Shown piece by piece: positions 1 to 64,000 of a stretch of DNA of 64,000 nucleotides; positions within the stretch are counted from its first letter, which is position 1, and every line of letters starts with the position of its first letter. The position numbers and the translations under genes were made by a program. The stretch is from a virus (lineage: Duplodnaviria > Caudoviricetes), in IMG/VR virus record IMGVR_UViG_2857089846_000001, positions 60,154 through 124,153 of that record; one strand, written 5' to 3'. The notes under the pieces were generated by a model. It made no database searches, was not told where the DNA came from, and worked only from the letters and a program-made list of their open reading frames with translations.

Positions 1-250
1 TGGGCGCGTCGTCTACCGTGTCCACGCCCACCTCGAACGTGAGGGTCGCCGGGCCTTTCCAGTCCTGCCCGAGCCGGATGCCGTCCTCCCGCGGCATGGC
101 GACGTCGCCGGCGTCCATATCGCCGTACGCGATCTCCACCGGCTCAAGCAGGTAGTAGCCGCTCGCGATGGTGCCGAACGTGAAGTCCGCGGCCGGGTGG
201 ATGCCGTTGGCGGCGTACTGCAGGTTCCACTCACCCTCAGCCAAAGGCAT
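1..250 (-). CDS. Distal tail / minor tail protein, N-terminal part (runs off window)
   Basis: ATG at 250 overlaps the tape measure end and follows GGAGG. Reads MPLAEGEWNLQYAANGIHP...GDVAMPREDGIRLGQDW...LTFEVGVD. Position directly after the tape measure gene. Not in the ORF track. Confidence 0.65.
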   Translation of the reverse strand, partial: MPLAEGEWNLQYAANGIHPAADFTFGTIASGYYLLEPVEIAYGDMDAGDVAMPREDGIRLGQDWKGPATLTFEVGVDTVDDAP

Positions 251-3200
251 GTGCGCCTCCCCGGCGGATACGGCGGAGCTCGAACATCGTCTCTCCCAGG
301 GCCTGCGCCGGCCGCATCGGCTCGGCGGTCATGGTCAGGTTCAGGTCCCCGCCGACGAGCGCGGTGTTCCCCTGGGGAACAGCAGCGCGCGGTGCCGTGG
401 CGGTGGAGCGTGTGCTGCGGTGGGCAGCCATGGCGCCGCCGGTCTGGTCGTGGATGCCTCCATTGGCGAACCAGGCGACCGCGCCACCGAACCGGCGGAC
501 AACCTCCTCCACGATCGCCTTGGAGCGGCCCCGCTTGGACTCGGCCAAAGGCACGTACGCCTCTCCGTGAGTCTCCGGCTCTCCAAAGACCCGCCACGAG
601 CCGGCGGGGACGATCTGTGCGATGTGCCTCTCCGCGCGGCGAATCCCTCCGTTGGCGAACTGCTGAATCCTCTTGGCGGCCTCGGTGATGCCGCCGTTGG
701 CGAAGTAGTCCACGACGCCGCCGTTGGCCTGCGGCACTGCCTGGATGAGGTCGGGAACACCGTTGGCGTCCCGGTCCCAAGAGGTGGCCTTGAGGTAGAC
801 GCCGATGCCGACGTTGCGGGGCGCAATGGTGTTGATCTTCCTGTTGATGGCGTCCACGTTGGCGTTCACGGTGCCAGGAGGCGCGGTGATCTTGAGTTGC
901 TTGGCGCCCTTCGCCCCGGGAACCGCCTCGACCTTGAAGCCAAGGTTCCGGAGTGCGGTCACCGCATCGCCGGTGAGCGCCTTCATGGTGAAGGGCTTGT
1001 CCTTGAACCTCGCGACCCGTTCGGCGACAGCTCTGAGGTCTTCGTGTGCCTTGGCAGTCTGCGCAGCGACGCTGACGGACTTGTTCGCCGGCATCGTGTT
1101 GGCCGTGTCGATGAAGGTGGTCAGGTTGGCTCTCGCGTCTTCGGTCTTCGCGATGACCTCGAACCGGCCGTCCTCCAGGTTCTTGACCTCGAAGCCGAGG
1201 GTCTCCAGCTTCTCCCGGGCGCCTTCGTCAAGCATGTTGACCGTGATCGACTTCGGGTCTCCGAGGCCGTCGAACTGGGCCTGGATACCGGCCATGGCGA
1301 CGGTGACGGCGTCCTGGCCCTCCAGCTTGAGGCCCGTCACGACACTGTCGGGAATGAGACCCATCTGGTCAGCGATCTTCTCGGCGTCCTGGGCGCCCAC
1401 GCCGAGGGATCTCAGCCAGGCGACCAGCGAACCGCGGCCCTTCTCCGCTTCGATCCGCGCGGCCGCCAACTGTTCCACGAGCGGCTTGCCGGCGGCCCCG
1501 GCCTTGTCGAACGCGGCCTGCACCTTGCCGAGGGCGTCATCGGCGAGCCCTGTCGAGAGCCGGTAGATGTCCTGGCCGAGCTTAGAACTGGTGTCGAGGA
1601 GGCCGTCCTTGAGGATGGGCTTACCCTTGGCCGCGCCGGCGTTCTCCTTGGCGAACTCCCGCATCTCCAGCAGGCGGGCATTGAGCCTCTGCGTCGCTTC
1701 GGCGTACGAGCGCGTCTTGCCGGACAGGGCCTCGATGAGGCTCTTCAACGCCGACGTACGGGATTCGGCGTCACCTGTCGAGTCAGCCAGCCTCTGAACG
1801 GCATCCCGCACCCGGTCGTATGCGGTCACGCCCTTGCGGGCGAATGCGTCCTGGAGCACACCAGTCTCTTCGAGCTCCTTGCGGGCGTCGGCCAGGCTCG
1901 TGCCGTGCTTGCCGATCGCGTCGGCCGCAGCAAGCGCCGCTTTGCCCTCCTCGGTCATTGTGCGAATGGTGGACTTGCCGCCCGCTACGTCCTTCCAGTA
2001 TTCGGTGGCCTTCGCGGCAGCCCGCAGCTTCTTTTCGAGCGCGTCCAGGTCGGTGCCCTGCCCGAGGATCGCCCGGGTCAGCTGTTCCGTGCTGACGCCG
2101 GCCTTCGAGGCCGCCTTGCCCCACTCGGACTCGACAGCGAGCTTGCGAGCTTGGGCCACGACGTTGTCATCGATGGCGCCGTTGGACATGCGCAGGGCGT
2201 CAACGAGCGTCTGGACCTGCGCCCGGTGCTCGGCAGCGGCCTGCGCGGCGTCCTGCTGCCGGTCGGCGAAGGCCATGAGGGCAACGGCACCCACGCCGAG
2301 GGCGAGGCCAAGGGGACCACCGACCAGGCCCAACACTCCGGTGAGACCGCGGGACATGACGCGAGTCGCAGCGGTCGCTCCGCGTGCGGCGCCGGCGATT
2401 CCGCCAGTCTGCTGCGAGATGCGCTGGTACACGAGTCCAGCCCGGTGCCACGCGCTGGTGACGGCTGCGATCCGCGCCGGCTGACCGGCCAGAGCGGTAC
2501 CGGCTCCCGCGATGGAGGTACCCAGCGCCGTGAACATGCTGGACACGCCGCGCAGCACCTTGAGGGCGAGCAGTACGCCGAGCAAGGAGCCGAGCGCTGT
2601 TCCAAGGCCGGGGACGGCCTGGAAGGCGCTGTTGATGGCGACTGCCAGGGAGGCGAAGGCCTTCACGACGACGGCCAGGCCGAGCCCTGCCGTGGCCAGG
2701 TTCTCGAAGATGCCTGCCAGTGACGACAGCAGGCTGATCAGCTCCGGGCCCACCGTGCGGCCGAGCTGGTCGAGGAAGCTACCGACGGACGGCATGAGCT
2801 CGTAGCGGATCTGGCGCACCAGTTTCACCAGGCTCTTGTCGGTGGCCATCTTCGCGAGTCCCTTGCCGAGATCGCCGAGCAGGCCGATGGTCTCTCGGTA
2901 CACGGGGAGCGACTGGTCGAAGAAGGCCTTCATGCGCTTCTGGCCCTCTGCGGAGTTCGCCCAGGCGTTGAAGTAGCGCATCTGGAACTCAAGGCCCTTG
3001 AGCAGCGAGTTGCCGGATGCGCTCGCGGCGCGCCCCATGCCGGCCAGGCCGTGGCCGAGGTCGATGGTGGTGCGCAGCAGCTGCTTGCTCTTGTCGATGG
3101 ACCGCTGCAGGAACCGGTCGATGGAGCCGTCAGCGCGGTTGGACTCGGTGGCTACGCGCAGCCAGTTCGCCCATCCCTCACCCAGCGCGGCCACCCGCTG

Positions 3201-4295
3201 GACCGCGGGGCCAGAGGCGACGACGAAGTCGCCGACGGCGTGGCCGATGCTCTTCAGCCCGGCAATCAGGGACCCGGCGACCTTGTTGCTGGAAGCGGCG
3301 ACCTGGTCGAAGTCCTTCTTGAACGAGTTGGTCTGGGCGCCTTTCGACATGGCGCGGAGCAGGTTGCCGACCTGGCCCGCGGACGAGCCGAGTGCCGACT
3401 CAAACCGCGGGAGGATCGCGTTCGTAAGCGGCTCGACCTGGTCGGCAATTTTGGAGAAGAGCGACTCCTGGACGCTCTTCCGCATGTCCTTCCACTTGTC
3501 GCTGACGCCGGAGATCGCCTTGACGGTCGCGCGGGCCGACTTCGACAAGCCCTTCATCGCCTGGTCGAGCTTCTTCTGCTGGGCCTCAGTCAGCTTCCCG
3601 CCGGCTGCGAGCTGGGTCTGGGCCTTGAGCGACTCCTTCAGGGCGTCGGCGAAGCCTCCGAAAGCGACCCTGGCGCCGATCGCTGCGATGCCGGCGCCGG
3701 CGATCAGGCCAGGGAGCGTGCCGAGAATGCCGACCGCGGGCGCGGCCGCGCTGGCGAGCGCGGTGAGTCCGGCACCGAGCTGCGTGACCCACGCGACGGC
3801 AGGCTGAGCGAGCGCGACGATCGCCCCGAGGAGGAGGCCACGCATCCGGCCACGGCCGAGTCTCGGCGTCTTCACGTTGACCGGCACATGTATCGGTGTC
3901 CGGTCTACGTCGCGCTGCGCGCCCTGAAGGAGACGGCGGATGCGGTCGAGGAAGCCGCCCCTGCGCGCCCCGCTTCCGTCGCCGTCTTCGTCGGGGCGTA
4001 CGGGCACGTTGATGCGAGCGTCGCTGTTGCCGACCAGGCGGGCGATCTCTTCGAGCTCACCTCGTAGCCGGTCGCGGTCCACCTTGACCTGGACCTTGGC
4101 CGTGACGCCTCTCGACGCCTTCTTCACGGCCTTCTCCAGGCGCTTACGCAGGCCGCTGTCGTCAACCTCGACCTGGACCTTGGCAGCCAGGCCCTCGGCG
4201 GCCGCCTCGACCTTCGTCCGCAGCTCGCGGGCGAATCCGTCGAGCGCCGCGACGACGGTGACTTCGAGGCGGCCGGCCTGCAAGCCCTCAGACAC
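237..4295 (-). CDS. Phage tail tape measure protein
   Basis: 1352 aa, Ala/Gly/Leu-rich and helical with hydrophobic stretches; C-terminal FANGG...GEPETHGEAYVPL motif; follows the tail chaperones. Confidence 0.9.
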   Translation of the reverse strand: MSEGLQAGRLEVTVVAALDGFARELRTKVEAAAEGLAAKVQVEVDDSGLRKRLEKAVKKASRGVTAKVQVKVDRDRLRGELEEIARLVGNSDARINVPVRPDEDGDGSGARRGGFLDRIRRLLQGAQRDVDRTPIHVPVNVKTPRLGRGRMRGLLLGAIVALAQPAVAWVTQLGAGLTALASAAAPAVGILGTLPGLIAGAGIAAIGARVAFGGFADALKESLKAQTQLAAGGKLTEAQQKKLDQAMKGLSKSARATVKAISGVSDKWKDMRKSVQESLFSKIADQVEPLTNAILPRFESALGSSAGQVGNLLRAMSKGAQTNSFKKDFDQVAASSNKVAGSLIAGLKSIGHAVGDFVVASGPAVQRVAALGEGWANWLRVATESNRADGSIDRFLQRSIDKSKQLLRTTIDLGHGLAGMGRAASASGNSLLKGLEFQMRYFNAWANSAEGQKRMKAFFDQSLPVYRETIGLLGDLGKGLAKMATDKSLVKLVRQIRYELMPSVGSFLDQLGRTVGPELISLLSSLAGIFENLATAGLGLAVVVKAFASLAVAINSAFQAVPGLGTALGSLLGVLLALKVLRGVSSMFTALGTSIAGAGTALAGQPARIAAVTSAWHRAGLVYQRISQQTGGIAGAARGATAATRVMSRGLTGVLGLVGGPLGLALGVGAVALMAFADRQQDAAQAAAEHRAQVQTLVDALRMSNGAIDDNVVAQARKLAVESEWGKAASKAGVSTEQLTRAILGQGTDLDALEKKLRAAAKATEYWKDVAGGKSTIRTMTEEGKAALAAADAIGKHGTSLADARKELEETGVLQDAFARKGVTAYDRVRDAVQRLADSTGDAESRTSALKSLIEALSGKTRSYAEATQRLNARLLEMREFAKENAGAAKGKPILKDGLLDTSSKLGQDIYRLSTGLADDALGKVQAAFDKAGAAGKPLVEQLAAARIEAEKGRGSLVAWLRSLGVGAQDAEKIADQMGLIPDSVVTGLKLEGQDAVTVAMAGIQAQFDGLGDPKSITVNMLDEGAREKLETLGFEVKNLEDGRFEVIAKTEDARANLTTFIDTANTMPANKSVSVAAQTAKAHEDLRAVAERVARFKDKPFTMKALTGDAVTALRNLGFKVEAVPGAKGAKQLKITAPPGTVNANVDAINRKINTIAPRNVGIGVYLKATSWDRDANGVPDLIQAVPQANGGVVDYFANGGITEAAKRIQQFANGGIRRAERHIAQIVPAGSWRVFGEPETHGEAYVPLAESKRGRSKAIVEEVVRRFGGAVAWFANGGIHDQTGGAMAAHRSTRSTATAPRAAVPQGNTALVGGDLNLTMTAEPMRPAQALGETMFELRRIRRGGAHAFG
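365..381. repeat. 17-bp palindrome, candidate parS (TGTTCCCCTGGGGAACA)
   Basis: Perfect 8-1-8 palindrome inside the tape measure CDS. Confidence 0.75.
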
Positions 4296-4716
4296 TGGGG
4301 CGCACCATTCCTCTCCGTGCGGCAGCCGCGAGCATCTTGCGGTGGCCGTTCATTGGGGCGGACTGCTGCGCCGGGGCGCTGTTCCCCCGGGGAACAGCTG
4401 GTGCCGTGTTGTACGGGCGGGTGACCGTCCGCGGCTCTTCACGGCGTCGGTCGGCGGCGAGCAGGGAGACCTCCTCGATGAGCTGCGCCAGGAGTTCGGT
4501 CTGGATGGTCCAGCCGCCGATCGGCGCGGACTTCAGGCGGGACTCGTCCGGCAGCCCGTCGAGGAAGGAGATCAAGCGTCGGAGTCCGATGAAGCCGGGC
4601 TGTCCGGGACGGAGCCAGATACCTCGGGCGTCGAGCCCGTGGTGGAATCGGCTGAGGTCGGACTCGACGTCTCGCCATCGCTCTCGGAGGAGGCGCCGAG
4701 CCCAAAGAGCTTTCCC
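4288..4716 (-). CDS. Tail assembly chaperone, -1 frameshift extension (lambda gpGT-like)
   Basis: G GGA AAG slippery heptamer at 4716-4710. The -1 frame is open and reads GKALWARRLLRERWRDVESDLSRF...RRLISFLDGLPDESRL into ORF 4288..4575. Confidence 0.85.
   Translation of the reverse strand, partial: GKALWARRLLRERWRDVESDLSRFHHGLDARGIWLRPGQPGFIGLRRLISFLDGLPDESRLKSAPIGGWTIQTELLAQLIEEVSLLAADRRREEPRTVTRPYNTAPAVPRGNSAPAQQSAPMNGHRKMLAAAARRGMVRPSV
4380..4396. repeat. 17-bp palindrome, candidate parS (TGTTCCCCCGGGGAACA)
   Basis: Perfect palindrome, extended by GC flanks, inside the chaperone extension. Confidence 0.75.
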
Positions 4717-5102
4717 AGCTCAACTCCGTAGAGCTTGGCCAGGCCTACGGTGAGGCGGAAGTATGCGGGTACCGAGGGCTTCACGGACTGGAAGCGTTCG
4801 AACGCTTCCTTGCCGAGGAGCTCGCCGAACACCGCGTCGAGGGCGTCCAGGAAGTTCGAGGGCAGGTCGCGGCGCTGGAACAGCAGCTCCAGCATCTGCC
4901 AGGTGCTGCCGCCGTTCTGGGAGCGGACCAGGTCGCCGAGGAGGCCCATCAGGTCGAGTTCCTTGGACAGGAGCGGGGTCAGTGCCGCGGCGGGCAGCTC
5001 GGCCGGGAAGCGGAAGCCGTGGCCGTTGAGACGGACGTTGATTCCGTCCGGGTAAGCCATCTCGCGCTCGGCGATCTCGTCCAGGTTGAGGTCGTACTGC
5101 AT
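4572..5102 (-). CDS. Tail assembly chaperone (lambda gpG-like)
   Basis: 176 aa upstream of the tape measure gene; contains the ELGK slippery site followed by a Ser-rich tail. Confidence 0.85.
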   Translation of the reverse strand: MQYDLNLDEIAEREMAYPDGINVRLNGHGFRFPAELPAAALTPLLSKELDLMGLLGDLVRSQNGGSTWQMLELLFQRRDLPSNFLDALDAVFGELLGKEAFERFQSVKPSVPAYFRLTVGLAKLYGVELGKLFGLGASSESDGETSSPTSADSTTGSTPEVSGSVPDSPASSDSDA

Positions 5103-5153
5103 TGAGGCCTCGCAGAAGCTCGTGAGTTGCCGCTGGTGGCGGCGGGGGTGGCG

Positions 5154-5181
5154 ACTGTGGCAAGAGCCCCGCGCTTACGTC
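5154..5181 (-). promoter_or_regulatory. Putative virion-gene promoter GACGTAAG-N14-CACAGT
   Basis: Shared architecture, upstream of the chaperone gene. Confidence 0.55.
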
Positions 5182-5230
5182 TCGGCCTGGCGGCAGCAGC
5201 CGCCGGCCGCCGAGGAATCCGGCTCTCGGC

Positions 5231-5247
5231 TGTTCCCCGGGGGAACA
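5231..5247. repeat. 17-bp palindrome, candidate parS/operator upstream of parB
   Basis: TGTTCCCCGGGGGAACA, extended to 25 bp by CGGC/GCCG flanks, ~100 bp before parB. Confidence 0.8.
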
Positions 5248-5343
5248 GCCGGCCGCGTGTACACCCCATCTGCGCACAGACCCGGGGGGTCTGGGGACTA
5301 GCCTCTACCTCGACCGCATCTCGCAGCTATCAGAAGGACATCT

Positions 5344-6726
5344 GTGGCAGGGAACCTGAAGAGGGCCAAGAGGAACAGCAGCGGGGGTGGCGCAAACGTC
5401 CCATCCCCGAGCACCGAGGCGAATGCCGCGTTCTACGCACTCCCGCCCACTGAGGCGGACGGCGAGGCATTGAGCATCGAGCTCTCGGACATCTCGGCGA
5501 ACCCGTTCAACGACCGGGACACCGGGGACGTGACAAACCTCGCTGAAAGCATCAAGAAGGACGGCCTGCTCCAAGACGTGTCGGTGATTCACGCCTCCGT
5601 CTTCACCGAGTGCTATCCCGAGGTCGAGGGCATCACCACGAAGTACGTGCTCGCCTTCGGCGAGCGGCGTTGGCGCGCCCACCAGGCCGCCGGCCTGAGC
5701 CACATCTCCGCGGTCCTGCGCAACGACGTGGCGCCGAAGATCCGGCGGGTCCTGTTCGTTGAGAACTTTCACCGCAAGCAGCTCTCCCCGATGGAGGAGG
5801 CGCGGCGGTTCTACCGCATGAACACCGAGGAGGGGATGAGCTACCGGGAGATCGTTGAAGAGCTCAGCCTCGGCGGCCCGAACCACGTCTCCCGGCGGAT
5901 CGAGCTCCTGAAGCTCCCCGCCGCGCTCCAGGACGTCGTCGGCACCGACGAAGGCCCAGGTGTCACGCTCGCGCGAGACATCCTCGGCAAGTTCGCCGAG
6001 CCCGAGAACCAGATCCGCGCCTGGGAGCTGATCCGAGACGAGGAGATCTCTCTCGGTGAAGCAGTGCAGCGCATCCACGGGGGCGACGGTGTTCCCCAGG
6101 GGAACGACGTACCGATCCAGCGGACCGCGGAGCCGGCGGCGAGCCCTGCTCCTGCGTCAGGCGCAGAGGAGACCCCGGCGTCCGACGAGAAGACAGCGAC
6201 CGGGAAGAAGCCGAAGACGCAGACGCCGCAGCCGAAGATCATTGCGGCTGACAAGGACACCGCCCACCGCAACAACGCCTCAGCGGACCGTGAGTCCGCT
6301 TGCAAGCACCTCGTCGGATTGGGCGCCAAGCTGACGGCGGAGCAGCAGGACGCGCTGTTCGCTCGCGCTCTGCTGGCGAACACGCAGCAGGCACCCGCCC
6401 GGACCCGGGCACACAGGTGGCTCCGTGAGGCAAGCCAGGCGGAATTCACGATCAGCGACACCGATTCGTACTTCGAGGCCGTACTGTCGTCCGGCAAAGA
6501 CGACCTCATCAACCGTGTCGCCTTCGTTACGGCCCTCGCTGCTGGCGAGGTCCGGGCCCGCGACGGCCGTCGGCAGTGGGACCGCACCGACGCCGATCAC
6601 GTCCGGCTCCTGATCGAGGTCGGCAACTACCACCCGCAGACCGGGTGGGAGCGAGCACAGCTCACCAAGTTCGGCGTTCCCTTCCCCGGAGCCGACGAAG
6701 AACCCGACGCCGACCCCATCAGCTGA
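5344..6726 (+). CDS. parB: ParB/Spo0J family partition protein
   Basis: ISANPFNDR, LAESIKKDGLLQ, arginine patch FGERRWRA, ENFHRKQLSPMEEA, HTH MSYREIVEELS...VSRRIELL; RBS AGAAGGA. Confidence 0.9.
   Translation: MAGNLKRAKRNSSGGGANVPSPSTEANAAFYALPPTEADGEALSIELSDISANPFNDRDTGDVTNLAESIKKDGLLQDVSVIHASVFTECYPEVEGITTKYVLAFGERRWRAHQAAGLSHISAVLRNDVAPKIRRVLFVENFHRKQLSPMEEARRFYRMNTEEGMSYREIVEELSLGGPNHVSRRIELLKLPAALQDVVGTDEGPGVTLARDILGKFAEPENQIRAWELIRDEEISLGEAVQRIHGGDGVPQGNDVPIQRTAEPAASPAPASGAEETPASDEKTATGKKPKTQTPQPKIIAADKDTAHRNNASADRESACKHLVGLGAKLTAEQQDALFARALLANTQQAPARTRAHRWLREASQAEFTISDTDSYFEAVLSSGKDDLINRVAFVTALAAGEVRARDGRRQWDRTDADHVRLLIEVGNYHPQTGWERAQLTKFGVPFPGADEEPDADPIS
6090..6106. repeat. 17-bp palindrome, candidate parS inside parB (TGTTCCCCAGGGGAACG)
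   Basis: One terminal mismatch to the consensus. Confidence 0.7.
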
Positions 6727-6737
6727 CTGGAGACTCC

Positions 6738-7667
6738 ATGTCCAACAAGACCCTGCCCAGGCGTGACCTGCGCCCGGAGGGCCGAAACTGGCCGCTGCTC
6801 TTCGCCGCGTTCATCATCACCGGCGGCAGCGCCAAGACGAGCACCATCATCATGATGGCGGTCACTCTCGCCCTTCGCGGCTACAAGGTCCGCGTCTTCG
6901 ACTTCGACCACCAGCGCAGCGCCAGCCACATCGGCTGCGCCATGGACGAGCTGCCCGCGGGCCAGGGCACCATCTACGACCTGATGCACGGCGCCTCTCT
7001 GGAGGACTGCACCGTTCCGTTCCGCTACGTCGTCAACCCTGCGGATGCGGCGACGGGCGCGCCGGCCGAATACGAGGAGGTCGAGAATCTTCGGATCGTT
7101 CCTGGTTCCCGGAACGTGAAGAACTTCGACACCGAGACGACGCAGGAGGGCAACGAGCAGCTGATCACCTGGTTCCGCGAGCTGTGCGACGAGTACGAGG
7201 GCGACGATGATGTGTGGCTGCTCGACCTGCCGGCGTCGCTGAGCAAGCTCGTGGTGTCCGCGCTGATCCCGTTCCAGGAGGACGACGAGATCGTTCCGCC
7301 GGTCCTGGTCACGAGCAAGGAAGAGACCGACCTCAAGGCGACGTTCGAAGAGCTGGCGGAGATGCGGAACCAGCAGAACGCACGCTCCCGCCGCCGTAAG
7401 ACCGCCCCCACCATCAAGCACATCGTGATGGCCGGAACCCCCACCCCGGGCCGCCCGGACGCCGAGGGGGACGCGACGGTGGAGTCCATGACGAGGACAT
7501 ACGGGGAGCACTTCCAGCTCCATAAGGTCCGCTGGAGCAGCTTCGTCCGCCAGCAGCACCGGCGCCAGGCCCCCGTGCACGCCTGGGGCCCCAAGAACGC
7601 CGCACCGATCGAGGACTACAACAAGCTGGCCACGGCCCTCGGGTTCGTGGATCTCGACAACGCCTGA
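6738..7667 (+). CDS. parA: ParA family ATPase
   Basis: ATG 6738 after GGAG. Deviant Walker A TGGSAKTS, VRVFDFDHQRSAS, LRIVPGS, WLLDLPAS, C-terminal DYNKLA. Confidence 0.88.
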   Translation: MSNKTLPRRDLRPEGRNWPLLFAAFIITGGSAKTSTIIMMAVTLALRGYKVRVFDFDHQRSASHIGCAMDELPAGQGTIYDLMHGASLEDCTVPFRYVVNPADAATGAPAEYEEVENLRIVPGSRNVKNFDTETTQEGNEQLITWFRELCDEYEGDDDVWLLDLPASLSKLVVSALIPFQEDDEIVPPVLVTSKEETDLKATFEELAEMRNQQNARSRRRKTAPTIKHIVMAGTPTPGRPDAEGDATVESMTRTYGEHFQLHKVRWSSFVRQQHRRQAPVHAWGPKNAAPIEDYNKLATALGFVDLDNA

Positions 7668-7673
7668 GAGGGC

Positions 7674-7690
7674 TGTTCCCCTGGGGAACA
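7674..7690. repeat. 17-bp palindrome, candidate parS just after the parA stop
   Basis: TGTTCCCCTGGGGAACA. Confidence 0.8.
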
Positions 7691-7695
7691 GCAAG

Positions 7696-7744
7696 GGCCC
7701 GTACCGGCCGCGGAAGTCGCCATCTCCCGCGCCCAGTACGGGCC
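7696..7744. terminator. Stem-loop between convergent parA and major tail genes
   Basis: GGCCCGTAC...GTACGGGCC arms. Confidence 0.5.
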
Positions 7745-7764
7745 TTCGTTGTGCGCCTCCAAGA

Positions 7765-8355
7765 CTACGGGGCGTCGTCGAACGAGCTGTCGTTGGTCAG
7801 GAGGTACCAGGCGTCCGCGTCGTCGCCGCCCTGCACGGCCAGGCGCAGCGGCAGCACCGCTTCCTTGGCCTTCTGTAGGTCGGTCTGCACGCCTTCCATC
7901 TGCATGGAGCGCGGGATGACATAGCGGTACGCCTTCGCGCCGTCGATGACCTCGATGCACGCGGCGACCTCGGAGCGGCCGCCGATCCGCGGCGGCGCGA
8001 ACTTGTAGTGCGTGGTGGCCGGAGGTCCGGCAACGTTGATCTCGGTGATGGTGCCGCCGCCGAAGACGGCCTTGAAGTTCTTCGCGTTCCACTGCTGGAG
8101 ATCGACCTCAAGGGTCGCGCTGTCGCTGGTCTGGAACGTGCGGGACGGGAAGTCGGTCTGGGCGCTCTTGACCTGTTCGAACTGGGGCTCTTCGTTGAAC
8201 TTCAGAGAGTCCTCGGTGGTCAGGCCGACCGAGTACCAGCCGGCCGGCATCGCCACGGTGGCATCGGCAGGCGCTGCCGTACCGACGGGAGCGAGCCAGA
8301 CTCGGGTTCGTGCGGGGACGACGATGTGCGTCGCGTTCGTGATCTCGCCAGCCAT
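7765..8355 (-). CDS. Major tail (tube) protein
   Basis: 196 aa; VWLAPVGTAAP...WYSVGLTTEDS typical of actinophage tube proteins; located between neck genes and chaperone. Confidence 0.85.
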   Translation of the reverse strand: MAGEITNATHIVVPARTRVWLAPVGTAAPADATVAMPAGWYSVGLTTEDSLKFNEEPQFEQVKSAQTDFPSRTFQTSDSATLEVDLQQWNAKNFKAVFGGGTITEINVAGPPATTHYKFAPPRIGGRSEVAACIEVIDGAKAYRYVIPRSMQMEGVQTDLQKAKEAVLPLRLAVQGGDDADAWYLLTNDSSFDDAP

Positions 8356-8396
8356 GGCGGTGCGTCTCCTCGTGGCCAGGGGTTACGGGCCGGGTC

Positions 8397-8424
8397 ACGA
8401 TGGGAGGCAGGCCGGGCTAGCGTC
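8397..8424 (-). promoter_or_regulatory. Putative virion-gene promoter GACGCTAG-N14-CATCGT
   Basis: Shared architecture, upstream of the major tail gene. Confidence 0.55.
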
Positions 8425-8430
8425 CCGGGC

Positions 8431-8754
8431 CTAGAAGGGGCGCGGGCACGGAAGAAGAGCGGTCTGCGCGCGGGCCATGCTGAGGAGCAGGCCGATGTGC
8501 TTCCGCTGGGCATGTTCCTCGATGACGCGGAGTGTTTCCGCGCACTGGGTCCTCATGGGCATGAGATGCCGGATCAACCGCACCGGCATGGCGAAGCTGA
8601 CCACCGCCGCTCGCCACGAGCCCAGGAGCGCGGCGTCTGCGTCCGCCTGGTCGAACTGCACGTCGGCGATGCCACCGATCGGCGTCCAGGCGGCGGAGTC
8701 GTCAGGGTCGGTACCTACGGGAGCGATGCTGACGAGGGGGCCATTGAGGTTCAC
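8431..8754 (-). CDS. Hypothetical protein
   Basis: GTG start overlaps the upstream stop (GTGA) after GGAG; ~107 aa. The N-terminal IAPVGT..W resembles the start of the tube protein. Confidence 0.55.
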   Translation of the reverse strand: MNLNGPLVSIAPVGTDPDDSAAWTPIGGIADVQFDQADADAALLGSWRAAVVSFAMPVRLIRHLMPMRTQCAETLRVIEEHAQRKHIGLLLSMARAQTALLPCPRPF

Positions 8755-9194
8755 GAGGACTCCGGGGTCGGGTGCAGCGAGACGAGCAGGCCCATTACCC
8801 ATCGGGGCTGGCCTGTTTCCAGGGGGGATTCGAGGAGTACGCCGGACGGGCGGACGCGGCTGATGACGGGATGGGTGCCGGACGGGGTGCTGCCGGGCAG
8901 CTCGGTGACGGCGACAGCGCACACCTTGAGGATTCGGCTCATGGCGGCCGGGCCGGGCCAGCCGCTGGGGTCGCCGAACAGCTCCAGCGTCACCTCCGGT
9001 TCGGTGAGCCACGTCAGATCGCCGAGGCTGCCGCCCGGCCCGAGGGCAACCCGCAGGTGAGGCCACGGGGCCTCGCGGGTGCCGGACACGCGGCCGGGCC
9101 CGCCGAGCACTTGGGTCACCTTGGGGTGCTCGGCGAGCCAGGACAGGACGGCCGCCACCGGGTCAGCGTCAGCGATGGCGTAGGCGTCGGTCAT
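8751..9194 (-). CDS. Probable tail terminator
   Basis: MTDAYAIADADPVAAVLSWL...PWPHLRV; 147 aa; position before the major tail gene. Confidence 0.65.
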   Translation of the reverse strand: MTDAYAIADADPVAAVLSWLAEHPKVTQVLGGPGRVSGTREAPWPHLRVALGPGGSLGDLTWLTEPEVTLELFGDPSGWPGPAAMSRILKVCAVAVTELPGSTPSGTHPVISRVRPSGVLLESPLETGQPRWVMGLLVSLHPTPESS

Positions 9195-9196
9195 GG

Positions 9197-9451
9197 TCAG
9201 GAGCGTCCGCGTGCGAGGTAGCCGTTGCCGCGGAGCTGGCGGGCGTAGTCCGGGGACACCACGGCGGTGTCGCCGGGGCGGAAGTCGTTGCGGCCGATGC
9301 GAAGGTGGTGGGCGAAGGTGACCTTCTCCGGGGTCTGGCCGGCGCGCAGCGGCGGGCCGAGCACAGCTTCGGTGGTCGTGGTGGGCTCCGCCTGCGGGGT
9401 GGGTGCGGTCTCCGGCTCGGCGGTCGTGGTGGTCTTTCGGGTGTTCGTCAT
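9197..9451 (-). CDS. Hypothetical small phage protein
   Basis: 84 aa, Thr/Pro-rich N-terminus, YARQLRGNGY C-terminus; probably leaderless. Confidence 0.65.
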   Translation of the reverse strand: MTNTRKTTTTAEPETAPTPQAEPTTTTEAVLGPPLRAGQTPEKVTFAHHLRIGRNDFRPGDTAVVSPDYARQLRGNGYLARGRS

Positions 9452-9459
9452 GGGGCGGA

Positions 9460-9486
9460 ACAGTGCAGGAGCGGGCGGCTTGTGTC
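9460..9486 (-). promoter_or_regulatory. Putative virion-gene promoter GACACAAG-N13-CACTGT
   Basis: -10 lies 8 nt before ATG 9451. Confidence 0.5.
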
Positions 9487-9498
9487 GCCCGCTCCTGC
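9465..9498. terminator. 13-bp perfect stem-loop
   Basis: GCAGGAGCGGGCG-8 nt-CGCCCGCTCCTGC downstream of the neck gene. Confidence 0.55.
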
Positions 9499-9502
9499 GA
9501 GC

Positions 9503-9519
9503 TGTTCCCCCGGGGAACA
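9503..9519. repeat. 17-bp palindrome, candidate parS (TGTTCCCCCGGGGAACA)
   Basis: Intergenic, perfect. Confidence 0.8.
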
Positions 9520-9520
9520 G

Positions 9521-10054
9521 TCAGCGGTGCCGTGCAGCGACGACCGCGGCGGCGCGGGCCATGTAGTAGGTGCCCTTCGCTTCGAGGTTCCCCGGGTAGA
9601 CCGTGCCGATCTCGGCCGGCACGACCCAATCTCCTTCGGCAACGACCTTCACGGTGACCGTGCTGCCCGCGACGACGGGCGGCAGGGTGCGGATGTTCCG
9701 GGAGATGCCGTCAGGGATGCTCCGGGTGTGGCAGCGGCAGTTCTTGATGTTGGCGACGGCACGGGAGGACTCATCCTTCGGGGCCTTCATGTACGTGAAC
9801 GGTCCGAGGCCGCGATGCTTGCGGTCCCAGTCCATCGAGTCGATCTTGAAGCGAAGGTTCGCGGGCACCTCCTGGTCGTGCGCGGCCACGTGGGTGGGGC
9901 GCACCTTGTCGTCCGCGACGGTGACCCACTTCTTCGTCGGCGGGGCGAACACCTTGGCCTGCCGCTCGACCTCGCGGGCGATCTCGTGGACTTTCGGGGC
10001 GATGAGTTGGGCCAGCTTCTCCTCAAGGCCCGGCTCGACGTGGAACCTCGCCAT
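9521..10054 (-). CDS. Neck/tail-completion protein with an inserted MuF-like segment
   Basis: 177 aa; AKVFAP ... EIGT..YMARA frame typical of HK97 gp10-like proteins; internal KKWVTVADDKVRPTH...NCRC. Confidence 0.6.
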   Translation of the reverse strand: MARFHVEPGLEEKLAQLIAPKVHEIAREVERQAKVFAPPTKKWVTVADDKVRPTHVAAHDQEVPANLRFKIDSMDWDRKHRGLGPFTYMKAPKDESSRAVANIKNCRCHTRSIPDGISRNIRTLPPVVAGSTVTVKVVAEGDWVVPAEIGTVYPGNLEAKGTYYMARAAAVVAARHR

Positions 10055-10383
10055 CACGGCGCCTCCGGCGGGTTGCGAGTGCCGACGACGGCGATGTAGT
10101 CGGCCGCGCCGTACCCGGGGACCCTCTTCAGCAGCGCGGTGACCACCGTCCACGTGAGAGTGCCGTCGCTGAGCACGTCACCGGGTTCGAGAGGCCACGC
10201 TGCGGGATCGACGCGCAGTGTCCACGAGCCGTCGGACTGCTCGTTCGCGGCGCCGGGCCACGTTCCGCGCGGTTCGGGGCGGGCGTCCGGCGGGGGCGGC
10301 ACGGGGACGCCGTGGGCGTCCCGGCCCCAGGGGTGGGCCAGGACATGCACGGTCAGGTCCCGGTCGGGCAGCACTACAGCCAT
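10054..10383 (-). CDS. Probable head closure (stopper) protein
   Basis: 109 aa, GRDAHGVP...GDVLSDG..WTV; position after the adaptor. Confidence 0.6.
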   Translation of the reverse strand: MAVVLPDRDLTVHVLAHPWGRDAHGVPVPPPPDARPEPRGTWPGAANEQSDGSWTLRVDPAAWPLEPGDVLSDGTLTWTVVTALLKRVPGYGAADYIAVVGTRNPPEAP

Positions 10384-10390
10384 GGCGGCC

Positions 10391-11257
10391 TCACCAGCGG
10401 CTGTAGCGGCGGCCGCGGCCGTACGGCCAGGGAACTGCCGGGACGACGGGGATGGGCCGGTAGAGGTACTTGCGGTACCCGGCCAGAGAGTTGAGCTCCG
10501 GCGGCGCGCCGGCCTGCCCGGCGGCTGGGGCTCCTTCGTAGCTGATCGACTGCCCCTCGGCGGAGACGGAGGTGACGCGCCGAGTTCCCTCGGTGGCAGA
10601 CGGCTTGTTGCGGATGCTCTCCGCCGCGTGCGTGACGATGTACCGGACGATGGGCTCCTCGGCCGCGCCGTCCAGGCCCACGAGCAGCTGCACGTCGTAC
10701 GTGCCGTCCAGGTTGTCGACATGGCTGACGACCGAGACCACGTCGTCCAGGTCGTGAATCGGCCACGCCTGCGCGTCGTCCAGGTCGTACCCGAACAGGG
10801 CATGGGCCCCGAGCAGGGTCCTCGGCTGGGGCACCACAGGCCGCCCGAGGTAGGTGACGACGTCGGCCTGAGCGTCGGTGATGGCGTCGCGGAAGGATTC
10901 ACGCTGCTGGGCAGTGAGCGGCAGAGGCACGCCGAGTTTGTCGGCGACTTGCTCGGCGGAAGCCAGCAGGCCGTTGCCACGCGGGAGGTCCACCTTGACC
11001 GTGCGGTCGGTGACGGGCGGGAGATCCTTGCCCGGAGTGAAGGTGACGGTGCACCAGTACCGGCCGTCAGGCAGGTTGTCCGGCAGGGCGAATCTGTAGA
11101 CCGTCGAGCGTTGCCGCACCGCCGGCCCGGCCGTTGCCGCGACCGTCCCGTTGCGGTCCGGGGTCGCATACAGGTCGATCCGGGAGACCTGCCCGCCATT
11201 CAGGCCCGGGTCGATCAGTGCGCCCCCGTAGATGGGCCGGTAGTCGTACACCGTCAC
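10391..11257 (-). CDS. Probable head-tail adaptor with N-terminal beta-rich extension
   Basis: 288 aa; LASAEQVADKLG, AITDAQADVVTYLGR, VTSVSAEGQSISY motifs. Confidence 0.7.
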   Translation of the reverse strand: MTVYDYRPIYGGALIDPGLNGGQVSRIDLYATPDRNGTVAATAGPAVRQRSTVYRFALPDNLPDGRYWCTVTFTPGKDLPPVTDRTVKVDLPRGNGLLASAEQVADKLGVPLPLTAQQRESFRDAITDAQADVVTYLGRPVVPQPRTLLGAHALFGYDLDDAQAWPIHDLDDVVSVVSHVDNLDGTYDVQLLVGLDGAAEEPIVRYIVTHAAESIRNKPSATEGTRRVTSVSAEGQSISYEGAPAAGQAGAPPELNSLAGYRKYLYRPIPVVPAVPWPYGRGRRYSRW

Positions 11258-11269
11258 CAGGAGCCTGCC

Positions 11270-11761
11270 TTACTCTGAGTCCGGGGCGGTGTGGAGCTGG
11301 TCCCGGAGCCGGTCGATGATCCGCTGTGCCTGGTGGCGCTGGAGCTCCGCGCCGACCGGGACGAGTAGGCGGCTCGCAGGAGTGTTGTAGGCGCCCATGC
11401 CGACGTGCTCGATCAGGCGCACGGTGCACCGGTAGCTGCTTCCGTGCGGCTGCACGGGGACGAACACGGCGTCCGGGTCGGCCGGGAGCTCCCCGGTGGC
11501 CTCGTCCACGATGCGGTCGGCGAGCTGCGCGGGAAGCAGCTGCTGCGGCGTGGTGATCGGAGCAGGCTCGGGTTCGGGCTCGGGCTCCGTGGGCGGCTCC
11601 AGCGGGGCGACGTCGGGCACCTTCGTCTCGGTGTCCGCGGGCGCAGCCTTGTCCTCCGTCGCTACCTCGGAGGTGATCTCGGGGGTCTCGGTCTGCGGCG
11701 CCTCGGGAGTCTTCTCCTCGGGGCCGGCCGCAGCGGTCTTGCGGGTGCGGGGTGTGGGCAC
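11270..11761 (-). CDS. Hypothetical phage protein
   Basis: 163 aa, Pro/Glu-rich N-terminus; RBS GGAGGA. Confidence 0.7.
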   Translation of the reverse strand: MPTPRTRKTAAAGPEEKTPEAPQTETPEITSEVATEDKAAPADTETKVPDVAPLEPPTEPEPEPEPAPITTPQQLLPAQLADRIVDEATGELPADPDAVFVPVQPHGSSYRCTVRLIEHVGMGAYNTPASRLLVPVGAELQRHQAQRIIDRLRDQLHTAPDSE

Positions 11762-11798
11762 AGGGTCCTCCTGCCGTTATCCGGGCGTTGGAGGAGAA

Positions 11799-11826
11799 AC
11801 CCTGTACCCCGGGCGCGCCTACTGTC
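11799..11826 (-). promoter_or_regulatory. Putative virion-gene promoter GACAGTAG-N14-CAGGGT
   Basis: Shared architecture. Confidence 0.5.
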
Positions 11827-11830
11827 CCGG

Positions 11831-12313
11831 TCAGACGTAGGTGAAGCCGCCGGTCTTGGTGACGGTGCCCACCTCGTCGCCGACGTTGACGTCCTTCGCG
11901 CCCGCCGACAGCGCGGGGGTGGTGACCTCGATGCGGGTGGCGGAATGGATCTTGAGGTTGGTGCCTGCGGTGGTGCCGAACTTGACGTCGGCGACACCGT
12001 CGAGGTTCGTACCGGTGATGGTGACGACCGTGCCGCCGGCGACGGGCCCGGTCGCCGGGGTGACGGTGGCGATGGTCGCCGGCGGGAACAGCTTGTCGAT
12101 CTGCGACTGCCGCAGGATCGCGCCGGCCCTGAACAGGATGGTCTTGATCGACCCTTCCGGTACGGCGTCGTTGGAGACGTTCGGGCGGTTGCCGATGTCG
12201 TGCGCCCGGGTGGAATAGACGTCCGCGGTGACCCGCATCTCGGGGTCGCTGGTGGCGGCGGCGGGGAAGCCCGCCTTGGTGATGCGGGCGCCTGCCGCGT
12301 TGTAGAGGCCCAT
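11831..12313 (-). CDS. IPT/TIG (Ig-like) domain protein, likely head decoration
   Basis: VTPATGPVAGGTVVTITGTNL...VKFG...FTY signature; RBS GAGGAGG. Confidence 0.85.
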   Translation of the reverse strand: MGLYNAAGARITKAGFPAAATSDPEMRVTADVYSTRAHDIGNRPNVSNDAVPEGSIKTILFRAGAILRQSQIDKLFPPATIATVTPATGPVAGGTVVTITGTNLDGVADVKFGTTAGTNLKIHSATRIEVTTPALSAGAKDVNVGDEVGTVTKTGGFTYV

Positions 12314-12346
12314 GAGGGATCTCCTCCTCGTGTGGTCGGGAGGAGA

Positions 12347-12374
12347 AGGTTGCCGGGCGGGCCGGGCTACGGTC
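12347..12374 (-). promoter_or_regulatory. Putative virion-gene promoter GACCGTAG-N14-CAACCT
   Basis: Shared architecture. Confidence 0.5.
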
Positions 12375-12380
12375 GCGGGC

Positions 12381-12794
12381 TCATGACCCGTACGCCACCT
12401 CGCAGTCCTGGCGGACGTACTTCGCCACTTCGGCTGTCTGTGCCAGGATCGCGTCGTCCTCGCTCACCCCCTTGAGCTTGATGTCGCGCGTGAGCGGAGG
12501 CAGGCCCTCCTGGTAGCGCTGCATGAAGCTCGCATACTCGGGGCTGCCGGGCTTGAAGTCGCGATCGAACTCGCGGGCCGAGTCGCGGCCCGTGTCGGCC
12601 ATCTCGCTGCCCACGGTCTGCCGCCAGCCCTGCACGATCCTCGCTGTGACCAGCGTCGTGCAGACCTGCGCGGCGCTGGTGTCCCGCTCGGCCGCCGCCG
12701 TCGGCGCATCCTCGTCCTGCGCCGGGCCGTCCTGGCACCCGACGACCAGCGCTCCGACCAGGACCACGACGGCCGTCAGCATCGCCTTGCGCAT
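12381..12794 (-). CDS. Putative lipoprotein
   Basis: MRKAMLTAVVVLVGALVVG-C lipobox; 137 aa; RBS GGAGG. Confidence 0.75.
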   Translation of the reverse strand: MRKAMLTAVVVLVGALVVGCQDGPAQDEDAPTAAAERDTSAAQVCTTLVTARIVQGWRQTVGSEMADTGRDSAREFDRDFKPGSPEYASFMQRYQEGLPPLTRDIKLKGVSEDDAILAQTAEVAKYVRQDCEVAYGS

Positions 12795-12874
12795 CTTGTC
12801 CGCCCTCCCCCGCGACGCCCCCCCGCGCCGCCAGGGCGTCATCATCCCCGTACTGCCCTGCCCGCGTACGCGGT

Positions 12875-14122
12875 TCACAGGATTCGCAGGTCGTCCCATC
12901 CGCTCGCCGTGACGGAGAAGACCAGCAGGCCGGGCTGGGACACCTCTCCGGAGCGCATGGCGTACCAGTCGGAGCCGTTGTCGAGAGTAGGAGCCTGCAC
13001 CCATAGCCTGCCGGCGCCGAGCTGCTGCGCGCGGAAGTGATGGAAGTGCCCCGAGACGAGGATCTTGGCGTCGGCGATGGGCTGGCGGCCGAACGTCTGC
13101 CCCTTCCACCAGTCCGGCGCCTTCTCCGGCCGGGCGTACTGGTGGCCGTGGGCGAGGCCGACGATCGTGCCGGCCATGTTGAGGCTGACGGTGTCGCGCC
13201 AGGTCTCGGGCATGGCGAAGGAGACGTGTCCGTAGGCGTCGGGGTTCATTCCGTACGCATCCGCGATCTGGCTGAGAACCTCGATCCCCCAGTCGTCCTG
13301 CGGTGGGCCCACGGGGTCCTTGCCGCGCCGGACCCGCCCGTGGTTGGAGCCGCAGGTCGCGGCGACAACGCGCGGGAAGGTGGTGGCGAGCCGATCCAGG
13401 CCCTCGAACGTCAACCGCCGGTGCACGCGCACCATCTGCGTGAGGGTCAAATCGTTGGTGAATGCCTGGCTTGCGACGTTCTCATACCCTTCGATGCAGT
13501 CGCCAGCGTCGAGCCAGTACGCCGAGTCCGGCGCGCGCCCGACCTTGCCAAGGTCGCGGAGGTGGTCCTCCAGGCGGTCGAAGCGTTCGGCGACCCGGGC
13601 CACGAGCTCCTTCGTGCCGCCGTCGCGCCCGACCTTCCCGGCCTGCGGGTCGGCGTACACCACGGCGAGGGCTCGCGCGGGCTGCTCGCCAGGAGTCCGG
13701 GGCTTGCGGCGGCGGCGCATCACATCCCGGATCAGGCTGTTGAGGTCTTCGGCGGACGCCCAACCGGGCACCGTCGGCTCGATCAGGTACCGGCAGCGCC
13801 ACACGGGCCGGGTTACCGCGTCCTCGCCCTGGGTGTCACGGTGCCAGGCGGCCGGGTCATGGCGGGCCTCCACGAGCCGCACCCGGTATCCGCCCGGTAC
13901 TGCCAGGCCCAGCTCCTCCACGCGGGCGCGCCACCCGCTTTCGTCCTTGGGCGGGGCGTCGGCGGCCGGAGCAGTGACGAGCATCGAGCCGCCCGGCTCG
14001 TACCGCACGCCGGGCTCCCAGCCCTTCGGCGCTGTGGCCGCGGGCCGGGTGATCTCCGGCGGGGTGCTCTGCTCGCCGGAGGCCGGCGAGAGCAGCGCGT
14101 CGAGGTGTTCTTCAAGGTTCAT
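12875..14122 (-). CDS. Calcineurin-like metallophosphoesterase
   Basis: ADPQAGK, AGDCIEG, SNHG, AHGH, SGHFHH motifs; ATGA overlap with the upstream gene. Confidence 0.85.
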   Translation of the reverse strand: MNLEEHLDALLSPASGEQSTPPEITRPAATAPKGWEPGVRYEPGGSMLVTAPAADAPPKDESGWRARVEELGLAVPGGYRVRLVEARHDPAAWHRDTQGEDAVTRPVWRCRYLIEPTVPGWASAEDLNSLIRDVMRRRRKPRTPGEQPARALAVVYADPQAGKVGRDGGTKELVARVAERFDRLEDHLRDLGKVGRAPDSAYWLDAGDCIEGYENVASQAFTNDLTLTQMVRVHRRLTFEGLDRLATTFPRVVAATCGSNHGRVRRGKDPVGPPQDDWGIEVLSQIADAYGMNPDAYGHVSFAMPETWRDTVSLNMAGTIVGLAHGHQYARPEKAPDWWKGQTFGRQPIADAKILVSGHFHHFRAQQLGAGRLWVQAPTLDNGSDWYAMRSGEVSQPGLLVFSVTASGWDDLRIL

Positions 14123-14388
14123 CGCGGGCACCTGCATCCGTTGGAGCCGCCGCGGCGGCGGTGCCGGGCGACGGCAGGAGCCCGCACCGGGTGCCCGCTG
14201 CCAGTGAGGGCGTCGGCGATCTGCGTGGCGCTGATGGCCGCCGTGTCGAGCACCTCGCAAACCTTCTTGGCCGCTGGCGGATCGAGCAGGTCGAGAATGG
14301 CCCCGACGGTGCACTGCGGACCGCGGGGGCCGGCGGGCTCCTCAACGAGCCTCGTGAGGGCCGTGATCAGCCCGTTCGTGTCTGCCAC
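14119..14388 (-). CDS. Small Cys/His protein (possible HTH/Zn), coupled to the phosphoesterase
   Basis: 89 aa; C..ISATQIADAL..VARHRRR..CRC. Confidence 0.7.
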   Translation of the reverse strand: MADTNGLITALTRLVEEPAGPRGPQCTVGAILDLLDPPAAKKVCEVLDTAAISATQIADALTGSGHPVRAPAVARHRRRGGSNGCRCPR

Positions 14389-14423
14389 GGCAGTCCTCGC
14401 TCTCTACAGGGATGCGGGGCCGG

Positions 14424-14451
14424 ACCGTATGGCCCGGCCCCGCGTTACGTC
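14424..14451 (-). promoter_or_regulatory. Putative virion-gene promoter GACGTAAC-N14-TACGGT
   Basis: Shared architecture. Confidence 0.55.
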
Positions 14452-14468
14452 TCCGCTCAGCTCGCCGA

Positions 14469-15779
14469 TCAGCCCGCCGGCGTGGTCCACGTGCCGATCA
14501 CGAAGGACTCCGGGCGGGAGACCTCCAGCGCCAGGCGCTCGTCGGCACGGAACGTGAGAACGCCCCGCTCGAAGTTGTCCGAGTTCTCCGAGGAGACGGT
14601 GACGGACACGTTCTCGCGGTCGTAGAGCTGCGCGCCCATCCCGAAGGAGCCGAGGAGGTACTTGCCGTCCGGCATCGCCGTGGTCTCCACGACGTTGAGC
14701 TTCCAGACCTTCTTCTGAGCACCGACCGCGACCTGAAGGGCGACACGGAACGCCCCGGTGTCGTCGGTCTCGACCTCGACCTGCTCCCACATCGTCGGGG
14801 AGATGACGACGCCCGTCGGCTCGTACTCGGCCAGGAGCGCCTTGGTCATCGCCCGGCGCATCTGGATCGAATACTTGTCGGACGACTGGCCCGTGTAGGT
14901 CTGTACGCCAGGCGTGTTGAACAGGCCGGTCAGGGACGTGCCGTCGGTACCGACCGAGTGCAGAAGGTCGACGTCTTCGGCGAACTTGATGCCCTCGATG
15001 AGCCGAGAGTTGATGAACTGCTTCAGCCGCGGCTCGTCGCTGAGGATGTTCTTGTGGCCGTCGATCATGTGCGCGATCTCGGCGATCGGGAACGCGACCG
15101 GCTCGAGCTTCAGCTTCGACCGCGGGGCCCGGCCGAACACGTCGGTGTCGGTGCCGGTCGGCGCGGATACGCCGTCGGCGGCCCGGCGCTCCGCGACCTG
15201 AGCCGCGTTGTTGACCCACCCGGTCTCGCGGATGCCGAGGAGTACCGCGTTCTTGGTCTTGGCCGCGGGGAACAGATCACGGATGTGCCACTTGCGGCGC
15301 TGCGCCTCAGTGATGCCGAGATCCTGGACGCCGCCGAGTGCCTGGTGGGTGTGGGTGCCGGCGGAGAGGCTGAAGATGCTCTTGCCCTCCATCTCGGCGC
15401 GGATGAACGGGCGGTCCTTGAAGTCGGCCGCGGCCGCGCGCTGGTAGGCGTCGGACTCCACGAACAGGTCACCGAGGCTCTTGACCTCCGGTCCGCCGGG
15501 CGTGGATCGGCCGTAGTGCTGCCCGGCTGTGGAACTGCCGTCGGGGGCGTCGAGGTAGCCGTTGAGGTTCTCGGCGCCCTGTGCGGCGTCGAGGAGCCCC
15601 TTGATCTCCTGGGCGTCCCGGACGGCCTTCACGTACGAGTTGCGCTGCTCGGGGGAGACGACGAATGCGCCGTTCTCCTCCTTGAAGGTGGAGGCGATGC
15701 GTTCGGCCTCCGCGGACTTCTCTGCGAGCTGGGTCTTGAGGGACCGGATGAGGCTCTTGTCGGTGCTGGCGGTAGCCAT
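14469..15779 (-). CDS. Major capsid protein (HK97 fold)
   Basis: ATG 15779; coiled-coil delta domain, EVKSLGDLFVES, IRDLFP, FERGVLTFRADERLALEVSRPESFV. Confidence 0.93.
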   Translation of the reverse strand: MATASTDKSLIRSLKTQLAEKSAEAERIASTFKEENGAFVVSPEQRNSYVKAVRDAQEIKGLLDAAQGAENLNGYLDAPDGSSTAGQHYGRSTPGGPEVKSLGDLFVESDAYQRAAAADFKDRPFIRAEMEGKSIFSLSAGTHTHQALGGVQDLGITEAQRRKWHIRDLFPAAKTKNAVLLGIRETGWVNNAAQVAERRAADGVSAPTGTDTDVFGRAPRSKLKLEPVAFPIAEIAHMIDGHKNILSDEPRLKQFINSRLIEGIKFAEDVDLLHSVGTDGTSLTGLFNTPGVQTYTGQSSDKYSIQMRRAMTKALLAEYEPTGVVISPTMWEQVEVETDDTGAFRVALQVAVGAQKKVWKLNVVETTAMPDGKYLLGSFGMGAQLYDRENVSVTVSSENSDNFERGVLTFRADERLALEVSRPESFVIGTWTTPAG

Positions 15780-15864
15780 GGTTGGTTGCACTCTCCTGTG
15801 CTGGATGGGCGATAGGCGTGCGTCGCTCGCCCGGCCAGCACCGGGACGCCTCAACGCGAGGCGC

Positions 15865-15892
15865 ATAGAAGATGAGTGCGTGTACTAACGTC
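15865..15892 (-). promoter_or_regulatory. Putative capsid promoter GACGTTAG-N14-TTCTAT
   Basis: Upstream box matches well; -10 deviates. Confidence 0.4.
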
Positions 15893-15934
15893 TCGGGCTC
15901 CCGGGCACGGAAGTGCGTGATCCCGAGAGCCCGA
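15893..15934. terminator. Imperfect stem-loop after the protease gene
   Basis: TCGGGCTC.CGGG...CCCG.GAGCCCGA. Confidence 0.4.
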
Positions 15935-15946
15935 CGTTTGTGCAGG

Positions 15947-17887
15947 TCAGAGGGCGAGGGTGGCGAGGGTGGCCTTGACTTCCTCGGCGTCCAGGTGCAC
16001 CTGGTCGGCGAGTTCGTCCTCCTCCGCGGCCAAGTCGTCGTCGGTGTCGGGCTCGTCGGTGTTCCCCGGGGGAACAGTCGGCACGGCGGAGCCGTCCATG
16101 TCCTCGTCGTCGTCCCAGCCGTCGGTGACGTCGTAGTCGTCGTCCCACAGGTCCAGGGACGAGCCGGACGGGGCAGGCTGCTGCTGGTCGGTCATGGGTA
16201 GGCCCTTCTTCGCGAGAGCAGTGAGCAGGTTGTCGATCTTCGGCTTCAGGTGCTGGAGGTGGGAGGGGCCCGCGTCGGAGACCTCGATCAGGGCCGTGGC
16301 GTCCGCCAGCGCCGCGGCGGTGGGCGTGATGTAGCGGGCTTCGATCTCCTCGTCGCCGTCCACGGCGAGGGTCTCGCCGGAGACGGGAACCGCCACGGTG
16401 GTCAGCTCGACCTCGGTCGGGACGCCGAGGTCGATGTCTCGGCCGGCCACGGTGTACGGGATCGAGTAGGTGACGCTGGCGGCGCCGTCCTCGTGCTTGG
16501 TGACGATGACGTGGTCGGCGTAGGTCGCCTCCACGCACACGTAGCAGTCGATCCTCTCCCCGTCCTTCCATAGGAGCCGGAGGGACTCGGCGAGGCGTGT
16601 GTGCAGCTGCTCGTAGGACAGGGGCATGGGGTGCATGGGTGCGGTCTCCGGGTCCGGGAGGGGTGAGGACTTCGCTTCGAGCACGATCTGCGCGGCGGAC
16701 TTGTGCTCGACTGCGCGGTCGTCCGGGCGCGCGGCTTCCAGCACGATCTGCGCAGCCGACTTCGCCTCAAAGGGGGCGGGCTCTGCCGCCTCCGTGGGCT
16801 CCGGCTGGCCGAGGGGGATGAACATGGTGTCCGGGCCGCGGACGACGTCGATCTGTGTGAAGGCGACGGGCGTGGCGGGGACGGGCGGGATATCGGGCAG
16901 GTCGTAGCCGAGGGTGACGTGCGGGGTGAACCCGTGGTCAGTGCGGAGCTGTTCCGAGTACACGGACGTGCTCAGGGTGTCCACGATGCGCTGCCGCAGC
17001 TCGGCGAGCCCGGGCACATCCACGGGCACCCACGTCGGCTCACCGTCGCCGTGATCAGGGAAGCGGCCGAGCCCTCCGATGCTGCCCTTCAGATGCGGGA
17101 TGCCGAGGACGGCTGGGGTGACGATGTCGCGCAGATCGTCCGGGTGGCCGCCGAGCTCGGCGACGTCGCCGAGGTACGCGAGCGTGATGTGCAGCTCCTC
17201 TGGAGCGGTGCCCTCGGGGTGGGCGATGGCGGCCGCGACGTCGCTCGGGAGACGCAGTGCGATCATCACGCCCCGGCCTGCCTGGGACTCGGCGGCCTTC
17301 AGCTCCACCGATGACCAGGTCGCCTTGCGTTCCAGATCGCTGCCGCCGGGACGAGATGCGGCAGCCTTGACCTCCAGGCTGCGGGTCATGGGGTGCGCGC
17401 CGTGCAGAACGGGGCTGATCTCGTACAGGTCGAGGTCGTGGATGATGCGTACGCCGTCGTGCCGCTTCGAGGCTCCGCCGGTGACGACCTTGTAGCCGAT
17501 GGAGAAGGCCGCTTCGCCGTTGTCGTGCCACTGCCGGACCTGCTCGTAGGTGTCGCGGCCGCGGCTGGTGCGCAGGTTGTACTGGACGGTGGCGACCAGG
17601 GCGCCGGCCTCGCGCGGCCACGCGACCCCGCCGGGGATGGTCGCGAACCGGGGATCGCCCGGCATCCACTCCTCGACCTCCAGGACGGTGCCGACAGGCT
17701 CCTTCCAGTCGTGGTGCCAAGCGGCCTTCACCCGCCGCGAGGCCAGGGTGCGGGTGAAGGCCCCGGGGATGATGAGGTCCTGGACCTCGTCCACGACGCC
17801 GGTTACGGCGTAGATCGCGCGGACGATGCCTTTACCCTGTTGGGCGCGGCGGGCAGCCGGCGTGTTCTGCGGCGGGGTTCGGGGCAC
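15947..17887 (-). CDS. HK97-type prohead protease fused to a 2H phosphoesterase and an acidic C-terminal region
   Basis: GTG 17887 after GGAGG. Protease motifs DLIIPGAF, WHHDW..PVG, FSIGY, LYEISPV; 2H motifs LHITLAYLG and FTPHVTLGY. Confidence 0.9.
   Translation of the reverse strand: MPRTPPQNTPAARRAQQGKGIVRAIYAVTGVVDEVQDLIIPGAFTRTLASRRVKAAWHHDWKEPVGTVLEVEEWMPGDPRFATIPGGVAWPREAGALVATVQYNLRTSRGRDTYEQVRQWHDNGEAAFSIGYKVVTGGASKRHDGVRIIHDLDLYEISPVLHGAHPMTRSLEVKAAASRPGGSDLERKATWSSVELKAAESQAGRGVMIALRLPSDVAAAIAHPEGTAPEELHITLAYLGDVAELGGHPDDLRDIVTPAVLGIPHLKGSIGGLGRFPDHGDGEPTWVPVDVPGLAELRQRIVDTLSTSVYSEQLRTDHGFTPHVTLGYDLPDIPPVPATPVAFTQIDVVRGPDTMFIPLGQPEPTEAAEPAPFEAKSAAQIVLEAARPDDRAVEHKSAAQIVLEAKSSPLPDPETAPMHPMPLSYEQLHTRLAESLRLLWKDGERIDCYVCVEATYADHVIVTKHEDGAASVTYSIPYTVAGRDIDLGVPTEVELTTVAVPVSGETLAVDGDEEIEARYITPTAAALADATALIEVSDAGPSHLQHLKPKIDNLLTALAKKGLPMTDQQQPAPSGSSLDLWDDDYDVTDGWDDDEDMDGSAVPTVPPGNTDEPDTDDDLAAEEDELADQVHLDAEEVKATLATLAL
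16060..16076. repeat. 17-bp palindrome, candidate parS (TGTTCCCCGGGGGAACA)
   Basis: Perfect, inside the acidic tail of the protease gene. Confidence 0.7.
16674..16762 (-). repeat. Intragenic duplication encoding KSAAQIVLEA twice
   Basis: Two ~29-bp near-identical copies 60 bp apart. Confidence 0.8.
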
Positions 17888-17924
17888 GGCGGTTTCCTCC
17901 TGGCGGGCTTCTCGGGCGTTGCGC

Positions 17925-17952
17925 ACCGTGCCCCCGCCGGGGGGTTAGCGTC
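17925..17952 (-). promoter_or_regulatory. Putative virion-gene promoter GACGCTAA-N14-CACGGT
   Basis: Shared architecture, upstream of the protease gene. Confidence 0.55.
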
Positions 17953-17994
17953 CTGCGCTGCGTACTGCGTCAAGCCGCGAAGCCGTGGGCCGGT

Positions 17995-18567
17995 TCACTT
18001 CCAGGGCTTCTTGCCCTTGGGGTCCGGCTCGTCCTCGTTGTCTTCGTCGGTCTCGTCGTCCGGGTCGTCAGCGAAGGGGTCGGGCTCTTCGCTCATGTCG
18101 TCGCCCAAGTCCTCGTCGGGAGTGACCACCTCGTCGGCGGTTCCGAACTGGCTGCCGTCGGTGTCGTCGGCGGCCGGGTCTTCGCCTGTCGGTGCCTGCG
18201 GCGCCTCATCGCCAGATGGGGCTTCGTTCGTGCCGCTGGTCTGCACCATGCCGGCGTCGTCCACGTCGATGGCCCACGTGTCCGGGTCGGAGTAGCGCCA
18301 CACCTGGCCGGTCTCGTCCCGCACCCAGCCTGTGAGGGTGCCGTCCTCCGCCTTGTCGAGCCAGGCTTGCTCTCCGTCCTGGCCGGAGAAGGACGCGTAC
18401 GCCAGGGCCGGGTCGGTCTCGTCTCCTTCGTCGTACACGTCGCCGGCCCACGGCCGCGCGTCGTCCTCCTGCGGCGGTTGGGGCTCCGGCGGCGGGTTGG
18501 CGGCCGGGTCGCCGGCGGTCAGCTCGTTGGGCTGGGGCAGCCTCTTCACGGCGTATGCGTAGTCCAC
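17995..18567 (-). CDS. Acidic hypothetical protein (possible internal head protein)
   Basis: Asp/Glu-rich with a Trp-rich core. Leaderless GTG 18567 inferred from promoter geometry; ATG 18582 is an alternative start. Confidence 0.7.
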   Translation of the reverse strand: MDYAYAVKRLPQPNELTAGDPAANPPPEPQPPQEDDARPWAGDVYDEGDETDPALAYASFSGQDGEQAWLDKAEDGTLTGWVRDETGQVWRYSDPDTWAIDVDDAGMVQTSGTNEAPSGDEAPQAPTGEDPAADDTDGSQFGTADEVVTPDEDLGDDMSEEPDPFADDPDDETDEDNEDEPDPKGKKPWK

Positions 18568-18574
18568 GCGGCGA

Positions 18575-18601
18575 AGGGTCATCGCTTGGAACGCTTGCGT
18601 C
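18575..18601 (-). promoter_or_regulatory. Putative leaderless promoter GACGCAAG-N13-GACCCT-TCGCCGC-GTG
   Basis: Shared architecture. Confidence 0.5.
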
Positions 18602-18868
18602 TCGGGCGCTGTTAGCGTCAGCCTGCCCACTCGTTTTGCGTTCCGTGCCCGGCTCGCCAAATTTGCAACGAGTTGGACAAGGAGCTAGACAGGAGGCGAG
18701 AGTCCGGTGTCCGATGGGCACGCTTTCACCAGCCCCGCCTTGGGGTGGGAGCACTTCGGGCGAATCCGACCGCCTAGAGACCGGTCGGGTTCGCCTGATC
18801 TGCTCACCCGCCGCGGTCGCATGCCGCCCTCCGTGCCCCCCAGGTACCTGCCGGTACGACCGTACTGC

Positions 18869-18991
18869 CTACATCCAGGCCGCGATTGCGGCCACGATCG
18901 CCACGATCAGTCCGAGGACTGTCAGCGCGATCATGACGCGGTCAGCAGGCCGCCACTTAGGGCTGCCCTGCCGCTTCTTCTTGCGGGGCAA
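18869..18991 (-). CDS. Small single-TM peptide (40 aa)
   Basis: TTG start after GGAAGGTGG; MPRKKKRQGSPKWRPADRVMIALTVLGLIVAIVAAIAAWM. Below the ORF-track cutoff. Confidence 0.55.
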   Translation of the reverse strand: MPRKKKRQGSPKWRPADRVMIALTVLGLIVAIVAAIAAWM

Positions 18992-19182
18992 TGTTTCCAC
19001 CACCTTCCTGCGCTAGGGGACGGGAATCGCGTGCTCCATCTGGCAGCGGACCACCTCCTAGGTCGAGGTTTCCCCCACTACACCACCTCGCAGAGGTGTA
19101 GTCCACTGAGCCAAGCCTCACTTTGATCATGCTGTTGAACAGGAAGAATGCTGCTACCGGCAGCGGCAAGGCTCACTCAGCG

Positions 19183-19218
19183 CTGACAAGCCCGTAGCAG
19201 ATCGCTAGGATTCTGCTA
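19183..19218 (+). promoter_or_regulatory. TA promoter CTGACA-N17-TAGGAT, leaderless, with inverted-repeat operator
   Basis: -10 lies 6 nt before the ATG; TAGCAGA (19195-19201) and TCTGCTA (19212-19218) flank the -10. Confidence 0.6.
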
Positions 19219-19475
19219 TGTCAAAGACACAGTTGAACGCCCGCGTGCCCGAGGAGCTGGCCAGCGAGGTCCGGTCAGCCGCAAGCAGGGCCGGTATGGA
19301 CATCGGGGACTACGTCGCCGCAGTGCTTGAGGCGGACCTGGCCGCAGCTTCAGGAAGCGAGGAGCTGCGCCGGGCTCGTGCGAACATGCACGCCGCAGCG
19401 GCGTACAAGAAGTGGATGGCGGCCGGACAGCCCGAGACGGGTGCGATGAGCATGGATGAGGTCTTCGGCGCGTGA
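19218..19475 (+). CDS. Ribbon-helix-helix antitoxin
   Basis: KTQLNARVPEEL..AASRAGM....YV; C-terminal MSMDEVFG; overlaps the toxin start. Confidence 0.75.
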   Translation: MSKTQLNARVPEELASEVRSAASRAGMDIGDYVAAVLEADLAAASGSEELRRARANMHAAAAYKKWMAAGQPETGAMSMDEVFGA

Positions 19476-19720
19476 CGGCGATCCCGGCGCGGTTCGCCGC
19501 CAACGTAGGCGAGACGATCAAGAACCTGCCAGTGCCCGACAGGGAAGAGCTGCACAACGCCGTGCTCCAGGCGTGCGCTGATCCCTGGTCGTGGCCGCAG
19601 GCAGACAAGTACGACATGGACGAGACGGTGCGCGTCATCACGACGCGCGCCGCCATCGTCCACTACGTGATCCTCCCGGGCCCCGACCCTCACCTGTGGG
19701 TCTTCGCCATCACTCTCTGA
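19472..19720 (+). CDS. RelE/ParE-like toxin
   Basis: 82 aa; IKNLP...ACADP...VHYVI...LWVFAI pattern; coupled to the antitoxin. Confidence 0.6.
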   Translation: MTAIPARFAANVGETIKNLPVPDREELHNAVLQACADPWSWPQADKYDMDETVRVITTRAAIVHYVILPGPDPHLWVFAITL

Positions 19721-19937
19721 CCTCCACCACCGTCGTGTGCTCGCGCAGCAACGCGAGCACGGCGCCGGTGTCCGTGGGCTCCAGCGTGCGCCGGGGCCCG
19801 AGCGGACCGAGCAGCACCGGCTTCCCGGCGTGCTGCTCGACCAAGGCCCGCACGCGGCGGGAGCCGGTCACCGGCCACTGGCCGGTGACCTCCACGTCGT
19901 AGGCAGAGCCGTCATCCAGCGTGCCTATCACCCTCAT
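19710..19937 (-). CDS. Hypothetical protein directly downstream of the giant gene
   Basis: ATG 19937 after AGGAGA; MRVIGTLDDGSAYDVEVTGQW..., 75 aa. Confidence 0.7.
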   Translation of the reverse strand: MRVIGTLDDGSAYDVEVTGQWPVTGSRRVRALVEQHAGKPVLLGPLGPRRTLEPTDTGAVLALLREHTTVVEVRE

Positions 19938-19951
19938 ATCCGACTCTCCTT

Positions 19952-22900
19952 CTACCGGGTCGCGAGCAGTCCAAGGAGGAAGGCCCGCAGGTCGTCGTCC
20001 TCGTACCAGTCGCCGGAGAACAGCGTCCCCAGGCCGAGCGGCACGACGTCGCCCGTGTCGCCCTGCTCCGTGCGGTTGCGGAACAGCCTCGCCATCAGAA
20101 CGTCCACGGAGGTGCGGCGCCGCGCTCCCACCCGGCCGCTGTGGGTCCGGGTGAAGTGGAACGCCTCCTGCGCGGCCAGCAGATCCGGGTAGTGCTGCTG
20201 CAGGTGCGCGAGCAGGGCGTGCGCGGCCGTGCGGCGGCCGCCGTCCCCGAGGTCCGCGACGGTCGCGATCCGGCTGTCCGGGTCGTACCCGCCGGTGTCG
20301 CCGCCACGGGCCCCGATGAACCGGGAGTCGGCCGGCGTCAGCCAGTCGCGCGGCACGAACTGGGAGATGTCCGTGAGCGCGCGGACGGAGTCCCTGTCGC
20401 TGTCCGGGGTGGTCACCAGCGTTGCCGTGGTGCCCGGCCCCATCTCCCGGAGCTCGGCGAGGGTGTCGCGGACGGCGTCGGGGAGCGCCGCGGTGTACGC
20501 CTGCTGAAGGCGGGTGGCCTCCTGGCGCGCGGACTGCGCCTCGACGCGGGCCGCGGCGATCTCCAGGTCGGTGTCCGTGGCGCCTCCGGCCGCAGCCGCT
20601 TCCAGGTCGCGCAGGCGCCGCTCGGCCGCGTCGGCGTAGCCGGAGGCGTGCCGGACGTTGCCGTGCGGGTCGTCGCCGAGTTCCGGCGCCGCCGCGGCAA
20701 GCCGTGCAGCGACGTCGGTGTCCACGTCCTGCCCCGCTGCCCGTACGGCGGCCAAGTGGCGCAGAGCCTGCGGGCCCGGGCCGCCGTCCACGGCACGGTC
20801 CGGGGCCCAGCGAACGCCGTCCCGCACGGCCGGGAGCTGTCCGGCAGCCAGAGACGTCCGGCTCGCGGGGCGGTACCAGCGGGAGCGGCGCGAGACCTGA
20901 CCGAAGCGGCCCGGCGCCGGGAGCAGCCGCGCCCAGTGGGCGACACGGTCGCCGAGCGGAAGCCCGTCGCCGTGCTCGGGAAGGTCTGCGGCCGCGGCCA
21001 GGCGGCGCAGACGCCGGGTCTCCGGCCACGACTTGATGCGCTCCATGAGGTTGCGGCGGAAGCGAGCAAGGCGTTCCCGCAGACTCCGCGTTCCGTTCCG
21101 GCCGGCCCGCCACGCCTTCGCGACGACCCTCGCCAGCCACTTCAGCAGCGCCATGAGGAGGCTCAGGAGCTTCCGGGCGATGGCGACGAGCAGGGCGAGG
21201 GCATGAGCGAACACGCCCGGCCGGCGGCCCTCCGGTACCTGGGAGGCGATTCGGCGGGCCGTCTCCTCGCGGGTCGCTGCCAGCCGCGCGGCGAGCTGCG
21301 CGACGATCGCGGCGCGCCGCTCCTCGGTCAGCTCACCCCCACGGACCGCGTCCGCCAGGGCCTCGCCGACAGCGTCATCTACGTGCCGCAGCACAGCGCG
21401 ATCGACGCGGGAGTCACCATCGATGCTGTCGCCGTCACGGTCGTTGTCGGGCCGGTTGCGCAGGGCCTCCGGGATGAGTCGCAGCAGGTCGGCAGCGCGA
21501 GCGGCCAGCTCCTCTTCCGACTCTCCATCGCGCGGTTCGAGGTCGTTGACGGTGCGCAGGACCGCGCGGACAGCGTCCTGACGCGCACTGGCCGCCTCCG
21601 GGCGCAGGGAGCTCACCAGCTCATCGCGCTCGGTGTCATCGAGGTCCGCGCCGTCGATCACGTCGCGAGCCTCGTTGCGGACCCTGCTCATGGCCGACCG
21701 CAGCGACTCCGGGGTGAGCTGCGCGGCGATCTGCTCGCGAAGCTGGTGGATGCTGCCCGGCGTCGTCGTGCCCTGGATGGCGTTGTCGATGACGCCGCGC
21801 ACGACCGCGTCCCCGTAGTCGGCGCGAATCCGGTCTGCCGCGGAGGGGCGGCTGGCGTCCTGGTTGCCGTCCGCCGGCGGCAGGGCCGGGGTGGGTCGGT
21901 TCCGCTCGAACACGTTGACCTGCCGTCCGCTGTGCAGTGACAGGTCGTGCATGTTCCCGTCGCCGTCCATGACGGTCACCGACATCCACCATCCGTTGCG
22001 GTGGGGCGGGGCGACGACCGTCAGGCGACGGTGGTCGTTGAGCCGGTAGCCGGCACCGGAGAGGGGTGCGTCGATGACATCGCCGACGCGCAGCTGTCCG
22101 GCCTGCACACGGGCGACAGGAACGGCCGGAGCCGCCGGATCGGACGTGGCCGGGGTGTCGCCGTCGTCGTCCTGCGCTGCCGTGGCGTCCGAACTGGGCT
22201 CGGGAAGCTGGTACAGCGACTCTCCGGAGGCGAAGGTCCGCTTGAAGCGCAGCCCGTCCTCGTCCTCGATCATGAGCGTCCGCATGCCCCCAGGGGCTTC
22301 CTGGATCTGCACGACCCGGTACGCGGTCATCGTGTCCGGGTCGAACTCGTCCGGGAGCATGAGCGTGTCGCCGACACCGACGGCGCCGATGGTGCCCGGC
22401 TCCGGCCGGCCCGTACCACCGTCGGACTCGTTGCCCGCGGCGGCGTCCAGGTGGTCGGCAGCCCGCCGCGCGGCCCGGCCCTCCGAGGTTGAGGCGTCGG
22501 CGCCTTCCCGCAGCGCACCGGCGAGCGCCGAAGCCTGTCCGGCCGTGACCGGCAGGTCGTTGGCGATACGGGCCGCGGCCTGCTGCGCCTCGGGGTCGTC
22601 GGTCGGGACCTGCCCGCGGTCGGTGATCGCGTCGCGCTCCTCCGGCGAGAGGTCGGGGTTAACCGTCGGGCCGTTGACCGGGGCCACGGCCGGGGCCGGC
22701 TCGTGGGGCACGATCGGCTCGGGGCTCTCCGGCTCGTCCTCCGGCCCGAAGTCGGGGGCGCCTCCCTCCGCGTCCACCGCCCGCCGCATCGGCGCGTCGC
22801 TGGGCACCGAAAGCGAGCCGATGTCACCAGCAATGGGGTCCTGAGTGTCGAGCGTAGTCCGCGTCCCGGTGTGCCGGATGGAGGTGATCCTCCTGGGTCG

Positions 22901-25900
22901 GCCGTTGCGTGGCACGAGCAGGTCGCCTTCCTTCAGCTCACCTGCGGTGACCGATTCCACCCGGGCGACCTTCGGGGGGGCCTGGCCGTCGCCGTTGGAG
23001 GTATCGCCGACGACACGAAGGTCACCGATCGGCAGCTCCGCCATCCCTTGGGGGGCGGCGACGGTGGCAGTGTCGCCGTCCACATCTTCGACGGTGCCGA
23101 GCATGTTGCCGTCGCGGTCGCTCACGATGTTGCCGGGCCGCACCCGGTGCCCGCCGGTGGTCCAGCCGTCGGGCCGGGCCGCGCCGCCGTCGGTGACGTT
23201 GAGGGACGTCGGGGCGTGGTCGTCGTCGGTGCGGTCGTCACCGAACTGGACACGGACGCTGTTCGCGCTCGCGCCGGTGACTACGCCTTCGCGGCCGTCG
23301 TCGTTGGTGACGATCGCGCCCGGGAAGAGGCCGTTGGCGTTGCGGTCGGTGGGCACGCGGTCGGCGATGCGGCCGGTGAGGACATCCGAGTCCGCGCCGG
23401 TCTGCGGCGAGCCCTGGAACTGGTCGGCGTCGTCGCGGGTGGCGCGCGCGGCCGCGGCGTCCGGCCTGACCCACACCGGCTTGCCGTCGCGGCTGTCGGG
23501 GGCGTCAGCGATCAGGACGCGGTACATGTCCTGAAGGCGGCGAGCCTGCGTCGTCGGGATCGACTTCGGCCCGTCCACGACGTACCCGGCCAGGGTGCGA
23601 GCTGTTCCCCGCTTGGTGGTGCCGTCGACCCGTACGAGGTCGCCCAACGTGAGGTCGCTGACCTTGACCCACTCCGCGGGTCGGCCGCCGACCGGTTCCG
23701 GCGCGGCCGAGTCTGCGGGCGTGGTGTCACCCTCGCTGGCAGGCTCCTCGCCCTTCGGGCGGCCGCCCTGCGTCCTCTTCCCGGCGGAAGGGTCAGCTTC
23801 CTGCCGGTCGTCCTGGTCGGACGGCGCGTTGCTGCTGTCGCCCTCCGAGGACGGCGCGTTGTCCGCTGCGCCGCCTGCGGAGGTGGGCTGCGCTTCTTCC
23901 GCCCGGTCGCCGCTCTGGTCGCGGTCTGCTGCCGAGCCAGGCGCGGCGGGCGTGCCGGCGGGCTCACGGTCTGCCCCGTTGCCGCTACGGGCAGGGGCAG
24001 TATCGCGTGGCGCTTCGCCCTCTCGGCGACCGTAGCGGTGGTCATCGAAGGGCATGTTGACGTCTTCGGCGCGGGCGAGCACGAGTCCGCTGCCATCCAC
24101 GGGGATGACGAAGGTCTCTGTGTCGATGGCGTGCCGGGTGGCCTCCCACGGGTCACCGCCGACCGTGATACGCCAGGCCCTCTGTCGCTTCCCGTCGGTG
24201 GTGAGGGTGGCCTTCTGCGGCTCACCGATGACGTAGCCGGTGCGGGAGGCGGTCGCACCCGAGGAGCGGCCGCTGATCCTGCCGCTGAGGTGGACGATGT
24301 CCCCTTCGCGGATGTCGCCTGCGGGCACACGGTCGGCCCGGTCTCGTGCGCCGTCCGCGAGCAGATCGTTGAGGGCCTGGTGGGCGGCACGGTTCAGGCG
24401 AGCCTCGTGGTGCTGTGCGCGCGGGTCCTCCGGGCGCAGCACGTCCAGGTGCTTTCGGATCTCGTCGGCCAGCCACCCCGGGCCGTGGATGTTTGCCTCC
24501 TTGAGGCTGGTCGGCGGCTGCTTGTAGTGGGTGTTCAGCCAGCGCAGTTCGTCGTGCAGGCGGGCGAGGTCGTCGGCGACGTTGCCGCTCGGTGTCTCGC
24601 CGCGGCCCAGCGCGGCCAGCAGGTCGCGGAGCGCCTGGAGGCGTTCCATGTCCTCCGGGCGGTTCTCCAGAGACTCCAGGCCCCTGCGTCCGTCAAGGGC
24701 GCGACCGTCGTCCATGCTGCTCAGGTCCCGTGCAAGGTCCGGGTGGACGATGCTCAAGTCCGGCTCGCCCCGCTCCTTGTCCCGCAGGACAAGGTGGGCG
24801 ATGGCCGCTTCCCTGGTCGCGAAGTGCGGGCCGCTGGAGCCGAAGGGCAGCTCGCTCCACCACACCTCTGGGTCGCCGTCGGTGTGGTCGTTCCTGTAGC
24901 GGTGCGGAGCATTCAGGTTGCCGATCAGGCGGCCGTTGCGCCACACCTGTCCACTGCGGTCCGAGCGCATGAGCGGGCCGGGGACAAAGCCCTCCTCAGC
25001 GAGGGCCCGCATCTGCTCCGGAGAGCCGAACAGCGCACGCTCGCCTTCCTCGTTGATGACCCTGTCGCTGCCGCGGCTCTCGTACCGCTTCAGCTCCTCA
25101 GCCGTGGGAATGCGGCGGCCGTCGACACTGCCGGCGTGCTGCGGCCCGTGCACCGCGTTGCCCACGTACTGCGAGGGCTCCGCCGTCGCACCCGGTGCCG
25201 CGGTGTCCGCTCCCTGTTGCCCCTCGCCCTGCGTCGTGCCCTGGGCGCCGCCCACGGCTGCGGTGCCCGCCCGGCCGCGGCTGTCATCGCCGGGGCGCCG
25301 GGGCGCGGCGTCACCGCTCTCGGTGGTGCGGCCGGGCGCTGCCGGGGCGTCCGGTCCGGAGGCCTCCCGGCTTTCATCGCTGCGCAGGTCGATCATGTTC
25401 TGCCGGGCCCGCGCGACGGCACCGGCGAGCGGCATGCCGTCAGCGTCGCTCCAAGCGCGCATGCGCTCCGGGTCGAGCACGGGGCTGGTCCAGTCGATCA
25501 GCTCGCCGTCTGCGTCACGGAGCCCCTCGTAGGCGCCTGCGAGGCGACGGGCGCCCTCACGGCCGCCGATCGCATCGCCGCTGACCTCCCAGCCTTCCAG
25601 GTGCAGGCCGCTGGCCGCGTGCCCGAACCGCCAGGTGTCACCGGTGTTGGTCCAGGTGACGAGGCCACCGCCAGGAGACAGCGTGAGGCTGTCGTTGCTG
25701 GCGAGCCCACGCAGGTACTGGGCGTGCCTCTCCGGGTCGGCGCCGCTGGGTACTGGAGCCTCGCCGGAGCGGTACCGGTTCTTCAGTGCCTCCAGACGAC
25801 GTGGCTCGTCCTGGTTGCCCGAGGAGTCGCGGCCGTCGTCGTCATCGTCATCCCGGTTGCGGCCCGGGACGCGCGGAATGACCGGGCGTGCGCCGCCCGG

Positions 25901-28900
25901 AGTGTCGCCGCCGGACTCAGGCCGGTTGCGGTCACGGTCGCGACGCCGACGACGGTTACGGCGGCGCCGCTCGGCGTCCGCGTCGTCCTGCCCGTCCTGC
26001 CCGTCGTTCTCGTCGTTCTCGTCGTCGCGGCGGTTGCCCTCCTGCTCGTCGCGGCTCGCCGCGTCGTACGCGGCCACGAGTCCGGCCGTGGCGAGATCCT
26101 TGTCGCTCCACGTCCGGCGCTGACCGTCAGCGCTCTCAGCGTGGTAGTCCGTTGGGCTCTTCCCCCAGTCGTGGGCGATCCGGCCGACGTCCACTCCATC
26201 GACGCTGACGCTCCACTCCTTCTTGCTGCCGTCGTTCGCGACCTCGGCGACGTCAGCGCGGGCCACCAGAGCGGCCACGCGGTCGGGACCGCCGAGTTCA
26301 TACGTCTCGTGGTCCTTCGGCAGCCCCCAGTTGGTGAACACGTCCGTACGCGCCCGGTGCTGCGCCCTCTTGCGCACTGCCGGCTCGGGCTTCTCCACGA
26401 GTACGACCCACTCCTCGGCTCCCACCGTGTGGGAACCGCGGTCGGAGTCCAGTGAGACGGAGCGGATCTCGCCTTCGCGGCCATTCCGGTGCGTGTGGAT
26501 GACGTAGTGCGGCGGCTCCATCCCGTCAAAGACATCGGCCGTGCCTCGTCGCGCAGAGCTCACCGTGTGGAAGATGTGTCCCTCGCCGAGTTCGGAGCCT
26601 CGCACCCAGCGCATGCCCCTGGGCAGCTCTGCTTCACCGATGCGCAGCTCGCCGGTTCCCGATCGGGCATCGGCAGCGGGGATCATCGGCGCGCCGAGGC
26701 TCTCCCGCCGGCCGTTCTCCCAGTGCATGCCAGCCCAGTTGCCGCTGTCGTCCTGCGTGGCCCACCCGGCGAAGGCCGCCCAGTAGGCGCGAGCGTCCGC
26801 GACAGCGGCCTGGAGAGGGCGGAGGGCTTCGGGAAACTCGCCACGAATGCCGTAGGTCGTCTGGTCGGGGTTGTCGCCGCCGACGACGCTGACGAGGAAG
26901 TCCTCTGCTTGCTGCTCGGAAAGGCCGTGCTCTTCAGCCCCGACGCGGGCACGCGCGACCTGCTCGCGCACCAGCTCACGGACCTTCTGCGTCCTCTCCT
27001 CAGCGAGCTGGTTCCGAAGCTCCAGGGCCTTCTTCCGGCCGTTCCGGGTGGCGATGCGGTCGACCAGGAGGGGACGGAGGTCTGCGCGCAGCTCCTCGCC
27101 CGCCTTCTGCACGGAAGACCTCAGTTCCTCGACAAGGCCAGCGAGGTACTGGCGTGCTTCCTGCGGGACTTCTTCCAGGCTTCGCCGGGTGTTCTCGTCA
27201 TACTGCGCCGAGGGCTCGACATCGGCCATCGTGGAGATCCAGAACCGTACCTGCCAGGGGTCGGCCGTGGCCGTCCAGCCGTCGCCGTTGTGGGCGAGCG
27301 CCCGGTCGAGGTACACGTTGCGTACCCCGGCCGGCTGCGGCTCCGCCCACACACCGGCCCACTCTCGGATCGGTTCGGCGCGGCCGCTTCGATCACCGGG
27401 GAAGCTCAGCAGCGGCTTGCCGTGCTCGCCTGCGAGCGCGAGAGCCGCGGCGTGCCCGGGGTTGTCGAAGTCTCCCTGGCGGTACCACTGGTCACCGACG
27501 GAGCCGTACAGGTCGTGGTCGGCGCGCCAGGCGTCCCCTCCGGTCCACTCCGCATCGCTGTGCAGGAGGGAGCCGATCCGCTCTCCGTCGAGGTAGACGG
27601 AGCGCCGGACCTCGTCCCTCTGGAAACGGCTCTCGGCGGGGATGGTCTGGACTTCGCCGACTTCCACGGGCTTGCCGTTGTGCTCGCCGACCTTCTCGCG
27701 GATCTCCTCCGGGCCGTTCCCGACTTCGGTGTCGGCTGCCTGAGCGGCGTCCGGCGCCGGTGCGTCGCCGCGCCGGCTGAACGGGTCGGGCTCGCCGGGC
27801 GGGGGCATGGTCGCGGAGGCTTCCAGCCCGCGGGCCTGCCAGCGCACGCCTTGGGCCAGACGCCGGTACAGCTTCTCGCGGCGGCGGCCGTCCGCGGTGC
27901 TCAGGTCGAGAGCGTCGGCCTCTTGGTCGATGGCGTCGGCTGCGTACCGCATCTGGTTCGCCGACACGGGCCCGCTGTAGTAGTTGTTGGCCACGTGCCG
28001 CAGGTCCGCGTCGTCGCCGTTTGCCCATCGCTTGGCGAGATCCCCGAGCTCACGGAACTGGGCCTTGGTCAGCAGCGTGCCGAGGATTTCGCCGCGCATG
28101 TCCTCCGGGCGGGTCACGCCACGGCCGTGGGAAGGGTCGACGTTGGAATCCGCTTGGTAGGCGGCTGACCAAGCTGCCCCCTTGATGGAGCGGTACAGGC
28201 CGTTCTCGCCGGTGCCCTCGGAAATCGCAGCCGCAGGCGTCCTCGGGCCGCCGCCGCGGGCATCCTGCGCCTTCCAGGTGGATGCACCCTTGGGGCCTCG
28301 GGCCCGAATCCAGGCGACCATCTCGCCGTCCCGCATGATGGCGCCGTGGCCGGCGTCCACGTCGAGGTTGGCCAGCCGGTAGCCGTCCATGCTTTCGATC
28401 GGAGCACCTTCGCTGGTGGCAGCAGCGGCCAGCCACGCGTTCTCTCGCTCACGCTTCGCGCCGGCTTCCGCCTTCCTGTCCAGCTCGGCGGCCGACGCGT
28501 CCTGGCCAGGCCGGCGCAGCTCGGCGAGGGCGATCGGGCGCATCCCGGAGTCGGTGTCGACCAGAGCGAAGCCGTTGTCGGCTATGTGCCGGATGGCGCC
28601 TGCCCCGTGCTGCGGGGTGAGCACCTGGTCCCCCTCGCCCCACGAGCTGGTGTCGGCGTCCGGGGCGTTGTCCGGCTTCGGCGCAGGCGTGGGCGCATCC
28701 GGCGCGTTCGTCTCATCGGAGGGTGCAGGCAGCTTCTTCGGAAGTGTGAGGCCTTGGAACTTGGCGGATTTCCTCACGTCACGACGGCGAAGCGCTTCCT
28801 CGGCGAGCTGCCGCGACTCCTCAGTCTCGTCCAGGACGACGAGCTGCCGGGGGTCGTAGCCGAGGTTGACTCCCCCGATCGTGGCCAGGTGAGCGGTGTA

Positions 28901-31900
28901 GAGCCTCGTGCTGCCGTCTTCGCCCGTCCCCGTGGCCATGACGAACCGCTTGCCCCACAACAGGTCAGCCCACGAACCCTCCCTGATCGCATGGCCCGGC
29001 TGGATCTCCTCTGGCGAGACAGCCCGGAATCCCTCGGGGAGGGTGTCCGCCCACGTCGGCCGCGGAAGGGGAGAGCCGTCATCCGCACGCACCGCGATGA
29101 AGCGGTCGGCATACCAGTCGGGGTCCGCCCGGAACTCGTGTCCGGCGTCATCGCGCAGGATCGGGTTCCCTGTGGTCTTCACGACCCGGGCGGTAACGGT
29201 CTCGCCGTCGTCATTTCGGTAATCGACGTAGTAGCCGACCTTGTAGCGGATGTTGAAGCGCCGCCGGTACTTCTCCAACTCGTACGGGGTGGCGCCGGGG
29301 CCAGGCGGCACCTGATCCCCCGTGATGATGTCGGCGGCCGGGGCGGGCACGGCCGGGCTGCCGGTGGGCTCCTCGCTCTGGGGTGCGGCGGCGCTGTCGG
29401 CGTTCGGCTGACTCTCCCGCGCTGCTCGGGCCGTGTCTTCGCCAAGCACGGCGTCGAGCTCCTCGTCCGAGGCCACGTCAAGAAGCGGCCGGCCCTGTCC
29501 GTTGCGACGCTGAACCTGCGCGGGGCCGATCTCCTGCCGCTTGCCGCCCACGCCCGGCTCGTCGCTGGTGCTGAGCACGCTGAGGACCGGCGGGTCGATC
29601 TCGGAGACGACGCCGATGTTCGGGGTGCCGTCTTCCTCCTGGAAGTCGATCTCGTCGCCCGGCTGGAAGTCGCCGAGCTCGAAGTCGCGCCGGTACTCGC
29701 CCTTCGGCGGCTGGGTGGGGTCGTCGTCCCTGACGGCGCGGAACACCCAGCCGAGGGAGCCCGGGTCGAGTACCTCGGTGGCCCGGGTCACCGCGACGTA
29801 TGCGACGCGCAGCGCCTCGTCGTCCGGGATGGTGTCCCAGTCGATGTTCCCGTCGTCGGTCTCCTCCGGGCCCGTGAAGTCGTCAGCGATGCGGACTCGC
29901 TCGGACTCTAGGCCCTTCGCCTTGTGCGCGGTGGTGACGAGCACGTCGTGCTTCTCGTGCTCGGGCACCAGGCGGCCGCGGCCCTCCTCGGTCTCGGTCT
30001 GCGGGTACACCCTGGCGAGGTGTGCGTCGATACGCTCCTTCGCCTCTTCCAGGGACAGCTTGTTGTCGACCTGGTAGTTGATCGTCCTTCCGTTCTTGGT
30101 GAAGGACTCGGTGCGCTTGCCCGCCTGGTAGTAGAAGCGCTTCGTGTTCGCGTCGTACGTGATCCGGCCGACGCCGTTGGTCCTGTGGCTGCGGAACCAC
30201 TCGCGAAGGCCTGCGGCCTCTGGGTCGTTCCAGTCCATGCGCACCCAGACGCGATCTCCAACGAGCTCCGTCTCGGCGGGGCGGGCTCCGGACGACAGGA
30301 GAAGGTCGATGTCGTCGCCGTGCTTCTCCAGCAGGGAGAACAGCGAGGCGAGCTGCTGTAGGTCGGGGTCGGTCTTGACCTCCTCCAGGATGTCGTCGTA
30401 CGCCATGCCGTTGAAGCGCGCCAGCTCGGCATGGTCAGTGTTCTCGCCGGCGGCGAGGGCGCGCGCGGCCAGCACGAACTCCTGCAGCGCCTTCACGCCG
30501 CCGGACACAGCGACGGTGCGGCCTGCGGCAAGTGACTGCACCGCCGCCAGGGCAACGCCCGCGTTGGTGCGAGCGATGACCATGGACTCCTCGCCCGGCT
30601 GCAACTGGCCGAGGTGGGAATCCTTGCGGTCGTAGCCCCTCAGTCGCATGCGGGTGCCCAGCAGCCGCAGGAACCGGTTGCCGACGTCGGCGACGGCCGG
30701 CCCGAAGCGGAACGACTGGGTGAGGGTGGCGCGGGCGTCCACGGGCAGCCGTGTCAGGGCGTCGCTCGCGCCGCGGAAGCCGTAGATGGCCTGGTTGGAG
30801 TCGCCGACCGCGACGACCTGGACGCCCTGGTCGAGAGCGGCGCGGACAACGCCCTCCATGACCGGGTTCACGTCCTGGGCCTCATCCCAGAACAGGGTGT
30901 CCGCGTCGAGCTTGTACCCGCCGAGCGCCCACTGCTTGACGATGTAGTCGAAGTCCATCGTCAGGTCTCGCTCGGGGTCGCCGGCCTCGGGGTCAGTCAG
31001 GTTCGCCCACATGCGGTCGGCGAGCGGCTTGACCGCGTTGAACAGGTCCCGTCGCTCTTCCTCGGTCTTCGCGTTGACGTGCTGCGGGCCCATCTCCGCG
31101 TCCGCGGACTTCGCCCACTGCTGGAGCATCCGCTCGGCGACCGTGGCCGCGCCGCCCGGGGACAGCTCCCGGCCACCGGCACGCACCGTGTCGTACCAGC
31201 GCATCCGGTCGGCGATCTGCTGCGCGTTGAGCTTCTTGAAACCGCCCTTCTTGTTGCTGGGCAGGCGGTCGTTCAGGCGCCGGTCGGCCACGCGCGCGGC
31301 GTACGCGTTCGCCGTGGAGGCGAGCATGTTCTTCGCGTATTCGCCACGGGCCTGCGCCTCGCGGGCCTCGGCAGCAACGCTCCTGTTGAACGCCAGGTAG
31401 ACGATCTTCTTGCCCGGCATGCGGTGGCTGAGCATCTTCAGCGTGGACGACTTGCCGGTACCGGCGAGCGCCATCACCGCCATGTTCAGGCCGCGGCGGG
31501 CCGCACCCTGGATGATGATGTCCTGCTCGTCGGTGGGCGGGTACGACTCGTTGGCCGCGGCCGCCGCGTCGATGCGCTCCCACTCCTCGTCGGAGTAGCC
31601 GCCCGGCTTGGCCGCGGGCAGGTCTTCCACCCGCGTGACAAGGTCCTCGACCTCGGCGTTGTTGAGGCCGTAGCCCTCCAGTCGGTCCCGGACCACCGAG
31701 CCGCGGGAACGCTCGACCAGCTTGCCGTTGTCGTCGTACTCAGGCTCGGGCGTCCAGCGGCGCCGCTCCTCCTCCTGGAGCTCGAACAGACGCTGCTCCA
31801 TACGGCGGCGGCGGGCCAGGTCGAGCCGGTCCGTGGAGTCGGCGAACCCGGAGAGCTCCTCCTCCAGGTCGCCGATCGCGTCGGCCAGCTGCTCGTCATC

Positions 31901-34900
31901 CATGTCCGTCGCAGAAGGCTGCGGCGTCGGGCGGCCGGCCGGTGAACTCCGCTCCGGCCGGGAACCCGCCGCCGGCTGCTGCTGCGAGTCTTCGCCCGCG
32001 GCGCGCGGGGATGCCTCCCGCGGGCGGTCCGCGGGAGCCTGGCGGCCCGAAGCGGGGGCTTCGTCTCGAGACCCCGTGCCCTGAGTGGGCGCCGGTGTGG
32101 GCGCAGACTCGGCGGGCTGTTCCTCGGTCTCGGGGGCCTTGGTGGTCGGCTCGCTGGTCTCGGACGTCGTCGTGGTGCCCGTCTCGCCCGGACTGCCGGC
32201 GCTCTCGTCGCTCGTCCCTTCCTCGGCGAGCCCGTTCAGTTCGGAGCGCACCTTGGCCGGGTCAAGGGTGACGGTGCCCTCGCCGGTCTCCGGCCCCCGC
32301 GGAGAAGCGGCCTCCCCTTCGCGCTGCTCCGCGGTGGTGCTGTCCGCGGGCTGCGAGCGGGCGCGCCGAGCCCGCTCGGTGGTGAGCCGGGCGTGCCTGT
32401 CGACAGCCGCGTCATCGGCCGTGCCCTGGTTGATGGCCTCCTCGATGCTGCTCAGCTCGCTGTCGAGTTCACTCTCGGACAGCGACGACGGGCGCGGCCG
32501 GCCGTCCTCCCGGACCGCGGCCTGCTGCGGTGCCGGCTGCTGAGCGGTCTCGGCGCGCTTCGGCTTCTCGGGGGCGGGCTTGAAGGTGCGGGCGCGCTCC
32601 TGGTCGGCGAGGGCCTTCAGGACTCGGGTCTCCTCCTCGACTTCCTTCAGCCGCTTCCTCAAGCCAGGGTCGGCCTTCTCGCCGGCCTCATGGATTCGCT
32701 CGCGGAGCTTCTTCGCCTCCTGGTGGTGCATGACCATCTCGGTGAGGGCCTGGACGCGCCGCTCGGTGGAAGCGACCTGCTCCTCGAAGGGACTCTGCCC
32801 CTCCTCCAGGTGCGACTCCGCTTCCCGCTTCGTGACGCGGGCTTGGTCGAGTTCCTTCTGCCGCTTCTCGATGTCGGCGTCGAGGGACTTGAGCAGGTTC
32901 TCCAGGGACTGGATCGCGCCGCGGCCCGACGTGTCGTTGATCTTGCGGGCCGACCAGAGGCCGCGGGTGTCCGGGGTGGCGGCGTTCGTGTACGACGGGG
33001 CGTGGTCCAGGCGCAGCCGGACCATGCGGTTGCCGTCGGCGTCGTACTCGACCTCGGCGAGGAAGTTCACGCCGCCGATCTCGCCGAGCGGGACGGTGGC
33101 GCCGTCGCGGTGCCGGGTGTCCTTGGCGATGTCAGCCATGCGCTGGCCGAGATCCTGCGCGGCGTCCGCGCGGCTGTCGTAGGAGACGCCGCCGATCGTC
33201 GCCTGGAAGTTGTCGCCGCTCACGTCCTGGCGCTGGGCCAGGGCCTCCCGCATCTCGGGCAGGGCCCGCTCCAGAGACTCGATACGGCCGTCGAGGCGGG
33301 CGATGCGGTCGCGGCGCTCCTGCTGCTGCTCGTACCAGTCGGCGTTCTGCCGCTGGAGGTCCACCAGCTCGCCCTGCGCGAGGGCACGCTCGGCGATGGC
33401 GGGGTTGCCGGAGGCGATGGCCTTGAAGGTGCCCATCGACACCGCGTCGTCGCCGATGTCCTCCATCTCGCGGGCATTGAAGTCGCGGCGCGCCATCTGG
33501 TTGATGAAGACCGCCTTGCGCTCCAGCGTGCCCAGGCGGAACTCATCGAAGGTGCCCTCGGTGATGTAGTACATGATCCGCACGTCGTCGGGCGTGCCGT
33601 CGACCCCGGGGACGTTGAGGTTGCCCTGCCGCTCGACACGGCCGTCGCGCTGCGCCATGTCGGCGGGCCGCCACGGGAACGACAGGTGGTGCAGGGCAAC
33701 GGCACGGTCCTGCACGTTGGTGCCGGTGCCCATCTTCTGCGTCGAGCCGATGAGGACGGCGATCTTGCCGTTGCGGGCCTCCTCGAACAGCTTGGCCTTG
33801 GCCTTGTCGTCCTTCGCCTCGTGGATGAAGCGGACCTTCTCCCGGGGCACACCGGCAGCGACCAGCTCGTCCCGCATGGCCTCATAGGCGTCGAACTTGA
33901 TCTTGCCGGTGGAGCCGGGGGTGCCCTCGTCAAGGAAGACGAGCTGGAGGCTGCCAGGCAGCTCCTGCGGCGTTGCGTCCTTCGTGGACACCGGGTAGAC
34001 GGTGTCCTTGTGCTCCTCGTAGATCCTGGCGATCTGCTCGGCGGCGGCCTCCAGCTTGCCGCCCTCGTGGCCGGAGCCGCCCTGTAGGCGCATGTCGATC
34101 GCGGCTCGGGAGGCGAAGCCGATGGCCTTGAGGATGCCGCCCGGCTCCCTGATCCAGTCCTCGTCCTGCAGCGATTGCACGTACCGGCGCTGCTCTACCG
34201 ACGAGGGGATGGCGATGACCTCGCCGCGGCGGCCGTTCTCGCCGGCGCGGACCGGCGGAGTGGGCAGGTTCAGGTCGGCGGCGGTCTGGATGTCGGCGAA
34301 GGTGCGGTACCCCAGCAGCAGCTCGGGGACGTTGAAGAACCTCGCGAACCGTGCCTTCTCCCGGTAGTCGCCGCTTCCGTCGGCGGCCAGCTCCAGGCTG
34401 GTGACGACCTCGCCGAACGTCGCCGCCCAGGAGTCGAAGTCGTCAATCCCCGCCTCTTCGAGGATGTGCGGGGCCAGGTAGCGCATGAGGACGTACGCCT
34501 CGGTGACGCTGTTGGCGATCGGCGTGCCGGTGGCCAGCGACGCGACCCGGCCGGAGGCGTTGTGCTCTCGCAGGTAGCCCAGCGCCATGTGGAGCTGTGT
34601 GGCCTGGCTGGAGCCGCTGATGGCGGCGCCGGGCAGGTTCGAGACGGTCCGCAGGTTCTTGTACTCGTGCGCCTCGTCCACGAACAGGTAGTCGATGCCC
34701 GTGTTCTCGAAGAAGATCCCGCGCTCGTCCTTCAGCGTCTCCAGGCGCTCCTTGAGCTTCTCCTCCTGGTTGGCGAGGGTCTGCTCCATCTGCTTGAGCG
34801 AGGGGTCGTCGCCGTCCCGGGCCTTGATCTTCTCGATCTGGGAGCGCAGGAGCGCGAGCTCCTTGTCCATGTACGCCTGCTGGGTCTTGGGCGTCATGGG

Positions 34901-37900
34901 GATGGAGTTGAAGGCGTCGTGCGTGAGGACGACCACGTCCCAGTCGCCGCCTGCGATCTTCGCGATGAACTTGCGGCGCTTCTTGTGGTGCAGGTCCTTC
35001 CGGGAGATCGCGAGAACCTTCGCGCCCGGGTAGAGCTGGACGGCCTCGCGGGAGAACTGCTCCAGCATGTGGTTGGGCACCACGATCGCCGGCTTGGACG
35101 CCAGGCCGGTGCGGCGCAGCTCCATGGCGCCGCCGACCATCGTGGCGGTCTTGCCGGCGCCCACGACGTGGCCGAGGAGGGTGGTGGGCTCTTGCGTGAT
35201 GCGTCGGATGGCCGCGTTCTGGTGCGGCCGCATCTGCCAGCCGGTCTTCACCCCGGGCAGGGTCAGCGGCGTCTCGTCGTAGTCGCGGAGGGCGATGGAG
35301 TTGAACTTGTCGTTGTAGATGCGGCCCAGGCGCTCAGCGCGCTGCTGGTCGGCCATCACCCACTTGTTGAACTCCTTGGCCATCTCCTTGGCCTTGTTGC
35401 GGGCCGCAGAGGTCGCCTTCTGGTTGACGTACGTCTTGGTGGAGCCGTCGGGGAGCTTCTGGCTCTCGGTGATGGTGATGAGCTTCTGGTGCAGCAGCGA
35501 GTCGAACAGCTCGTAGGCGTTGCGGCCCTTGACGCCCCACACGGTCCGGGCGATCTCGCCCTTGTCGCTGCCGTCCACGGCCCACCGGTTGCCGCCGAAG
35601 TGGGTCACGCTGGCGTCGGACAGGCCGAGGTGGCGCAGGAAGCCTTCGTAGACGTCGATCGGCACCCACGGTGCGCCGATCTTCACGCGGATGTCGGCGG
35701 CGCGGATGTCGCGGGGCACGACCCGCTCCAGGGCGGCGACGTTGACCGCGTACTTGGGGTCCTCGGCGGCCGCAGCGCGGGCCTCGGCGAGTTTCTGCCG
35801 TACGTTGCCCGACAGGTAGGCCGCTCGGGACTCCAGCCGGCCGGTGGCCGGGTCATCGAAGGCGAGGTCTGCGAGGGCTTCGCGGGCCGCGTCCTGGTCC
35901 ATGCCGAGCAGCCGGGCGACGGTCGGCAGCTCCAGGCGGCCGCCGTCCTGCTCCAGCGCGATTGCGACGGCGTCTTCGGGGGTGTCAGCGCGGTCGGGGA
36001 TCTCCCGGGGCTGGAGAACGCGCTCGGTGAGGATGTTCAGCTTGCGGGGGGCCTTGGCGTCCGCGTCCCACCGGTCGAGGCCGAACACCATGTGCCCGTC
36101 CGGGTCCTCTTCGAACAGCGCCAGGGCCGTGGGGAGCTTCCACTCGTCCGGTACCTCCTTGAGGCCTTCGGCCTTGCGGCGCGCCAGGGCCTCCGGGGGC
36201 GAGAACTGGCGGCGCTGGCCCGGCTTGTTCGGGGAGGGGTGCTTGCGTACGTAGGCGTCGTAGGCGCGGTTCAGAGCCGCGCGTGCCTCGCGCATCTCGT
36301 TGGTCTCGCCGGTCTGCCGGGTGGAGGCTTCCAGCTCGATGAGCCGGTTGGAGAGCCCTTTGAGTTCCAGCAGGCGGCCCAGCTGGGCGCGCTGTCCGGG
36401 GTGGACGTCGAGCTCGACCCAGTTGCCGTCCTCGACGGTCATGAACGAGTCGCCCTCGCCGCGGGCGATCGTGCCGTCGCGGGCGTCGCCGGCCAGGTTC
36501 AGTGAGAGGGCGGCGTTCTGCTGGGAGGCGTCGTAGCCCTTCCCGTCGGACTTGGCGTCGGCCGCGATCCGGCCGAGGGCGGCACGCAGGGACACGAGGG
36601 TGTTGCTGTCACCCCTGACGGTGAGGTCGTGGTCGGTGAACTGGCCCCGGCCGACCGCCAGCTGTCCGAGGATGTTCTTGGGGTTCTGCTGGAAGTAGTC
36701 GTTGACCGCGTGCTCGTGGCCGTCGATGTTCGTCTTGCTGGCCGTCAGCCAGGAGTCGTCGCCCCGGCCGTGCCTGTACTCCGACGGCTCACGGCGTCGG
36801 AACAGCAGCAGGTCGGTCACGACGTGGGTGCCGGCTGCTCGCTGGTGTGCGCCCTCGGGCAGACGCACCGCGCCCACCAGGTCGGCCATGTCGTACATGG
36901 CGCGGCGGGCCGAGTCGTCCTCGGAGTCCATGGTGTACCGGGAGGTGACCAGGGCGACGTATCCGCCCGGCCGGACCCGGGCGAGGGACTTGAGGATGAA
37001 GTGGTCGTGGATCGAGTGGTGCCGGCCGGGGTTGTCCAGGGGGTCGTGCAGCTTGTACTTGCCGAACGGCACGTTGCCGACGGCCAGGTCGAAGCTGTCG
37101 GGCGGCAGGCGCAGATCCTGGAAGGGCTGGTTGATGATCTGCGCGTCCGGATAGAGCAGCTGCGAGATCGCGGCCGAGGTCGGGTCGAGCTCGATGCCGA
37201 CCATCTCGGCGCCGTCGGGGGCGTGCCCGATGAAGTTGCCGGAGCCGGAACCCGGCTCCAGGACCCGGCCACGGCGGAATCCGAGGGAACGCAGCGCGTC
37301 CCACACCGGCTGGATGAGAGCGGCATCCGTGTAGTGGGCGTTGAGGGTGTTCTTGCGGGCTGCGGCCCATTCCTTGTCGTCCAGCAGCGCGCGGACCTCG
37401 GCGCGCTCCTCCGCGAAGGACTCCCACCGCTTCAGGGCACGGGCGTAAGCCTCGGGGTTCGGCTGCCCGTCCTCGTCGCGGAACCGCTTGTCTTGCGGGT
37501 TGGGCTTGTCGGAGAGGACGACGGGCAGCGCACCCCAGCCCGACCAGCGGGCGAGGATCTGCTGCTCCTCCTCGGTCGCCGGCCGGTTCTCCGCCTGGAT
37601 GCGGCGCAGCGTCTGGACGGCGGCGACGTTCGCCTTCGCCTTCCCCCGCTCGCCGGACGGTGCGAGGTCCTCCTGAGATCCCGGCCGGAACCGGGGGGCG
37701 TCTACGTCTGCGGCAGCGTCTCGCCCAGCTCCAGGTGCTCCGTCCCGGGCTCCTTCGGCAGGAACACTTCCTCGTTCAGCACGATCTCCGTCGCCTGATT
37801 GCGCGCCTGCATCCGCGACGCCATCACGTCCTGCGTCGTCTCCTGCGGCAGATCGCGAAGCAGCTGCTCGGCGAGATCGCCGATTCGGACGAGCACCCGG

Positions 37901-40900
37901 TTCCCGAGCGTCTCGAAGAACGCCGTCTGCTCCGCCTCGCTGCCCAGGGACTTCAGGGCTGCCGGACGGTACGTCTCCCAGTGCCTCCGGGCCTGCCTGC
38001 CGTACTTGTTCACTGCGATCTGCTCCTGTGTCGGCCGGCTGCTGGCTCGGCTGGTCGCGGGTGGGCTTGTCATCAGGCTTGCGCTCTGCGAGGCGCGCTT
38101 CGGCGCCCATGAGATTGTTGCGGGCCTCGGCGAGCTCGTTGAGCCAGTACCGCTTGGAACTCTCGTCCAGGCCGTCCTGGCGGCCGCGGATGGCCTGCTC
38201 GACCTCGGCCAGGATCTCACCGAGGTCGGCGGCGCTGTCGGCTTCGCCGTCGCGGACGGCGTCGATGAGGGCTCGGGCCCGCTCGATCTGGCCGCTGGAT
38301 GTCTCGTCGTCCTGGAGGGTGCCGCGCTGCGCGAGGATCATTTGGTCGAGGACGATGTCCAGCTCGGCGGCGGCGATGTTGCGCTGCTGCGACCGCGGCC
38401 GGTCCTCGCCGCTGGTGCTGCTGGCGCTGTCCGGGGAGGGCGTGCCCTCCGCTTCGGCACGCTCCTGGTCTGCGTCGATGGCCTCGCGGATGACGTTGCG
38501 CGCGTTGCCGATCCGCTCTCGCAGGTAGTTGCGCTCACTGGCCGGGAGCTTCCGCTGGCGCGCGGTCTCCCGGTCCAGCTCTTCGAGGGCGGAGTCGAAC
38601 TGCTTCAGCCGGTGCTGAATCTCGTCGTCGTCGGCGACCTCAGCTGCGGAGAGCATGCGGACGAGCGGCCCTCCACGTGGCGCGTCGTCCATGCTCTGGG
38701 CGGCGCCGGCCCAGGTGAACGCCTCGTTCATGGCGGCCCGGGCCGCGTCCATCCGGCTCTGCGGCTTCTCCGTCCTCTCCTCATCGCCGGTGTCGGCGGC
38801 GGCTGTCTGGGGCGAGTCCGCAGCGTCCGGCTGGGCAGCCTGCTCGGGGGCCGCGGACGCGGCCTGACGTTCGGCTTCCTCCTGGTCGCGGCGGCGGTTG
38901 TACTGGACGGCGGCGAGGCCGTCGTTCGCGCCGCGCTCGCTGTCGAACCGGCCCGCGAGGTGCCAGATCGCCTTCCCGGACCGCTGGCCGTCCTTGTCGC
39001 GGAACTCGCTGAGCTCGGTGTTCAGCCGGGGGCCGCCCCAGTCGACGGTCCGGCCGTCTTCATGGCGCAGGTTGCTGGCCAGGAACAGGGTGAACCGGTC
39101 GGCGGTGTCGCGGTCTGCGAATTTTCCGTAGGAGTGGATGCCGCGGGTGCCGAGCCCAGACAGGGAGCGGCCGGTGCCGGAGGCCCGCACCTCGAAGCGG
39201 AACTCGTCGTCGCGGTTGGTGCGCTCGATGATGGCGAACCCGCGGTGGTCGGCCAGGTGGAGCTTGATGGTGGGGTCGCTGGCGAGCCTCCGCATGACGT
39301 CGCGCTGCGATTCGGGGACGTCGTCGCTGCCGCCGCGCTTCCAGAACTCGCGCAGCTCCTCGTTGTTCTGCGGCCGGCCCCGCTCGTCCCCGAACGTCGA
39401 TGCGCCGACGTGCCCGACGGCGATGCTCGAGGCGGGGGCGCCGGACTGTTCGGCGATCTGCTGGGCTGCGCGGGCCTGCGGGGTGTCCAGCTGCTCCGGG
39501 GTGGCTGGGGCGGGCTGAGTGCGGGAGGTCGCGCTCTCCCGCTTCTTCGCCGCTCGGTCGGCAAAGGCCTGCCGGGACTCGCCGGAGAGACGGCGGGCCA
39601 GGTCCATGCCCTGAGAGGTGTTGAAGACGTCGAACGCGTTCGGGTCGTCCCAGTCGATCAGCTTGCCGTCGAGTTCCGCGGTCTCCATCCGGTTGGCGAA
39701 GTCCAGCGCTTCGGCCTTGCGCGAGGTGGTGACCATGCGCATGCCGGTGTCGTTGTGGATGACGGCCCAGCCGTACGGGCCGTCCGTGGGCTTCTTGGCG
39801 GGGAGCTTGCCGATGGTGAAGTGCCCGTTGCGGGAGAGCTGCGGCTTGTCGAGCTGGTCCATCAGCTCGGGCATGGCCGCGTTGTGCTTCTGCTGCGCAT
39901 CCTCGCTCTTGCTGAACGGCCGCAGCTGGCCACCGGCCCAGTGGGCGCGTACGTCGTCCAGGGTCTTGAAGCGCCGGTTGGGGTCCCGGCGGCGCTGCGG
40001 CTTGGCTGCCACAGCCTTCTTGGCGGGCTTGATGGCCTGCGGCTCCCACGCATTGCCGTGGGTGCGGTTCGCGCGCGGGCGAGGGATGGGCTTGTTGCCG
40101 TGGGCCTCGAAGCGGGTGTGTGCCAGCTCAAGGGCGTCGGCCAGCGTGGCGGCGGCCTCGGCGATGTCGTCCTTCCCGGCTTCCTCAGCGCGCCGGGCAA
40201 GATCGTCGGCCGATTCCGCGAGGAACGGCAGGTCGTCGATCTCGGCCGGGTTCACCTGGTCGTTCGGGTCCGCGTTGACCTGGATCGCGGAGGACAGTTC
40301 GCGGCTCAGATCCTCGTATGCGGAGCGGGCGTCATCGTCGTCCCAGTCGTCATCCCACGCCTGGTCGAGCGGCTGCATGTAGTCGCTGACGAGCTCTTCG
40401 GTGGCCGCTTGGGCATGGTCGCTGTCGGTGAACCGCCGGCGGCGCTCGTCACCCTTCGCCTTGGGCCCAGGGGCGCGGAGCGCGCTTCCCTGGCCGTGAC
40501 GGTGCCGAGCCCTGCTGCGCCCCAGGCCTCCGGAGATGGGCAGTGCGTCGAACCTGGCCGTCTGGGGGTTCTCCTCGTCGGCCTGGCCGTCCTGGAAGAC
40601 ACGGCCGCGAGGAAGTACAGGGTCATCGTCCTCGGGCTCGGGCCCTTCGCCGAGGTCTACGCCCTCGACGTCCTCCCCGATGTCCTCGCCCTCGTCGTCC
40701 TTGTCGTGCGGGTCGTCGGGGGTGTCGCCCTGGTCGCCCTCGTCGTCATCGTCAGCGCGGCCCGTGCCGCGCCGCGGGTCGGCGGTACGGCGCTCGTCCT
40801 CGTCGCGGACCTTCTTCTTGCTCTTGGTCGGCTTGCTGCCGTCGGGGCGGGCGACCATCGTCAGCCGGGAGGCGTGGACGGTGGACCTCTCGCGGGTGGC

Positions 40901-41101
40901 CACGTTCTCTACGAGGACGTTCCGGCCGCCGAGGGCACGCACGACGCGCGCCATGCCGCCGCCCCACAAACGCGCGATGCCGCCGGTCTCAATGAATCGG
41001 CCCTTGGAGTCCCGGGGGTGCAGATCAGGGTTCCAGGGGCGGCGGGTCCGCTTCGCTTCGAGGCGGGCGGCGATACGGTCAGCGGCGTTCGTGATCTGCA
41101 T
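19952..41101 (-). CDS. Giant polyvalent protein (~7049 aa): DarB-like N6-adenine MTase + SNF2 helicase, UvrD-like SF1 helicase, repeated domains
   Basis: Uninterrupted 21-kb ORF. MTase: VLEPGSGSGNF, GNVPF (~37.3-37.0 kb). SNF2: VGAGKT, VDEAH, ATGTP, QRDGRVERQGN (~35.2-33.6 kb). SF1: AGTGKS, DEAQD, GDSNQAIYGFRGA, TQSFRFG, TAHKAKGLE, YVAVTRA (~31.5-29.8 kb). Start could be 41101-41119. Confidence 0.9.
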   Translation of the reverse strand: MQITNAADRIAARLEAKRTRRPWNPDLHPRDSKGRFIETGGIARLWGGGMARVVRALGGRNVLVENVATRERSTVHASRLTMVARPDGSKPTKSKKKVRDEDERRTADPRRGTGRADDDDEGDQGDTPDDPHDKDDEGEDIGEDVEGVDLGEGPEPEDDDPVLPRGRVFQDGQADEENPQTARFDALPISGGLGRSRARHRHGQGSALRAPGPKAKGDERRRRFTDSDHAQAATEELVSDYMQPLDQAWDDDWDDDDARSAYEDLSRELSSAIQVNADPNDQVNPAEIDDLPFLAESADDLARRAEEAGKDDIAEAAATLADALELAHTRFEAHGNKPIPRPRANRTHGNAWEPQAIKPAKKAVAAKPQRRRDPNRRFKTLDDVRAHWAGGQLRPFSKSEDAQQKHNAAMPELMDQLDKPQLSRNGHFTIGKLPAKKPTDGPYGWAVIHNDTGMRMVTTSRKAEALDFANRMETAELDGKLIDWDDPNAFDVFNTSQGMDLARRLSGESRQAFADRAAKKRESATSRTQPAPATPEQLDTPQARAAQQIAEQSGAPASSIAVGHVGASTFGDERGRPQNNEELREFWKRGGSDDVPESQRDVMRRLASDPTIKLHLADHRGFAIIERTNRDDEFRFEVRASGTGRSLSGLGTRGIHSYGKFADRDTADRFTLFLASNLRHEDGRTVDWGGPRLNTELSEFRDKDGQRSGKAIWHLAGRFDSERGANDGLAAVQYNRRRDQEEAERQAASAAPEQAAQPDAADSPQTAAADTGDEERTEKPQSRMDAARAAMNEAFTWAGAAQSMDDAPRGGPLVRMLSAAEVADDDEIQHRLKQFDSALEELDRETARQRKLPASERNYLRERIGNARNVIREAIDADQERAEAEGTPSPDSASSTSGEDRPRSQQRNIAAAELDIVLDQMILAQRGTLQDDETSSGQIERARALIDAVRDGEADSAADLGEILAEVEQAIRGRQDGLDESSKRYWLNELAEARNNLMGAEARLAERKPDDKPTRDQPSQQPADTGADRSEQVRQAGPEALGDVPSGSPEVPGQRGGADGVLRDAREPGARPNRRSRRAAASRSAAGDDAGRDGVADAGAQSGDGDRAERGSVPAEGARDGAPGAGRDAAADVDAPRFRPGSQEDLAPSGERGKAKANVAAVQTLRRIQAENRPATEEEQQILARWSGWGALPVVLSDKPNPQDKRFRDEDGQPNPEAYARALKRWESFAEERAEVRALLDDKEWAAARKNTLNAHYTDAALIQPVWDALRSLGFRRGRVLEPGSGSGNFIGHAPDGAEMVGIELDPTSAAISQLLYPDAQIINQPFQDLRLPPDSFDLAVGNVPFGKYKLHDPLDNPGRHHSIHDHFILKSLARVRPGGYVALVTSRYTMDSEDDSARRAMYDMADLVGAVRLPEGAHQRAAGTHVVTDLLLFRRREPSEYRHGRGDDSWLTASKTNIDGHEHAVNDYFQQNPKNILGQLAVGRGQFTDHDLTVRGDSNTLVSLRAALGRIAADAKSDGKGYDASQQNAALSLNLAGDARDGTIARGEGDSFMTVEDGNWVELDVHPGQRAQLGRLLELKGLSNRLIELEASTRQTGETNEMREARAALNRAYDAYVRKHPSPNKPGQRRQFSPPEALARRKAEGLKEVPDEWKLPTALALFEEDPDGHMVFGLDRWDADAKAPRKLNILTERVLQPREIPDRADTPEDAVAIALEQDGGRLELPTVARLLGMDQDAAREALADLAFDDPATGRLESRAAYLSGNVRQKLAEARAAAAEDPKYAVNVAALERVVPRDIRAADIRVKIGAPWVPIDVYEGFLRHLGLSDASVTHFGGNRWAVDGSDKGEIARTVWGVKGRNAYELFDSLLHQKLITITESQKLPDGSTKTYVNQKATSAARNKAKEMAKEFNKWVMADQQRAERLGRIYNDKFNSIALRDYDETPLTLPGVKTGWQMRPHQNAAIRRITQEPTTLLGHVVGAGKTATMVGGAMELRRTGLASKPAIVVPNHMLEQFSREAVQLYPGAKVLAISRKDLHHKKRRKFIAKIAGGDWDVVVLTHDAFNSIPMTPKTQQAYMDKELALLRSQIEKIKARDGDDPSLKQMEQTLANQEEKLKERLETLKDERGIFFENTGIDYLFVDEAHEYKNLRTVSNLPGAAISGSSQATQLHMALGYLREHNASGRVASLATGTPIANSVTEAYVLMRYLAPHILEEAGIDDFDSWAATFGEVVTSLELAADGSGDYREKARFARFFNVPELLLGYRTFADIQTAADLNLPTPPVRAGENGRRGEVIAIPSSVEQRRYVQSLQDEDWIREPGGILKAIGFASRAAIDMRLQGGSGHEGGKLEAAAEQIARIYEEHKDTVYPVSTKDATPQELPGSLQLVFLDEGTPGSTGKIKFDAYEAMRDELVAAGVPREKVRFIHEAKDDKAKAKLFEEARNGKIAVLIGSTQKMGTGTNVQDRAVALHHLSFPWRPADMAQRDGRVERQGNLNVPGVDGTPDDVRIMYYITEGTFDEFRLGTLERKAVFINQMARRDFNAREMEDIGDDAVSMGTFKAIASGNPAIAERALAQGELVDLQRQNADWYEQQQERRDRIARLDGRIESLERALPEMREALAQRQDVSGDNFQATIGGVSYDSRADAAQDLGQRMADIAKDTRHRDGATVPLGEIGGVNFLAEVEYDADGNRMVRLRLDHAPSYTNAATPDTRGLWSARKINDTSGRGAIQSLENLLKSLDADIEKRQKELDQARVTKREAESHLEEGQSPFEEQVASTERRVQALTEMVMHHQEAKKLRERIHEAGEKADPGLRKRLKEVEEETRVLKALADQERARTFKPAPEKPKRAETAQQPAPQQAAVREDGRPRPSSLSESELDSELSSIEEAINQGTADDAAVDRHARLTTERARRARSQPADSTTAEQREGEAASPRGPETGEGTVTLDPAKVRSELNGLAEEGTSDESAGSPGETGTTTTSETSEPTTKAPETEEQPAESAPTPAPTQGTGSRDEAPASGRQAPADRPREASPRAAGEDSQQQPAAGSRPERSSPAGRPTPQPSATDMDDEQLADAIGDLEEELSGFADSTDRLDLARRRRMEQRLFELQEEERRRWTPEPEYDDNGKLVERSRGSVVRDRLEGYGLNNAEVEDLVTRVEDLPAAKPGGYSDEEWERIDAAAAANESYPPTDEQDIIIQGAARRGLNMAVMALAGTGKSSTLKMLSHRMPGKKIVYLAFNRSVAAEAREAQARGEYAKNMLASTANAYAARVADRRLNDRLPSNKKGGFKKLNAQQIADRMRWYDTVRAGGRELSPGGAATVAERMLQQWAKSADAEMGPQHVNAKTEEERRDLFNAVKPLADRMWANLTDPEAGDPERDLTMDFDYIVKQWALGGYKLDADTLFWDEAQDVNPVMEGVVRAALDQGVQVVAVGDSNQAIYGFRGASDALTRLPVDARATLTQSFRFGPAVADVGNRFLRLLGTRMRLRGYDRKDSHLGQLQPGEESMVIARTNAGVALAAVQSLAAGRTVAVSGGVKALQEFVLAARALAAGENTDHAELARFNGMAYDDILEEVKTDPDLQQLASLFSLLEKHGDDIDLLLSSGARPAETELVGDRVWVRMDWNDPEAAGLREWFRSHRTNGVGRITYDANTKRFYYQAGKRTESFTKNGRTINYQVDNKLSLEEAKERIDAHLARVYPQTETEEGRGRLVPEHEKHDVLVTTAHKAKGLESERVRIADDFTGPEETDDGNIDWDTIPDDEALRVAYVAVTRATEVLDPGSLGWVFRAVRDDDPTQPPKGEYRRDFELGDFQPGDEIDFQEEDGTPNIGVVSEIDPPVLSVLSTSDEPGVGGKRQEIGPAQVQRRNGQGRPLLDVASDEELDAVLGEDTARAARESQPNADSAAAPQSEEPTGSPAVPAPAADIITGDQVPPGPGATPYELEKYRRRFNIRYKVGYYVDYRNDDGETVTARVVKTTGNPILRDDAGHEFRADPDWYADRFIAVRADDGSPLPRPTWADTLPEGFRAVSPEEIQPGHAIREGSWADLLWGKRFVMATGTGEDGSTRLYTAHLATIGGVNLGYDPRQLVVLDETEESRQLAEEALRRRDVRKSAKFQGLTLPKKLPAPSDETNAPDAPTPAPKPDNAPDADTSSWGEGDQVLTPQHGAGAIRHIADNGFALVDTDSGMRPIALAELRRPGQDASAAELDRKAEAGAKRERENAWLAAAATSEGAPIESMDGYRLANLDVDAGHGAIMRDGEMVAWIRARGPKGASTWKAQDARGGGPRTPAAAISEGTGENGLYRSIKGAAWSAAYQADSNVDPSHGRGVTRPEDMRGEILGTLLTKAQFRELGDLAKRWANGDDADLRHVANNYYSGPVSANQMRYAADAIDQEADALDLSTADGRRREKLYRRLAQGVRWQARGLEASATMPPPGEPDPFSRRGDAPAPDAAQAADTEVGNGPEEIREKVGEHNGKPVEVGEVQTIPAESRFQRDEVRRSVYLDGERIGSLLHSDAEWTGGDAWRADHDLYGSVGDQWYRQGDFDNPGHAAALALAGEHGKPLLSFPGDRSGRAEPIREWAGVWAEPQPAGVRNVYLDRALAHNGDGWTATADPWQVRFWISTMADVEPSAQYDENTRRSLEEVPQEARQYLAGLVEELRSSVQKAGEELRADLRPLLVDRIATRNGRKKALELRNQLAEERTQKVRELVREQVARARVGAEEHGLSEQQAEDFLVSVVGGDNPDQTTYGIRGEFPEALRPLQAAVADARAYWAAFAGWATQDDSGNWAGMHWENGRRESLGAPMIPAADARSGTGELRIGEAELPRGMRWVRGSELGEGHIFHTVSSARRGTADVFDGMEPPHYVIHTHRNGREGEIRSVSLDSDRGSHTVGAEEWVVLVEKPEPAVRKRAQHRARTDVFTNWGLPKDHETYELGGPDRVAALVARADVAEVANDGSKKEWSVSVDGVDVGRIAHDWGKSPTDYHAESADGQRRTWSDKDLATAGLVAAYDAASRDEQEGNRRDDENDENDGQDGQDDADAERRRRNRRRRRDRDRNRPESGGDTPGGARPVIPRVPGRNRDDDDDDGRDSSGNQDEPRRLEALKNRYRSGEAPVPSGADPERHAQYLRGLASNDSLTLSPGGGLVTWTNTGDTWRFGHAASGLHLEGWEVSGDAIGGREGARRLAGAYEGLRDADGELIDWTSPVLDPERMRAWSDADGMPLAGAVARARQNMIDLRSDESREASGPDAPAAPGRTTESGDAAPRRPGDDSRGRAGTAAVGGAQGTTQGEGQQGADTAAPGATAEPSQYVGNAVHGPQHAGSVDGRRIPTAEELKRYESRGSDRVINEEGERALFGSPEQMRALAEEGFVPGPLMRSDRSGQVWRNGRLIGNLNAPHRYRNDHTDGDPEVWWSELPFGSSGPHFATREAAIAHLVLRDKERGEPDLSIVHPDLARDLSSMDDGRALDGRRGLESLENRPEDMERLQALRDLLAALGRGETPSGNVADDLARLHDELRWLNTHYKQPPTSLKEANIHGPGWLADEIRKHLDVLRPEDPRAQHHEARLNRAAHQALNDLLADGARDRADRVPAGDIREGDIVHLSGRISGRSSGATASRTGYVIGEPQKATLTTDGKRQRAWRITVGGDPWEATRHAIDTETFVIPVDGSGLVLARAEDVNMPFDDHRYGRREGEAPRDTAPARSGNGADREPAGTPAAPGSAADRDQSGDRAEEAQPTSAGGAADNAPSSEGDSSNAPSDQDDRQEADPSAGKRTQGGRPKGEEPASEGDTTPADSAAPEPVGGRPAEWVKVSDLTLGDLVRVDGTTKRGTARTLAGYVVDGPKSIPTTQARRLQDMYRVLIADAPDSRDGKPVWVRPDAAAARATRDDADQFQGSPQTGADSDVLTGRIADRVPTDRNANGLFPGAIVTNDDGREGVVTGASANSVRVQFGDDRTDDDHAPTSLNVTDGGAARPDGWTTGGHRVRPGNIVSDRDGNMLGTVEDVDGDTATVAAPQGMAELPIGDLRVVGDTSNGDGQAPPKVARVESVTAGELKEGDLLVPRNGRPRRITSIRHTGTRTTLDTQDPIAGDIGSLSVPSDAPMRRAVDAEGGAPDFGPEDEPESPEPIVPHEPAPAVAPVNGPTVNPDLSPEERDAITDRGQVPTDDPEAQQAAARIANDLPVTAGQASALAGALREGADASTSEGRAARRAADHLDAAAGNESDGGTGRPEPGTIGAVGVGDTLMLPDEFDPDTMTAYRVVQIQEAPGGMRTLMIEDEDGLRFKRTFASGESLYQLPEPSSDATAAQDDDGDTPATSDPAAPAVPVARVQAGQLRVGDVIDAPLSGAGYRLNDHRRLTVVAPPHRNGWWMSVTVMDGDGNMHDLSLHSGRQVNVFERNRPTPALPPADGNQDASRPSAADRIRADYGDAVVRGVIDNAIQGTTTPGSIHQLREQIAAQLTPESLRSAMSRVRNEARDVIDGADLDDTERDELVSSLRPEAASARQDAVRAVLRTVNDLEPRDGESEEELAARAADLLRLIPEALRNRPDNDRDGDSIDGDSRVDRAVLRHVDDAVGEALADAVRGGELTEERRAAIVAQLAARLAATREETARRIASQVPEGRRPGVFAHALALLVAIARKLLSLLMALLKWLARVVAKAWRAGRNGTRSLRERLARFRRNLMERIKSWPETRRLRRLAAAADLPEHGDGLPLGDRVAHWARLLPAPGRFGQVSRRSRWYRPASRTSLAAGQLPAVRDGVRWAPDRAVDGGPGPQALRHLAAVRAAGQDVDTDVAARLAAAAPELGDDPHGNVRHASGYADAAERRLRDLEAAAAGGATDTDLEIAAARVEAQSARQEATRLQQAYTAALPDAVRDTLAELREMGPGTTATLVTTPDSDRDSVRALTDISQFVPRDWLTPADSRFIGARGGDTGGYDPDSRIATVADLGDGGRRTAAHALLAHLQQHYPDLLAAQEAFHFTRTHSGRVGARRRTSVDVLMARLFRNRTEQGDTGDVVPLGLGTLFSGDWYEDDDLRAFLLGLLATR
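37702..38013 (-). CDS. TnpV-like small protein nested in an alternative frame of the giant gene
   Basis: GTG after CAGGAG; MNKYGRQARRHWETYRPAAL...AFFETLG...MQARNQATEIVLNEEVF, 103 aa with globular composition. Confidence 0.7.
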   Translation of the reverse strand: MNKYGRQARRHWETYRPAALKSLGSEAEQTAFFETLGNRVLVRIGDLAEQLLRDLPQETTQDVMASRMQARNQATEIVLNEEVFLPKEPGTEHLELGETLPQT

Positions 41102-41108
41102 GCGGCGG

Positions 41109-41136
41109 ACCATGCACACCCGAGGTGGTTAACGTC
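41109..41136 (-). promoter_or_regulatory. Putative leaderless promoter GACGTTAA-N14-CATGGT-CCGCCGC-ATG
   Basis: Shared architecture, upstream of the giant gene. Confidence 0.6.
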
Positions 41137-41164
41137 GCGCCCTCAAGTCCGCAGGCCGGGCGTG

Positions 41165-41410
41165 CTACATCGACTCGGTCAAGATGTGCAGAAGGAACCA
41201 CACGGCACCACCCGCCACAGCGACCGTGAATATGGCCCGGCCGGCTTTCGAGCGGCGGATGCGGAACAGCCCGCGGGTGTTCTCGCTCAGGGTGTCGCCG
41301 TCCTTTCTGTTGAGCAGTGCGATCGTCTCGTAGACGACGAAGAACGCGACCCACGCAGTCCAGAGGATTGGGCTGATGTGGGTGCGGAGGAATCTGGCGG
41401 CGCGTCTCAC
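41165..41410 (-). CDS. Small 2-TM membrane protein
   Basis: 81 aa, two hydrophobic helices around GDTLSE; overlaps the portal stop. Confidence 0.7.
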   Translation of the reverse strand: MRRAARFLRTHISPILWTAWVAFFVVYETIALLNRKDGDTLSENTRGLFRIRRSKAGRAIFTVAVAGGAVWFLLHILTESM

Positions 41411-43827
41411 GGGGTCTCCTCAGCGGTGCGGTAGCGCAGTCGGCATCGGCAGTTGATGGTCAGGTGGAGCGGGGCGAGCTGGTCGCCCGGGTAGCGCATG
41501 GGGTATCCGTCGACGTCGTACGGCTGAGTGACGGGCAGGGTGGTGCCGTCCACTGCGGCGTGGGAGGCCCGTACACGGTCGTCTCGGCGCGTGACCCAGG
41601 TGCGGATGATGTCCGGCCCGATCGCCGCGGCGGTGACGTTGGCGGCGCCGTTGACGGTGGCGACGGCGGTGGTCTCCGCGATGGCCGCGGCGGTGTGGCG
41701 TCCCATGTCGGTGAACGCGGTCCGGACGAGCGCCACCAGGTCGTTGATGTCGCTGGTCACGCTCTGGCCCTGCTCAAGCAGGGTCATGAGGCTGTCGAGG
41801 AACCGGCGGGCCGCGTCCTCGCCTGCGTACACCGCGTCCAGGATGGCGGCCGTGAGCGGGGTGTGCGCGGGCGGCTCGGGGGCGCCGAGGGCTGCCGCGG
41901 TGTGCTGCGCGGTCGTGTGGGCGATGCCGGCGAGGACGTGGGCGAGGTCGCCGGCGAGCTCGTCCAGCCATCGGTCCGTGCCCACGATGCGCTCGATGTC
42001 CAGCGGCGCGTCGCCGCCGCGGGTGTCGGTGGGCCCGTCGTCCTTCCAGTACCGCGTGCCCTTGCGGGCCTTCGGCGACCGCAGGCGCGCGATGATGACG
42101 CCTTGCTGCCGGTCGAACAGGGGGGCGAGGACTGCGGCCGCAGCCTGCTGCGCCTGGTCGAAGTCGTCGTCGGTGACCTCGAATGAGGATGTGGCACTGT
42201 CGCCGGTCAGGGCCTTGACCTGAAGGCCGCGGGCTTCGCTGACGGCGGCCGCGGCCTCGCCCGGTATCCGCTGCTCGCTCTGGTGTGCAGCTTCGACGGC
42301 AGCTGAGGCTGCACCCGGTTGTGCGGGAGCCGCGTCGGCGCGGGCCTGCGCGACGACCGATTGGGCGGCGCCTGGCCCAGTCGGCTGGTCGGCGTCGGCG
42401 CGGGCCTGAGCGACGGCCGCCGCAGCATCACCGGTAGCAGTGCCGTCCGCCGGTGGAATCGGAGCGTTGGGGTCGGCTCCGGGCTGTCCCGGCGGGAGCT
42501 GCCCGGCGGCGCCGTCGGGTGCGGCGATGCCGAGGGCTGCGGCGTCTTCCGGCCGGGCGGGAACGGGTGCCTTCTGTGGGGAGATCCACAGGGCGCGGCT
42601 GTGCGGGTTGTCGTACGCGGGCAGGCCTGCGCGGCGCCGGTACTCGTCAATGCTGATCAGCCCGGCGTCCCACTCCTCACGGGCCTCGGCGCGGCGCCGG
42701 CGGCGCGGCAATTCCAGTACCTCGACGGCGGAGGTGTCGAAGCGGATCTTCGCTTGCGGGTTGCCGAGGTCGCCGGCGAATGCGCTGGCGATCGTGGCGA
42801 GGTGGTCCAACTCTGTGTGGTTCCAGAAGTTGAACTCTTCCTGCTCGGCGTTGTCGAAGGTGCGGCCGCTGGCGTTGCCGAGGACGCTCTCGGGCACGCC
42901 GAACGCGGCGAGAATCTCGATCTTCGCGTTCTGCGCGGCATGCTCGTACGCCATCTCGCGCGGCTTGGCGGCCAGGTCCACATAGTTCATGCCGCCCGGG
43001 CCTGCGCCCACGACTGAGACGTGCCCGGCGTACTCGGAGCCGGGCAGGAACCGGGCCTCCAGTCGGTCCATCTCGGCGGGGCTGAGGGTGGAGGTGTCGA
43101 CGGCGACGATGCCGCCTGGCCTCGCGTCGTTCTTGATGAAGGCGGTGTTGTACAGGCGGGACAGGTGGTCCAGCTCCACGCTGATCCCCGCGGCCTCCAG
43201 TGGGGTGACACCGGAGAAGGGATCGGTCGGGTGCGGATCGCGAATCCACCGGACACGCTCGGGGTCGAGCTCTCTCACCTCCCCGAAGAGGGTGGTGAAC
43301 TCGTAGTGCGCGATGTACTCGCCGCGCGGGTCGGGGACGGGGATAACCCGGTCCGGCGGCAGTAGGTCGAGCCGGGTGATGGTGCCGCGATTCGAGCGCG
43401 TGACCTCAACGAACGCACCGCGCTTGGAGAGCAGGATCTGCGCGGAAAGGCGCTTGCGGAACTGGGAGCCGGTCTCAACCGGGTTGGCCTTGCCGTTGAG
43501 GACGCGGAGGAGGGGATGGTCCTCGATGACCTCTTCGAACTCTCCGTCTTCGGTCAGTCCGACACCGATCTGCAGGGGCAGGCGTGCGGCGTGCTTGCCG
43601 ATGGTGTCGATGGCCTTGTAGACCCAGACGACGCGTTCGTACCCCTCGGTGACGACGCGGCCGACGTCCCAGCCGTCCGCGCGGCCTTCGGTGGACCAGA
43701 TGTTCGCGGTGCCCGCGTAGGTGGTGGAGGTGTATCCGCCACTCCAGGTGATCGTCTTCGCTTCGGTGTCGTGGCGCCCGGACGTGATCAGCGTGCGGAG
43801 CGCGGGGAGCCATCGGCGCTTGGCCAT
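41407..43827 (-). CDS. Portal protein fused to a MuF-like minor head domain
   Basis: Portal: WVYKAIDTI, LDLLPPDRV, FSGVTPLEAA, FIKNDARPGG, ILAAFGVP. Ala/Pro linker, then MuF TWVTRRDDRVRASH...INCRC. Confidence 0.92.
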   Translation of the reverse strand: MAKRRWLPALRTLITSGRHDTEAKTITWSGGYTSTTYAGTANIWSTEGRADGWDVGRVVTEGYERVVWVYKAIDTIGKHAARLPLQIGVGLTEDGEFEEVIEDHPLLRVLNGKANPVETGSQFRKRLSAQILLSKRGAFVEVTRSNRGTITRLDLLPPDRVIPVPDPRGEYIAHYEFTTLFGEVRELDPERVRWIRDPHPTDPFSGVTPLEAAGISVELDHLSRLYNTAFIKNDARPGGIVAVDTSTLSPAEMDRLEARFLPGSEYAGHVSVVGAGPGGMNYVDLAAKPREMAYEHAAQNAKIEILAAFGVPESVLGNASGRTFDNAEQEEFNFWNHTELDHLATIASAFAGDLGNPQAKIRFDTSAVEVLELPRRRRRAEAREEWDAGLISIDEYRRRAGLPAYDNPHSRALWISPQKAPVPARPEDAAALGIAAPDGAAGQLPPGQPGADPNAPIPPADGTATGDAAAAVAQARADADQPTGPGAAQSVVAQARADAAPAQPGAASAAVEAAHQSEQRIPGEAAAAVSEARGLQVKALTGDSATSSFEVTDDDFDQAQQAAAAVLAPLFDRQQGVIIARLRSPKARKGTRYWKDDGPTDTRGGDAPLDIERIVGTDRWLDELAGDLAHVLAGIAHTTAQHTAAALGAPEPPAHTPLTAAILDAVYAGEDAARRFLDSLMTLLEQGQSVTSDINDLVALVRTAFTDMGRHTAAAIAETTAVATVNGAANVTAAAIGPDIIRTWVTRRDDRVRASHAAVDGTTLPVTQPYDVDGYPMRYPGDQLAPLHLTINCRCRLRYRTAEETP

Positions 43828-43828
43828 G

Positions 43829-44188
43829 TCACGCCCCCTCGCTGCTCAGGAAGACGCCGACCGCGAGCACGAGTGCGAACAGGAGGGACCAGGGCGTCAG
43901 GTGCAGGGCGAGGCCGACGAAGATCCATAGGCCGAATGTCAGGGCGCAATACCCGGCGATGATCCGGAGGGCGGGCGGAAGGGGCGGGGCGATGGAGAGG
44001 ACGGTGCCGCCGCCGACGGTGAGGGCCAGGCCGACCAGGAACAGCGTGACGAGTGGTTCGGCGGCGTACAGGGCCCCGAGCAGGCCGACCGTACCGGCAC
44101 TGACCAGGAGAAGGCCGATCAGGTCGCGGGCGATGCGACGCCGGGGCGCTCGGTGGCCGGGGGGCGGGGTCTGCGTTGGAGGTTTCAC
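43829..44188 (-). CDS. Multi-TM membrane protein preceding the portal
   Basis: 119 aa, about 4 hydrophobic helices. Confidence 0.75.
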   Translation of the reverse strand: MKPPTQTPPPGHRAPRRRIARDLIGLLLVSAGTVGLLGALYAAEPLVTLFLVGLALTVGGGTVLSIAPPLPPALRIIAGYCALTFGLWIFVGLALHLTPWSLLFALVLAVGVFLSSEGA

Positions 44189-44195
44189 GCGGCGG

Positions 44196-44222
44196 ACCGT
44201 AAGGACCCGCGTTGGTTGCGTC
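44196..44222 (-). promoter_or_regulatory. Putative leaderless promoter GACGCAAC-N13-TACGGT-CCGCCGC-GTG
   Basis: Shared architecture. Confidence 0.6.
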
Positions 44223-44228
44223 TCGGGC

Positions 44229-44384
44229 TCAGTCGTCGCAGACGATCAGGGTGGCGAGGCCGAGCCATGTGGCTACCGTCGCCACGATGGCGACGATCGA
44301 GCTGAGCTGAGGGTCTCCGGTGAGGTAGTGGGTGCCGCTGCCGGAGAGGCCGCCGAGCAGCAGGCCGAGGAGGAAGATGGGCAT
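44229..44384 (-). CDS. Small 2-TM peptide (51 aa)
   Basis: MPIFLLGLLLGGLSGSGTHYLTGDPQLSSIVAIVATVATWLGLATLIVCDD; follows the upstream stop by 9 nt. Confidence 0.6.
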   Translation of the reverse strand: MPIFLLGLLLGGLSGSGTHYLTGDPQLSSIVAIVATVATWLGLATLIVCDD

Positions 44385-44393
44385 GGGGCGCCC

Positions 44394-44840
44394 CTACCGC
44401 GGCCGGGAGACGCCGGCGACGTACGCGTTGATGCCGCGCCGCTCGATCTTGCCGCCGGGGATCAGCTTGGCGTTCGACGGCATCTCGGGGATCTTCCTCT
44501 TCGCGCGCTGCGTCTGGTCGCCGCCGATCAGGTGCCGGTTGTCGATCTGGGCCTCGCAGTCGATGTCAGCGACGTCCTCGTACGGTCGGCGGCAGTTGCG
44601 GCAGTACACCTCCAGGGCGTCCACACGGGTGCCGCCCACAGTGGTGAAGGAGCCCCGGAAGTCGGCGAGCTTGGCGACGCGGTCTTCGACCTTGATCTCT
44701 GCGGCCACGATCCACACGTGCGCGAGTGACTGTTCCGGCTCCTCGTTGACGGGAGTGGGCGGGGAGCTCTCCCGTGGCTCGGCGAAGAGGTCAGCGAAGG
44801 GGGTGAACGCGAGTTGGTCACTGACTACAGGGGTTGGCAC
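44394..44840 (-). CDS. Hypothetical protein with CxxC
   Basis: 148 aa, VYCRNCRRPY..C..HLIGG; RBS GGAGG. Confidence 0.7.
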   Translation of the reverse strand: MPTPVVSDQLAFTPFADLFAEPRESSPPTPVNEEPEQSLAHVWIVAAEIKVEDRVAKLADFRGSFTTVGGTRVDALEVYCRNCRRPYEDVADIDCEAQIDNRHLIGGDQTQRAKRKIPEMPSNAKLIPGGKIERRGINAYVAGVSRPR

Positions 44841-44955
44841 AGTGTGGGTCCTCCCGGCGGCGATACAGCGGATCGTGGCCGAGCGTCAATGCCTGGCCGC
44901 CTCTATGGACGGAGTGACATCGGCATGCGTTACACCCTCCGTGCCCGGTGTCCGG

Positions 44956-45912
44956 TCAGCGGCCCAGTGCCGCTTCCCGTGCGGCGCGCGACCAGATTGC
45001 TTGCTGCCGCGTGGTGAAGCCCATCCGGTTCCAGTGAAAGAGGATGTGCCGAGCCAGGATGCCGCGGAGGCCGAGCCCGAGGCGGCCCTCTCGCGCGGCG
45101 GCGGCGAGGGCGCGGCCGCCGTCTTCCATTCCCGTCGCCCAGCTCCTCAGCGGCGCGAGCGGGCCGGCGGCGAGGACGGGGCCGGCATCGAGCAGGAGCA
45201 ACCGCTGAAGCTGCTCCGCCATAGCGCTGACCCTGTCGGTGGGCACGTCATCCGGCAGTGGCCGGCGAGCTTCCACCTGTCCCCAGACATCTCCCTGCTC
45301 GCCCCATTCCAGCCCGGCGGCGCGCAGGAACAGGGCAGCGAGAAGAAGCGACGTTGCCTTGCCGTCGAGAAGGCCCTCGGTCCTGTCTGCGGCTTGGCGG
45401 AGATAGTCGAGGACCCCCACGCTGTCGGTGTGGAAGAGAGCGTGGGAGATGGCCATGCCGTCTGGTCCACCGAACGCCACGATCTCCGGCTCGTACAGCG
45501 ACGGCGTCCACTCCTTCACGCCCCCTCGGGAGACAGCGCTGTCGAGCGCTTCCGCGACATGGGTGACTGCTCTCTTTTCCGGGACGTCCGGCCGGTGATG
45601 GATACGCAGGCGCCAGCAGGGGTGCTTGCGCAGGAACCACCACCGCTCGACAGACGCGTCGCGCAGGACCGGCAGGAGGTAGGCCTGTAAGACGCTGGCG
45701 GCAGGCGGGTAGTCAGCGAACTGGATGTACACCTGGTGCCAGCCGCCGGGCCGTGCTTCGAGGGCGGCCCGGCCTGCGGCGCGGTAGAGCTCGACAGCGG
45801 CCGCCAGCCGGCCGGGGGAGGTGCCCGCCCGCTTGGCGGCCTCCGCAATCGGAACCCCGCCGAGGACAGAGAGGACGGCGTCCTCGGCGGGGGTGGTGTT
45901 GTACGGCTGCAC
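44956..45912 (-). CDS. Thiopeptide-type bacteriocin biosynthesis protein (standalone elimination-like domain) with N-terminal HTH
   Basis: WWFLRKHPCWRLR, YEPEIVAFGG, LFHTDS, HILFHWNRMG. Confidence 0.85.
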   Translation of the reverse strand: MQPYNTTPAEDAVLSVLGGVPIAEAAKRAGTSPGRLAAAVELYRAAGRAALEARPGGWHQVYIQFADYPPAASVLQAYLLPVLRDASVERWWFLRKHPCWRLRIHHRPDVPEKRAVTHVAEALDSAVSRGGVKEWTPSLYEPEIVAFGGPDGMAISHALFHTDSVGVLDYLRQAADRTEGLLDGKATSLLLAALFLRAAGLEWGEQGDVWGQVEARRPLPDDVPTDRVSAMAEQLQRLLLLDAGPVLAAGPLAPLRSWATGMEDGGRALAAAAREGRLGLGLRGILARHILFHWNRMGFTTRQQAIWSRAAREAALGR

Positions 45913-45925
45913 CTGGTCCGTCCCC

Positions 45926-47074
45926 TCAGATCAGCAGAAGGCAGGCGTCCCAGTCGGTGACGGACTCCGCGTCCGGTTCGACGCCCTGGAAGGCGAGAGC
46001 GGCACCGGCCGCGCCCTCGATGAAGCCGGGGTCCTGCGGGGCCTCGGCCAGGAGGAAGCGCTGAGGCGCGTGGAGCAGCCAGCTCGTGAGCCTGTTGGAG
46101 TTCTCGGCGTCCTCGGCGACGCGCTGCACGGTGCGCAGCAGTCCGCCGACGCCGTGGCAAAGGCCGCGGTTGGCGAGCAGATCGAGCTGCTGCTCGTTGG
46201 CCAGGCAGTGGAGTAGTGCGCGTTCGGCCATCCGCTTGCGATCCTCGTCGCCGAGGGCGATGCCGGCCAGTTGTTGGGCGCGGGCCAGCCCGGGAGTGCC
46301 GTAGCACCAGGACGGCGTGTCCGGCACCGCGGGTGCCGGGCCCGCCTCGCTGATCCAGCGGGACCAGCGCGTGCCGTGGTGGTCGCTCTGTCGTAGGCCG
46401 TCGAGCCAGCGGCAGATCCGCACCATGGCAGCGTCGTGGCCGTTCACGGTGACGCCGCGCCGCTTGGCCAGGGCGAGCAGGGCGAGTGGGCCGGTGATGC
46501 CGTGCGCTATGCCGGCGTTGGCGTGACCGCCCGGGGTGGCGGCCGGGTTGGAAACGGGAGAGTGGCTGACCCACCAGCCGGGCCGCTGCTCACCGGTGGG
46601 GCCGGTGACTGGTTCGGTGAGCCGGACCAGGTACTCCAGCACCAGCCGAGTCTCGTCACTCTCGGGCTGTCGGCGTAGGAGGAGGGCGCCGAGGCCGGTG
46701 AGTCCCCGGAACAGGTCGTACTCGGAGAAGGCGGCATAGCGGCCCTGATCGATGCGGGCGTGGGCGGCGGCCAGGCGCCGGCGGGTGTGTGCGGCCATGA
46801 GGCCGTCCAGAGTGTGCAGGGCTCCTGCGTACCGACCGCTGTCGCCTGCGGCTAGGTGCAGGACGTACGTCATCGCGGGGGCGCCCAGGAAGAGGCTGGC
46901 CTCATCGCCGTCGATCAGTGGGTGGACTTTGGCGAGTTGCCGGTGCACGTCCTGCCAGGAGGCGAGACCGCGGTGAGCGCGTTCGATGTCGAGGAGGGCG
47001 GTACCGAGGGGGCCGCGGGCGAGAGACTGCCGGAGGGCGACGGTGGTGTCGGTGATGGGCGGGGCGGTGGTCAC
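45926..47074 (-). CDS. lanC: Lanthionine synthetase LanC
   Basis: YDLFRGLTG, GIAHGITG, WCYG, GLCHG; GTGA overlap with lanB. Confidence 0.92.
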   Translation of the reverse strand: MTTAPPITDTTVALRQSLARGPLGTALLDIERAHRGLASWQDVHRQLAKVHPLIDGDEASLFLGAPAMTYVLHLAAGDSGRYAGALHTLDGLMAAHTRRRLAAAHARIDQGRYAAFSEYDLFRGLTGLGALLLRRQPESDETRLVLEYLVRLTEPVTGPTGEQRPGWWVSHSPVSNPAATPGGHANAGIAHGITGPLALLALAKRRGVTVNGHDAAMVRICRWLDGLRQSDHHGTRWSRWISEAGPAPAVPDTPSWCYGTPGLARAQQLAGIALGDEDRKRMAERALLHCLANEQQLDLLANRGLCHGVGGLLRTVQRVAEDAENSNRLTSWLLHAPQRFLLAEAPQDPGFIEGAAGAALAFQGVEPDAESVTDWDACLLLI

Positions 47075-50000
47075 CGCTTGGCTCCTTCGGTGCGGACGGT
47101 CCAGGACAGGGCGGCGGTGCGGGCGAGGCGGAGGCAGGTGGCTTCGGCGTCGGCATCGACGCCGGCTACGCGGTTGTGGTGCATGTGCAGCAGGGACGGG
47201 AGCACGATGGCCGGATCGGTGCCGGACGCTTCCAGTGCCTGGCGGTACTCGGTGAGGGCTGCTCGCCGCAGGCTCCACACTGTGGCGACATCTCGTCCCC
47301 GGGGGAGTTCCCGGAGAGCTGTCCGGGCGGGGTCTGGATCGGTGAGGCTTACGGCCAGGGCCCGTACGTCGCGCGGTGCAGCGGCGCCCGTGTTCCTTTG
47401 AAGGTTCTCCGTCAGCCATGCCCAGCCTGCCGCCGGGGAGGCGAGGAGGATAGTGGCTATGTCCACGATGCTGGCCGCGGTGACGGCGGGGCGGTCGCTG
47501 TCGCGGAGCGGCAGGACCAGCTGGGCGAGGGCGGCAGCGGAGTCGGCTGCGAAGAACCGCTCCGCGGCCTCCAGGGCTTGGCCGGTGCCGTAGCGTCCGA
47601 TCTCCGGGGTGTCGGTGTCCCACTGCACCCGTTGGATCAGGCCCTCGCCGCGCAGCTCGTCTGCCCATGCGGCAACGCGCTGGGCAGCGTCCCCGAAAGT
47701 GCCCGGGGCGGGAAGGCGAAGGCGCAGCCGTACGTGGCTGTCGGGGTCGGCGTAGCGGACGAACCAGGAGTCGGGCCCTTGGGTTCCCCAGTCGATCAGC
47801 AAGCGGGGCAGGTGGATGGTCAGCACTTCGGGGATGCGGTTGGCGTGTGCGTACAGCTTCACGTACGCCCAGGGGGATGCGCCCGGCAGTCGGCCGATCG
47901 CCCGGTCCACCGTCGCCACCAGGTTGCGGGCGGGCGCTGGGGCAGGTGGCTGATCGGAGGCAAAGGGGACCGTGAGTTCGTGGGCGCGGCCCAGCCAGCC
48001 GAACGCGGTCTCCTCGGGCGCTTCGTGCAGGACCGCGGTTCCGGTGCGGTTCAGTTCGGCGCGAAGGAGCTGCTGATGCGCCGGGATGTCGAGGTCCAGG
48101 CGCAAGCGCTGGTCGTCGCTGCCCACGTAGACGGTGCGCGGCACGCCGTATCGGGCGCGCCAGTCGGTGAAGCGAAAGACCCAGTCGCCGTGGCTCAGGT
48201 CGCGCGCCCGGAGCCGCCAGCAGGCCGCGGACAGGATGGTACGGCCGAAGCGGACTTCAGGGAGGAACGGAAGCCGTTCTGCTGCTCCCCAGGCGAAGGG
48301 GAGCAGGACGGCGGTGTGTGCGCGGTGCAGCTCGCAGACGAAGCGGACCAGGGGGTGGGTGGCGCTGCTCAGCTCCACCGCGTTCATGACCGACGGCTCG
48401 ATGAGCTGACTGGTGGTCAGCGACGCTAAGTACAGCCGTTGGTGGTCGGCGATGACCCCGAGGTAGTCCAGGTCGAGTGTGGCATCGGGGTAGTGCTCGG
48501 CCACGGACAGCACGGTCGGGACGACGGCCGGCGCCCGGCCGACGTTGCGCGTCCGAAGACGTAGCGGTGGGCTGGAGACCTGGGCGCGGGCGGCGCCGGC
48601 GGTGAGTGTCGGCAGGTCGGCGTACGCGGTGACCATGCGGTCCCGGTCGGGTCGCTCCAGCATGGTCAGGAAGCGGCCGGCCGTTGTGCCAGCGGCCTGG
48701 GAGAGAGCTGTGGCACTGAGCGAGAAGCGTCCACTCTCCAGGTCCCGCTCCGAGTGGGCGAGCACGCTGAAGCACAGCTCGACGTGGGCGGGGACCTGAA
48801 TGGCCGCGCCGACGGACAGGGCCTCGATGTCCTCTTCGGTGAGGATGACGCTGTGCTGGTGGTTCATGGCGGCGCTCTGGGCGATGGCGAGCAGGTGCTC
48901 GTCTCGCTGGGTCGTGGCCAGCACCGGCCGCTTGAGGACGGTGCCGCGGTAGCTGACGGGGAAGCCGAGGCCCGTCTCCGGGTCGGTGAGCTCACGCAGA
49001 GGGACGACGGCGCCCATGCTGTAGCGCTCCAAGAAGCGCGCCCGGTAGTCCTGCCAGGCCGGGGTGCCGTTCGGGAACGGCGTGATGCGGGCCATCGCTT
49101 CCAGGGCGTGCGTAGCCTCGCGGACGACGGCCTCCGGCAGCACGATGTCGCAGTCCGGTCGGACGTTGACCATCAGGCTGCGGTCCGTGACGCCGGTGAC
49201 GGTGTTCATCCTCGCGGTGGCCTTCGCGCGCAGTGGCCGTTGGTCGCTAACGGGGGCGGAGTCGTGGGAGGCGAGGAGCGTGCGGATCTGCCTCAGCTTC
49301 GAGGTGATATCGGCGGCGGCTTCGACCATCTCGAGCTGGTCGATCAGGTGCCTGAGCGGGTCGTCGCACGTCATGGGCGCGTGGAGGCTGCTCAGGAGGA
49401 CCCGATGGCTGACTAGGTCGCGCAGCATCGCCTCGATCACGGCGGGCGGGGTGTCGGCGTAGTCGCTGGACAGCTTGGCCGCGAGGTCCCCGACGGTGAT
49501 GGGGGTGCGGGCCAGGCTCAGCACGGCTTCGACCGCCGGCGTACGGCGCAGCGTCGTGTCAGTGGGGCCGTCGGCGCCCGGCTGGTGCTGAACGGTCACC
49601 CGGCTGCCTCGCACGGTGCAGGTGGCGTCGGCTACGACGGGAAGGTCTCGAAGTACGTTCAGGTCGCGTTCGAGGATCGCGACGACATCGTTCAGCCACA
49701 CGGCGTCGGCTCGGGCGAAGGCGCGATGCGTGGAGCCCCACTGGACTCTCGGGGTGGGACCGAAGCGCACGGGGGCGGGTCCGGCGAACAGTCCGAACGG
49801 GGTGGCGCGGTACTGCATCCTGAGCAGGTAGCGGGCCAGGGATGCGGCCGTGCGTCTGATGGCGCGGGGGCTACGGCGGCTGGTATCTGCATGGCGGACG
49901 GAGTCAGCGAGGGCGGGGGCGGCGAACTCGATCGCGGCGGCCCTGTTGCCGTCGGTCCAGACCTGGGTGATCCATTCCCGCAGGCGGTCAGTGTCGGCGT

Positions 50001-50091
50001 CGTCGCCGAGCAGGGTGGGCCAGGGAGGCAGCGGTGCCGCCAGCGGGAACACAGACGCCCTGATCATGCCCGCGTCAACTGCTTGGTACAT
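47071..50091 (-). CDS. lanB: Lantibiotic dehydratase LanB
   Basis: YLLRMQYRATPFGLFAG, FLPEVRFGRTILS, WFVRYADP..HVRLR, LLHMHHNR; ~1006 aa; RBS GAAGGAGG. Confidence 0.93.
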   Translation of the reverse strand: MYQAVDAGMIRASVFPLAAPLPPWPTLLGDDADTDRLREWITQVWTDGNRAAAIEFAAPALADSVRHADTSRRSPRAIRRTAASLARYLLRMQYRATPFGLFAGPAPVRFGPTPRVQWGSTHRAFARADAVWLNDVVAILERDLNVLRDLPVVADATCTVRGSRVTVQHQPGADGPTDTTLRRTPAVEAVLSLARTPITVGDLAAKLSSDYADTPPAVIEAMLRDLVSHRVLLSSLHAPMTCDDPLRHLIDQLEMVEAAADITSKLRQIRTLLASHDSAPVSDQRPLRAKATARMNTVTGVTDRSLMVNVRPDCDIVLPEAVVREATHALEAMARITPFPNGTPAWQDYRARFLERYSMGAVVPLRELTDPETGLGFPVSYRGTVLKRPVLATTQRDEHLLAIAQSAAMNHQHSVILTEEDIEALSVGAAIQVPAHVELCFSVLAHSERDLESGRFSLSATALSQAAGTTAGRFLTMLERPDRDRMVTAYADLPTLTAGAARAQVSSPPLRLRTRNVGRAPAVVPTVLSVAEHYPDATLDLDYLGVIADHQRLYLASLTTSQLIEPSVMNAVELSSATHPLVRFVCELHRAHTAVLLPFAWGAAERLPFLPEVRFGRTILSAACWRLRARDLSHGDWVFRFTDWRARYGVPRTVYVGSDDQRLRLDLDIPAHQQLLRAELNRTGTAVLHEAPEETAFGWLGRAHELTVPFASDQPPAPAPARNLVATVDRAIGRLPGASPWAYVKLYAHANRIPEVLTIHLPRLLIDWGTQGPDSWFVRYADPDSHVRLRLRLPAPGTFGDAAQRVAAWADELRGEGLIQRVQWDTDTPEIGRYGTGQALEAAERFFAADSAAALAQLVLPLRDSDRPAVTAASIVDIATILLASPAAGWAWLTENLQRNTGAAAPRDVRALAVSLTDPDPARTALRELPRGRDVATVWSLRRAALTEYRQALEASGTDPAIVLPSLLHMHHNRVAGVDADAEATCLRLARTAALSWTVRTEGAKR

Positions 50092-50161
50092 GGCTGTGCC
50101 TCCTTCGTGGTCACGGTGGTGCGGGGCCGGGTCATCCGGGCCCGGCCCCGCACCTGTCACG

Positions 50162-50356
50162 TCAGCCGCCGATGCAGGTGCTGTTGGAGCAGGCGGACTG
50201 GCAGGTCGAGCCGCAGCCGTCGCCGGTGTCGTTCAGCAGCGCGCCGACGATCGGGGTGGACTGGACGGTCTCGATCGTGAGGTCGAAGTCCGATCCGCCG
50301 TCGACCGTGAAGTCCGTGGCGGCCTTGAGGGTGGTGCTTGCGTTCTGCGGTGCCAT
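50162..50356 (-). CDS. FxLD-family lanthipeptide precursor
   Basis: Leader with DFDLT; core TGDGCGSTCQSACSNSTCIGG; RBS AGGAGG. Confidence 0.92.
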   Translation of the reverse strand: MAPQNASTTLKAATDFTVDGGSDFDLTIETVQSTPIVGALLNDTGDGCGSTCQSACSNSTCIGG

Positions 50357-50421
50357 CTCGTACGCCTCCTACAGGGGAGAGTTGTGTGTGCTCTGCCGAC
50401 CTGGTCGCGACGCTGGCGGCG

Positions 50422-51669
50422 TCATGGCCAGGAGATCGTGACCCGCGAGTGGGGCCGGTCGATGATCCGGCCCGCGGGAAGCAGGTCGTCCGGCGTGCCG
50501 GCCGGGTAGACCGCGATGTGCGCGCGGTCGCCGCGGTGCTTGCTGTCCCATGTCTGCATCTCTGCGACCAGCTGCCCGGCGACGTCCAGGCCGCAGGGCC
50601 CGTGGCCGAGGGCCCCCAGCTCGAACCGGTCCGGGTCCTCGGTGCGCCGCACGGTGCGGTAGGCGAAGCTGTCTCCGTCCACCAGCGTGGGGATTCCGAG
50701 CGGGGAGGCGGAGGCGACCAGGCCACGCTGCCGGGCTGCGGGCTTGGCCGCCATGAGGGGCAGGTTGTCCAGCGCGGTCGTCAGCCACAGGTCCAGGTGC
50801 TCGTTGGACTCGTCACCGGCGAGCGTCACCCCGGACCACGCTTCCTGGCGGGGCATGGTCAGCGCCTCGGCGAGCGCCTTGGTGTCTGGCTCGGGGTGGC
50901 CGTCAAGGCGCAGGCCGATCTCCTCCCCCTCGGCGTCGTGGATGACGGCGACGTGCATGCGGTTCTCGCCCGAGCCCTGCATGGGGACGAAGCCGCACAG
51001 CTCGAAGCCATCGCTGATCAGCCGGTGGTCATCGCGGACGAAGGCGATGGTGCGGGTCATGCCGCGCATGCGCAGGGGGACGACGAGTCGACCTCCGGTG
51101 TTGAGCTGGTGCACCCAGGGCGACGGGATGTCGGCTGCCTGTACGGTGACGATGATGCGGTCGAAGGGCTGGAAGTCGACCGCTCCGCTGCCGCCGTCGG
51201 CGGTGAGTACGGTGACGTTCCGGTATCCGGTTGTCTTGAGGAAGTCCTTGGCACGCTGGGTGACGTCGTGGTCGATGTCCACCGTGACGACGCGACCGTG
51301 GTCACCGACCAGCTCGGCGAGGTAGGCGGCGTTCACTCCGCCGGAACCGATCTCCAGGACGTTCATCCCCGGCTGGATGTCGGCCTGCTCGATCTGCATG
51401 GCCTGGATGCGCGGGGCGGAGACCGAGCTGATGTCCACGCCGGTCTGGTCGGTCTTGGTGATCAGCGGAGCTTCGGCGTCGTAGCTCTTGGCCATCTCCA
51501 CACCCGGCGCGGCCAGGTGCCGGGGGACCTTGCGGAAGGCAGCCACGACGCGCGTGCTGCGGGCAGCTCCGGTCTCGATGAGCTGCCGGACCATCTCCTC
51601 GCGCAACTGCTGCTCGCTGGAAGGGGAGTTCTGAGTGCTGTCGGTCGTCATGTCGGGGACGTTATCCAC
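50422..51669 (-). CDS. fxlM: FxLD-system methyltransferase (PIMT-like)
   Basis: FRKVPRH, ISSVSAP, VLEIGSGG, PFDRIIVT, GGRLVVP; GTG after AAGGAG. Confidence 0.88.
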   Translation of the reverse strand: MDNVPDMTTDSTQNSPSSEQQLREEMVRQLIETGAARSTRVVAAFRKVPRHLAAPGVEMAKSYDAEAPLITKTDQTGVDISSVSAPRIQAMQIEQADIQPGMNVLEIGSGGVNAAYLAELVGDHGRVVTVDIDHDVTQRAKDFLKTTGYRNVTVLTADGGSGAVDFQPFDRIIVTVQAADIPSPWVHQLNTGGRLVVPLRMRGMTRTIAFVRDDHRLISDGFELCGFVPMQGSGENRMHVAVIHDAEGEEIGLRLDGHPEPDTKALAEALTMPRQEAWSGVTLAGDESNEHLDLWLTTALDNLPLMAAKPAARQRGLVASASPLGIPTLVDGDSFAYRTVRRTEDPDRFELGALGHGPCGLDVAGQLVAEMQTWDSKHRGDRAHIAVYPAGTPDDLLPAGRIIDRPHSRVTISWP

Positions 51670-52105
51670 GTGCTGTCTCCTTCTCGGCGCCCGCGCGCCG
51701 AGGGGTAGTGGGCTGGTTGTGCAGTGGCAGGCGCAGGGCTTCGAGGTGGTCGAGCAGCGCGTCGACCGACCGGGCAAGGCGCCGGACCTGAGCGACGGGG
51801 TCGGAGGAGATACCTCGCGGGCCGAGCCGCGACTGGGCCTCTCCGCAGCAGGCGAGGGCGCAGGCCCTGGGGATCGCCGCCGTGGGCAAGCGGCCCGCGG
51901 CCTTCTCCACCTCGGGTATCAGCAGCCGAATGTTCCCCTCGAACAGGCCGGTGAGCGTCTCCAAGCCCTCACCGGCGGGCGCCTCGGCGTCTGGGGCCAG
52001 CGCCTGGGCGGTGGCGTTGCGCATCTCCACCACGTCCACCGGCCACATCTCAGGGGTGGATGCCGCGAGCTCCGCGGAACCCCTCTCAGCGTCTGTGCCG
52101 GTCAT
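51662..52105 (-). CDS. Hypothetical protein (DUF6415-like, leads the lanthipeptide operon)
   Basis: PVDVVEMR..LLIPEVE..ALACCGEA..LARSVDALLDH; 147 aa. Confidence 0.65.
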   Translation of the reverse strand: MTGTDAERGSAELAASTPEMWPVDVVEMRNATAQALAPDAEAPAGEGLETLTGLFEGNIRLLIPEVEKAAGRLPTAAIPRACALACCGEAQSRLGPRGISSDPVAQVRRLARSVDALLDHLEALRLPLHNQPTTPRRAGAEKETARG

Positions 52106-52248
52106 GGTGGCCACCCTCTCCTCCAAGGCTGAGATCGTTCGTTGTCTCGCGAAGAGGTAACCGCTCAATCACTCTCCGCGGGTACCGTGGGAAGGAGGTG
52201 GAACCGTGAACACCGTGAACGCCATGGAAGCTGTCGGGAGTTGAGGTC

Positions 52249-53595
52249 ATGGCCACGAGGAAACGCACGCCCAATCCCGCCCTAGCAGGGCTGCTTGACC
52301 AGGCACGATGGACCCGCACACAGCTCGCTCAGCAAGTGAACCGGCTCGGACCGCAGGCCGGTTTGCACCTGACGTACGACCGCACGGCCGTAGCCCACTG
52401 GATTGCGGGAACACCGCCAAAGCCCGAGGTCAGACCGCTGATTGTCGAAGCGCTGTCAGCGCGCCTCGGTCGCCCGGTCACCCACGCCGAAGCCGGCTTA
52501 CAGCCCGCAGTGTCCGGGGACGGGTCTGCCCGGCCCGACACTGTCGAGGAGTTGATAGACCTCGGAAGGGCGGACATGGACCCATCTCGTCGCGGCCTGT
52601 TGGCCGCCACCCTGTTCTCGGCAGCGCTCAGCGTTCCCCTGTTCGAGGGGGTCGCCCGTGCGGACGAACCCGTCACACCGGGGAAGGCAACCACGCGGAT
52701 CGGCGCCTCCCAAGTCGCCTCGGTGCGCTCCATGACGGAGCGGATCGCGGACATCCTTGACGAGTTCGGCGCGGGCCACGCGCGCCCCATGGCTGCCGCG
52801 TTCCTCGTCAACACCGTCGGCCCGTGGCTGCGGGCCCAGGCCTCCGCGCAGGTGAAGCGCGACATGCTCGCCGCCGCGTCGGACCTCACGTACCTGACGG
52901 GCTGGATGGCCATGTACGAGAAGGCCCACGGCCTGGGGCAGACGTACTACGTCAAGGCCCTCAAGCTCGCCGACGAGGCGAGCGACCACGTCACGTACTG
53001 CCGCACGCTGCGCGGCATGTCGCTGCAGGCGTCGAACCTTGGGCACGGACGGATGTCGCTGGAGCTCGCCGACTCCGCGGCCGAAGCCGCACCGTCGGCC
53101 GGCCCACGGCTGGTGGCGTTCCTGCGCGGGCAGCAGGCTCACGCGGCCTCAATGGTCGGCGACCGCCAGCAGGCCCACGCGCGTCTGCGCGAGGCCGAGG
53201 AGGCTCTGTCGCGGGCCGACAACCGGCGCGACGCGATCGGCGGATACGACAGGACCGCCTACCTCTTCCACGTCAGCCACGTGCTCATGGAGGAGGGCGA
53301 CCTGCCCGGCAGCATCAAGGCCATGCAGCAGTCCATCCGGTTCCAGCCAGCTCAGGAGCGGCAGGGCCGGGTGCACGCGTACGCGGTGCTGGCCCAGCGG
53401 CAACTGCGGCACGGGCATCTCGATGCGTCGTGTGACTCGTGGAGCCGCTTCCTGGACGAGTACGAGCACGTGTCATCCGTGCGAGGGGACGGCCATTTCA
53501 CGACGATGCGCAAGGAACTGTCGCGGCACGCCAAGGCCCGACCGGTTCGCGAGCTGGCCGGCCGCGTGCGGGAAGTGGCGGCGCTGAAGGCGTGA
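52249..53595 (+). CDS. Streptomyces XRE-like/TPR transcriptional regulator, divergent from the lanthipeptide operon
   Basis: PNPALAGLL..YDRTAVAHW..P, SRRGLL, LTGWMAMY, helical repeats. Confidence 0.8.
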   Translation: MATRKRTPNPALAGLLDQARWTRTQLAQQVNRLGPQAGLHLTYDRTAVAHWIAGTPPKPEVRPLIVEALSARLGRPVTHAEAGLQPAVSGDGSARPDTVEELIDLGRADMDPSRRGLLAATLFSAALSVPLFEGVARADEPVTPGKATTRIGASQVASVRSMTERIADILDEFGAGHARPMAAAFLVNTVGPWLRAQASAQVKRDMLAAASDLTYLTGWMAMYEKAHGLGQTYYVKALKLADEASDHVTYCRTLRGMSLQASNLGHGRMSLELADSAAEAAPSAGPRLVAFLRGQQAHAASMVGDRQQAHARLREAEEALSRADNRRDAIGGYDRTAYLFHVSHVLMEEGDLPGSIKAMQQSIRFQPAQERQGRVHAYAVLAQRQLRHGHLDASCDSWSRFLDEYEHVSSVRGDGHFTTMRKELSRHAKARPVRELAGRVREVAALKA

Positions 53596-53602
53596 ACACA
53601 AG

Positions 53603-53642
53603 GGCGCCCCCGGGGAAGCTGTCGGCAGACCCCGGGGGCACC
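53603..53642. terminator. Stem-loop between convergent regulator and recombinase
   Basis: GCCCCCGGGG...CCCCGGGGGC arms. Confidence 0.55.
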
Positions 53643-53716
53643 TTCACGATACGGCCAGTGGCCCCTGAGCGGCGCCCGAACGGTGCGGAATTCACACCTT
53701 GGGTCCGTCCGGCGGC

Positions 53717-54925
53717 CTACTCCGCTGCCGTGCCCTCGCTTCGGGGGAAGCCCCCCAGGGGCACTTGGTTGAGCGGGTCCTCCTGGCCCTCGGTCTCCGG
53801 CCTGTCGTACACAGTGTCCGCGGTGTGCGACTCCGCCGACCAGCGGCCTCGGCGGTTGCGTTCCCGCAGCGGTACGCCCGCCGCGACCATGTCGGTATTG
53901 GCGCCGGCTCGCAGGGAGTGCGCGGTGACCTTCTTGTTGGCGATGTAGGGGATGCCCGCGAGGTCCGCGAGGTGCTGGATGCGCTCGTTGAGTGCCCCGC
54001 CCTTCATGCGGTCGCCGCGCTTGGTCGCGAGGGTTCGGTTGGCCAGGTTGCCCTTGACGGTGAGGGCTCGGAAGAGGGGCTGGGTGGGGCCGTCGGCCCC
54101 GAGCTCTCTCAGCACCGAGAGCCAGGCCCGGGCGCGGGAGACCAGCCGGAGGTCTTCCCGGTCCTGGATGAACTCCGTGGCGCCCTTGGACTGCTTGTCC
54201 GTCTTGGAGGTGGCGGTGGTGACGATGAGCCCGCTTGCTGTGATCCTCACGTTCTGCACCAGCAGATCGGCCAGCTCGATGCGGCGGTGGAGGTTGCCGT
54301 ACGCCAGGGCCAGCATGAAGGCGTCACGGATGCCGATGCTCGTGGTCTCGTCGCACTGCTGAAGGCAGCGCATCAGGTAGGGGATGGTCAGCGCGGCAGA
54401 GCGCTGAACCTCCCCGCCGGCGGCCTTCCAGTCCTTGCGCCACAATCGCAGCTTCCCGCGCACTCGGGAGGGGTCGGGCCGCCAATCCTCGGGCTGCCAG
54501 TTCCAGATCCGGCTCATGTACTGGCCGACGGTGTCGGGCACGAACTCGCCGGACTTGCCCCGCCGGATCAGGTGCAGGCCGTAGGAGGTGTACGTCGCCG
54601 TGGTGCACGGCCATGCCAGTCGCGGCGGTTTCTGCTCGGCGCACCACTCCTCGAAGGCCCGAACGGTCGAGTCCCGGTTGATGATGGTGTTCTCGGCCAG
54701 GTCCGGCTCGTCCAACTCGGCCTTGTCCTCGGCGGAGATCCGGAAGTCGTCATCGGTCCAGGCCGGCCGGGCGTCGGCGCGCGGCGGCATCTCCCCGGGC
54801 CCCAGCATGGTGTGTTGGTTGACCAGGTAGCGCACAGGCTCGACTGCCGGGCCGGCGCCGTCGTCCACCACCTCGGCTTCGTACACTTCCAGATCGGCCG
54901 CTACGCGAGCCCCGTCCGCCGTCAT
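53717..54925 (-). CDS. Cre-like tyrosine recombinase
   Basis: RDAFMLAL..RRIEL, SKTD, HSLRAG, GRW, catalytic Y in TVYDR; N-terminal NT..FEEWC core-binding domain. Confidence 0.9.
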   Translation of the reverse strand: MTADGARVAADLEVYEAEVVDDGAGPAVEPVRYLVNQHTMLGPGEMPPRADARPAWTDDDFRISAEDKAELDEPDLAENTIINRDSTVRAFEEWCAEQKPPRLAWPCTTATYTSYGLHLIRRGKSGEFVPDTVGQYMSRIWNWQPEDWRPDPSRVRGKLRLWRKDWKAAGGEVQRSAALTIPYLMRCLQQCDETTSIGIRDAFMLALAYGNLHRRIELADLLVQNVRITASGLIVTTATSKTDKQSKGATEFIQDREDLRLVSRARAWLSVLRELGADGPTQPLFRALTVKGNLANRTLATKRGDRMKGGALNERIQHLADLAGIPYIANKKVTAHSLRAGANTDMVAAGVPLRERNRRGRWSAESHTADTVYDRPETEGQEDPLNQVPLGGFPRSEGTAAE

Positions 54926-55341
54926 GACCCGACCTGGAGGGTGGCGAACTCCTTGCAGTTGGAGCAGCGCAGGACGGGGCGCTGGGGGTGCTGCTCAAGG
55001 GGGATGGGGCCACAGGTGGGGCACTTGCCGAGGGCGTTGAGTGCTTTTCGGGCGGGGTAGTTGGGGTGGTCCTCCCAACGCTCGGCCTCGGTGCGGAACC
55101 ACTCCAGCCTGCGCACGGCGCCGACGACGTCGCGGTGCTCGATACACGCCTCGCCGTGACCGAGTGCGTAGCCGATGGACTGCCAGAAGAGCGGCGTGGT
55201 GACCTGCTCACTGGCCCGGTCCTTCACGAAGGAGTGCAGGGCGGTGATCTGGTCTCGCAGCTCGGTGAAGACGTCGGTGTCCGCGGCCGTGCTGACCGGT
55301 GGCGTGGGCCGGGACTCCTGCGGGCGGTATCCCTTGGTCAC
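54922..55341 (-). CDS. Hypothetical protein with WEDHPNY motif and C-terminal Zn ribbon
   Basis: CPTC...CSNC; translationally coupled on both sides. Confidence 0.7.
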   Translation of the reverse strand: MTKGYRPQESRPTPPVSTAADTDVFTELRDQITALHSFVKDRASEQVTTPLFWQSIGYALGHGEACIEHRDVVGAVRRLEWFRTEAERWEDHPNYPARKALNALGKCPTCGPIPLEQHPQRPVLRCSNCKEFATLQVGS

Positions 55342-55631
55342 GTCCAGGACTCCGTCTTGGCCGGCGTCTGCACCGCGAACGCGGCTTTGTAGTCGGGGTG
55401 GTGGTGCCAGGCGGCGGCGATGTAGCGCAGGGCCTGCCCGAGGCCGTCGGCGACACCCGAGGCGTAGTCGGGTCCGGCGGCTTTCAGGTTCGGCAGGATC
55501 TCGTCGTAGGCGCCGAGGAGATCCATCACCCCCGTCGCGAGGTTCTCCGCTTTGCCGTACTCCGGGCCCATCGCCTGGAGGCGATCACTGACAAAGCGGA
55601 TCAAACGCATGTTCTCTTCGGTTTCGCTCAT
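55338..55631 (-). CDS. DUF6221-like hypothetical protein
   Basis: ATG after AGGAGAGG; LIRFVSDRL...LRYIAAAWHHHPDY. Confidence 0.65.
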   Translation of the reverse strand: MSETEENMRLIRFVSDRLQAMGPEYGKAENLATGVMDLLGAYDEILPNLKAAGPDYASGVADGLGQALRYIAAAWHHHPDYKAAFAVQTPAKTESWT

Positions 55632-55912
55632 ACCTCTCCTTGCTCGATGCTCGCCGGTCACACCCTGCCAGGTGGCGGCTATTCCAGGGAGAATAGCCGG
55701 TAAGGGCACCCTAATTGATCCGAGCGGGGGAGAGGAGCGCGCCACGCCAGCGTGTAGAACCCGGGTTGAACCCGGGTCAGTTCTGCGAGAAGCCCTGAGA
55801 GCTCCGCGCCTCTTCGGCGCCGCGGAGCCCACCGCACTGCCTCGCAGACATGCCGAAGAGCCGCGCCACCCTGACACGGTTCGCTTCTTTTACCTGGCTG
55901 GAGAGTCGATAC

Positions 55913-56863
55913 TTATTCCTCTTCGCCTAGTATTTTGAGGACCCCTGATCTCCATTTAGTTTCCCAGAGATGCTTGATGTCCTCTCTGTGCTCTTGCGTG
56001 GGGGACAGGTTGTCGGGTAGCTGCATAACGGCAGCTCGTAGACCGTCGGCTTGGCTGTCGCGGAAACAGGCGTCCGTGGCGACATGCACTACAACCGACC
56101 ACTGGCCTAGGGCCACGTCTCGCTCTGGCGCCCTGTGCACTGTCGCCTCGGAGCAGTCGAGCCAGGCCGTGGGTACGGTGGCCGGCGCTGCCGTGCCGAG
56201 GTCAGGCAGCACGAGCAGGGCGAGAAGGTACTGCTTTTCACGCGGTCCCTCCCGCCTGAGCTTGCCCGCGACCTTCTTCTCCAGTTCGCTCTGCACCGTG
56301 CGCGGGTGATTGGCGAGCCAAGGAAGCAGGTCATGGTTCCATTTCCACGCCGCGTATTCGCCTCCCGCGTCACTCCATCGCTGCTTGAATGCGGAGAGCG
56401 CTTCGAGAATCAGTTCGTTCGGCTTGACCGGCAGGTACGAGTGGTACGCGTCATCGCGCACGTCCAGGAAGAAGTCATCGAGAACCCTTCTCGCGCCTTT
56501 CACCTCAAGCAGTGTGTAACTGTAGGCGGAAGACACCGACGCTGGGTCCGTCTCGGCAGGCGGCGTTTCCCGTTCGGGGTCGTGGAGGAATCGACCGCTG
56601 TCGCTGAGGTTCTCGATATCCTCGGGAAGCGGTTCGACCGGCGTGTCGAGAACCTTCTTCAGCCGATCGTCAAGTTCCTCTCGCGAGAACACAGGCATAT
56701 CCACTGTGTCGTCATCCGGAGAGTGTTGCATCAGATCCCACAGGATGGACAGGTACGAGTTGGCCTTGCCGGAACCGGCGGCGGTCTCGACTCGACCGGG
56801 TTCGAGACTACTGACGCCTCGCTGCATGGTGGGGCCACCCCACTCCTCGACGATGAACCTCAC
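55913..56863 (-). CDS. Hypothetical protein coupled to the ECF sigma factor
   Basis: GTGA overlap with the sigma stop; ~316 aa; lower GC than flanks. Confidence 0.65.
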   Translation of the reverse strand: MRFIVEEWGGPTMQRGVSSLEPGRVETAAGSGKANSYLSILWDLMQHSPDDDTVDMPVFSREELDDRLKKVLDTPVEPLPEDIENLSDSGRFLHDPERETPPAETDPASVSSAYSYTLLEVKGARRVLDDFFLDVRDDAYHSYLPVKPNELILEALSAFKQRWSDAGGEYAAWKWNHDLLPWLANHPRTVQSELEKKVAGKLRREGPREKQYLLALLVLPDLGTAAPATVPTAWLDCSEATVHRAPERDVALGQWSVVVHVATDACFRDSQADGLRAAVMQLPDNLSPTQEHREDIKHLWETKWRSGVLKILGEEE

Positions 56864-57393
56864 TTCTGCCCCTCTACGTCGCTGTCCCTCAGCTTGCTGA
56901 GCTTGGCCCTTGCCCGGGCGAGCCGAACTCGCCGGTTGCCCTCGGTGATACCGAACTCCTCGGCCTGTTGCCGCTTCTCGTAGCCTGCCGCCTTCATCAT
57001 CAAGAGCCGTTGGTCGTTCTCCGGGAGGCTGCGGATCTGGTCCCGGAGGTGCGCTAGGGCGACACAGTTGTCCGGACTGGAGGTCGCTGACGCGGGCCAC
57101 TCACCGAACCTCTCGGCCGGATCGCACAGAGATTCCCGCCGACTCGCTCTCTTCCTGTTGAAATCGAGGAACCGTTTCAAAGCTTTGTCCCAGAAATAGC
57201 CTTCGGGGCTCTCTATGTCAGCCCATTCCTTCATTGAGGTCTCTGTGTAGGCCTGCTGTAGGACATCTTCTGCATCTTGCTGTGACAGCCGGAATCTGCG
57301 CATCGCCCGGCGCAAGAATCTGCTGTACGTCGCACCGAAGAACTCCTCGAAGGAGGCCCACTCGTCCTGTGCGCGCGGCGCTTCATGGCTCAC
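56860..57393 (-). CDS. ECF-type sigma-70 factor
   Basis: Region 2 DAEDVLQQAY; region 4 IRSLP..QRLLMM..AEEFGITEGNRRVRLARAR. Confidence 0.85.
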   Translation of the reverse strand: MSHEAPRAQDEWASFEEFFGATYSRFLRRAMRRFRLSQQDAEDVLQQAYTETSMKEWADIESPEGYFWDKALKRFLDFNRKRASRRESLCDPAERFGEWPASATSSPDNCVALAHLRDQIRSLPENDQRLLMMKAAGYEKRQQAEEFGITEGNRRVRLARARAKLSKLRDSDVEGQK

Positions 57394-57607
57394 GGCTCCC
57401 CGACTCCGTCATCTGTTGCTCGGTCCCGGCTGCACGCCGACCTTCGGGGACGTGCAGGAGCGGCCCCTGCGGAACCTGCTCACCTGAAGAGACGTACGTC
57501 GGGGGCGAGTTGTTACACCGGCGTCGGGCTGGACGTGCACGACCGCCCTGTGCCACCCTGTGAATCCAGGCTCAATCCAGGGTTATTAATCAGAGACAGG
57601 ACACGAC

Positions 57608-58060
57608 ATGAAGATCACCATTGAGTGCGAGGACCCGGCACCGCCGGAACTCGTGGCCGCCGTGACGGATCTGATGGCCCGCATCGGCCCGCAGGCCTCT
57701 GTCTCGACCGACGACGGGTGGACCGTCGAGCGGGCCGAGAAGCTGCTCCGCGACACCAACCCCCGCACCTTGCTCCTGTTCGACGCAGCGATCGAGGGAG
57801 AAGGATGGGTCGACGGACCCGCCTTCCGGGAGAAGTGGGGGGACAACGCCCTCCGTGGGCCCTCGCAGACCATCACGAAGGCCATCAAGCGCGGTGCTGA
57901 GCGGGGCCATTGGTCCGCCGACATCACCCCGCCGTTTACCCCCACCACGCCGGACAAGTCGGGTTGGTCGAAGACCGGCGGCTACTACCTCGGCGACGGA
58001 CTCCTACCCGTCTTCCGCGAAGCCATGAAGCGGTACAAGGAGAGGAGCCGCGGCGAATGA
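57608..58060 (+). CDS. Hypothetical protein
   Basis: 150 aa, RBS AGGA, normal high-GC codon bias. Confidence 0.75.
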   Translation: MKITIECEDPAPPELVAAVTDLMARIGPQASVSTDDGWTVERAEKLLRDTNPRTLLLFDAAIEGEGWVDGPAFREKWGDNALRGPSQTITKAIKRGAERGHWSADITPPFTPTTPDKSGWSKTGGYYLGDGLLPVFREAMKRYKERSRGE

Positions 58061-58662
58061 CCCGCCAGACGCAGGCGCCGATCGAGCACACGAACTTCAA
58101 CCCGATGTTCCGGCGGGCCTCCGCCATCGTGGACGACGTGAGGCGAGGCAACTTGGATCTGCACCCGCCGTACCAGCGCGGCAGCGTATGGAACGACGAG
58201 CAGCGGATGAACCTCATCGAGTCGTGGCTGTACGGCGTACCAACCGGGCCGATCGTCCTGGTCGACCGGGCCAACGGCAAGTGGAAGACCGAGGACGGCC
58301 AGCGTCCCCTGTACGACGACGTGGACGTGGCCATGTGGGGCTGCGCGGATGGGCAGCAGCGCATCACCACGGCCATGGCCTGGTTCGATGGCGAGTTCGC
58401 AGTCCCTGCCTCCTGGTTCGATGGCGAGTTTCTCGAGACGACGGAGGAGACCGCGGACGGCCCGTACGTCCGCTTCACCGGCCTGACCAAGCCAGGTCAG
58501 CTCAAGTTCGACTTGCACCTGGCGTCCTTCCAGGTGTCTGAGGACAGGACGTGCACCGGCATGGCGGACGAAGCCCGGACCTATCTGCTGATCAACACCT
58601 CGGGCACCGCGCAGACCAGTGCCGACCTCGACAACGCCCGGCGTGTCGCCGCAGGAGGCTGA
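58057..58662 (+). CDS. Standalone DUF262 (GmrS-like, ParB/Srx fold) protein
   Basis: PPYQRGSVW, LIESW..GVPTG, DGQQRITT, LINTSG. Confidence 0.85.
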   Translation: MTRQTQAPIEHTNFNPMFRRASAIVDDVRRGNLDLHPPYQRGSVWNDEQRMNLIESWLYGVPTGPIVLVDRANGKWKTEDGQRPLYDDVDVAMWGCADGQQRITTAMAWFDGEFAVPASWFDGEFLETTEETADGPYVRFTGLTKPGQLKFDLHLASFQVSEDRTCTGMADEARTYLLINTSGTAQTSADLDNARRVAAGG

Positions 58663-58663
58663 G

Positions 58664-58858
58664 ATGGCGGACCTGAAGGAGAGCAGGACCCCGTGGCGCT
58701 GCGAGGTCGACTGGCACGCGCACACGAGCGATCAGCGGGGGGCGACGTGCCGGCCGGACACCCTGCTCCACCCCGAGCTCTCGGACGAGCAGGGCAAATA
58801 CCCGCCGCAGACCTCCAGGCCAAACCTGGCACAGCAGTCCCTTGAGGGACCTGAGTAG
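58664..58858 (+). CDS. Hypothetical protein
   Basis: ATG after AGGAGG; 64 aa. Confidence 0.45.
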   Translation: MADLKESRTPWRCEVDWHAHTSDQRGATCRPDTLLHPELSDEQGKYPPQTSRPNLAQQSLEGPE

Positions 58859-58931
58859 CAGCACTTCCATGACGCCCCGGGCGCACGAGCGAGCGCCCGG
58901 ACTTCAACGCTCCGAAAAAGGACAACCCCAC

Positions 58932-59204
58932 ATGCAGCACTACACCGAAGACCCCTTGATGGACGGGCCGCGCCGCGAGCACCAACTGTTGCTGGAGCCC
59001 GTCGGCACGACGACCGGCGTGCTCATCACGGCGGCCCTGTTCGCCGCCGGCTGCGCGGCGGGGGACTGGATGGACCCCCGCCCGTACGACCTCCACGCCC
59101 ACATGGAGGGCTTTGACCAGCACATGGGGGAGGTACAGCGGAAGGTCCACGAGACAGAAGCCTCCGAGGCGAGCCAGGGTGACCGCCCCGACGAGGAGGC
59201 GTGA
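58932..59204 (+). CDS. Hypothetical protein
   Basis: ATG after AAAGGA; 90 aa. Confidence 0.55.
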   Translation: MQHYTEDPLMDGPRREHQLLLEPVGTTTGVLITAALFAAGCAAGDWMDPRPYDLHAHMEGFDQHMGEVQRKVHETEASEASQGDRPDEEA

Positions 59205-59205
59205 C

Positions 59206-59760
59206 GTGGTGTTCCGGCTCAGCGCGAAGGAGGCCGCGCGCTACCCCGGCCTCCGTGCCCGGCTCGATGCTCAGCGGACCCCGCAGAAGCAGCCGGCGAA
59301 GGCCCGCACGGCGGCCGCGGGGGGCTCCTCGGCGTACGTCGAGTGGGAGCCCGCTGAGGAGATCGGCGACGCTCGGCACTGGATGCTCGACCTGCCCGAC
59401 ATGGAGCTGATCAACGCCAACGAGGTGCGCCGCTGGCACTGGGGGAAGGAGCGCCGCGTCGCCGCGTCGATACGGGAGGCCACCGCGGTGCTCGCCCGCT
59501 CGCTGAAAGTGCCTCGGCTGACGCTGGCCCGGGTGGTGTACGTGGTGCACCCCAAGGCCCGCACGAGGGTCTTCGACCCGTCAAACTGGGCCCTGTCAGC
59601 AAAGGCCGCTGTGGACGGCCTCCAGGACGCGGGAGTGTTCGAGGACGACAACGCCTCCGTGGTGACGGGCGTTGACCCCCGGGCCGGTCAGCGCCAGCAC
59701 GGCGCGCAGATCAGGATGTCGCTGGTCATCATCGACCAGGGGAGAGGGGAAGAGCAGTGA
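59206..59760 (+). CDS. RusA-like Holliday junction resolvase
   Basis: DPSNWALSAKAAVDGLQDAGVFEDDN; RBS GAGGAGG. Confidence 0.75.
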   Translation: MVFRLSAKEAARYPGLRARLDAQRTPQKQPAKARTAAAGGSSAYVEWEPAEEIGDARHWMLDLPDMELINANEVRRWHWGKERRVAASIREATAVLARSLKVPRLTLARVVYVVHPKARTRVFDPSNWALSAKAAVDGLQDAGVFEDDNASVVTGVDPRAGQRQHGAQIRMSLVIIDQGRGEEQ

Positions 59761-59981
59761 GGGAATCGACGGCCGCCGCGGTGACCGCTGAGAAGCGAGT
59801 GAGTGACCTGCTGGAGGAGTCAGGCGTACGCGACAGCCTGATCCCGACGTACGCGAAGGCGTTCACCGCGCTGTACGCAATGGAGTTCGCGGCGCAGCTC
59901 CGCGCGGAGGGTTTCGAGGAGGCCGCCGCGCGGCTCCAGCCGGACCCTGCCGTCATCGAGGCCGCGTGGGGTGAAGAGTGA
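59757..59981 (+). CDS. Hypothetical protein
   Basis: 74 aa, GTGA-coupled. Confidence 0.6.
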   Translation: MRESTAAAVTAEKRVSDLLEESGVRDSLIPTYAKAFTALYAMEFAAQLRAEGFEEAAARLQPDPAVIEAAWGEE

Positions 59982-60151
59982 CCGCATGGCCGCCGACGTG
60001 GTGAGCGATTGGGAGCCGGCGGTACCTCTGCCGGCCCCGTACGCCGCGGTGTAACGAATCCGCGGGTCACTCCGTCTATCCGGTGCACGAGCCCCCTGAG
60101 ATCGGCGCACGTCGGCATGGCAAGCAGGGGGCCGTGCTCGGGAGGGACACC

Positions 60152-60412
60152 GTGAGCACTGCCACTACCGTCGAGCGCGCCGAGTTGCTGCGCGAGGCGT
60201 CCTTGACGATATGCGGCCGGCGTGAGGGCAAGACGACGTCGTGCACCTCGTGCCTGCGGAAGGCCGACGCTGTCGTACGTCTGGTCAAGGGATCGGACCT
60301 GAACACGGTCCTGGTCCCGCGTATCGCGGACATCATCTGTGGCTCGGCGGGGCATCCCTGCGGGTTGTGCTGGGACAAGGCCACCACTCTGGTCCTGGAG
60401 CTGCGGCCGTGA
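60152..60412 (+). CDS. Cys-rich hypothetical protein with internal duplication
   Basis: GTG after GGAGG; ICG...CTSC.RKA and ICG...CGLC.DKA. Confidence 0.6.
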   Translation: MSTATTVERAELLREASLTICGRREGKTTSCTSCLRKADAVVRLVKGSDLNTVLVPRIADIICGSAGHPCGLCWDKATTLVLELRP

Positions 60413-61002
60413 CGTTCGACGCGCCTGAGCCCCTGTTCGTGTGGGCACGTGTGCGTGCCGGTGAGCTCGAAGCCGTCTCGATGATCCCGGTGCTGGGTGT
60501 CTCCTGGGGGAGGATGCGGCCGGTCAGCCTGCGGCACGCTGTCCGGCGGGCGAAGGTCAGGCTCTTCAACGATGGCGCGCTGTGCGAGTCCTGTGCCGGG
60601 GCGTATGGCGATGTCCCGGGACCGTGCGCGGACGCCCGGAGACGCTGTAGCCCGGTCCGCCTGACCATCTGGACGGGCACGTGCGAGTACCCGCTCACGG
60701 ACGACCTGCTGACGGTGTACCCGTCGGTGAGCCGGCTGCGGCTGTTCGCCCGGACTCTGGGCAACCGCACCCTGTTCTCCACCGTGGAGGTGGGCGCGGC
60801 CGAGTGGACCGGTTCCACTCCCGAGCAGAGGCACGCGATCATGCGGGACGTGGTGGAGCGCCTGAAGCGGAGCGCTCTGGGCGAGGACACGGCCGGCATC
60901 CGCACGTTCATCATGGACGGCGAGCGTGAGATCCCCTACCCCGCCAACTGGACTGGGGCGTCTGCCGATCATCGCCGGTACGCTTCTCCCATAACTGCAT
61001 AG
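60409..61002 (+). CDS. Hypothetical protein
   Basis: GTGA-coupled; 197 aa with a Cys cluster. Confidence 0.6.
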   Translation: MTFDAPEPLFVWARVRAGELEAVSMIPVLGVSWGRMRPVSLRHAVRRAKVRLFNDGALCESCAGAYGDVPGPCADARRRCSPVRLTIWTGTCEYPLTDDLLTVYPSVSRLRLFARTLGNRTLFSTVEVGAAEWTGSTPEQRHAIMRDVVERLKRSALGEDTAGIRTFIMDGEREIPYPANWTGASADHRRYASPITA

Positions 61003-61202
61003 CCGGGTATCGGCCCGGTCCGACTGTGGCGCACGAGCAAGCGCCCCGGTTCAACGCTCCGATTACGACCAGGAGGGCATCCATGCCTTGCGCCACCGTG
61101 ATCTTTTCCGGCTTCGGCACCCCGTCCTGATGTGACGTGACGAACCCCCGACCTGGGGTTTTCGCCGCATTCCACGTCACGTCACTTCCCGGGGAGACTG
61201 CT

Positions 61203-63161
61203 GTGCCTTCGCATGACTCGATATTGGCGCGCGCCGCGCTGGGGACCGCGGGCGCGCTGGGTTCGCTGTGCCGCTGGTGTGCGCGCCGCCGCTACGAACT
61301 GGCTCCCGGCGCCGCGTCGACCGGTCTGACGGGCCTGTCGTGGCTTCACCACCTGGACGGCGTCAGCCTCGGTGAGCACATCGTGTACGGGGTGGCGACG
61401 GCCGCGGCCGCGGGCCTCGCCGCGGGGGGGCTCAAGCACAAGCACAGGGGCGTGGCGGCGGCCGGGGCGAGCGGCATGGTGGTGCTGGCCGACGCGTGGA
61501 TCGGTGCCGGCCTCGGCCCGTCCGTGCCGTCCCTGATCGCGAGTGCGCTGGCCACCGGCGGCGCGTACGCCATGTACGTGCCGTGGCTGGTGAAGTCGCG
61601 TCAGCAGCAGCTCTCCCTCCAGGTGAAGGCGGCGAAGTCCGGCGTCACCGCCGAGGGCCTGGGTACCAACACGCTCGCCCCCGGGCTGACCGGCGCGACC
61701 GCGGAGGAGACCGCGCTGCTGCGCGCCCTGGTCGCGATGCTGTCTGTGCCCGCGGTGGACGTGACATCGCTGGACTACACGCCCTTCGGGTGGCGGGCGG
61801 TCATCGTGCTGCCGCCTGGCCGCAACACCGCCCCGCAGAAGGTCATCGCACGCAAGGACCAGCTCGCCGCGAACCTCGGGCTGCCCGGCAAGCTGCGTCT
61901 GGCCCGGGGAGAGAAGGACAACGAGCTGGTCGTCTCCCTGTACGAGTCGGACCCGCTGGCAACGTCGATCCCGTGGCCGGGCCCGTCCACGCGGACGTGC
62001 ACGGAGCCGGCCGTGCTGGGCATGGACGCCTTCGGCAACCCGGTCCTGATCCCGCTGCTGTACAACCACGTGCTGATCGGTGGCTCGACGGACAACGGCA
62101 AGAGCGGTGTGCAGAGCGTCCTCATCGCGTACGCGGTCGCCTGCGACGACGCCGAGGTGCTGCTCATCGACATGAAGCCGGGGGCGGTGGAGTTCGGCCC
62201 GTGGCGGGACTGCGCCCTCGCGCTGGCCGATTCGCCGAGTCGCGCGATGCAGCTGCTGAAGCTGGTGTGGGCGGAGGTCGAGCGCCGCGGTGCGCTCTTG
62301 GCCGAGCTCGGCGAGAAGAAGTGGGTGCCGGGCAAGCACGGTCCGGCCTGGTTCGTGTTCATTGACGAGCTGGCCGAGCTCGTACGCCGGGTGCCGCAGG
62401 CCGCGAAGCTGATCGAGTCGCTGCTCCAGGTGGCGCGGTTCGTGGGCATCACTCTGGTGTGCGCCACTCAGTCGCCGTCGAACCGGGTGTTCGGCGGGTC
62501 AACCGACGGGCGCCAGCAGTACCAGGTGCGTATCGGGCTGGGCGCGAAGGAGTCCACGACGTCGAACCTGATCTTCGGGCCGGGGGCGTACGGGGATGGC
62601 TGGTGCCTGGACGAGCTGGACGCGCCGGGCAAGTTCCTGCGCTGGGACCGCGAGCACCAGGTCCCGGTCGAGGCCCGGGGGTTCTGGATGACTGACGAGG
62701 ACGTCGCGGCGACGAGCCATCGCTACGCCCGGGAGGAGGGCGAGAGCGAGGCCAGGGAGCATCCGGAGCCGTCGCCGGACCCCGACGACGACTCGCCTCC
62801 GCCGATGCCTCCCCCGCCGCCGTCCGGCGGTCCCGGGGGCGGCCGTCCCGTGCTGCGCGCGGTGCCGGTGTTCCCCGACGGAACGGAGATCGCCGACGAG
62901 CGTCATCTCGCGCTGTGGCAGGCCGTCGAGAAGGCGGGCCCGCAGGGCATCACCGTGGACGACCTGGTGGCGCTCGACCTCCCCCAGTTCGCCGCTCGTT
63001 CCTCGGTGAACGGGCCGCTGGGGCAGTGGCGTCGCAAGGGCTGGGTCGAGGAAGCGGGGAAGAAGGGCCGGGCGATGGCCTACCGGACGGTGCCGCGGCA
63101 CGCGGTCGAGGAGGCGCCGGAGGCCGTGGAGGACTCCGAGTCGGCCACGGTCAGTGGATGA
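61203..63161 (+). CDS. FtsK/SpoIIIE-family DNA translocase, TraB-like
   Basis: N-terminal TM helices, Walker A GGSTDNGKS, LIDMKPG, Walker B VFIDELAEL, ATQSP, Pro linker, C-terminal wHTH-like domain. Confidence 0.85.
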   Translation: MPSHDSILARAALGTAGALGSLCRWCARRRYELAPGAASTGLTGLSWLHHLDGVSLGEHIVYGVATAAAAGLAAGGLKHKHRGVAAAGASGMVVLADAWIGAGLGPSVPSLIASALATGGAYAMYVPWLVKSRQQQLSLQVKAAKSGVTAEGLGTNTLAPGLTGATAEETALLRALVAMLSVPAVDVTSLDYTPFGWRAVIVLPPGRNTAPQKVIARKDQLAANLGLPGKLRLARGEKDNELVVSLYESDPLATSIPWPGPSTRTCTEPAVLGMDAFGNPVLIPLLYNHVLIGGSTDNGKSGVQSVLIAYAVACDDAEVLLIDMKPGAVEFGPWRDCALALADSPSRAMQLLKLVWAEVERRGALLAELGEKKWVPGKHGPAWFVFIDELAELVRRVPQAAKLIESLLQVARFVGITLVCATQSPSNRVFGGSTDGRQQYQVRIGLGAKESTTSNLIFGPGAYGDGWCLDELDAPGKFLRWDREHQVPVEARGFWMTDEDVAATSHRYAREEGESEAREHPEPSPDPDDDSPPPMPPPPPSGGPGGGRPVLRAVPVFPDGTEIADERHLALWQAVEKAGPQGITVDDLVALDLPQFAARSSVNGPLGQWRRKGWVEEAGKKGRAMAYRTVPRHAVEEAPEAVEDSESATVSG

Positions 63162-63780
63162 GGGGCCGTCAGTGGCCCATGACACTATCCGTGCCGTGAG
63201 CGTAGAGACGGCTGCACCGGCGGCCGCGGGAGGCGCCATCCCCGCGGCCGCCGTGGTGCGTACGCCTGCCGGGGTGCTGCATCTGCTGCCGCCGGGGGAT
63301 GCCGCGCCGCGGCTCCCGGTGTTCACCGTGCCGCTGCTGTGCAGCCCCGACCCGGCGGGGGCGCCGGCGGTCCGCCGGTACGGCGGTGAGTGGAACGGGC
63401 CGAAGGCGTGCCGGGCCTGCGTGAGGGTGTGGCGCGGTGACCCGGCACCGGTGGAGGCCGAGGCCCTGGAGCTGCCCGGCGCCGAGCCCGTCGAGCCTGC
63501 CGAGCGGCGGGTGCCATCGCTGCCGCGCGAGCATCGCGGCCGGCCGCTGGTCTGGTGCGACTGGGAGCCGCAACTGCGGCTGTCGCACTACTCCTCCGAG
63601 TGTGAGCACTGTGGGGACCCGGGCCCGGGGAAGATGGCGACCGGGCGGGGCCGGGAGCCGCTGGGCCGGTACGTGGCTTTCTGGTGCTCTGCCTGCGGGC
63701 ATGCAAGAGCGTACGAGTGCGTCGAATCCTGGGATCTGCAGGTCATCTATGTAGAGCGGGGAACCTCTGGGCGTCGTTGA
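63154..63780 (+). CDS. Hypothetical Zn-finger-like protein
   Basis: CRAC, CEHC, CSAC motifs; start uncertain. Confidence 0.6.
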   Translation: MDEGPSVAHDTIRAVSVETAAPAAAGGAIPAAAVVRTPAGVLHLLPPGDAAPRLPVFTVPLLCSPDPAGAPAVRRYGGEWNGPKACRACVRVWRGDPAPVEAEALELPGAEPVEPAERRVPSLPREHRGRPLVWCDWEPQLRLSHYSSECEHCGDPGPGKMATGRGREPLGRYVAFWCSACGHARAYECVESWDLQVIYVERGTSGRR

Positions 63781-63796
63781 TGGCAGGATCTCCGCC

Positions 63797-64000
63797 ATGG
63801 CTCGCATCGTCTTTGCGCTGAACAAGTCGCTCACGGATGAGCAGATCACTGCCGTGTACGACCTTGCCGAGGAGTTCGAGGTCGGGGTCCATCTGTGGGG
63901 CAACACGCCCTCGCTCGCGCGTGACTCCTTCACCTGGGCGGTCGAGGGCAGCTTCCTCCAGATCCGCCGGTTCAAGCGGGCTCTGGAGGCAATGCACTGA
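63797..64000 (+). CDS. Hypothetical protein
   Basis: 67 aa, RBS AGGA, TGA at the window end. Confidence 0.6.
   Translation: MARIVFALNKSLTDEQITAVYDLAEEFEVGVHLWGNTPSLARDSFTWAVEGSFLQIRRFKRALEAMH

Follow-up and report, generated by a model that had tools for sequence, protein, structure and literature searches.

A probable phage-plasmid family of Streptomyces with candidate centromere sites, a giant DarB-like protein and variable cargo

Described systems and the element's relatives

To our knowledge, work on phage-plasmids is extensive for enterobacteria but scarce for Streptomyces, with pZL12 as the sole worked example. The phage-plasmid N15 has centromere sites scattered in its genome, and pZL12 (phiZL12) is reportedly about 90 kb in size. 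Passages in two papers describe pZL12 as a Streptomyces plasmid-phage that carries both ParA/ParB and conjugal tra genes (PMC4487206, PMC3583192). It is a precedent, and a Streptomyces phage-plasmid with tra genes is not a new concept. Two public records, one a plasmid and the other a phage, belong with the element described here. The plasmid, NZ_CP107821.1 of Streptomyces sp. NBC_00536, is circular (132,597 bp) and is annotated as a plasmid and nothing else. The phage, Gilgamesh (MN234216.1, 129,136 bp), was isolated on S. lividans, and a literature search found no paper on it.

The DNA under analysis, a stretch of 64,000 nucleotides (the window, to which positions refer unless otherwise stated), covers roughly half of an element of 129,958 bp, located at 7,021,856-7,152,092 of a single assembled sequence of 7.29 Mb (G000:C1). 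The ends of the window are not the limits of the element. The best explanation, and one we consider probable, makes the element a temperate siphovirus-type phage-plasmid whose host is Streptomyces-like, with the window as its right half. By blastn, NZ_CP107821.1 is collinear with nearly the whole element (genome positions 7,023,607-7,149,141, wrapping around the plasmid's origin), and it matches 87 of the 125 predicted element genes; it also shares a Cre-type recombinase (64% identity) and an FtsK-type protein (82%). Gilgamesh, which matches 53 of the 125, has its genes in the same order as the element, including homologues of TerL (77% identity, gp1), portal-MuF (54-59%), capsid (66%) and an FtsK-like translocase (47%), as well as of the tape measure, tail genes, TerS, SSB and sigma factor, and it too has a giant gene between portal and protease. 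Within the structural block, 28 of 34 genes match Gilgamesh, and the six that do not include parB and parA. Since the element is collinear with a circular plasmid and has virion genes in common with a plaque-isolated phage, the term phage-plasmid, proposed in an earlier note on this DNA, is valid for the family. The portal is present on seven Streptomyces plasmid records of 125-133 kb in PLSDB, NZ_CP107821.1 among them. Of 400 genomes from other species in the genus, 15 have TerL homologues. No 90-kb Streptomyces plasmid appears among the 22 portal matches in PLSDB (which may or may not include pZL12), so pZL12 probably represents another virion lineage. The kind of element is thus already known, but the family, consisting of this element, Gilgamesh and plasmids of about 125-137 kb, is undescribed.

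The earlier note had also reported siphovirus head, neck and tail genes on the same DNA as parB-parA, a Cre-like recombinase and an FtsK-type translocase, and on this Pfam, PHROGs and NCBIfam agree. Its comparison with P1 stands as to function, for the element has a partition operon with candidate centromere sites, a recombinase aligning to Cre and a DarB-like methyltransferase-helicase. It does not extend to the virion, as the siphovirus-type genes are unrelated to those of P1. The refuting case set out in the note is not what is seen, since no att site separates the phage part from the TraB-like region: both lie in one element, as they do in the plasmid and in Gilgamesh. Inspection of the full element located TerL, TerS and a lysin in its left half but recognised no replication initiator among the element's genes. 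Its plasmid maintenance genes are those for ParB and ParA, accompanied by nine element-specific palindromes.

Virion genes, partition cassette and cargo

The virion genes of the window lie on the minus strand. They begin with the 3' part of a minor tail protein gene (2-250; the whole gene, at G000:C1:7083080-7084018, has 73% amino acid identity to Gilgamesh gp68, 'minor tail protein') and continue with a tape measure protein of 1352 aa (237-4295; 49% identity to gp67 and a weak PF06120 match), a tail assembly chaperone (4572-5102; 41% to gp65/66), a tail tube protein (7765-8256; PF25681, E = 3e-26) and a tail terminator (8751-9194; 59% to gp63, 'tail terminator'). Then come a MuF-like minor capsid protein (9521-10057; 64% to gp61; PF04233, E = 5e-5, below cut-off), a head-to-tail adaptor (10391-11257; 56% to gp59), an HK97-type major capsid protein (14469-15779; PF05065, E = 6e-27; 66% to gp53), a prohead protease S78 (15947-17794; PF04586, E = 3e-12) fused to a 2H phosphoesterase domain (2'-5' RNA ligase-like, 2H/LigT; PF13563, E = 2e-10) and a portal protein fused to a MuF domain (41407-43827; PF04860, E = 6e-48; PF04233, E = 8e-7). 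The left half of the element, outside the window, carries TerL, TerS, lysin, sigma factor, SSB and distal tail genes. By Pfam and homology to annotated Gilgamesh genes, the virion, packaging and lysis set is complete, with the lysin matched in part.

The partition cassette sits on the plus strand, flanked by the genes for the tail chaperone and the tail tube. ParB (5470-6726, 418 aa) matches PF02195 (E = 1.7e-10) and TIGR00180 (85 bits, above the cut-off of 58), and the ATPase ParA (6738-7667, 309 aa) matches PF13614 (E = 6e-13) and PF01656. NZ_CP107821.1 has the cassette at the same place (47% identity for ParB, 57% for ParA), whereas parB is absent from the corresponding place in Gilgamesh and in a relative within genome G013. 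A 17-bp palindrome, TGTTCCC-NNN-GGGAACA, occurs nine times in the 7.29-Mb genome, every time within the element, between 7,047,544 and 7,099,828; the reversed pattern, used as a control, occurs in that genome 0 times. The copies are clustered around parBA, with others scattered through the virion-gene half. A perfect candidate parS palindrome, GCTGTTCCCC-N-GGGGAACAGC, lies at 4378-4398, and perfect candidates are also found upstream of parB (5229-5249) and directly after parA (7672-7692); those at 363-383 and 9501-9521 have one mismatch, and that at 16058-16078 has two. NZ_CP107821.1 carries six copies at syntenic places, with an inner base pair compensated (CCCA..TGGG). Gilgamesh has no copy, and the 300-kb region around the G013 relative has none by the 21-nt pattern; neither of the two has this parBA cassette. 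We infer that the palindromes are candidate parS sites, which ParB would bind. The arrangement recalls N15, in that several palindromes resembling centromere sites are found at a distance from the par operon, within late genes or in the gaps between them, although N15 differs in being linear with hairpin ends and in having SopAB. Perhaps the palindromes affect late-gene expression in the element, but this is only an idea.

Between portal-MuF and protease lies a gene encoding a protein of 7,055 aa (19952-41119, minus strand), identified by phrog_10089 (E = 7e-208 and 4e-172), phrog_1967 (E = 2e-66) and Pfam. Residues 1039-2918, approximately, are DarB-like, combining a methyltransferase with a SNF2/ResIII helicase (the two phrog_10089 matches), and residues 3187-3784, again approximately, are a UvrD-like helicase; the Pfam matches are to ResIII, SNF2 and Helicase_C and, weakly, to Methyltransf_25. 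In contrast to P1 DarB, the DarB-like part amounts to about a quarter of the protein. In the plasmid, the counterpart encodes a giant helicase of 5,247 aa, and that of Gilgamesh (4,624 aa) has only the first 110 or so and the last 1250 or so residues in common with the element's. According to a conservation map, these ends alone are conserved family-wide, which suggests a protein built of swappable parts between conserved ends. For the polyvalent proteins of phages, packaging and injection have been predicted (Iyer et al. 2017, PMC5512222), and fusions of 2H phosphoesterase domains to head proteins have been described. The element's multi-domain giant, encoded among late genes adjoining portal/MuF, resembles the proteins described there, but it reaches 7,055 aa, and the element's 2H domain has the prohead protease as its fusion partner rather than MuF or portal. 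By analogy with those proteins, and given the position of its gene, the giant protein may be packaged in the virion and play an antirestriction role.

The RiPP cluster mentioned in the earlier note is confirmed as a class I lanthipeptide cluster (44956-51669, minus strand). It comprises an LphD-like protein with an HTH and a PF14028 domain (44956-45912; PF14028, E = 6e-25; TIGR03891, E = 6e-44), a LanC/LphC lanthionine cyclase (45926-47074; PF05147, E = 7e-36), a LanB/LphB dehydratase (47071-50067; PF04738, E = 5e-193; PF14028), a precursor peptide of 64 aa (50162-50356, from its translation) and an LphE-type isoaspartate O-methyltransferase of the FxLD system (50422-51669; TIGR04364, 499.8 bits, above the cut-off of 320; PF01135, E = 3e-39). 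The precursor has an FDLT leader motif and a core reading T-G-D-G-C-GST-C-QSA-C; its C-terminal end, ...NDTGDGCGSTCQSACSNSTCIGG, fits the core motif TxDxCxxxCxxxC. Parts of a preprint on lanthiphage clusters (bioRxiv 10.1101/2024.06.26.600839) describe class I lanthipeptide clusters that are anti-phage, share this core and are enriched on prophages and plasmids. The element's cluster is of a piece with what is described there (LanB, LanC, a PF14028 protein, a PF01135 methyltransferase, the core motif and no transporter), differing in that it lies inside a virion-competent element, directly after the portal operon. It fits the lanthiphage type, and an anti-phage role may be predicted from its gene content. 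A search of 50,697 phage records yielded no LanC homologue, and Gilgamesh has no lanthipeptide genes. Nor does NZ_CP107821.1 have the cluster: its slot after the portal holds instead folE, queE, a 6-carboxytetrahydropterin synthase, a thymidylate kinase and NUDIX, that is, 7-deazaguanine and nucleotide genes.

Other genes of the window include one for a DUF6415 protein (51662-52126, minus strand; PF19979, E = 6e-24), also annotated in NZ_CP107821.1, one for a sigma-70 family protein (56860-57393, minus strand; PF08281, E = 4e-6) within an insert of lower GC content (63.5%), and one for a 201-aa protein with a GmrSD_N/NsnA-like domain (58057-58662, plus strand; PF03235, E = 2e-13; PADLOC NsnA, E = 2e-12). 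A toxin-antitoxin pair had been suggested as well. Two overlapping small ORFs on the plus strand (19218-19475 and 19472-19720) may be such a pair, with the first matching CopG_antitoxin at E = 0.007, below cut-off, but the second matching nothing.

Particles, conjugation and integration

The element might be a decaying, non-inducible remnant from which particles no longer form. The predicted lysin (G000:C1:7064263-7065192) points that way, having no Pfam match and matching Gilgamesh lysin A over its last 72 aa only. The rest of the element, however, looks intact: long ORFs run throughout, the 7,055-aa one among them, the gene calls show no core gene with a frameshift, and the structural block is conserved with a plaque-forming phage apart from the six genes noted above. 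We therefore regard decay as highly improbable, and the homology to plaque-isolated Gilgamesh suggests that infectious particles would be formed. As to conjugation, the earlier note suggested that besides virions the element may spread in the manner of Streptomyces plasmids; on that reading a TraB-like protein would pump its double-stranded DNA between hyphae. The protein in question is a translocase of the FtsK/SpoIIIE type, 645 aa and distantly TraB-like (61224-63161, plus strand; PF01580, E = 5e-11). Its architecture speaks for that reading, with a hydrophobic N-terminal 150 aa, an FtsK motor (Walker A GSTDNGKS at residue 287), a Pro-rich linker and a C-terminus that, read by eye, looks winged-helix-like. 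So do its best NCBIfam model, NF041214 plasmid_TraB (E = 9e-17), and weak similarity to the Tra proteins of small Streptomyces plasmids, among them an 8,830-bp S. lividans record (NC_001387.1). But the model's score, 60.8 bits, is far from the cut-off of 800, and the identity to those Tra proteins, confined to the motor, amounts to 25-28% and hardly differs from that to FtsK proteins of Bacillus plasmids. A clt-like array of 8-bp repeats was not found at 62400-64000, where the most frequent 8-mer of the 1.6 kb occurs four times over 1.3 kb. Moreover, the gene is conserved in Gilgamesh at 47% identity, which makes it a core gene of a virus, and MOB-suite typing in PLSDB, which may not cover TraB systems, classes NZ_CP107821.1 as non-mobilizable. 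No conjugative gene beyond a generic FtsK-type motor is shown in the window. Mycelial conjugation is thus not borne out by this evidence, and we think it unlikely. The translocase could act in intramycelial or conjugal transfer, or it could clear plasmid DNA from closing septa.

The element encodes two proteins with a bearing on recombination. One, a Cre-type tyrosine recombinase of 389 aa (53717-54886, minus strand; PF00589), has 17 PDB sequence matches, all of them Cre or Tre (best E = 7e-9). It aligns to Tre/Cre over residues 44-354 with the catalytic R, H-x-x-R, W and Y all present (motifs LHRRIE, HSLRAG, GRW and TVYD). A 13-bp inverted repeat with a short spacer, as expected of a lox-like site, was not found in three intergenic stretches near the gene. 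The other, a protein of 344 aa whose gene adjoins TerL (L004:10483-11517), has no Pfam, NCBIfam or PDB sequence match, but its predicted structure (pLDDT 82) has a Cre/XerA fold, and Foldseek returns XerA, Cre and Tn1549 Int (E = 1e-5 to 1e-4, TM about 0.5). Among 20 aligned homologues there is no invariant Tyr or His, and the Arg of a TGLR motif is missing; the protein is probably inactive. Its homologues of at least 60% identity lie on contigs of 127-137 kb in ten of 14 cases and on a longer contig in none.

In the assembly, the element is embedded in the 7.29-Mb sequence between identical 279-bp direct repeats 129,958 bp apart. The genome has many such repeats: of 108 exact repeat pairs, 40 are 230-294 bp long (18 of them exactly 277 bp), and another 14 measure 73-79 bp. 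A layout of about 277 bp followed by about 77 bp recurs at ten genome sites, both element borders included, and at the three sites tested, alignments to five complete relatives stop at the composite, two of the sites showing extra DNA and one an inversion breakpoint. To the left, the element is flanked by an inverted 277-bp copy of a stretch from within a hupS-like gene at 4.968 Mb. To its right stands the terminal base of an inverted repeat of 479 bp, and the whole 7.29-Mb sequence ends with this repeat too. The right-hand neighbour (7,152,091-7,289,495) is bounded by these 479-bp repeats, which have telomere-like palindromes, and the runs of three other strains contain that DNA, beginning some 110 bp in from its end, but not the phage element; it looks like a separate linear replicon of 137 kb. 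A search for a sequencing run of the strain itself found none, the best holder having 0.30 of the sampled words.

How, then, does the element reside in its strain? Perfect direct repeats at this spacing are what Campbell-type integration would give, and true chromosomal integration might have come about by a single crossover at the 279-bp repeat or through site-specific recombination next to the recombinase-fold gene. The element would then be the integrated prophage form within a family of phage-plasmids. That gene, missing from NZ_CP107821.1, is 349 bp from the repeat, an unlikely spot for a random contig break, and relatives at about 69% TerL identity lie deep inside large contigs (in G013 at 4.04 of 9.96 Mb, in G256:C1 at 2.38 of 3.88 Mb), so integration does occur in the wider family. 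Against this, neither flank is a plausible attB, the genome-wide stitch pattern fits both borders, and the 344-aa protein is probably inactive, with its close homologues on contigs of 127-137 kb. The element also keeps its parBA cassette, whereas the integrated G013 relative is without one. A further contig of replicon size (G360:C12) is 126,055 bp long with a 30-bp overlap between end and start. On balance, a free circular plasmid seems the likelier state in this strain, with integration a distinctly weaker candidate. That the element is joined to the 7.29-Mb sequence is most likely an artefact of stitching, in which case the 279-bp end repeat would be the overlap of a circular contig. Because the 'complete' single sequence appears to be stitched, the replicon structure of the strain should not be taken from the assembly.

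Proposed life cycle and significance

If the element is a free phage-plasmid, its prophage state would be a low-copy circular plasmid. ParB would bind the element-specific palindromes, ParA would segregate the copies, and the Cre-like enzyme would resolve dimers. Upon induction, DNA would be packaged by the headful, and the DarB-like giant, packed into the heads, would enter the next host with the DNA and blunt restriction. The lanthipeptide cluster would be defence cargo, protecting the lysogen from other phages. One may go further and imagine an element with three modes of spread and inheritance (virions, a ParABS plasmid and FtsK/TraB-like pumping of DNA from one hyphal compartment or mating partner to another), in which ParB spreading out of centromere sites in the head and tail operons silences the late genes while the element is a plasmid, and the conserved ends of the giant protein form a delivery chassis that takes swappable anti-defence modules into the next host. 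We offer this combination as a long shot.

The element points to a second, larger family of Streptomyces phage-plasmids, already public in the form of unannotated 'plasmids' and one isolated phage. Such a family would offer usable parts: an element-specific candidate centromere, a Cre-type recombinase, a DarB-like protein of record size with an exchangeable middle, and a cargo slot. Since that slot may hold either DNA-hypermodification genes or a predicted anti-phage lanthipeptide cluster, the family bears on how natural-product clusters and defence move among antibiotic producers.

The element and its relatives

The window lies at positions 7,083,769-7,147,768 within a single sequence of 7,289,495 bp (G000:C1). 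With the portal protein as query, tblastn picked up seven plasmid records from Streptomyces, 125-133 kb in size (53-81% identity), as well as the Streptomyces phage Gilgamesh (129,136 bp; 54% identity). The best plasmid match, NZ_CP107821.1, is circular (132,597 bp), and by blastn it is collinear with positions 7,023,607-7,149,141 of the genome, passing across the plasmid's coordinate origin, so the window is evidently about half of an element of some 130 kb. A perfect 279-bp direct repeat (7,021,856-7,022,134 and 7,151,814-7,152,092) brackets the element and gives it a length of 129,958 bp. The plasmid has matches to 87 of the 125 predicted genes, Gilgamesh to 53, and a 300-kb region around a relative in another genome, G013, to 45. 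Within the block running from the distal tail genes to the portal, 28 of 34 genes match Gilgamesh, and parB and parA are among the six that do not.

Genes in the window were called by third-position GC, which gave 48; GC is high throughout (64-74% in 2-kb steps). According to Pfam, PHROGs and NCBIfam, the virion genes lie on the minus strand. In order of falling coordinate they are a portal-MuF fusion (41407-43827), an ORF of 7,055 aa (19952-41119), an S78 prohead protease with a fused 2H/LigT domain (15947-17794), the HK97-type capsid (14469-15779), head-tail connectors, the tail tube (7765-8256), a chaperone and the tape measure (237-4295). A parB-parA pair (5470-7667, plus strand) splits this operon between the chaperone and tube genes. 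Upstream of the portal operon is a class I lanthipeptide cluster (44956-51669), followed by the gene for a tyrosine recombinase (53717-54886), an insert of lower GC (55.9-57.4 kb) and an FtsK/SpoIIIE gene (61224-63161). The gene list of the earlier note was thus correct overall, except for its toxin-antitoxin pair, which rests on a single sub-threshold CopG match. The half outside the window supplies TerL (7,023,616-7,025,391; 77% identical to Gilgamesh gp1), TerS, a ParB-like protein, SSB, part of the lysin, a sigma factor, an amidase and distal tail proteins. Near the right end of the element is a gene for a Ku-domain protein (L008:2394-3029 in the fetched stretch, plus strand, = G000:C1:7149394-7150029; PF02735, E 1e-28), with no counterpart in NZ_CP107821.1 or Gilgamesh.

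The view that such an element is a phage-plasmid is borne out for the family by the circular, collinear plasmid on one side and the plaque-isolated phage on the other. No att site parts the phage genes from the TraB-like region: the FtsK region and the virion genes reside together in one element here, as they do in the plasmid and in Gilgamesh. The kind is already known: the element is a new member of the phage-plasmids, its functional analogue is P1, and its Streptomyces precedent is pZL12, tra genes included, as described in PMC4487206 and PMC3583192. The literature searched gave no description of this family, though its sequences are public, and no paper on Gilgamesh as a Streptomyces phage; the IGUA paper contained nothing of relevance. 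Pfeifer et al. (2021) do not mention Streptomyces in their main text, but their supplementary lists, like those of Pfeifer and Rocha (2024), may include these plasmids.

Several smaller features deserve mention. The lower-GC insert (55913-57393, minus strand; GC 63.5%) encodes a sigma-70-like protein with matches to regions 2 and 4 and a second protein, of at most 395 aa (ORF 55913-57100), that no family model matches; the insert is not present at the corresponding place in NZ_CP107821.1. Beyond it, a plus-strand gene at 58057-58662 encodes a 201-aa protein that matches GmrSD_N (E 2e-13) and PADLOC's NsnA (E 2e-12) and is far shorter than both models; it may represent a fragment, or else a self-standing domain that senses DNA modification. 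This was the only PADLOC match among ten small or unknown proteins. The homologue of the protease carrying the 2H phosphoesterase (2'-5' RNA ligase-like) domain (15947-17794, minus strand) is annotated '2'-5' RNA ligase family protein' in the plasmid and 'hydrolase' in Gilgamesh. Drawing on an idea of Iyer et al. (2017), the fusion could be a head-delivered enzyme directed against cyclic or 2'-5' oligonucleotide defence signals. A search of the window with Rfam gave no match, and no tRNA genes were found in the window or between 7.00 and 7.17 Mb, that is, near the element's borders. The G013 relative does contain a tRNA-Arg (GCG) gene (G013:C1:3965271-3965345), beside its ParB-like gene; the element here has no tRNA.

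Free plasmid or integrated element

The assembled sequence that carries the element looks stitched. To the right of the element, 137,405 bp (7,152,091-7,289,495, or 68323-205727 in window numbering, beyond the window) lie between 479-bp inverted repeats. These contain palindromes such as CCCGCTCCGCGGG, which we take to be of the Streptomyces telomere type, and the unit carries a D5_N/primase-helicase gene. Among sequencing runs, none contained half or more of the sampled words of the right border region; the best three, with 0.30, 0.25 and 0.24, come from other organisms. Their contigs cover the unit at about 98-99% identity, beginning about 110-500 bp inside its end, and leave the phage element uncovered. 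No contig crosses the border, an outcome that does not bear on this strain. Run by run, the depth of the unit's contig compared with other long contigs was 416 against about 129, about 252-324 against 129, and 49 against 74-89, and in two of the three runs depth roughly doubles inside the 479-bp inverted repeat. These observations hint at a linear replicon in its own right; a linear plasmid has probably been joined to the end of the sequence here. At the left end of the whole sequence (G000:C1:29-260) is a run of short palindromes with GCTTCGC centres, resembling Streptomyces telomeres, and the chromosomal part stops at 7,021,578 with no such palindromes. Since no inverted copy of the left-end series occurs elsewhere in the sequence, the other end of the chromosome seems to be missing. 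Nor do the two ends of the whole sequence share a terminal inverted repeat.

The borders of the element are themselves peculiar. On its left, the left copy of the 279-bp repeat adjoins 277 bp that repeat, inverted and at 100% identity, a stretch from inside a hupS-like gene (4.968 Mb), and the first 77 bp of the repeat recur at 3.321 Mb. On the right, a 479-bp stretch follows the right copy, overlapping it by 2 bp. This stretch is an exact inverted copy of the final 479 bp in the entire sequence, and its first 58 bp recur at 6.540 Mb. Comparison of the genome with itself yielded 108 repeat pairs of at least 99% identity, of which 40 span 230-294 bp (exactly 277 bp in 18 cases) and 14 span 73-79 bp (exactly 77 bp in 8). 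At ten sites, both borders of the element among them, the layout is a piece of about 277 bp followed by one of about 77 bp, each an exact copy of a different, unrelated and distant locus. Examples outside the window are G000:C1:141641-141994, 713983-714334, 1040052-1040405, 3321018-3321339, 3539186-3539538, 3807332-3807649, 4577236-4577572 and 5106288-5106636. Judged by third-position GC phase, in most repeat pairs the frame of one copy agrees with the DNA around it and that of the other does not. When three composite sites were compared with five complete relatives, the alignments ended at the composite in all three: those at 3.321 Mb and 1.040 Mb sit in extra DNA between adjacent conserved genes, and the one at 0.853 Mb marks a breakpoint after which the segment is inverted relative to all five relatives. 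We read these composites as assembly stitch marks. With such marks in it, the apparent single contig is not to be trusted for structure, and the state of the replicon in this strain is not readable from this assembly. We also considered that NHEJ might have captured, beside a telomere, a linear phage genome whose terminal repeats were the 279-bp ones, and dropped the idea because the pattern of about 277 and about 77 bp is present at eight other genome sites.

The element is probably a free circular plasmid in this strain, the 279-bp repeat being a contig overlap. Of 14 homologues (at least 60% identity) of the 344-aa protein encoded next to TerL, 10 are on contigs of 127-137 kb and 4 on short contigs of 5-86 kb, and one contig, G360:C12 (126,055 bp), has a 30-bp overlap of its end with its start. 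These comparative data favour a free replicon over true chromosomal integration, which we consider unlikely here, as the flanks of the repeat do not resemble an attachment site, although an att duplication is conceivable. An empty-site test in 30 relatives allowed no attB to be reconstructed: nothing conserved in them corresponds to the right flank, and the genes of the left flank are at varying places. Integration would be in keeping with the position of the repeat, only 349 bp from the gene for the 344-aa protein, which has a recombinase fold, and with more distant relatives (about 69% TerL identity) found deep within large contigs in two genomes, G013 and G256. The G013 relative is opened at another point of the circular map and lacks the parBA cassette; no flanking direct repeats of at least 25 bp at 95% identity were seen.

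The 344-aa protein itself (L004:10483-11517 in the fetched stretch, = G000:C1:7022483-7023517, minus strand) has a Cre/XerA-like fold (model pLDDT 82; Foldseek E 1e-5). Its 20 aligned homologues share no invariant Tyr or His, and it matches no recombinase model. It is probably not an active integrase and may be an inactive recombinase-fold protein that binds DNA. Gilgamesh gp2, annotated as 'tyrosine integrase', is 30% identical to it.

Partition, recombination and transfer

A perfect palindrome, GCTGTTCCCC-N-GGGGAACAGC, stands on both sides of the parBA operon (5229 and 7672) and again at 4378. With up to three mismatches it occurs 7 times in the window (0.00 expected), and with up to two, 8 times in the whole genome, each time inside the element. 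Its core, TGTTCCC-NNN-GGGAACA, is found 9 times in 7.29 Mb, always within 7,047,544-7,099,828; a reversed control gave none. NZ_CP107821.1, whose ParB is 47% identical to that of the element, has six core copies at corresponding places, all with CCCA..TGGG in place of CCCC..GGGG, both arms being changed. The palindrome is absent from Gilgamesh and, by a 21-nt pattern, from the 300-kb G013 region, both of which lack this parBA cassette. Such a pattern is expected of a centromere that co-evolves with its ParB, and we therefore regard the palindromes as candidate parS sites. As several of them are located inside head and tail genes or in the gaps between these, an effect on late-gene expression is conceivable. 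The centromeres of N15 are scattered, and the scattered candidate sites of the element recall them.

The recombinase of 389 aa (53717-54886) has matches in PDB sequences that are all Cre or its variants (17 of 17; best E 7e-9), and its Arg, His-x-x-Arg, Trp and Tyr positions are all occupied. No lox-like site was found for it in the three intergenic stretches searched. Both the plasmid (64%) and Gilgamesh (gp32, 33%) keep the gene, and by inference its likeliest role is dimer resolution.

In the FtsK-like protein (61224-63161), the N-terminus is hydrophobic, and a Walker A motif and a Pro-rich linker are present. Of the NCBIfam models, plasmid_TraB matches it best, with 60.8 bits where the cut-off is 800, and apart from the family's own plasmids it is 21-29% identical to plasmid Tra/FtsK proteins, in the motor only, from small Streptomyces and Bacillus plasmids alike. 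No clt-like repeat array was seen for the gene in the stretch searched (62400-64000). Since the phage Gilgamesh retains it, conjugation is one of several possible roles, and the idea of spread by both virions and mycelial conjugation, proposed in the earlier note, is weakly grounded.

Defence and counter-defence genes

The giant gene (19952-41119) is placed between portal-MuF and the protease. Residues 1039-2918 or so of its product match phrog_10089, 'DarB-like antirestriction' (E 7e-208 and 4e-172), with ResIII, SNF2 and Helicase_C matches and a weak methyltransferase match, and residues 3187-3784, approximately, resemble a UvrD-like helicase. No PHROG match was found for the N-terminal 1,000 aa or for residues 4001-7055; the C-terminal 1,255 aa had no PDB sequence match at E up to 1 and only chance-level Atlas feature matches (all below 0.8). 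Across the family, only the first 110 or so and the last 1,250 or so residues are conserved. The giant protein of NZ_CP107821.1 has the DarB-like part in common, at 40%, but those of Gilgamesh and the G013 relative have different middles. The literature searched yielded nothing relevant on DarB in Streptomyces phages. The protein fits the 'polyvalent protein' class, whose members are predicted by Iyer et al. (2017) to be packaged and injected; it too would be packaged.

The lanthipeptide cluster (44956-51669) encodes LanB, LanC, a PF14028 protein with an HTH and an isoaspartate methyltransferase of the FxLD system (499.8 bits, cut-off 320), along with a precursor whose leader bears an FDLT motif and whose core is T-G-D-G-C-GST-C-QSA-C. 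A 2024 preprint describes lanthiphages as class I clusters by which Streptomyces is protected from phages; they work intracellularly and are enriched on both prophages and plasmids. Its accessory genes for such clusters and its TxDxCxxxCxxxC motif are both present in the cluster of the element. Class I lanthipeptide clusters in Streptomyces prophages also figure in a 2023 survey (PMC10023795). No LanC homologue was found in 50,697 phage records.

A relative in G256 (TerL 68% identical) carries a similar cluster (L021:112-6780 in the fetched stretch, = G256:C1:2365112-2371780; 40-47% amino acid identity). It comprises LanB, LanC, a methyltransferase of PF01135 type and an HTH-PF14028 gene, lies about 9 kb from TerL and occupies another place in the element than here. 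In the plasmid, the slot that holds the lanthipeptide genes here (66781-74132 of NZ_CP107821.1, = L002:16781-24132) is occupied by folE, queE and genes for a 6-carboxytetrahydropterin synthase, a thymidylate kinase, a NUDIX protein and a methyltransferase, which look like a set for 7-deazaguanine modification of DNA. With a lanthipeptide cluster in one member and 7-deazaguanine and nucleotide genes in the other, the slot following the portal operon is thus a cargo site for modules of defence or counter-defence.

Follow-up and report, generated by a model that had tools for sequence, protein, structure and literature searches.

The analysed window is a stretch of 64,000 nucleotides (positions 60,154 to 124,153 of IMG/VR record IMGVR_UViG_2857089846_000001) from a prophage of about 130 kb that is colinear with Gilgamesh, an isolated phage of Streptomyces. 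It belongs to a Gilgamesh-like lineage of temperate Streptomyces siphophages whose usual state is a plasmid of about 130 kb: Gilgamesh encodes ParA/ParB, and many strains hold the element as a plasmid. The copy in this genome, with two 279-bp repeats, is chromosomally integrated and not the plasmid that an earlier sequence-only reading of this DNA had considered. A literature search returned no publication on Gilgamesh.

The head-gene block runs on the minus strand in the order portal-MuF, 81-aa membrane ORF, giant gene, 77-aa ORF, S78 protease-2H fusion and major capsid protein, and Gilgamesh gp46 to gp53 have the identical order. The portal protein (806 aa, 41407..43827; Pfam Phage_portal E=5.8e-48; phrog_2662) ends in a MuF domain (Pfam Phage_Mu_F, residues 700-797). 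Overlapping its stop codon is the 81-aa ORF (41165..41410), with two hydrophobic helices and a sub-threshold DUF7427 match, at the position of the 'membrane protein' gp47 of Gilgamesh. The 77-aa ORF (19710..19943) begins 8 nt past the stop of the giant gene, and relatives also have a small gene at this position. There follow the fusion of an S78 prohead protease with a 2H phosphoesterase (659 aa, 15947..17926; Pfam, PHROGs) and the HK97-type major capsid protein (465 aa, 14469..15866), whose Pfam match is limited to residues 247-459. The placement of the giant gene in the head block between portal and protease, as first read from the letters, is therefore right. The same reading had a 'virion promoter motif', otherwise unspecified, preceding the gene, which found no support: the gene starts about 45-63 nt downstream of the preceding co-oriented ORF, a sigma-70 scan of 40900-44200 gave 0 sites, and the 14-mers upstream of the gene (allowing <=2 mismatches) recur elsewhere in the window only as GC-rich near-matches inside coding DNA. 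The element also encodes an FtsK/SpoIIIE-family protein (61137-63161), the counterpart of Gilgamesh gp10.

The giant ORF (19952..41119, minus strand) encodes 7055 aa from a GTG start, with M3 and M7 as alternative starts; the database copy of 7049 aa begins at M7, which corresponds to the end at 41101 first given for this single ORF of about 7000 aa. The N-terminus of the protein reads ...LEAKRTRRPWNPDLHPRDSKGRF. GC3 is 0.89 overall and at least 0.82 in every 300-codon window with a single exception (0.73), and a genome search at the locus read 7058 codons in one open frame, none of them a stop. There are 39 relatives of 4598-7520 aa, some on complete plasmids and one in an isolated phage. The giant ORF is a real gene, and these relatives rule out an assembly fusion, which had been named as an outcome that would count against the first reading. 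No internal repeats were detected by self-BLAST. The Pfam families PF28553, PF28554 and PF28555 are assigned to the family of the giant protein.

Three enzyme modules lie between the two ends of the protein, and all catalytic motifs checked in them are intact, as the sequence-only reading had held. The first is a DarB-type N6-adenine methyltransferase (MTase) region (residues ~1190-1450, 36770..37552, minus strand), recognized by Pfam, PHROGs and alignment with P1 DarB, and carrying SGWGA, LEPGSGSGNF (motif I, residue 1287) and GNVPF (motif IV, residue 1348). At the level of the motif, rather than of an LPD36 profile, SGWG(A) is nearly invariant about 80 aa N-terminal to motif I in the window and the family; LPD36, as described, is helical, carries a GxG[GAS] motif and lies N-terminal to the MTase (Iyer 2017, PMC5512222). 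The second is an SNF2-type helicase (residues ~1960-2560, 33440..35242, minus strand; VGAGKT, VDEAHEYKN, TGTPI, QRDGRVERQG), with ResIII, SNF2-rel_dom and Helicase_C above their Pfam cut-offs and motifs I, II, III and VI intact. The third is a UvrD/SF1 helicase (residues ~3200-3790, 29750..31522, minus strand; ALAGTGKS, WDEAQD, TAHKAKGLE; phrog_1967), for which PF00580 scores 52.8 bits (cut-off 23), PF13361 scores 23.5 bits, slightly under its cut-off of 25.6, and the best PDB match is FBH1 (E=1.6e-23). NCBIfam equivalog scores fall far under their cut-offs, so this module is no orthologue of the cellular helicases UvrD, PcrA and Rep. Among 40 family members, 38-39 carry the MTase and SNF2 motifs and 15 those of UvrD. 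With MTase, SNF2 and UvrD in one ORF beside portal, protease and capsid genes, the protein has the makeup of a polyvalent protein. The second helicase class that the sequence-only reading saw is real, and its combination with SNF2 in giant proteins of Streptomyces and other actinomycetes has already been described (Iyer 2017, PMC5512222).

The best profile match is phrog_10089, "DarB-like antirestriction" (E=0, 1163.9 bits), which aligns residues 822-2894 with profile positions 1332-3302 of 4647, so that only the central third of the profile is matched; the next piece of the giant protein matches at 2.5e-78. The MTase of P1 DarB (its residues 87-278) aligns at 32% identity (E=9e-26), with GNVPFG in the aligned position, and the helicase lobes at 24-32% identity, colinear with P1 DarB residues 666-1190 and 1423-1576. 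When the 1331-aa MTase-SNF2 part was searched against phages (140 phage records), P1 darB was matched at 27% identity (E=1e-20) and the Bcep22-type 'DarB-like' giants at 33-35% across the full query; a PDB sequence search with the DarB part gave no match. By these alignments residues ~1190-2900 are homologous to and colinear with P1 DarB, MTase first and SNF2 helicase after it, which bears out the larger DarB-like core proposed from the letters. P1 darB likewise adjoins the portal (prt) and head-processing (pro) genes. The differences are considerable: the giant protein is three times longer than P1 DarB (2255 aa), has the extra UvrD helicase, about 1100 aa before the MTase and about 3200 aa after the helicases, and belongs to a siphophage of a Gram-positive actinomycete. 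Its N-terminus is also unrelated; the first 120 aa of the two proteins gave no alignment at E<=100, and a different conserved module is found there instead.

P1 DarB is a virion protein that protects incoming DNA against type I restriction, and its first 30 residues suffice for capsid targeting (PMC9024508). The profile matched best represents the Bcep22-like podophage giants (JC1 gp69, Bcep22 gp75), whose genes likewise lie in the morphogenesis module; JC1 gp69, a DarB-like protein of 4515 aa, was identified by mass spectrometry, through 51 unique peptides, in virions purified on CsCl (PMC9144972). These podophage genes stand at the end of the morphogenesis module, whereas the giant gene follows the portal directly, and in the available parts of the published descriptions no UvrD module is reported for them, unlike the giant protein. 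The MTase-SNF2 dyad is itself a theme of polyvalent proteins, which put many effector domains on one polypeptide (e.g. the 12,242-aa protein of a Streptomyces viridifaciens plasmid); the giant protein resembles them in this, in the MTase-SNF2 dyad, of which LPD36 is a candidate part here, and in joining SNF2 to UvrD as other actinomycete giants do. Capsid packaging has been predicted for phage-encoded polyvalent proteins, while the UvrD-bearing Streptomyces giants were assigned to conjugation-like contexts (Iyer 2017, PMC5512222); the giant gene, in contrast, belongs to a phage head block, and one of its relatives is encoded by an isolated phage.

The N-terminal module (residues ~27-98, 40826..41041, minus strand) consists of an HPRD-GRF peptide and then a five-stranded KOW/Tudor-like barrel that ends in RPDGSxPT. 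The core motif HPRDSKGRF (residues 34-42, 40994..41020, minus strand) is found in 39 of 40 family members, and H34, P35, R36, D37, G40, R41, E44, G46 and V59 are invariant. A phmmer search with the module gave 174 matches; among the matches listed, the motif lies inside the first 120 aa in 128 of 150, and the lengths of module-bearing proteins range from 86 to 7217 aa. The AF2 model of the module has pLDDT 94-98 over residues 30-110. Fold searches with it returned generic Tudor/KOW/PWWP matches only (PDB best E=0.023, non-significant; BFVD 1.2e-3). Among isolated phages, tblastn found the module in Gilgamesh only, in two records of that phage. The module HMM matches the giant protein once, and the motif is single in it.

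It had been proposed that HPR..G.F motifs recur in head-associated phage proteins. Within the window the motif occurs in only one real reading frame, so the MuF and 2H proteins encoded there are without it; recurrence in polyvalent proteins, some with MuF or ADP-ribosyltransferase (ART) domains, is upheld. Six polyvalent proteins were scanned for HPR..G.F-type motifs, two of them with MuF and three with an ART domain, and in MuF/ART polyvalent proteins a longer form, W-x-E-x-L-HPRD-E-x-G-R-F, occurs in 4-8 copies in the linkers; in two of these proteins (P0160 and P0104) it is immediately C-terminal to the MuF domain. The giant protein has this type of motif in common with the linkers of the MuF-family polymorphic/polyvalent toxins of temperate phages, and in the window the MuF domain ends the portal protein while the motif begins the next large gene. 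The MuF domain is missing from the giant protein itself (no Pfam Phage_Mu_F match, with the protein run as three pieces), and the toxin linker copies come without the barrel, whereas the single motif of the giant protein is fused to it. A literature search on HPRD as a phage or capsid motif found nothing relevant, and the words 'motif', 'linker', 'HPR' and 'cleav' are absent from the MuF-toxin paper (PMC5576092).

Beyond the enzymes, about 3200 of the 7055 residues are without assignable function (Pfam, PHROGs, PDB sequence, NCBIfam, Atlas). The segment at residues ~3900-5750 (23870..29422, minus strand), variably present among relatives, has no family, PDB or Atlas match; a PDB sequence search with residues 3900-5860 gave no match and Atlas no usable match for residues 4131-5760. 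NCBIfam added nothing useful on the uncharacterized regions, and the last 2455 aa have no Pfam or PHROGs match. The conserved C-terminal part (residues ~5760-7055, 19955..23842, minus strand) is composed of tandem KOW/SH3-like barrels and then long helices. Its model has mean pLDDT 63.7, with the final ~80 residues below 50, and gave only KOW arrays and eIF5A in Foldseek. The sole strongly hydrophobic, amphipathic helix of the giant protein lies here (residues ~6635-6662, 21134..21217, minus strand); the equivalent segment is 402-415 aa from the C-terminus in 7/7 relatives sampled. For the last 636 aa, Atlas gave leads below 0.9 only (a 'DdrB domain protein', and one cluster 14% of which carries Phage_min_cap2), and a comparison with longer proteins gave nine matches of 1688-3047 aa, several of them partial and none with a Pfam domain.

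Comparison among relatives separates a constant frame from a changing filling. The N- and C-terminal parts are kept in 33-39 of the 39 relatives, with variable cargo between them. A census of 70 loci found MTase and SNF2 together at 48 (six of these with UvrD too), UvrD alone at 3 and none of the three at 19, this last class referring to the part of the locus examined; some of these loci are short or truncated. Gilgamesh gp48 resembles the giant protein at residues 17-185 and 5760-7055 only, and has no Pfam or PHROG match. At 67 of the 70 module-bearing loci, which come from eight genera, the gene is preceded on its own strand by a homologous portal gene; this linkage does not count as independent evidence, because the 67 loci represent one phage lineage (portal identity 50-87%). 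The giant protein is accordingly three-layered, with a lineage-wide N-terminal module, relative-specific cargo and a lineage-wide C-terminal part of about 1300 aa. We found no printed description of such a frame, an HPRD-GRF/KOW-like module and a C-terminal part of about 1300 aa around varying cargo; nor did any of the three elements (N-terminal module, linker motif, C-terminal part) turn up singly, as 'HPR' and 'linker' are absent from the main text of Iyer 2017, whose supplement may list them.

On balance, and by analogy with P1 DarB and JC1 gp69, we are inclined to regard the product of the giant gene as a giant polyvalent protein in the virions of a temperate, Gilgamesh-like siphophage of Streptomyces, a DarB-like delivered cargo. 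Its end pieces probably load it into the phage head, while packaging, injection and anti-restriction are what we infer from the characterized homologues. Protease gating, which the sequence-only reading added, would be a conjectural further step. The protein would be made late, alongside the head proteins; the N-terminal module would recruit it into the prohead, much as N-terminal signals target P1 DarB and the T4 internal proteins to the capsid; and it would exit the capsid together with the DNA. Once inside the next host, the MTase-SNF2 pair may track the incoming DNA and protect it in cis against restriction, as has been proposed for DarB, and the UvrD module could supply a second motor, directed at DNA ends, nicks or host proteins bound there. 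The C-terminal part, being conserved, might anchor the protein inside the head, or serve its exit through tail and membrane.

Gilgamesh gp48 is a frame without recognisable enzyme, which implies that what the gene conserves may be a structural role and not one in anti-defence. In its full form this is an unlikely reading that overlaps the one we prefer: the frame would act inside the head, or as a pilot or ejection protein, and be required for head building or for DNA delivery across the Streptomyces envelope, and the enzymes optional passengers. Retention of the frame while the cargo varies suits it, as do the absence of any enzyme domain in gp48 by Pfam and PHROGs, the loci with none of the three modules, the long helices and single conserved hydrophobic helix of the C-terminal part, and the interval between portal and protease, a common site of minor head protein genes. 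Yet the 19 'none' loci include short or truncated ones, fold and sequence searches show no likeness to known ejection, tape-measure or internal head proteins (KOW-like barrels only in Foldseek, Atlas below 0.9), and wherever the dyad occurs its MTase and SNF2 motifs are strictly kept, which argues for selection on enzyme activity. That activity could also be exercised outside the virion, by an unpackaged cytoplasmic enzyme of the late phase or of the prophage/plasmid state that methylates and remodels the replicating DNA of the element before packaging, or supports plasmid maintenance. MTase, SNF2 and UvrD domains by themselves fit DNA modification or repair, and the plasmid lifestyle of many strains and the ParA/ParB of Gilgamesh agree with this. 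We hold it to be distinctly unlikely, given the tight placement in the head operon (45-63 nt past a gene that overlaps the portal stop, conserved in eight genera), an N-terminal module common to unrelated cargoes, which does not readily suit an enzyme confined to the cytoplasm, and the finding that the closest characterized homologues, P1 DarB and JC1 gp69, are virion proteins (PMC9024508, PMC9144972).

A role as DNA escort in Streptomyces-type conjugative transfer of the plasmid form would follow the conjugation-like reading of UvrD-bearing actinomycete giants (Iyer 2017, PMC5512222) and could draw on the FtsK/SpoIIIE-family gene of the element. It is very improbable here: the giant gene lies inside the virion morphogenesis block, more than 20 kb from the translocase gene in the window, and Gilgamesh was isolated as a phage. 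We know of no escort proteins in FtsK-like double-strand DNA transfer in Streptomyces. Finally, extreme length alone might suggest an artefact, either a multi-gene assembly fusion or a decaying pseudogene, and some relatives are indeed interrupted: at two loci (L017 and L055) the closed frames are 1215 aa and 1441 aa and MTase-SNF2 lies further downstream. Against this stand the full-length relatives, a uniform coding signal without stops and the intact catalytic motifs, and as far as sequence comparison allows the artefact reading is refuted, its residual probability being negligible.

A more specific extension of the delivered-cargo reading is tentative, and we think it possible at best. Actinobacterial phages may use the HPRD-GRF peptide as a portable signal for head loading or processing, and with the C-terminal ~1300 aa it may form an effector-swapping delivery chassis, in which case the linker repeats might mark sites of docking to the portal-MuF ring or of cutting inside the head. 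The inserted effectors would be the DarB dyad, UvrD or, in Gilgamesh gp48, wholly unknown cargo; the linker-motif carriers would be the MuF/ART/Zeta polyvalent proteins.

The giant protein is a known kind of protein, unusually large and modular; DarB-like giants in virions (JC1 gp69) and the union of SNF2 with UvrD in Streptomyces giants were both on record (PMC9144972, PMC5512222). The phage context corrects the earlier conjugative-system reading of UvrD-bearing Streptomyces giants (Iyer 2017, PMC5512222). What the lineage offers is an N-terminal module that is sharply conserved and folds with confidence, cargo that has been swapped naturally from one relative to another, and in Gilgamesh an isolated relative, plaque-forming on S. 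lividans, that permits direct packaging tests. To our knowledge, how phage proteins are chosen for head loading and injection is known for few models, such as the T4 internal proteins, P1 DarB and the N4 virion RNA polymerase. If the module is not a loading signal, the giant gene is still a large, well-documented member of the DarB-like class. If it is one, it would account for the HPRD-GRF linkers that recur in actinophage polyvalent proteins and would provide a means of loading proteins into particles of Streptomyces phages; and should the chassis reading be true, the giant protein would be the largest known to travel through a phage tail.

The giant gene is a single minus-strand ORF (19952..41119) of 7055 codons with a GTG start. 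The database copy of its product has 7049 aa and begins at Met7, which agrees with the end coordinate of 41101 in the sequence-only reading. In a whole-genome search the frame stays open for 7058 codons with zero stops, and its third-position G+C is 0.89 overall and at least 0.82 in each 300-codon window with a single exception (0.73), in DNA of ~70% G+C. Scoring of 708 candidates yielded 39 relatives of 4598-7520 aa, among them two annotated on complete Streptomyces plasmids (5247 and 6289 aa) and one encoded by an isolated phage. The ~21-kb ORF is thus real, as had been proposed, and the assembly fusion considered in that reading, or any similar artefact, is ruled out by these relatives.

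The methyltransferase (MTase), SNF2 and UvrD-like motifs, likewise described beforehand as intact, are borne out by Pfam: methyltransferase (residues ~1280-1405), ResIII/SNF2 (1962-2233), Helicase_C (2427-2499), UvrD-N (~3212-3452) and UvrD-C (~3722-3782), with every catalytic motif checked present. Across the family, MTase and SNF2 motifs occur in 38-39 of 40 members and UvrD motifs in 15 of 40. Residues 822-2894 match positions 1332-3302 (of 4647) of the PHROGs profile phrog_10089, "DarB-like antirestriction" (E=0, 1164 bits), while the UvrD part matches phrog_1967. A tblastn query with the MTase+SNF2 dyad (1331 aa) matched 140 phage records, and in 78 the match covered at least 80% of the query. 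Identity was 33-35% to Bcep22-type giants, which bear the annotations "DarB-like antirestriction", "PLxRFG protein" or "structural protein", and 27% to P1 darB (E=1e-20). In pairwise alignment P1 DarB is colinear with the giant protein, first in the MTase (32% identity, E=9e-26) and then in two helicase blocks, and shares its motif IV, GNVPFG. Among solved structures, the UvrD module is closest to F-box DNA helicase 1 (E=1.6e-23); scores against the NCBIfam models for cellular UvrD, PcrA and Rep fall far under their cut-offs. Family and sequence searches gave no match for residues ~130-1100 or for the final ~3200 aa.

The gene lies in a minus-strand head block. The portal gene (41407-43827), closed by a MuF domain, is overlapped at its stop by an 81-aa ORF with two hydrophobic helices (41165-41410), and the giant gene follows 45-63 nt further on. 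A 77-aa ORF (19710-19943) starts 8 nt past the giant's stop, and then come an acidic 221-aa ORF (17995-18660), a fusion of S78 prohead protease and 2H phosphoesterase (15947-17926), the major capsid protein (14469-15866) and the tape measure protein (237-4295). The isolated Streptomyces phage Gilgamesh has the identical gene order in gp46-gp53, so the placement between portal and protease noted earlier is both right and conserved; its counterpart of the giant protein, gp48 (4624 aa; L003:13979-27853), is annotated merely as a hypothetical protein.

Several neighbours have features of their own. By its S78-2H fusion, the capsid-loaded protease may bring into the head an enzyme that processes RNA ends or nucleotides; ~280 further residues are of unassigned function, and the Gilgamesh counterpart is annotated just as 'hydrolase'. 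Right after the capsid gene, within the head-tail block, lies a homologue of phrog_284 'exonuclease' (479 aa; 12875-14314, minus strand), at a position where Gilgamesh has an annotated metallophosphoesterase. The 221-aa ORF, very acidic in its C-terminal half, had no family match, and a scaffold-like role is our guess. Also between giant gene and protease are two small overlapping plus-strand ORFs (19218-19475 and 19472-19720), the former with a sub-threshold CopG-antitoxin match (E=0.007), which together resemble an inserted toxin-antitoxin-like pair; in a plasmid relative this place is likewise occupied by two small ORFs on the plus strand.

The window corresponds to 7,083,769-7,147,768 of a single 7,289,495-bp contig (G000:C1), on which the ORFs of Gilgamesh (MN234216, 129,136 bp, isolation host S. 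lividans JI 1326) map colinearly, circularly permuted, to ~7,022,500-7,147,500. A perfect 279-bp direct repeat (7,021,856-7,022,134 and 7,151,814-7,152,092, outside the window) flanks this ~130 kb element, with a repeat-to-repeat unit of 129,958 bp. From this colinearity and the flanking repeats, the element looks like an integrated prophage. The repeat is long for an attachment core and could alternatively have arisen when a plasmid form recombined with the chromosome by a single crossover; neither end of the element has a tRNA gene. Relatives lie mainly on 120-138 kb contigs, circular and linear plasmids among them, and Gilgamesh codes for ParA, ParB, an FtsK-like protein and two tyrosine integrases; the lineage thus behaves as a temperate phage, often a plasmid. 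The element itself encodes a tyrosine integrase (402 aa; 53717-54925, minus strand) and an FtsK/SpoIIIE-family protein (674 aa; 61137-63161, plus strand). This family is the translocase type serving Streptomyces plasmid transfer, so the element may be mobile both as phage and as plasmid. Directly upstream of the head block the prophage holds a minus-strand class I lanthipeptide gene set (45926-51777), with LanC cyclase (45926-47668), LanB dehydratase (47071-50160) and a PCMT-type methyltransferase (50422-51777); in two plasmid relatives the stretch ahead of the portal gene bears different cargo: one has genes for 7-deazaguanine synthesis, the other genes for Mur ligase, Ddl and C39 peptidase.

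A BLAST conservation map against the 39 relatives (38 database proteins and gp48) found residues 1-150 in 33-39 of them, 1050-2900 in 38, 3100-3900 in 14, 3950-4100 in two and 5750-7055 in 35-38; the final 760 aa are strongly conserved in 40/40 sequences. Only residues 17-185 (52% identity) and 5760-7055 (44%) are shared with gp48, which has zero Pfam or PHROG matches; the ~3100 residues that separate its two shared ends are wholly uncharacterised. In a census of 70 related loci, covering ~3400 aa past the start of each, MTase+SNF2 was present in 48 (six with UvrD too) and UvrD without the dyad in three, while 19, some of them short or interrupted, had none of the three modules. By these sequence comparisons, the gene consists of a frame whose cargo is exchangeable. 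In two loci (L017 and L055) the module-bearing frame ends after 1215 or 1441 aa and MTase-SNF2 coding continues downstream on the same strand, so that the giant gene appears split or interrupted; a 2385-aa C-terminal protein encoded on the 7.46 Mb contig that also carries L055 is consistent with a split gene.

The N-terminal module is a unit of ~75 aa, W-x-x-x-x-HPRD-x-x-GRFIETG followed by a β-rich part up to RPDGSxPT, with H34, P35, R36, D37, G40, R41, E44, G46 and V59 invariant. AlphaFold2 folds residues 30-110 into a five-stranded barrel with the peptide in front (pLDDT 94-98), and fold searches returned generic Tudor/KOW/PWWP likeness only (best E=0.023 in PDB, 1.2e-3 in BFVD), the BFVD matches including entries from Gordonia phage labelled "ADP-ribosyltransferase" and "structural protein". 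Residues 1-100, used as query in an exhaustive HMMER search, matched 174 proteins at E<=1e-3 (63 at E<=1e-10); among the 150 matches listed, of 86 to 7217 aa, 144 have a strict HPR..G.F-type motif and 128 have its first copy within the first 120 residues. The module occurs as one copy in the giant protein, one in the window and one in the genome; it is also present in 13 of 400 genomes sampled from other species of the genus and, among isolated phages, in Gilgamesh only (tblastn, two records of one phage). Of 70 loci drawn from eight actinomycete genera, 67 have a homologous portal gene on the same strand, with the start of the module-bearing ORF 40-3800 nt downstream; the loci form one lineage (portal identity 50-87%), so this linkage shows conservation, not independent recurrence. 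Of ten mid-sized proteins starting with the full module, eight were without Pfam match; the other two had, respectively, a Zeta toxin domain and a sub-threshold match to RyR.

A minority of the matches carry 4-8 internal copies of W/F-x-E-x-L-HPRD-E-x-G-R-F between domains, each followed by a Gly/Ser-rich stretch. Among six such proteins scanned with Pfam, MuF occurs in P0104 and P0160, ADP-ribosyltransferase in these and P0177, Zeta toxin in P0104 and NUDIX in P0147; P0116 has a sub-threshold hydrolase match only and P0096 no match. In P0160 and P0104 a motif copy lies within 17-27 residues past the MuF domain; in the window, the portal protein ends in MuF and the next large gene, the giant one, opens with the motif. 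The sequence-only reading had HPR..G.F motifs recurring in phage head-associated proteins, which is supported for MuF-type polyvalent proteins; the window's own MuF and 2H proteins lack the motif. We found no description of the HPRD-GRF motif in the literature searched, which included the main texts of Iyer 2017 and the MuF-toxin paper (PMC5576092).

The C-terminal 1196 aa were modelled at a mean pLDDT of 63.7, some blocks being confident: four to five small β-barrels (model residues ~60-270 and 390-440) and long helices (568-850 and 924-1030, pLDDT 80-90). Foldseek matches were limited to tandem KOW arrays (Spt5, E=1.5e-4) and eIF5A N-domains. The most hydrophobic 19-mer lies 402-415 residues before the C-terminus in all seven proteins sampled, gp48 included. 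Anchoring in the head, or a part in exit through tail and membrane, are guesses for this C-terminal frame.

With architecture, DarB homology, intact catalytic motifs and conserved head-block position established, the giant protein is almost certainly a DarB-like polyvalent phage protein. P1 DarB is described as a virion protein whose first 30 residues are enough to load a reporter into capsids (PMC9024508), and the DarB-like gp69 of phage JC1 (4515 aa) as detected in virion preparations after purification, by 51 unique peptides (PMC9144972); tracking along and protection of injected DNA has been proposed for the MTase-SNF2 dyad (PMC5512222). We lean slightly toward a packaged, injected anti-restriction protein, which would be made late, recruited into proheads via its N-terminal module and ejected together with the DNA; its MTase-SNF2 and UvrD motors would then work on the entering DNA to counter restriction. 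The module as loading signal is a tentative assignment, at somewhat less than an even chance. That gp48 is without any recognisable enzyme domain favours a frame whose role is mainly structural or in ejection, with the enzymes as passengers, to which we give a small but real chance; a non-packaged, cytoplasmic enzyme seems unlikely. Conjugation escort, the reading of UvrD-bearing giants in Iyer 2017, can draw on the FtsK/SpoIIIE-type protein of the element and is nevertheless very improbable here.

DarB-like polyvalent giants as a class, their virion association and the SNF2+UvrD pairing in Streptomyces are already known. Within the literature searched we did not find in print the HPRD-GRF/KOW module conserved at the N-terminus, its relationship to the motif in the linkers of MuF/ART polyvalent proteins, the frame conserved at the C-terminus, cargo exchange in one gene slot directly after portal-MuF, or the phage, not conjugative, context of these Streptomyces giants. 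The interest of the giant gene is increased by Gilgamesh, which provides a tractable isolated relative.

What the first reader, a model, noticed from the sequence alone, without database searches (positions are those of the whole stretch)
37702..38013. Complete TnpV-like gene nested in another frame inside the giant ORF
Seen: same strand, different frame, own RBS (CAGGAG) and GTG, 103 aa of helical globular sequence ending right where the MTase region begins. Over the same bases the giant frame reads as an R/G/A/D-rich linker (EQVRQAGPEALGDVPSG...). Known from recall: TnpV-like proteins start YG.....[WY]....P, end A.E.V..E, and often lie beside MTase-SNF2 genes. Inference: the giant gene grew by reading through its upstream partner gene, leaving a dual-coding 312-bp segment that standard annotation would miss.
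Basis: partly seen in the sequence, partly recalled or inferred. Interest (0 to 1): 0.8.

Follow-up and report, generated by a model that had tools for sequence, protein, structure and literature searches.

The report
Small gene hidden inside giant gene
A real, conserved 103-residue TnpV-like protein gene sits in a shifted reading frame inside a 7055-residue phage anti-restriction gene, and the same gene-within-a-gene layout recurs in plasmids and prophages across actinomycetes, where standard annotation misses it.

Summary
On the minus strand, 38013..37702 is a GTG-started, AGGAG-preceded 103-aa ORF in the +1 frame of a 7055-aa ORF (41119..19952). That ORF is a DarB-like methylase/SNF2/UvrD gene between the portal and protease/capsid genes of a prophage.

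Third-position GC switches from the giant frame to the nested frame only over this stretch. AlphaFold2 folds the nested product at pLDDT 92.5. The giant-frame reading of the same bases scores about 30.

Outside the window I examined 63 homologous ORFs.
- **No giant-frame stop:** 54 of 63, nearly always with the methylase N-terminal motif starting right after the nested stop.
- **With stops:** 9 of 63, none followed by a start-less methylase.

At codon junctions where a T would create a giant-frame stop, nested genes have 0 T of 743 and non-nested homologues 24 of 331. dN/dS is lower in the nested frame in 20 of 21 pairs.

Relatives without the long N-terminal extension still start the methylase ORF 52-85 nt upstream of the small gene, so the nesting predates the giant's growth.

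The Pfam TnpV match stays below threshold. Translation of both frames and the small protein's function are inferred, not shown. I found no published description.

The parts
37702..38013 (-). Nested TnpV-like gene: GTG start, 103 codons, TAG stop; +1 frame relative to the giant ORF
   Evidence: sequence. (third-position GC 0.88-0.95 in this frame). (AF2 pLDDT 92.5, pTM 0.80, four helices). (homologues). (dN/dS lower in this frame).
38023..38027 (-). Shine-Dalgarno-like AGGAG, 9 nt upstream of the nested GTG, itself encoded within giant-frame codons
   Evidence: An SD-like motif 7-15 nt upstream of the chosen start occurs in 40 of 44 homologous loci; the 4 misses have an alternative start 6-9 nt away.
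19952..41119 (-). Giant ORF (7055 aa): N-terminal extension, linker, methylase, SNF2-type helicase, UvrD-type helicase and a long C-terminal region; a DarB-like polyvalent anti-restriction protein. The 41119 start is the ORF finder's and is not verified.
   Evidence: Pfam methylase, ResIII/SNF2, Helicase_C, UvrD. PHROG 10089 'DarB-like antirestriction', E 8e-107.
37700..38083 (-). Giant-frame linker (about residues 1013-1140), predicted disordered; codons 1036-1140 overlap the nested gene
   Evidence: pLDDT about 30 and no secondary structure at model residues 38-165, against 67-72 in the helix before the linker and 86-96 in the first 100 residues after it, from the same 17-row alignment; third-position GC 0.35-0.55 in this frame; giant-frame dN/dS mostly above 1.
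36293..37699 (-). Conserved N-terminal domain plus methylase core of the giant protein (RFRP..DLAPSG..RWSGWG..LEPGSGSGNFIG..NVPFG), starting right after the nested stop
   Evidence: 25-row alignment, 47% mean column identity, invariant motifs.. Iyer et al. 2017 describe an N-terminal LPD36 domain before DarB-type methylases (passage read); identity with LPD36 was not tested.
41407..43827 (-). Portal protein with a C-terminal MuF-like part, directly upstream of the giant gene (context)
   Evidence: Phage_portal E 6e-48; Phage_Mu_F E 8e-7.
14469..17926 (-). Head maturation protease (15947..17926) and major head protein (14469..15866), downstream of the giant gene (context: head-morphogenesis module)

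Best explanation
This is a true same-strand, out-of-frame nested gene pair. The giant DarB-like methylase-helicase gene is read in frame 0 straight through the segment. There it encodes only a disordered R/G/A/D-rich tether joining its N-terminal part to the methylase module. The only requirement on that tether's sequence is that it contains no stop codon. Inside the tether, ribosomes start independently at the AGGAG-GTG at 38013 and make a 103-aa four-helix TnpV-like protein in the +1 frame, ending at the TAG just before the methylase domain begins. The small gene carries the codon adaptation and the purifying selection; the giant frame rides over it. The layout is ancestral to a large group of actinomycete plasmid, integrated-element and prophage genes. 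In this prophage lineage, a long N-terminal extension was added upstream of an already nested pair. Shown: conservation of both frames. Inferred: translation of both frames. I further infer, with lower confidence, that the small protein is a dedicated partner of the methylase-helicase protein, such as a chaperone, adaptor or regulator. The basis is that the two genes are almost never apart in the genomes searched.
For: (1) Coding signature. Third-position GC switches giant frame -> nested frame -> giant frame in the window and in every long-extension relative examined.
(2) The nested product is a real protein family. There are homologues in 16 plasmid records, 25 of 401 genomes of the same family, 14 of 401 of the class and 5 IMG/VR contigs. 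A profile search finds 1257 50%-identity clusters at E<=1e-3, and the best 150 are all 88-345 aa. AF2 gives pLDDT 92.5 from 26 sequences.
(3) The giant frame is kept open.
- 54 of 63 homologous ORFs outside the window have no stop in the -1 (giant) frame, and all 54 have at least one stop in the other frame.
- T at the third position before AA/AG/GA-starting codons is 0 of 743 in 29 nested ORFs, against 95 of 2180 at other junctions. In 8 non-nested homologues it is 24 of 331, against 37 of 1043 at other junctions.
- Per-gene chance of an open frame is 0.14-0.50 with the window's codon table. With each locus's own codon table it is mostly 0.1-0.8. The product of the largest values over clusters below 50% identity is about 1e-5. 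That product is my arithmetic, dropping clusters with tiny codon tables.
(4) There is no other way to make the methylase. Its conserved N-terminal motif starts within a few codons of the nested stop, with no in-frame start between them.
(5) Frame 0 is coding upstream of the overlap. In this window and the other long-extension loci, third-position GC is 0.8-0.99 in frame 0 upstream. In short-leader loci, an ATG/GTG with a strong SD is conserved 52-85 nt upstream of the small gene. A leader peptide (MA.RR...GQLS..LW, or ..QQPDLFS) is conserved at the amino-acid level across Micrococcales and Mycobacteriales loci.
(6) Selection. dN/dS is lower in the nested frame than in the giant frame in 20 of 21 computable pairs, with one pair reversed.
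(7) The linker is disordered: pLDDT is about 30 exactly over the overlap, while flanks in the same alignment reach 67-96.
(8) Linkage. In the class sample, all 14 genomes with a TnpV-like hit have the methylase immediately adjacent. Of the 17 genomes with the methylase, 14 have a TnpV-like ORF by HMM and 2 more by tblastn; the last is a fragment with a stop.
Against: There is no direct evidence of translation of either frame, and no RNA run was listed.
For the window alone, an open giant frame over 104 codons is expected by chance 30-50% of the time.
The lineages are related, so the cross-lineage probability is rough. Single-linkage clustering at 40% identity leaves only 3 clusters.
The nested and control groups were separated by ORF length and downstream context, which correlates with the feature counted.
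Some zero-stop loci are degraded (L009, L028, L040, L042), so an open frame persists there without an intact giant gene.
A 172-175-aa subfamily of homologues (7 loci) is not followed by the methylase, and one sampled DarB-like plasmid gene (L082) has no detectable TnpV-like ORF. The partnership is therefore not universal.
No fold match or family gives the small protein a function.
Confidence: 0.8

Rival explanations
1. The 7055-aa ORF is three genes run together by a chance lack of stops in GC-rich DNA: an N-terminal gene, tnpV and a methylase-helicase gene. The giant frame across tnpV would not be a functional coding stretch.
For: For one gene, the -1 frame is open by chance 30-50% of the time. 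PGAP annotates separate genes in several plasmids.
Against: The upstream frame-0 coding region has no stop, so ribosomes must run on. The methylase part has no start codon after the tnpV stop. The frame is open in 54 of 63 relatives, with 0 of 743 risky T's against 24 of 331 in non-nested homologues. The PGAP starts cut off conserved residues.
Confidence: 0.07
2. Programmed recoding links the frames. Either a -1 shift near the end of tnpV makes a TnpV-methylase fusion, or a +1 shift from the giant frame enters tnpV, so that TnpV is a domain of a larger protein rather than a separately started product.
For: The methylase frame is -1 relative to tnpV. The C-terminal KEPGTE(H/D) stretch of the small protein is conserved beyond the Pfam domain. 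Fusions by frameshifting are common in mobile elements (recalled).
Against: I saw no X_XXY_YYZ slippery heptamer in the tnpV frame near the junction, by eye. An SD plus start codon is conserved at the tnpV start in 40 of 44 loci. The giant frame is stop-free over the whole of tnpV, not only its 3' end, and is coding upstream of it. None of the best 150 family representatives is fused to a large protein.
Confidence: 0.06
3. Assembly error, or a recent pair of compensating indels, threw an originally in-frame domain of the giant protein out of frame in this genome.
For: A C6 homopolymer lies just after the nested stop.
Against: The same frame relationship holds in the 4 PGAP-annotated giant CDSs checked and in all 54 stop-free relatives, down to about 30% protein identity. 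The nested frame always has its own start and stop.
Confidence: 0.01
4. The nested gene is a relic of a TnpV-carrying mobile insertion into the SNF2-type gene, as occurs in Streptococcus suis elements. It would be tolerated because it kept the host frame open, with no functional tie to the giant protein.
For: In S. suis ICEs, TnpV-carrying IMEs and CIMEs integrate specifically into the snf2 gene (passages read in PMC9815147).
Against: No convincing flanking repeats: the best flanking pair is 14 nt at 79% complementarity. No recombinase is present in the segment. The position, exactly between the leader and the methylase domain, is the same in every lineage. The small gene is under purifying selection.
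Confidence: 0.05

Closest known systems
TnpV of Tn4451/Tn4453 (Pfam PF14198)
   Same: Small helical protein of mobile elements. The weak matches cover nearly the whole profile (positions 16-24 to 109-111 of 111) in many members. Relatives in the Kocuria and Sinomonas plasmids, in the same position upstream of the helicase-related gene, are annotated 'TnpV protein' in RefSeq.
   Different: Scores stay below Pfam's 27-bit cut-off: 15 bits here and 23 at best. The Pfam model found nothing in this genome at E<=0.01. Tn4451 TnpV was postulated to aid excision by likeness to lambda Xis (passage read in PMC3158075). Here there is no recombinase context, and the model is an all-helical fold with no significant structural match.
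Phage P1 DarB and the methylase-helicase 'polyvalent proteins' (Iyer et al. 2017, PMC5512222)
   Same: The host gene has the methylase fused to an SF2 helicase, with a conserved domain N-terminal to the methylase. It matches PHROG 'DarB-like antirestriction'. It lies beside the portal gene, as P1 darB does. The paper's passages predict capsid packaging for such proteins.
   Different: It is three times longer than DarB, with an extra UvrD-type helicase and a long N-terminal extension. P1 darB has no TnpV-like gene at its 5' end, and its neighbour ulx is unrelated to the nested protein (hhalign probability 0.1). The paper does not contain the words TnpV, overlapping or frameshift.
Classical out-of-frame nested genes: lambda Rz1 in Rz, Bacillus comS in srfAB, phiX174 B in A and E in D (recalled, not looked up)
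   Same: A small gene with its own ribosome-binding site lies wholly inside a larger same-strand gene in another frame. As with comS, the host is a very large multidomain gene.
   Different: Here the overlap is 270-600 nt and is conserved across several actinomycete orders and three element types. The constraint is asymmetric in the unusual direction: the small inner gene is the constrained one, and the big gene contributes only a disordered, stop-free tether.

Membership tests
TnpV (Pfam PF14198) | Profile score at or above the curated gathering cut-off (27 bits) | tested here: not met
   15 bits, E 0.025 for the window protein. 7 of 11 relatives match at E<0.1, best 1.6e-4. 4 of 10 family representatives match at E<=0.01, best 23.1 bits. 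Whole-genome search with the Pfam model: 0 of 21 genomes.
TnpV (Pfam PF14198) | Match spans most of the domain rather than a short motif | tested here: met
   Profile positions 24-109 of 111 for the window protein; 16-111 and 18-111 in relatives.
TnpV (Pfam PF14198) | Close homologues named TnpV by an independent curated pipeline | tested here: met
   The L084 and L086 small genes are annotated 'TnpV protein' and score 78-80 bits against the profile built from this family.
TnpV (Pfam PF14198) | Carried on a serine-recombinase transposon or IME, as in Tn4451 | tested here: not met
   Neighbours in the window are the portal gene, a small ORF and the giant gene itself. No recombinase appears in the loci inspected.
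DarB-like methylase-helicase polyvalent protein | N6-adenine-type methylase fused upstream of an SF2/SNF2 helicase in one polypeptide | tested here: met
   Pfam Methyltransf_11 at residues 1287-1347; ResIII/SNF2 at 1962-2233; Helicase_C at 2427-2499. PHROG 10089, E 8e-107.
DarB-like methylase-helicase polyvalent protein | LPD36 domain N-terminal to the methylase (Iyer et al. 2017) | not testable with these tools
   No LPD36 model is in the libraries at hand. A conserved domain does occupy that position.
DarB-like methylase-helicase polyvalent protein | Encoded in a phage packaging or conjugation context; packaged or transferred with the DNA | tested here: inconclusive
   The genomic context is met: the gene lies between portal-MuF and protease/major head protein. 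Packaging itself cannot be tested here.
Functional out-of-frame overlapping (nested) gene pair | Inner frame under purifying selection and encoding a foldable protein | tested here: met
   dN/dS 0.06-0.97, median about 0.3. AF2 pLDDT 92.5. 1257 clusters of homologues.
Functional out-of-frame overlapping (nested) gene pair | Outer frame maintained open beyond chance across lineages | tested here: met
   0 of 743 risky third-position T's, against 24 of 331 in non-nested homologues. Frame open in 54 of 63 relatives. Not significant for the window alone.
Functional out-of-frame overlapping (nested) gene pair | Both products actually translated | not testable with these tools
   No RNA run was listed. 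No proteomic or ribosome-profiling data were available.

The most novel reading that the evidence does not exclude
The TnpV-like gene and the DarB-like methylase-helicase gene form an obligate, anciently fixed dual-coding module across Actinomycetes plasmids, integrated elements and prophages. The nesting would be functional rather than incidental. Ribosome traffic on the giant ORF would set how much of the small protein is made, or the reverse. The small protein would be the dedicated chaperone or adaptor that keeps the giant anti-restriction protein inactive or transfer-competent until it is packaged into capsids or passed to a recipient cell. In that case the disordered tether doubles as a regulatory translation unit. 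Hundreds of annotated 'helicase-related' genes would then have wrong start codons and a missing partner gene.
Probability: 0.3. Interest if true: 0.85.

Novelty: new variant of a known kind. Interest (0 to 1): 0.78.

Why it matters
Conserved nested genes in different frames are rare outside tiny viral genomes, and gene callers systematically discard them.

Here one is fixed across several actinomycete orders. It occurs in conjugative and linear plasmids, phage-plasmids and prophages, always at the same spot in one of the largest classes of anti-restriction proteins.

- **Annotation:** in 4 of 4 records with a giant CDS, the small gene is not listed. In 'standalone' records, the methylase-helicase start is placed too far downstream, cutting off conserved residues.
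- **A model for overprinting:** it shows cleanly how a disordered linker can be laid over a pre-existing gene. One frame is constrained and the other is only kept free of stops.
- **A new partner:** it identifies a previously unlinked, almost invariably co-located small partner for DarB-type proteins, whose delivery and control are poorly understood.

Each frame can be knocked out without changing the other, so the system is directly testable.

Tried and rejected
**Searches that found nothing**
- tblastn of the nested protein against 50,697 phage records: no match.
- Word-indexed protein search with the single protein: none scored. The profile search later found 1257 clusters.
- Foldseek of the AF2 model against the PDB and BFVD: no match at E<=0.001. 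No function can be read from the fold.
- Pfam PF14198 searched in 21 related genomes and 14 control genomes: nothing anywhere, so the search is uninformative.
- Sigma-70 promoter and terminator scan of 37400-38600: 0 sites. This is uninformative for Streptomyces promoters.
- Pfam on the genes flanking the 173-aa non-nested subfamily (L025): no families.
- Literature: searches for 'TnpV' (38 papers, 25 listed; none on actinomycetes or overlap, judged from listings and abstracts), for DarB/Streptomyces/overlapping gene, for polyvalent proteins, and for phage-plasmid Streptomyces found no description of this nesting. Supplementary files were not seen.

**Ideas tested and rejected**
- P1 Ulx as a possible counterpart of the small protein: unrelated (hhalign probability 0.1). 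ulx also lies downstream of darB, not upstream.
- Repeats flanking the nested ORF, as a trace of a mobile insertion: only short GC-rich pairs, the best flanking pair being 14 nt at 79%.

**Tools unavailable or uninformative**
- RNA runs: no RNA holder listed.
It was repeated with A1.

**Limits of what was examined**
- Locus-specific codon tables of about 500 codons or fewer gave noisy chance estimates.
- Three of the 16 plasmid hits (H41-H43) were not examined.
- Of the 228 plasmid records with DNA similarity, I sampled six further genera.

Full report
**What is at the coordinates.**
All features are on the minus strand. A GTG at 38013 is preceded by AGGAG (38027-38023, 9-nt spacer) and opens a 103-codon frame ending at TAG 37704-37702. 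It lies in the +1 frame of a single 7055-codon ORF, 41119..19952. Over these bases the giant frame reads an R/G/A/D-rich string. The conserved motif RFRPGSQEDLAPSG...RWSGWG of the methylase module begins four codons after the nested stop.

**Context.**
The window lies near one end of a 7.29-Mb single-contig chromosome. The giant protein carries four recognised domains and matches PHROG 'DarB-like antirestriction' at E 8e-107:
- a methylase domain at residues about 1287-1347;
- ResIII/SNF2 at 1962-2233;
- Helicase_C at 2427-2499;
- a UvrD-type helicase from 3212.

The gene sits in a phage head module. In minus-strand order, that module reads:

| Coordinates | Feature |
|---|---|
| 41407..43827 | portal with MuF-like tail |
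| 41165..41410 | 81-aa ORF |
| 19952..41119 | giant gene |
| 15947..17926 | head protease |
| 14469..15866 | major head protein |
| 237..4295 | tape measure |

In Iyer et al. 2017 I read passages only. They describe such methylase-SF2 'polyvalent proteins', with P1 DarB as the archetype, and predict packaging into capsids.

**Which frame is coding.**
In this 70%-GC DNA, third-position GC is 0.85-0.97 in the giant frame on both sides of the segment. Between about 38040 and 37690 it drops to 0.35-0.55. The nested frame rises to 0.88-0.95 over the same stretch.
- AlphaFold2 with a 26-row alignment folds the nested product into four helices at mean pLDDT 92.5 and pTM 0.80.
- The giant-frame translation across the same bases was folded with a 17-row alignment. 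It has pLDDT about 30 and no secondary structure at model residues 38-165, which are giant residues about 1013-1140.
- In that same model, the helix before the linker scores 67-72 and the first 100 residues after it score 86-96.

**Relatives.**
tblastn found homologues of the small protein in 16 plasmid records.
- *Giant CDS annotated over the match (4 records).* These are three about-130-kb Streptomyces plasmids with the same portal / small ORF / giant gene order, and a 939-kb linear plasmid. The match lies in the +1 frame of the CDS in all 4, with its own SD, start and stop.
- *Small gene annotated as a separate 96-aa gene (6 records).* The methylase N-terminal motif nevertheless starts immediately after its TAG in the -1 frame, with no start codon in between. 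That frame is open through the whole small gene. A conserved ATG or GTG with a GGGGAG-type SD lies 52-55 nt upstream of the small gene's start.
- The annotated methylase-helicase starts in these records lie 36-243 nt downstream of the small gene's stop and remove conserved residues.

Further loci came from these sources:
- profile searches of 401 genomes of the same family (25 with a match);
- 401 genomes of the class (14 with a match);
- IMG/VR (5 loci);
- six further plasmids from other genera, picked from the DNA hits.

*Tally.* Outside the window I examined 63 TnpV-like ORFs (one duplicate pair noted). Of these, 54 have no stop in the giant (-1) frame, and all 54 have at least one stop in the other frame. 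The 9 with stops are:
- seven members of a 172-175-aa subfamily that is not followed by a methylase;
- L033, where the methylase has its own GTG/ATG overlapping the small gene's TGA;
- L045, in a locus whose methylase is broken.

Some zero-stop loci are themselves degraded (L009, L028, L040, L042).

**Is the open frame selected?**
For one gene it is not significant. Synonymous resampling gives P(open) of 0.30 for the window with the giant gene's codon table, and 0.50 with a 500-codon local table. Across lineages it is.
- A giant-frame stop can only arise where a T-ending codon precedes a codon starting AA, AG or GA. At such junctions the 29 nested ORFs have 0 T of 743, against 95 of 2180 elsewhere.
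- The 8 non-nested homologues have 24 of 331, against 37 of 1043 elsewhere.
- I took the largest P(open) in each cluster below 50% identity and dropped clusters with tiny codon tables. The product is about 1e-5, in the range 5e-6 to 6e-5. This is my arithmetic.
- That figure treats clusters as independent, which is only approximately true. At 40% identity, single linkage leaves 3 clusters.
- The nested and control groups were split by ORF length and downstream context, which is not fully independent of the feature counted.

**Selection by frame.**
I made 22 close pairwise comparisons.
- Nei-Gojobori dN/dS in the nested frame is 0.06-0.97, median about 0.3.
- In the giant frame it is 0.48-2.3, mostly above 1.
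- The nested frame has the lower value in 20 of 21 computable pairs.
- Amino-acid identity is higher in the nested frame in 21 of 22 pairs.

**Evidence that frame 0 is read from upstream.**
- In long-extension loci, including the window, frame-0 third-position GC is 0.8-0.99 in the 300 nt before the small gene (0.89-0.92 in the IMG/VR loci). There is no stop.
- In short-leader loci from other orders, the 20-30 codons of frame 0 before the overlap encode a leader conserved at the amino-acid level despite synonymous differences.
  - One form is MA(R/G).RR...(E/D)GQLS(L/F/I)...(W/F), found in one class-sample family (six loci) and in the Kocuria and Sinomonas plasmids.
  - The other is M...QQPDLFS, found in a Mycobacterium plasmid and its relatives, where a second conserved frame-0 block follows the overlap.
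  - In all of these loci the leader is preceded by an SD-like sequence.
- In the Mycobacterium-type group the small gene is 194-200 codons long. The giant frame is still stop-free in 3 of 3 distinct loci at 65-69% GC.

**Independent start of the small gene.**
An SD-like motif lies 7-15 nt upstream of the chosen start in 40 of 44 loci. The four misses have an alternative start 6-9 nt away.

**Linkage.**
In the class sample the 14 genomes with a TnpV-like hit all have the methylase hit immediately adjacent. Of the 17 genomes with the methylase:
- 14 have the small gene by HMM;
- 2 more have it by tblastn with a divergent query;
- the last is a fragment with an internal stop.

One of the six extra plasmids (Rhodococcus opacus, L082) has no detectable TnpV-like ORF.

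**Family assignment.**
Pfam TnpV (PF14198) matches the window protein at 15 bits, against a cut-off of 27.
- 7 of 11 relatives match at E<0.1.
- 4 of 10 family representatives match at E<=0.01, with a best score of 23.1 bits.
- The matches span almost the whole profile.

Homologues in Kocuria and Sinomonas are annotated 'TnpV protein'. I therefore call it TnpV-like: a remote relative, not a demonstrated member. The profile search finds 1257 clusters at E<=1e-3 and 789 at E<=1e-10. The best 150 are all 88-345 aa, with none fused to a giant protein. The published notion of TnpV function is a postulated Xis-like role in Tn4451 excision (passage in PMC3158075). It does not fit the context here, and the fold has no significant match.

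**Interpretation.**
The simplest account is a nested gene pair. The giant gene is read through, yielding a disordered tether whose only constraint is freedom from stops. The small gene is started independently inside it.

Short-leader forms in conjugative and linear plasmids already show the nesting. The about-1030-aa N-terminal extension of this prophage's protein was therefore added upstream of an existing nested pair. It may serve capsid targeting, which is an inference from its position beside the portal-MuF gene. L033 shows what an un-nested state looks like, but I did not root a tree, so the order of events is not established.

The rivals are discussed in their own section: chance concatenation, programmed frameshifting, assembly error and a relic mobile insertion. 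Each conflicts with at least one result above. Together I give them about 0.2.

**What remains open.**
- Translation of either frame.
- The start of the giant ORF.
- Whether the small protein binds the giant one.
- What the small protein does.

I found no description of this arrangement in four literature searches or in the passages read.

Noticed in passing
L006:3525, L007:3318, L008:3357, L010:3384, L084:2369, L081:2417: Annotated start codons of the methylase-helicase genes in plasmid records lie downstream of conserved N-terminal residues. In L006 the start removes the FRP...RWSGWG block. The cause is that the likely true start lies upstream of the small gene.
   Followed up: yes
L047-L053 (about 76-82 nt upstream of the small gene), L084:1772, L086:1775, L075:598, L076:676, L077:409, L083: The frame-0 leader peptide before the overlap is conserved across orders (..GQLS(L/F/I)..LW/F, or ..QQPDLFS, with a second Q.SLFDE block after the overlap in the Mycobacterium-type loci). 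From memory it resembles the bacterial beta-clamp-binding motif QL[SD]LF. Not tested. The window's own protein has no such motif next to the linker.
   Followed up: partly
window 37702-37704 and the junctions listed: The small gene ends with TAG in the window and in 25 of 28 nested ORFs (1 TAA, 2 TGA). This puts a GTA valine codon in the giant frame at the junction. I have no explanation for the preference.
   Followed up: no
window 15947-17926 (-): The head maturation protease ORF also matches phage 'RNA ligase' PHROGs over residues about 210-372 (E 4e-16 and 4e-14). This is an unusual combination.
   Followed up: no
window 41407-43827 (-): The portal protein carries a C-terminal MuF-like region (Pfam Phage_Mu_F, residues 700-797) in one ORF, directly upstream of the giant gene.
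   Followed up: no
L024:885-1214 and L024:1504-1776: One genome of the same genus has two tandem TnpV-like ORFs. Only the second is enclosed by the long methylase ORF. The first has an open -1 frame of only 558 nt.
   Followed up: partly
L025-L027, L030-L032, L035: A 172-175-aa subfamily has the TnpV-like domain plus a conserved C-terminal extension. It is not followed by a methylase and has 1-5 stops in the -1 frame. Its neighbours gave no Pfam match.
   Followed up: partly
window 61137-63161 (+) and 52249-53595 (+): An FtsK/SpoIIIE-like ORF and a phage-type transcriptional regulator lie beyond the head module. They may mark the edge of the element or a neighbouring conjugative function.
   Followed up: no
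window 41119-40990 (-): The giant protein's N-terminus contains NPDLHPRDSKGRF. From memory, HPR..GRF-like strings recur in actinophage head-associated proteins. Not checked.
   Followed up: no
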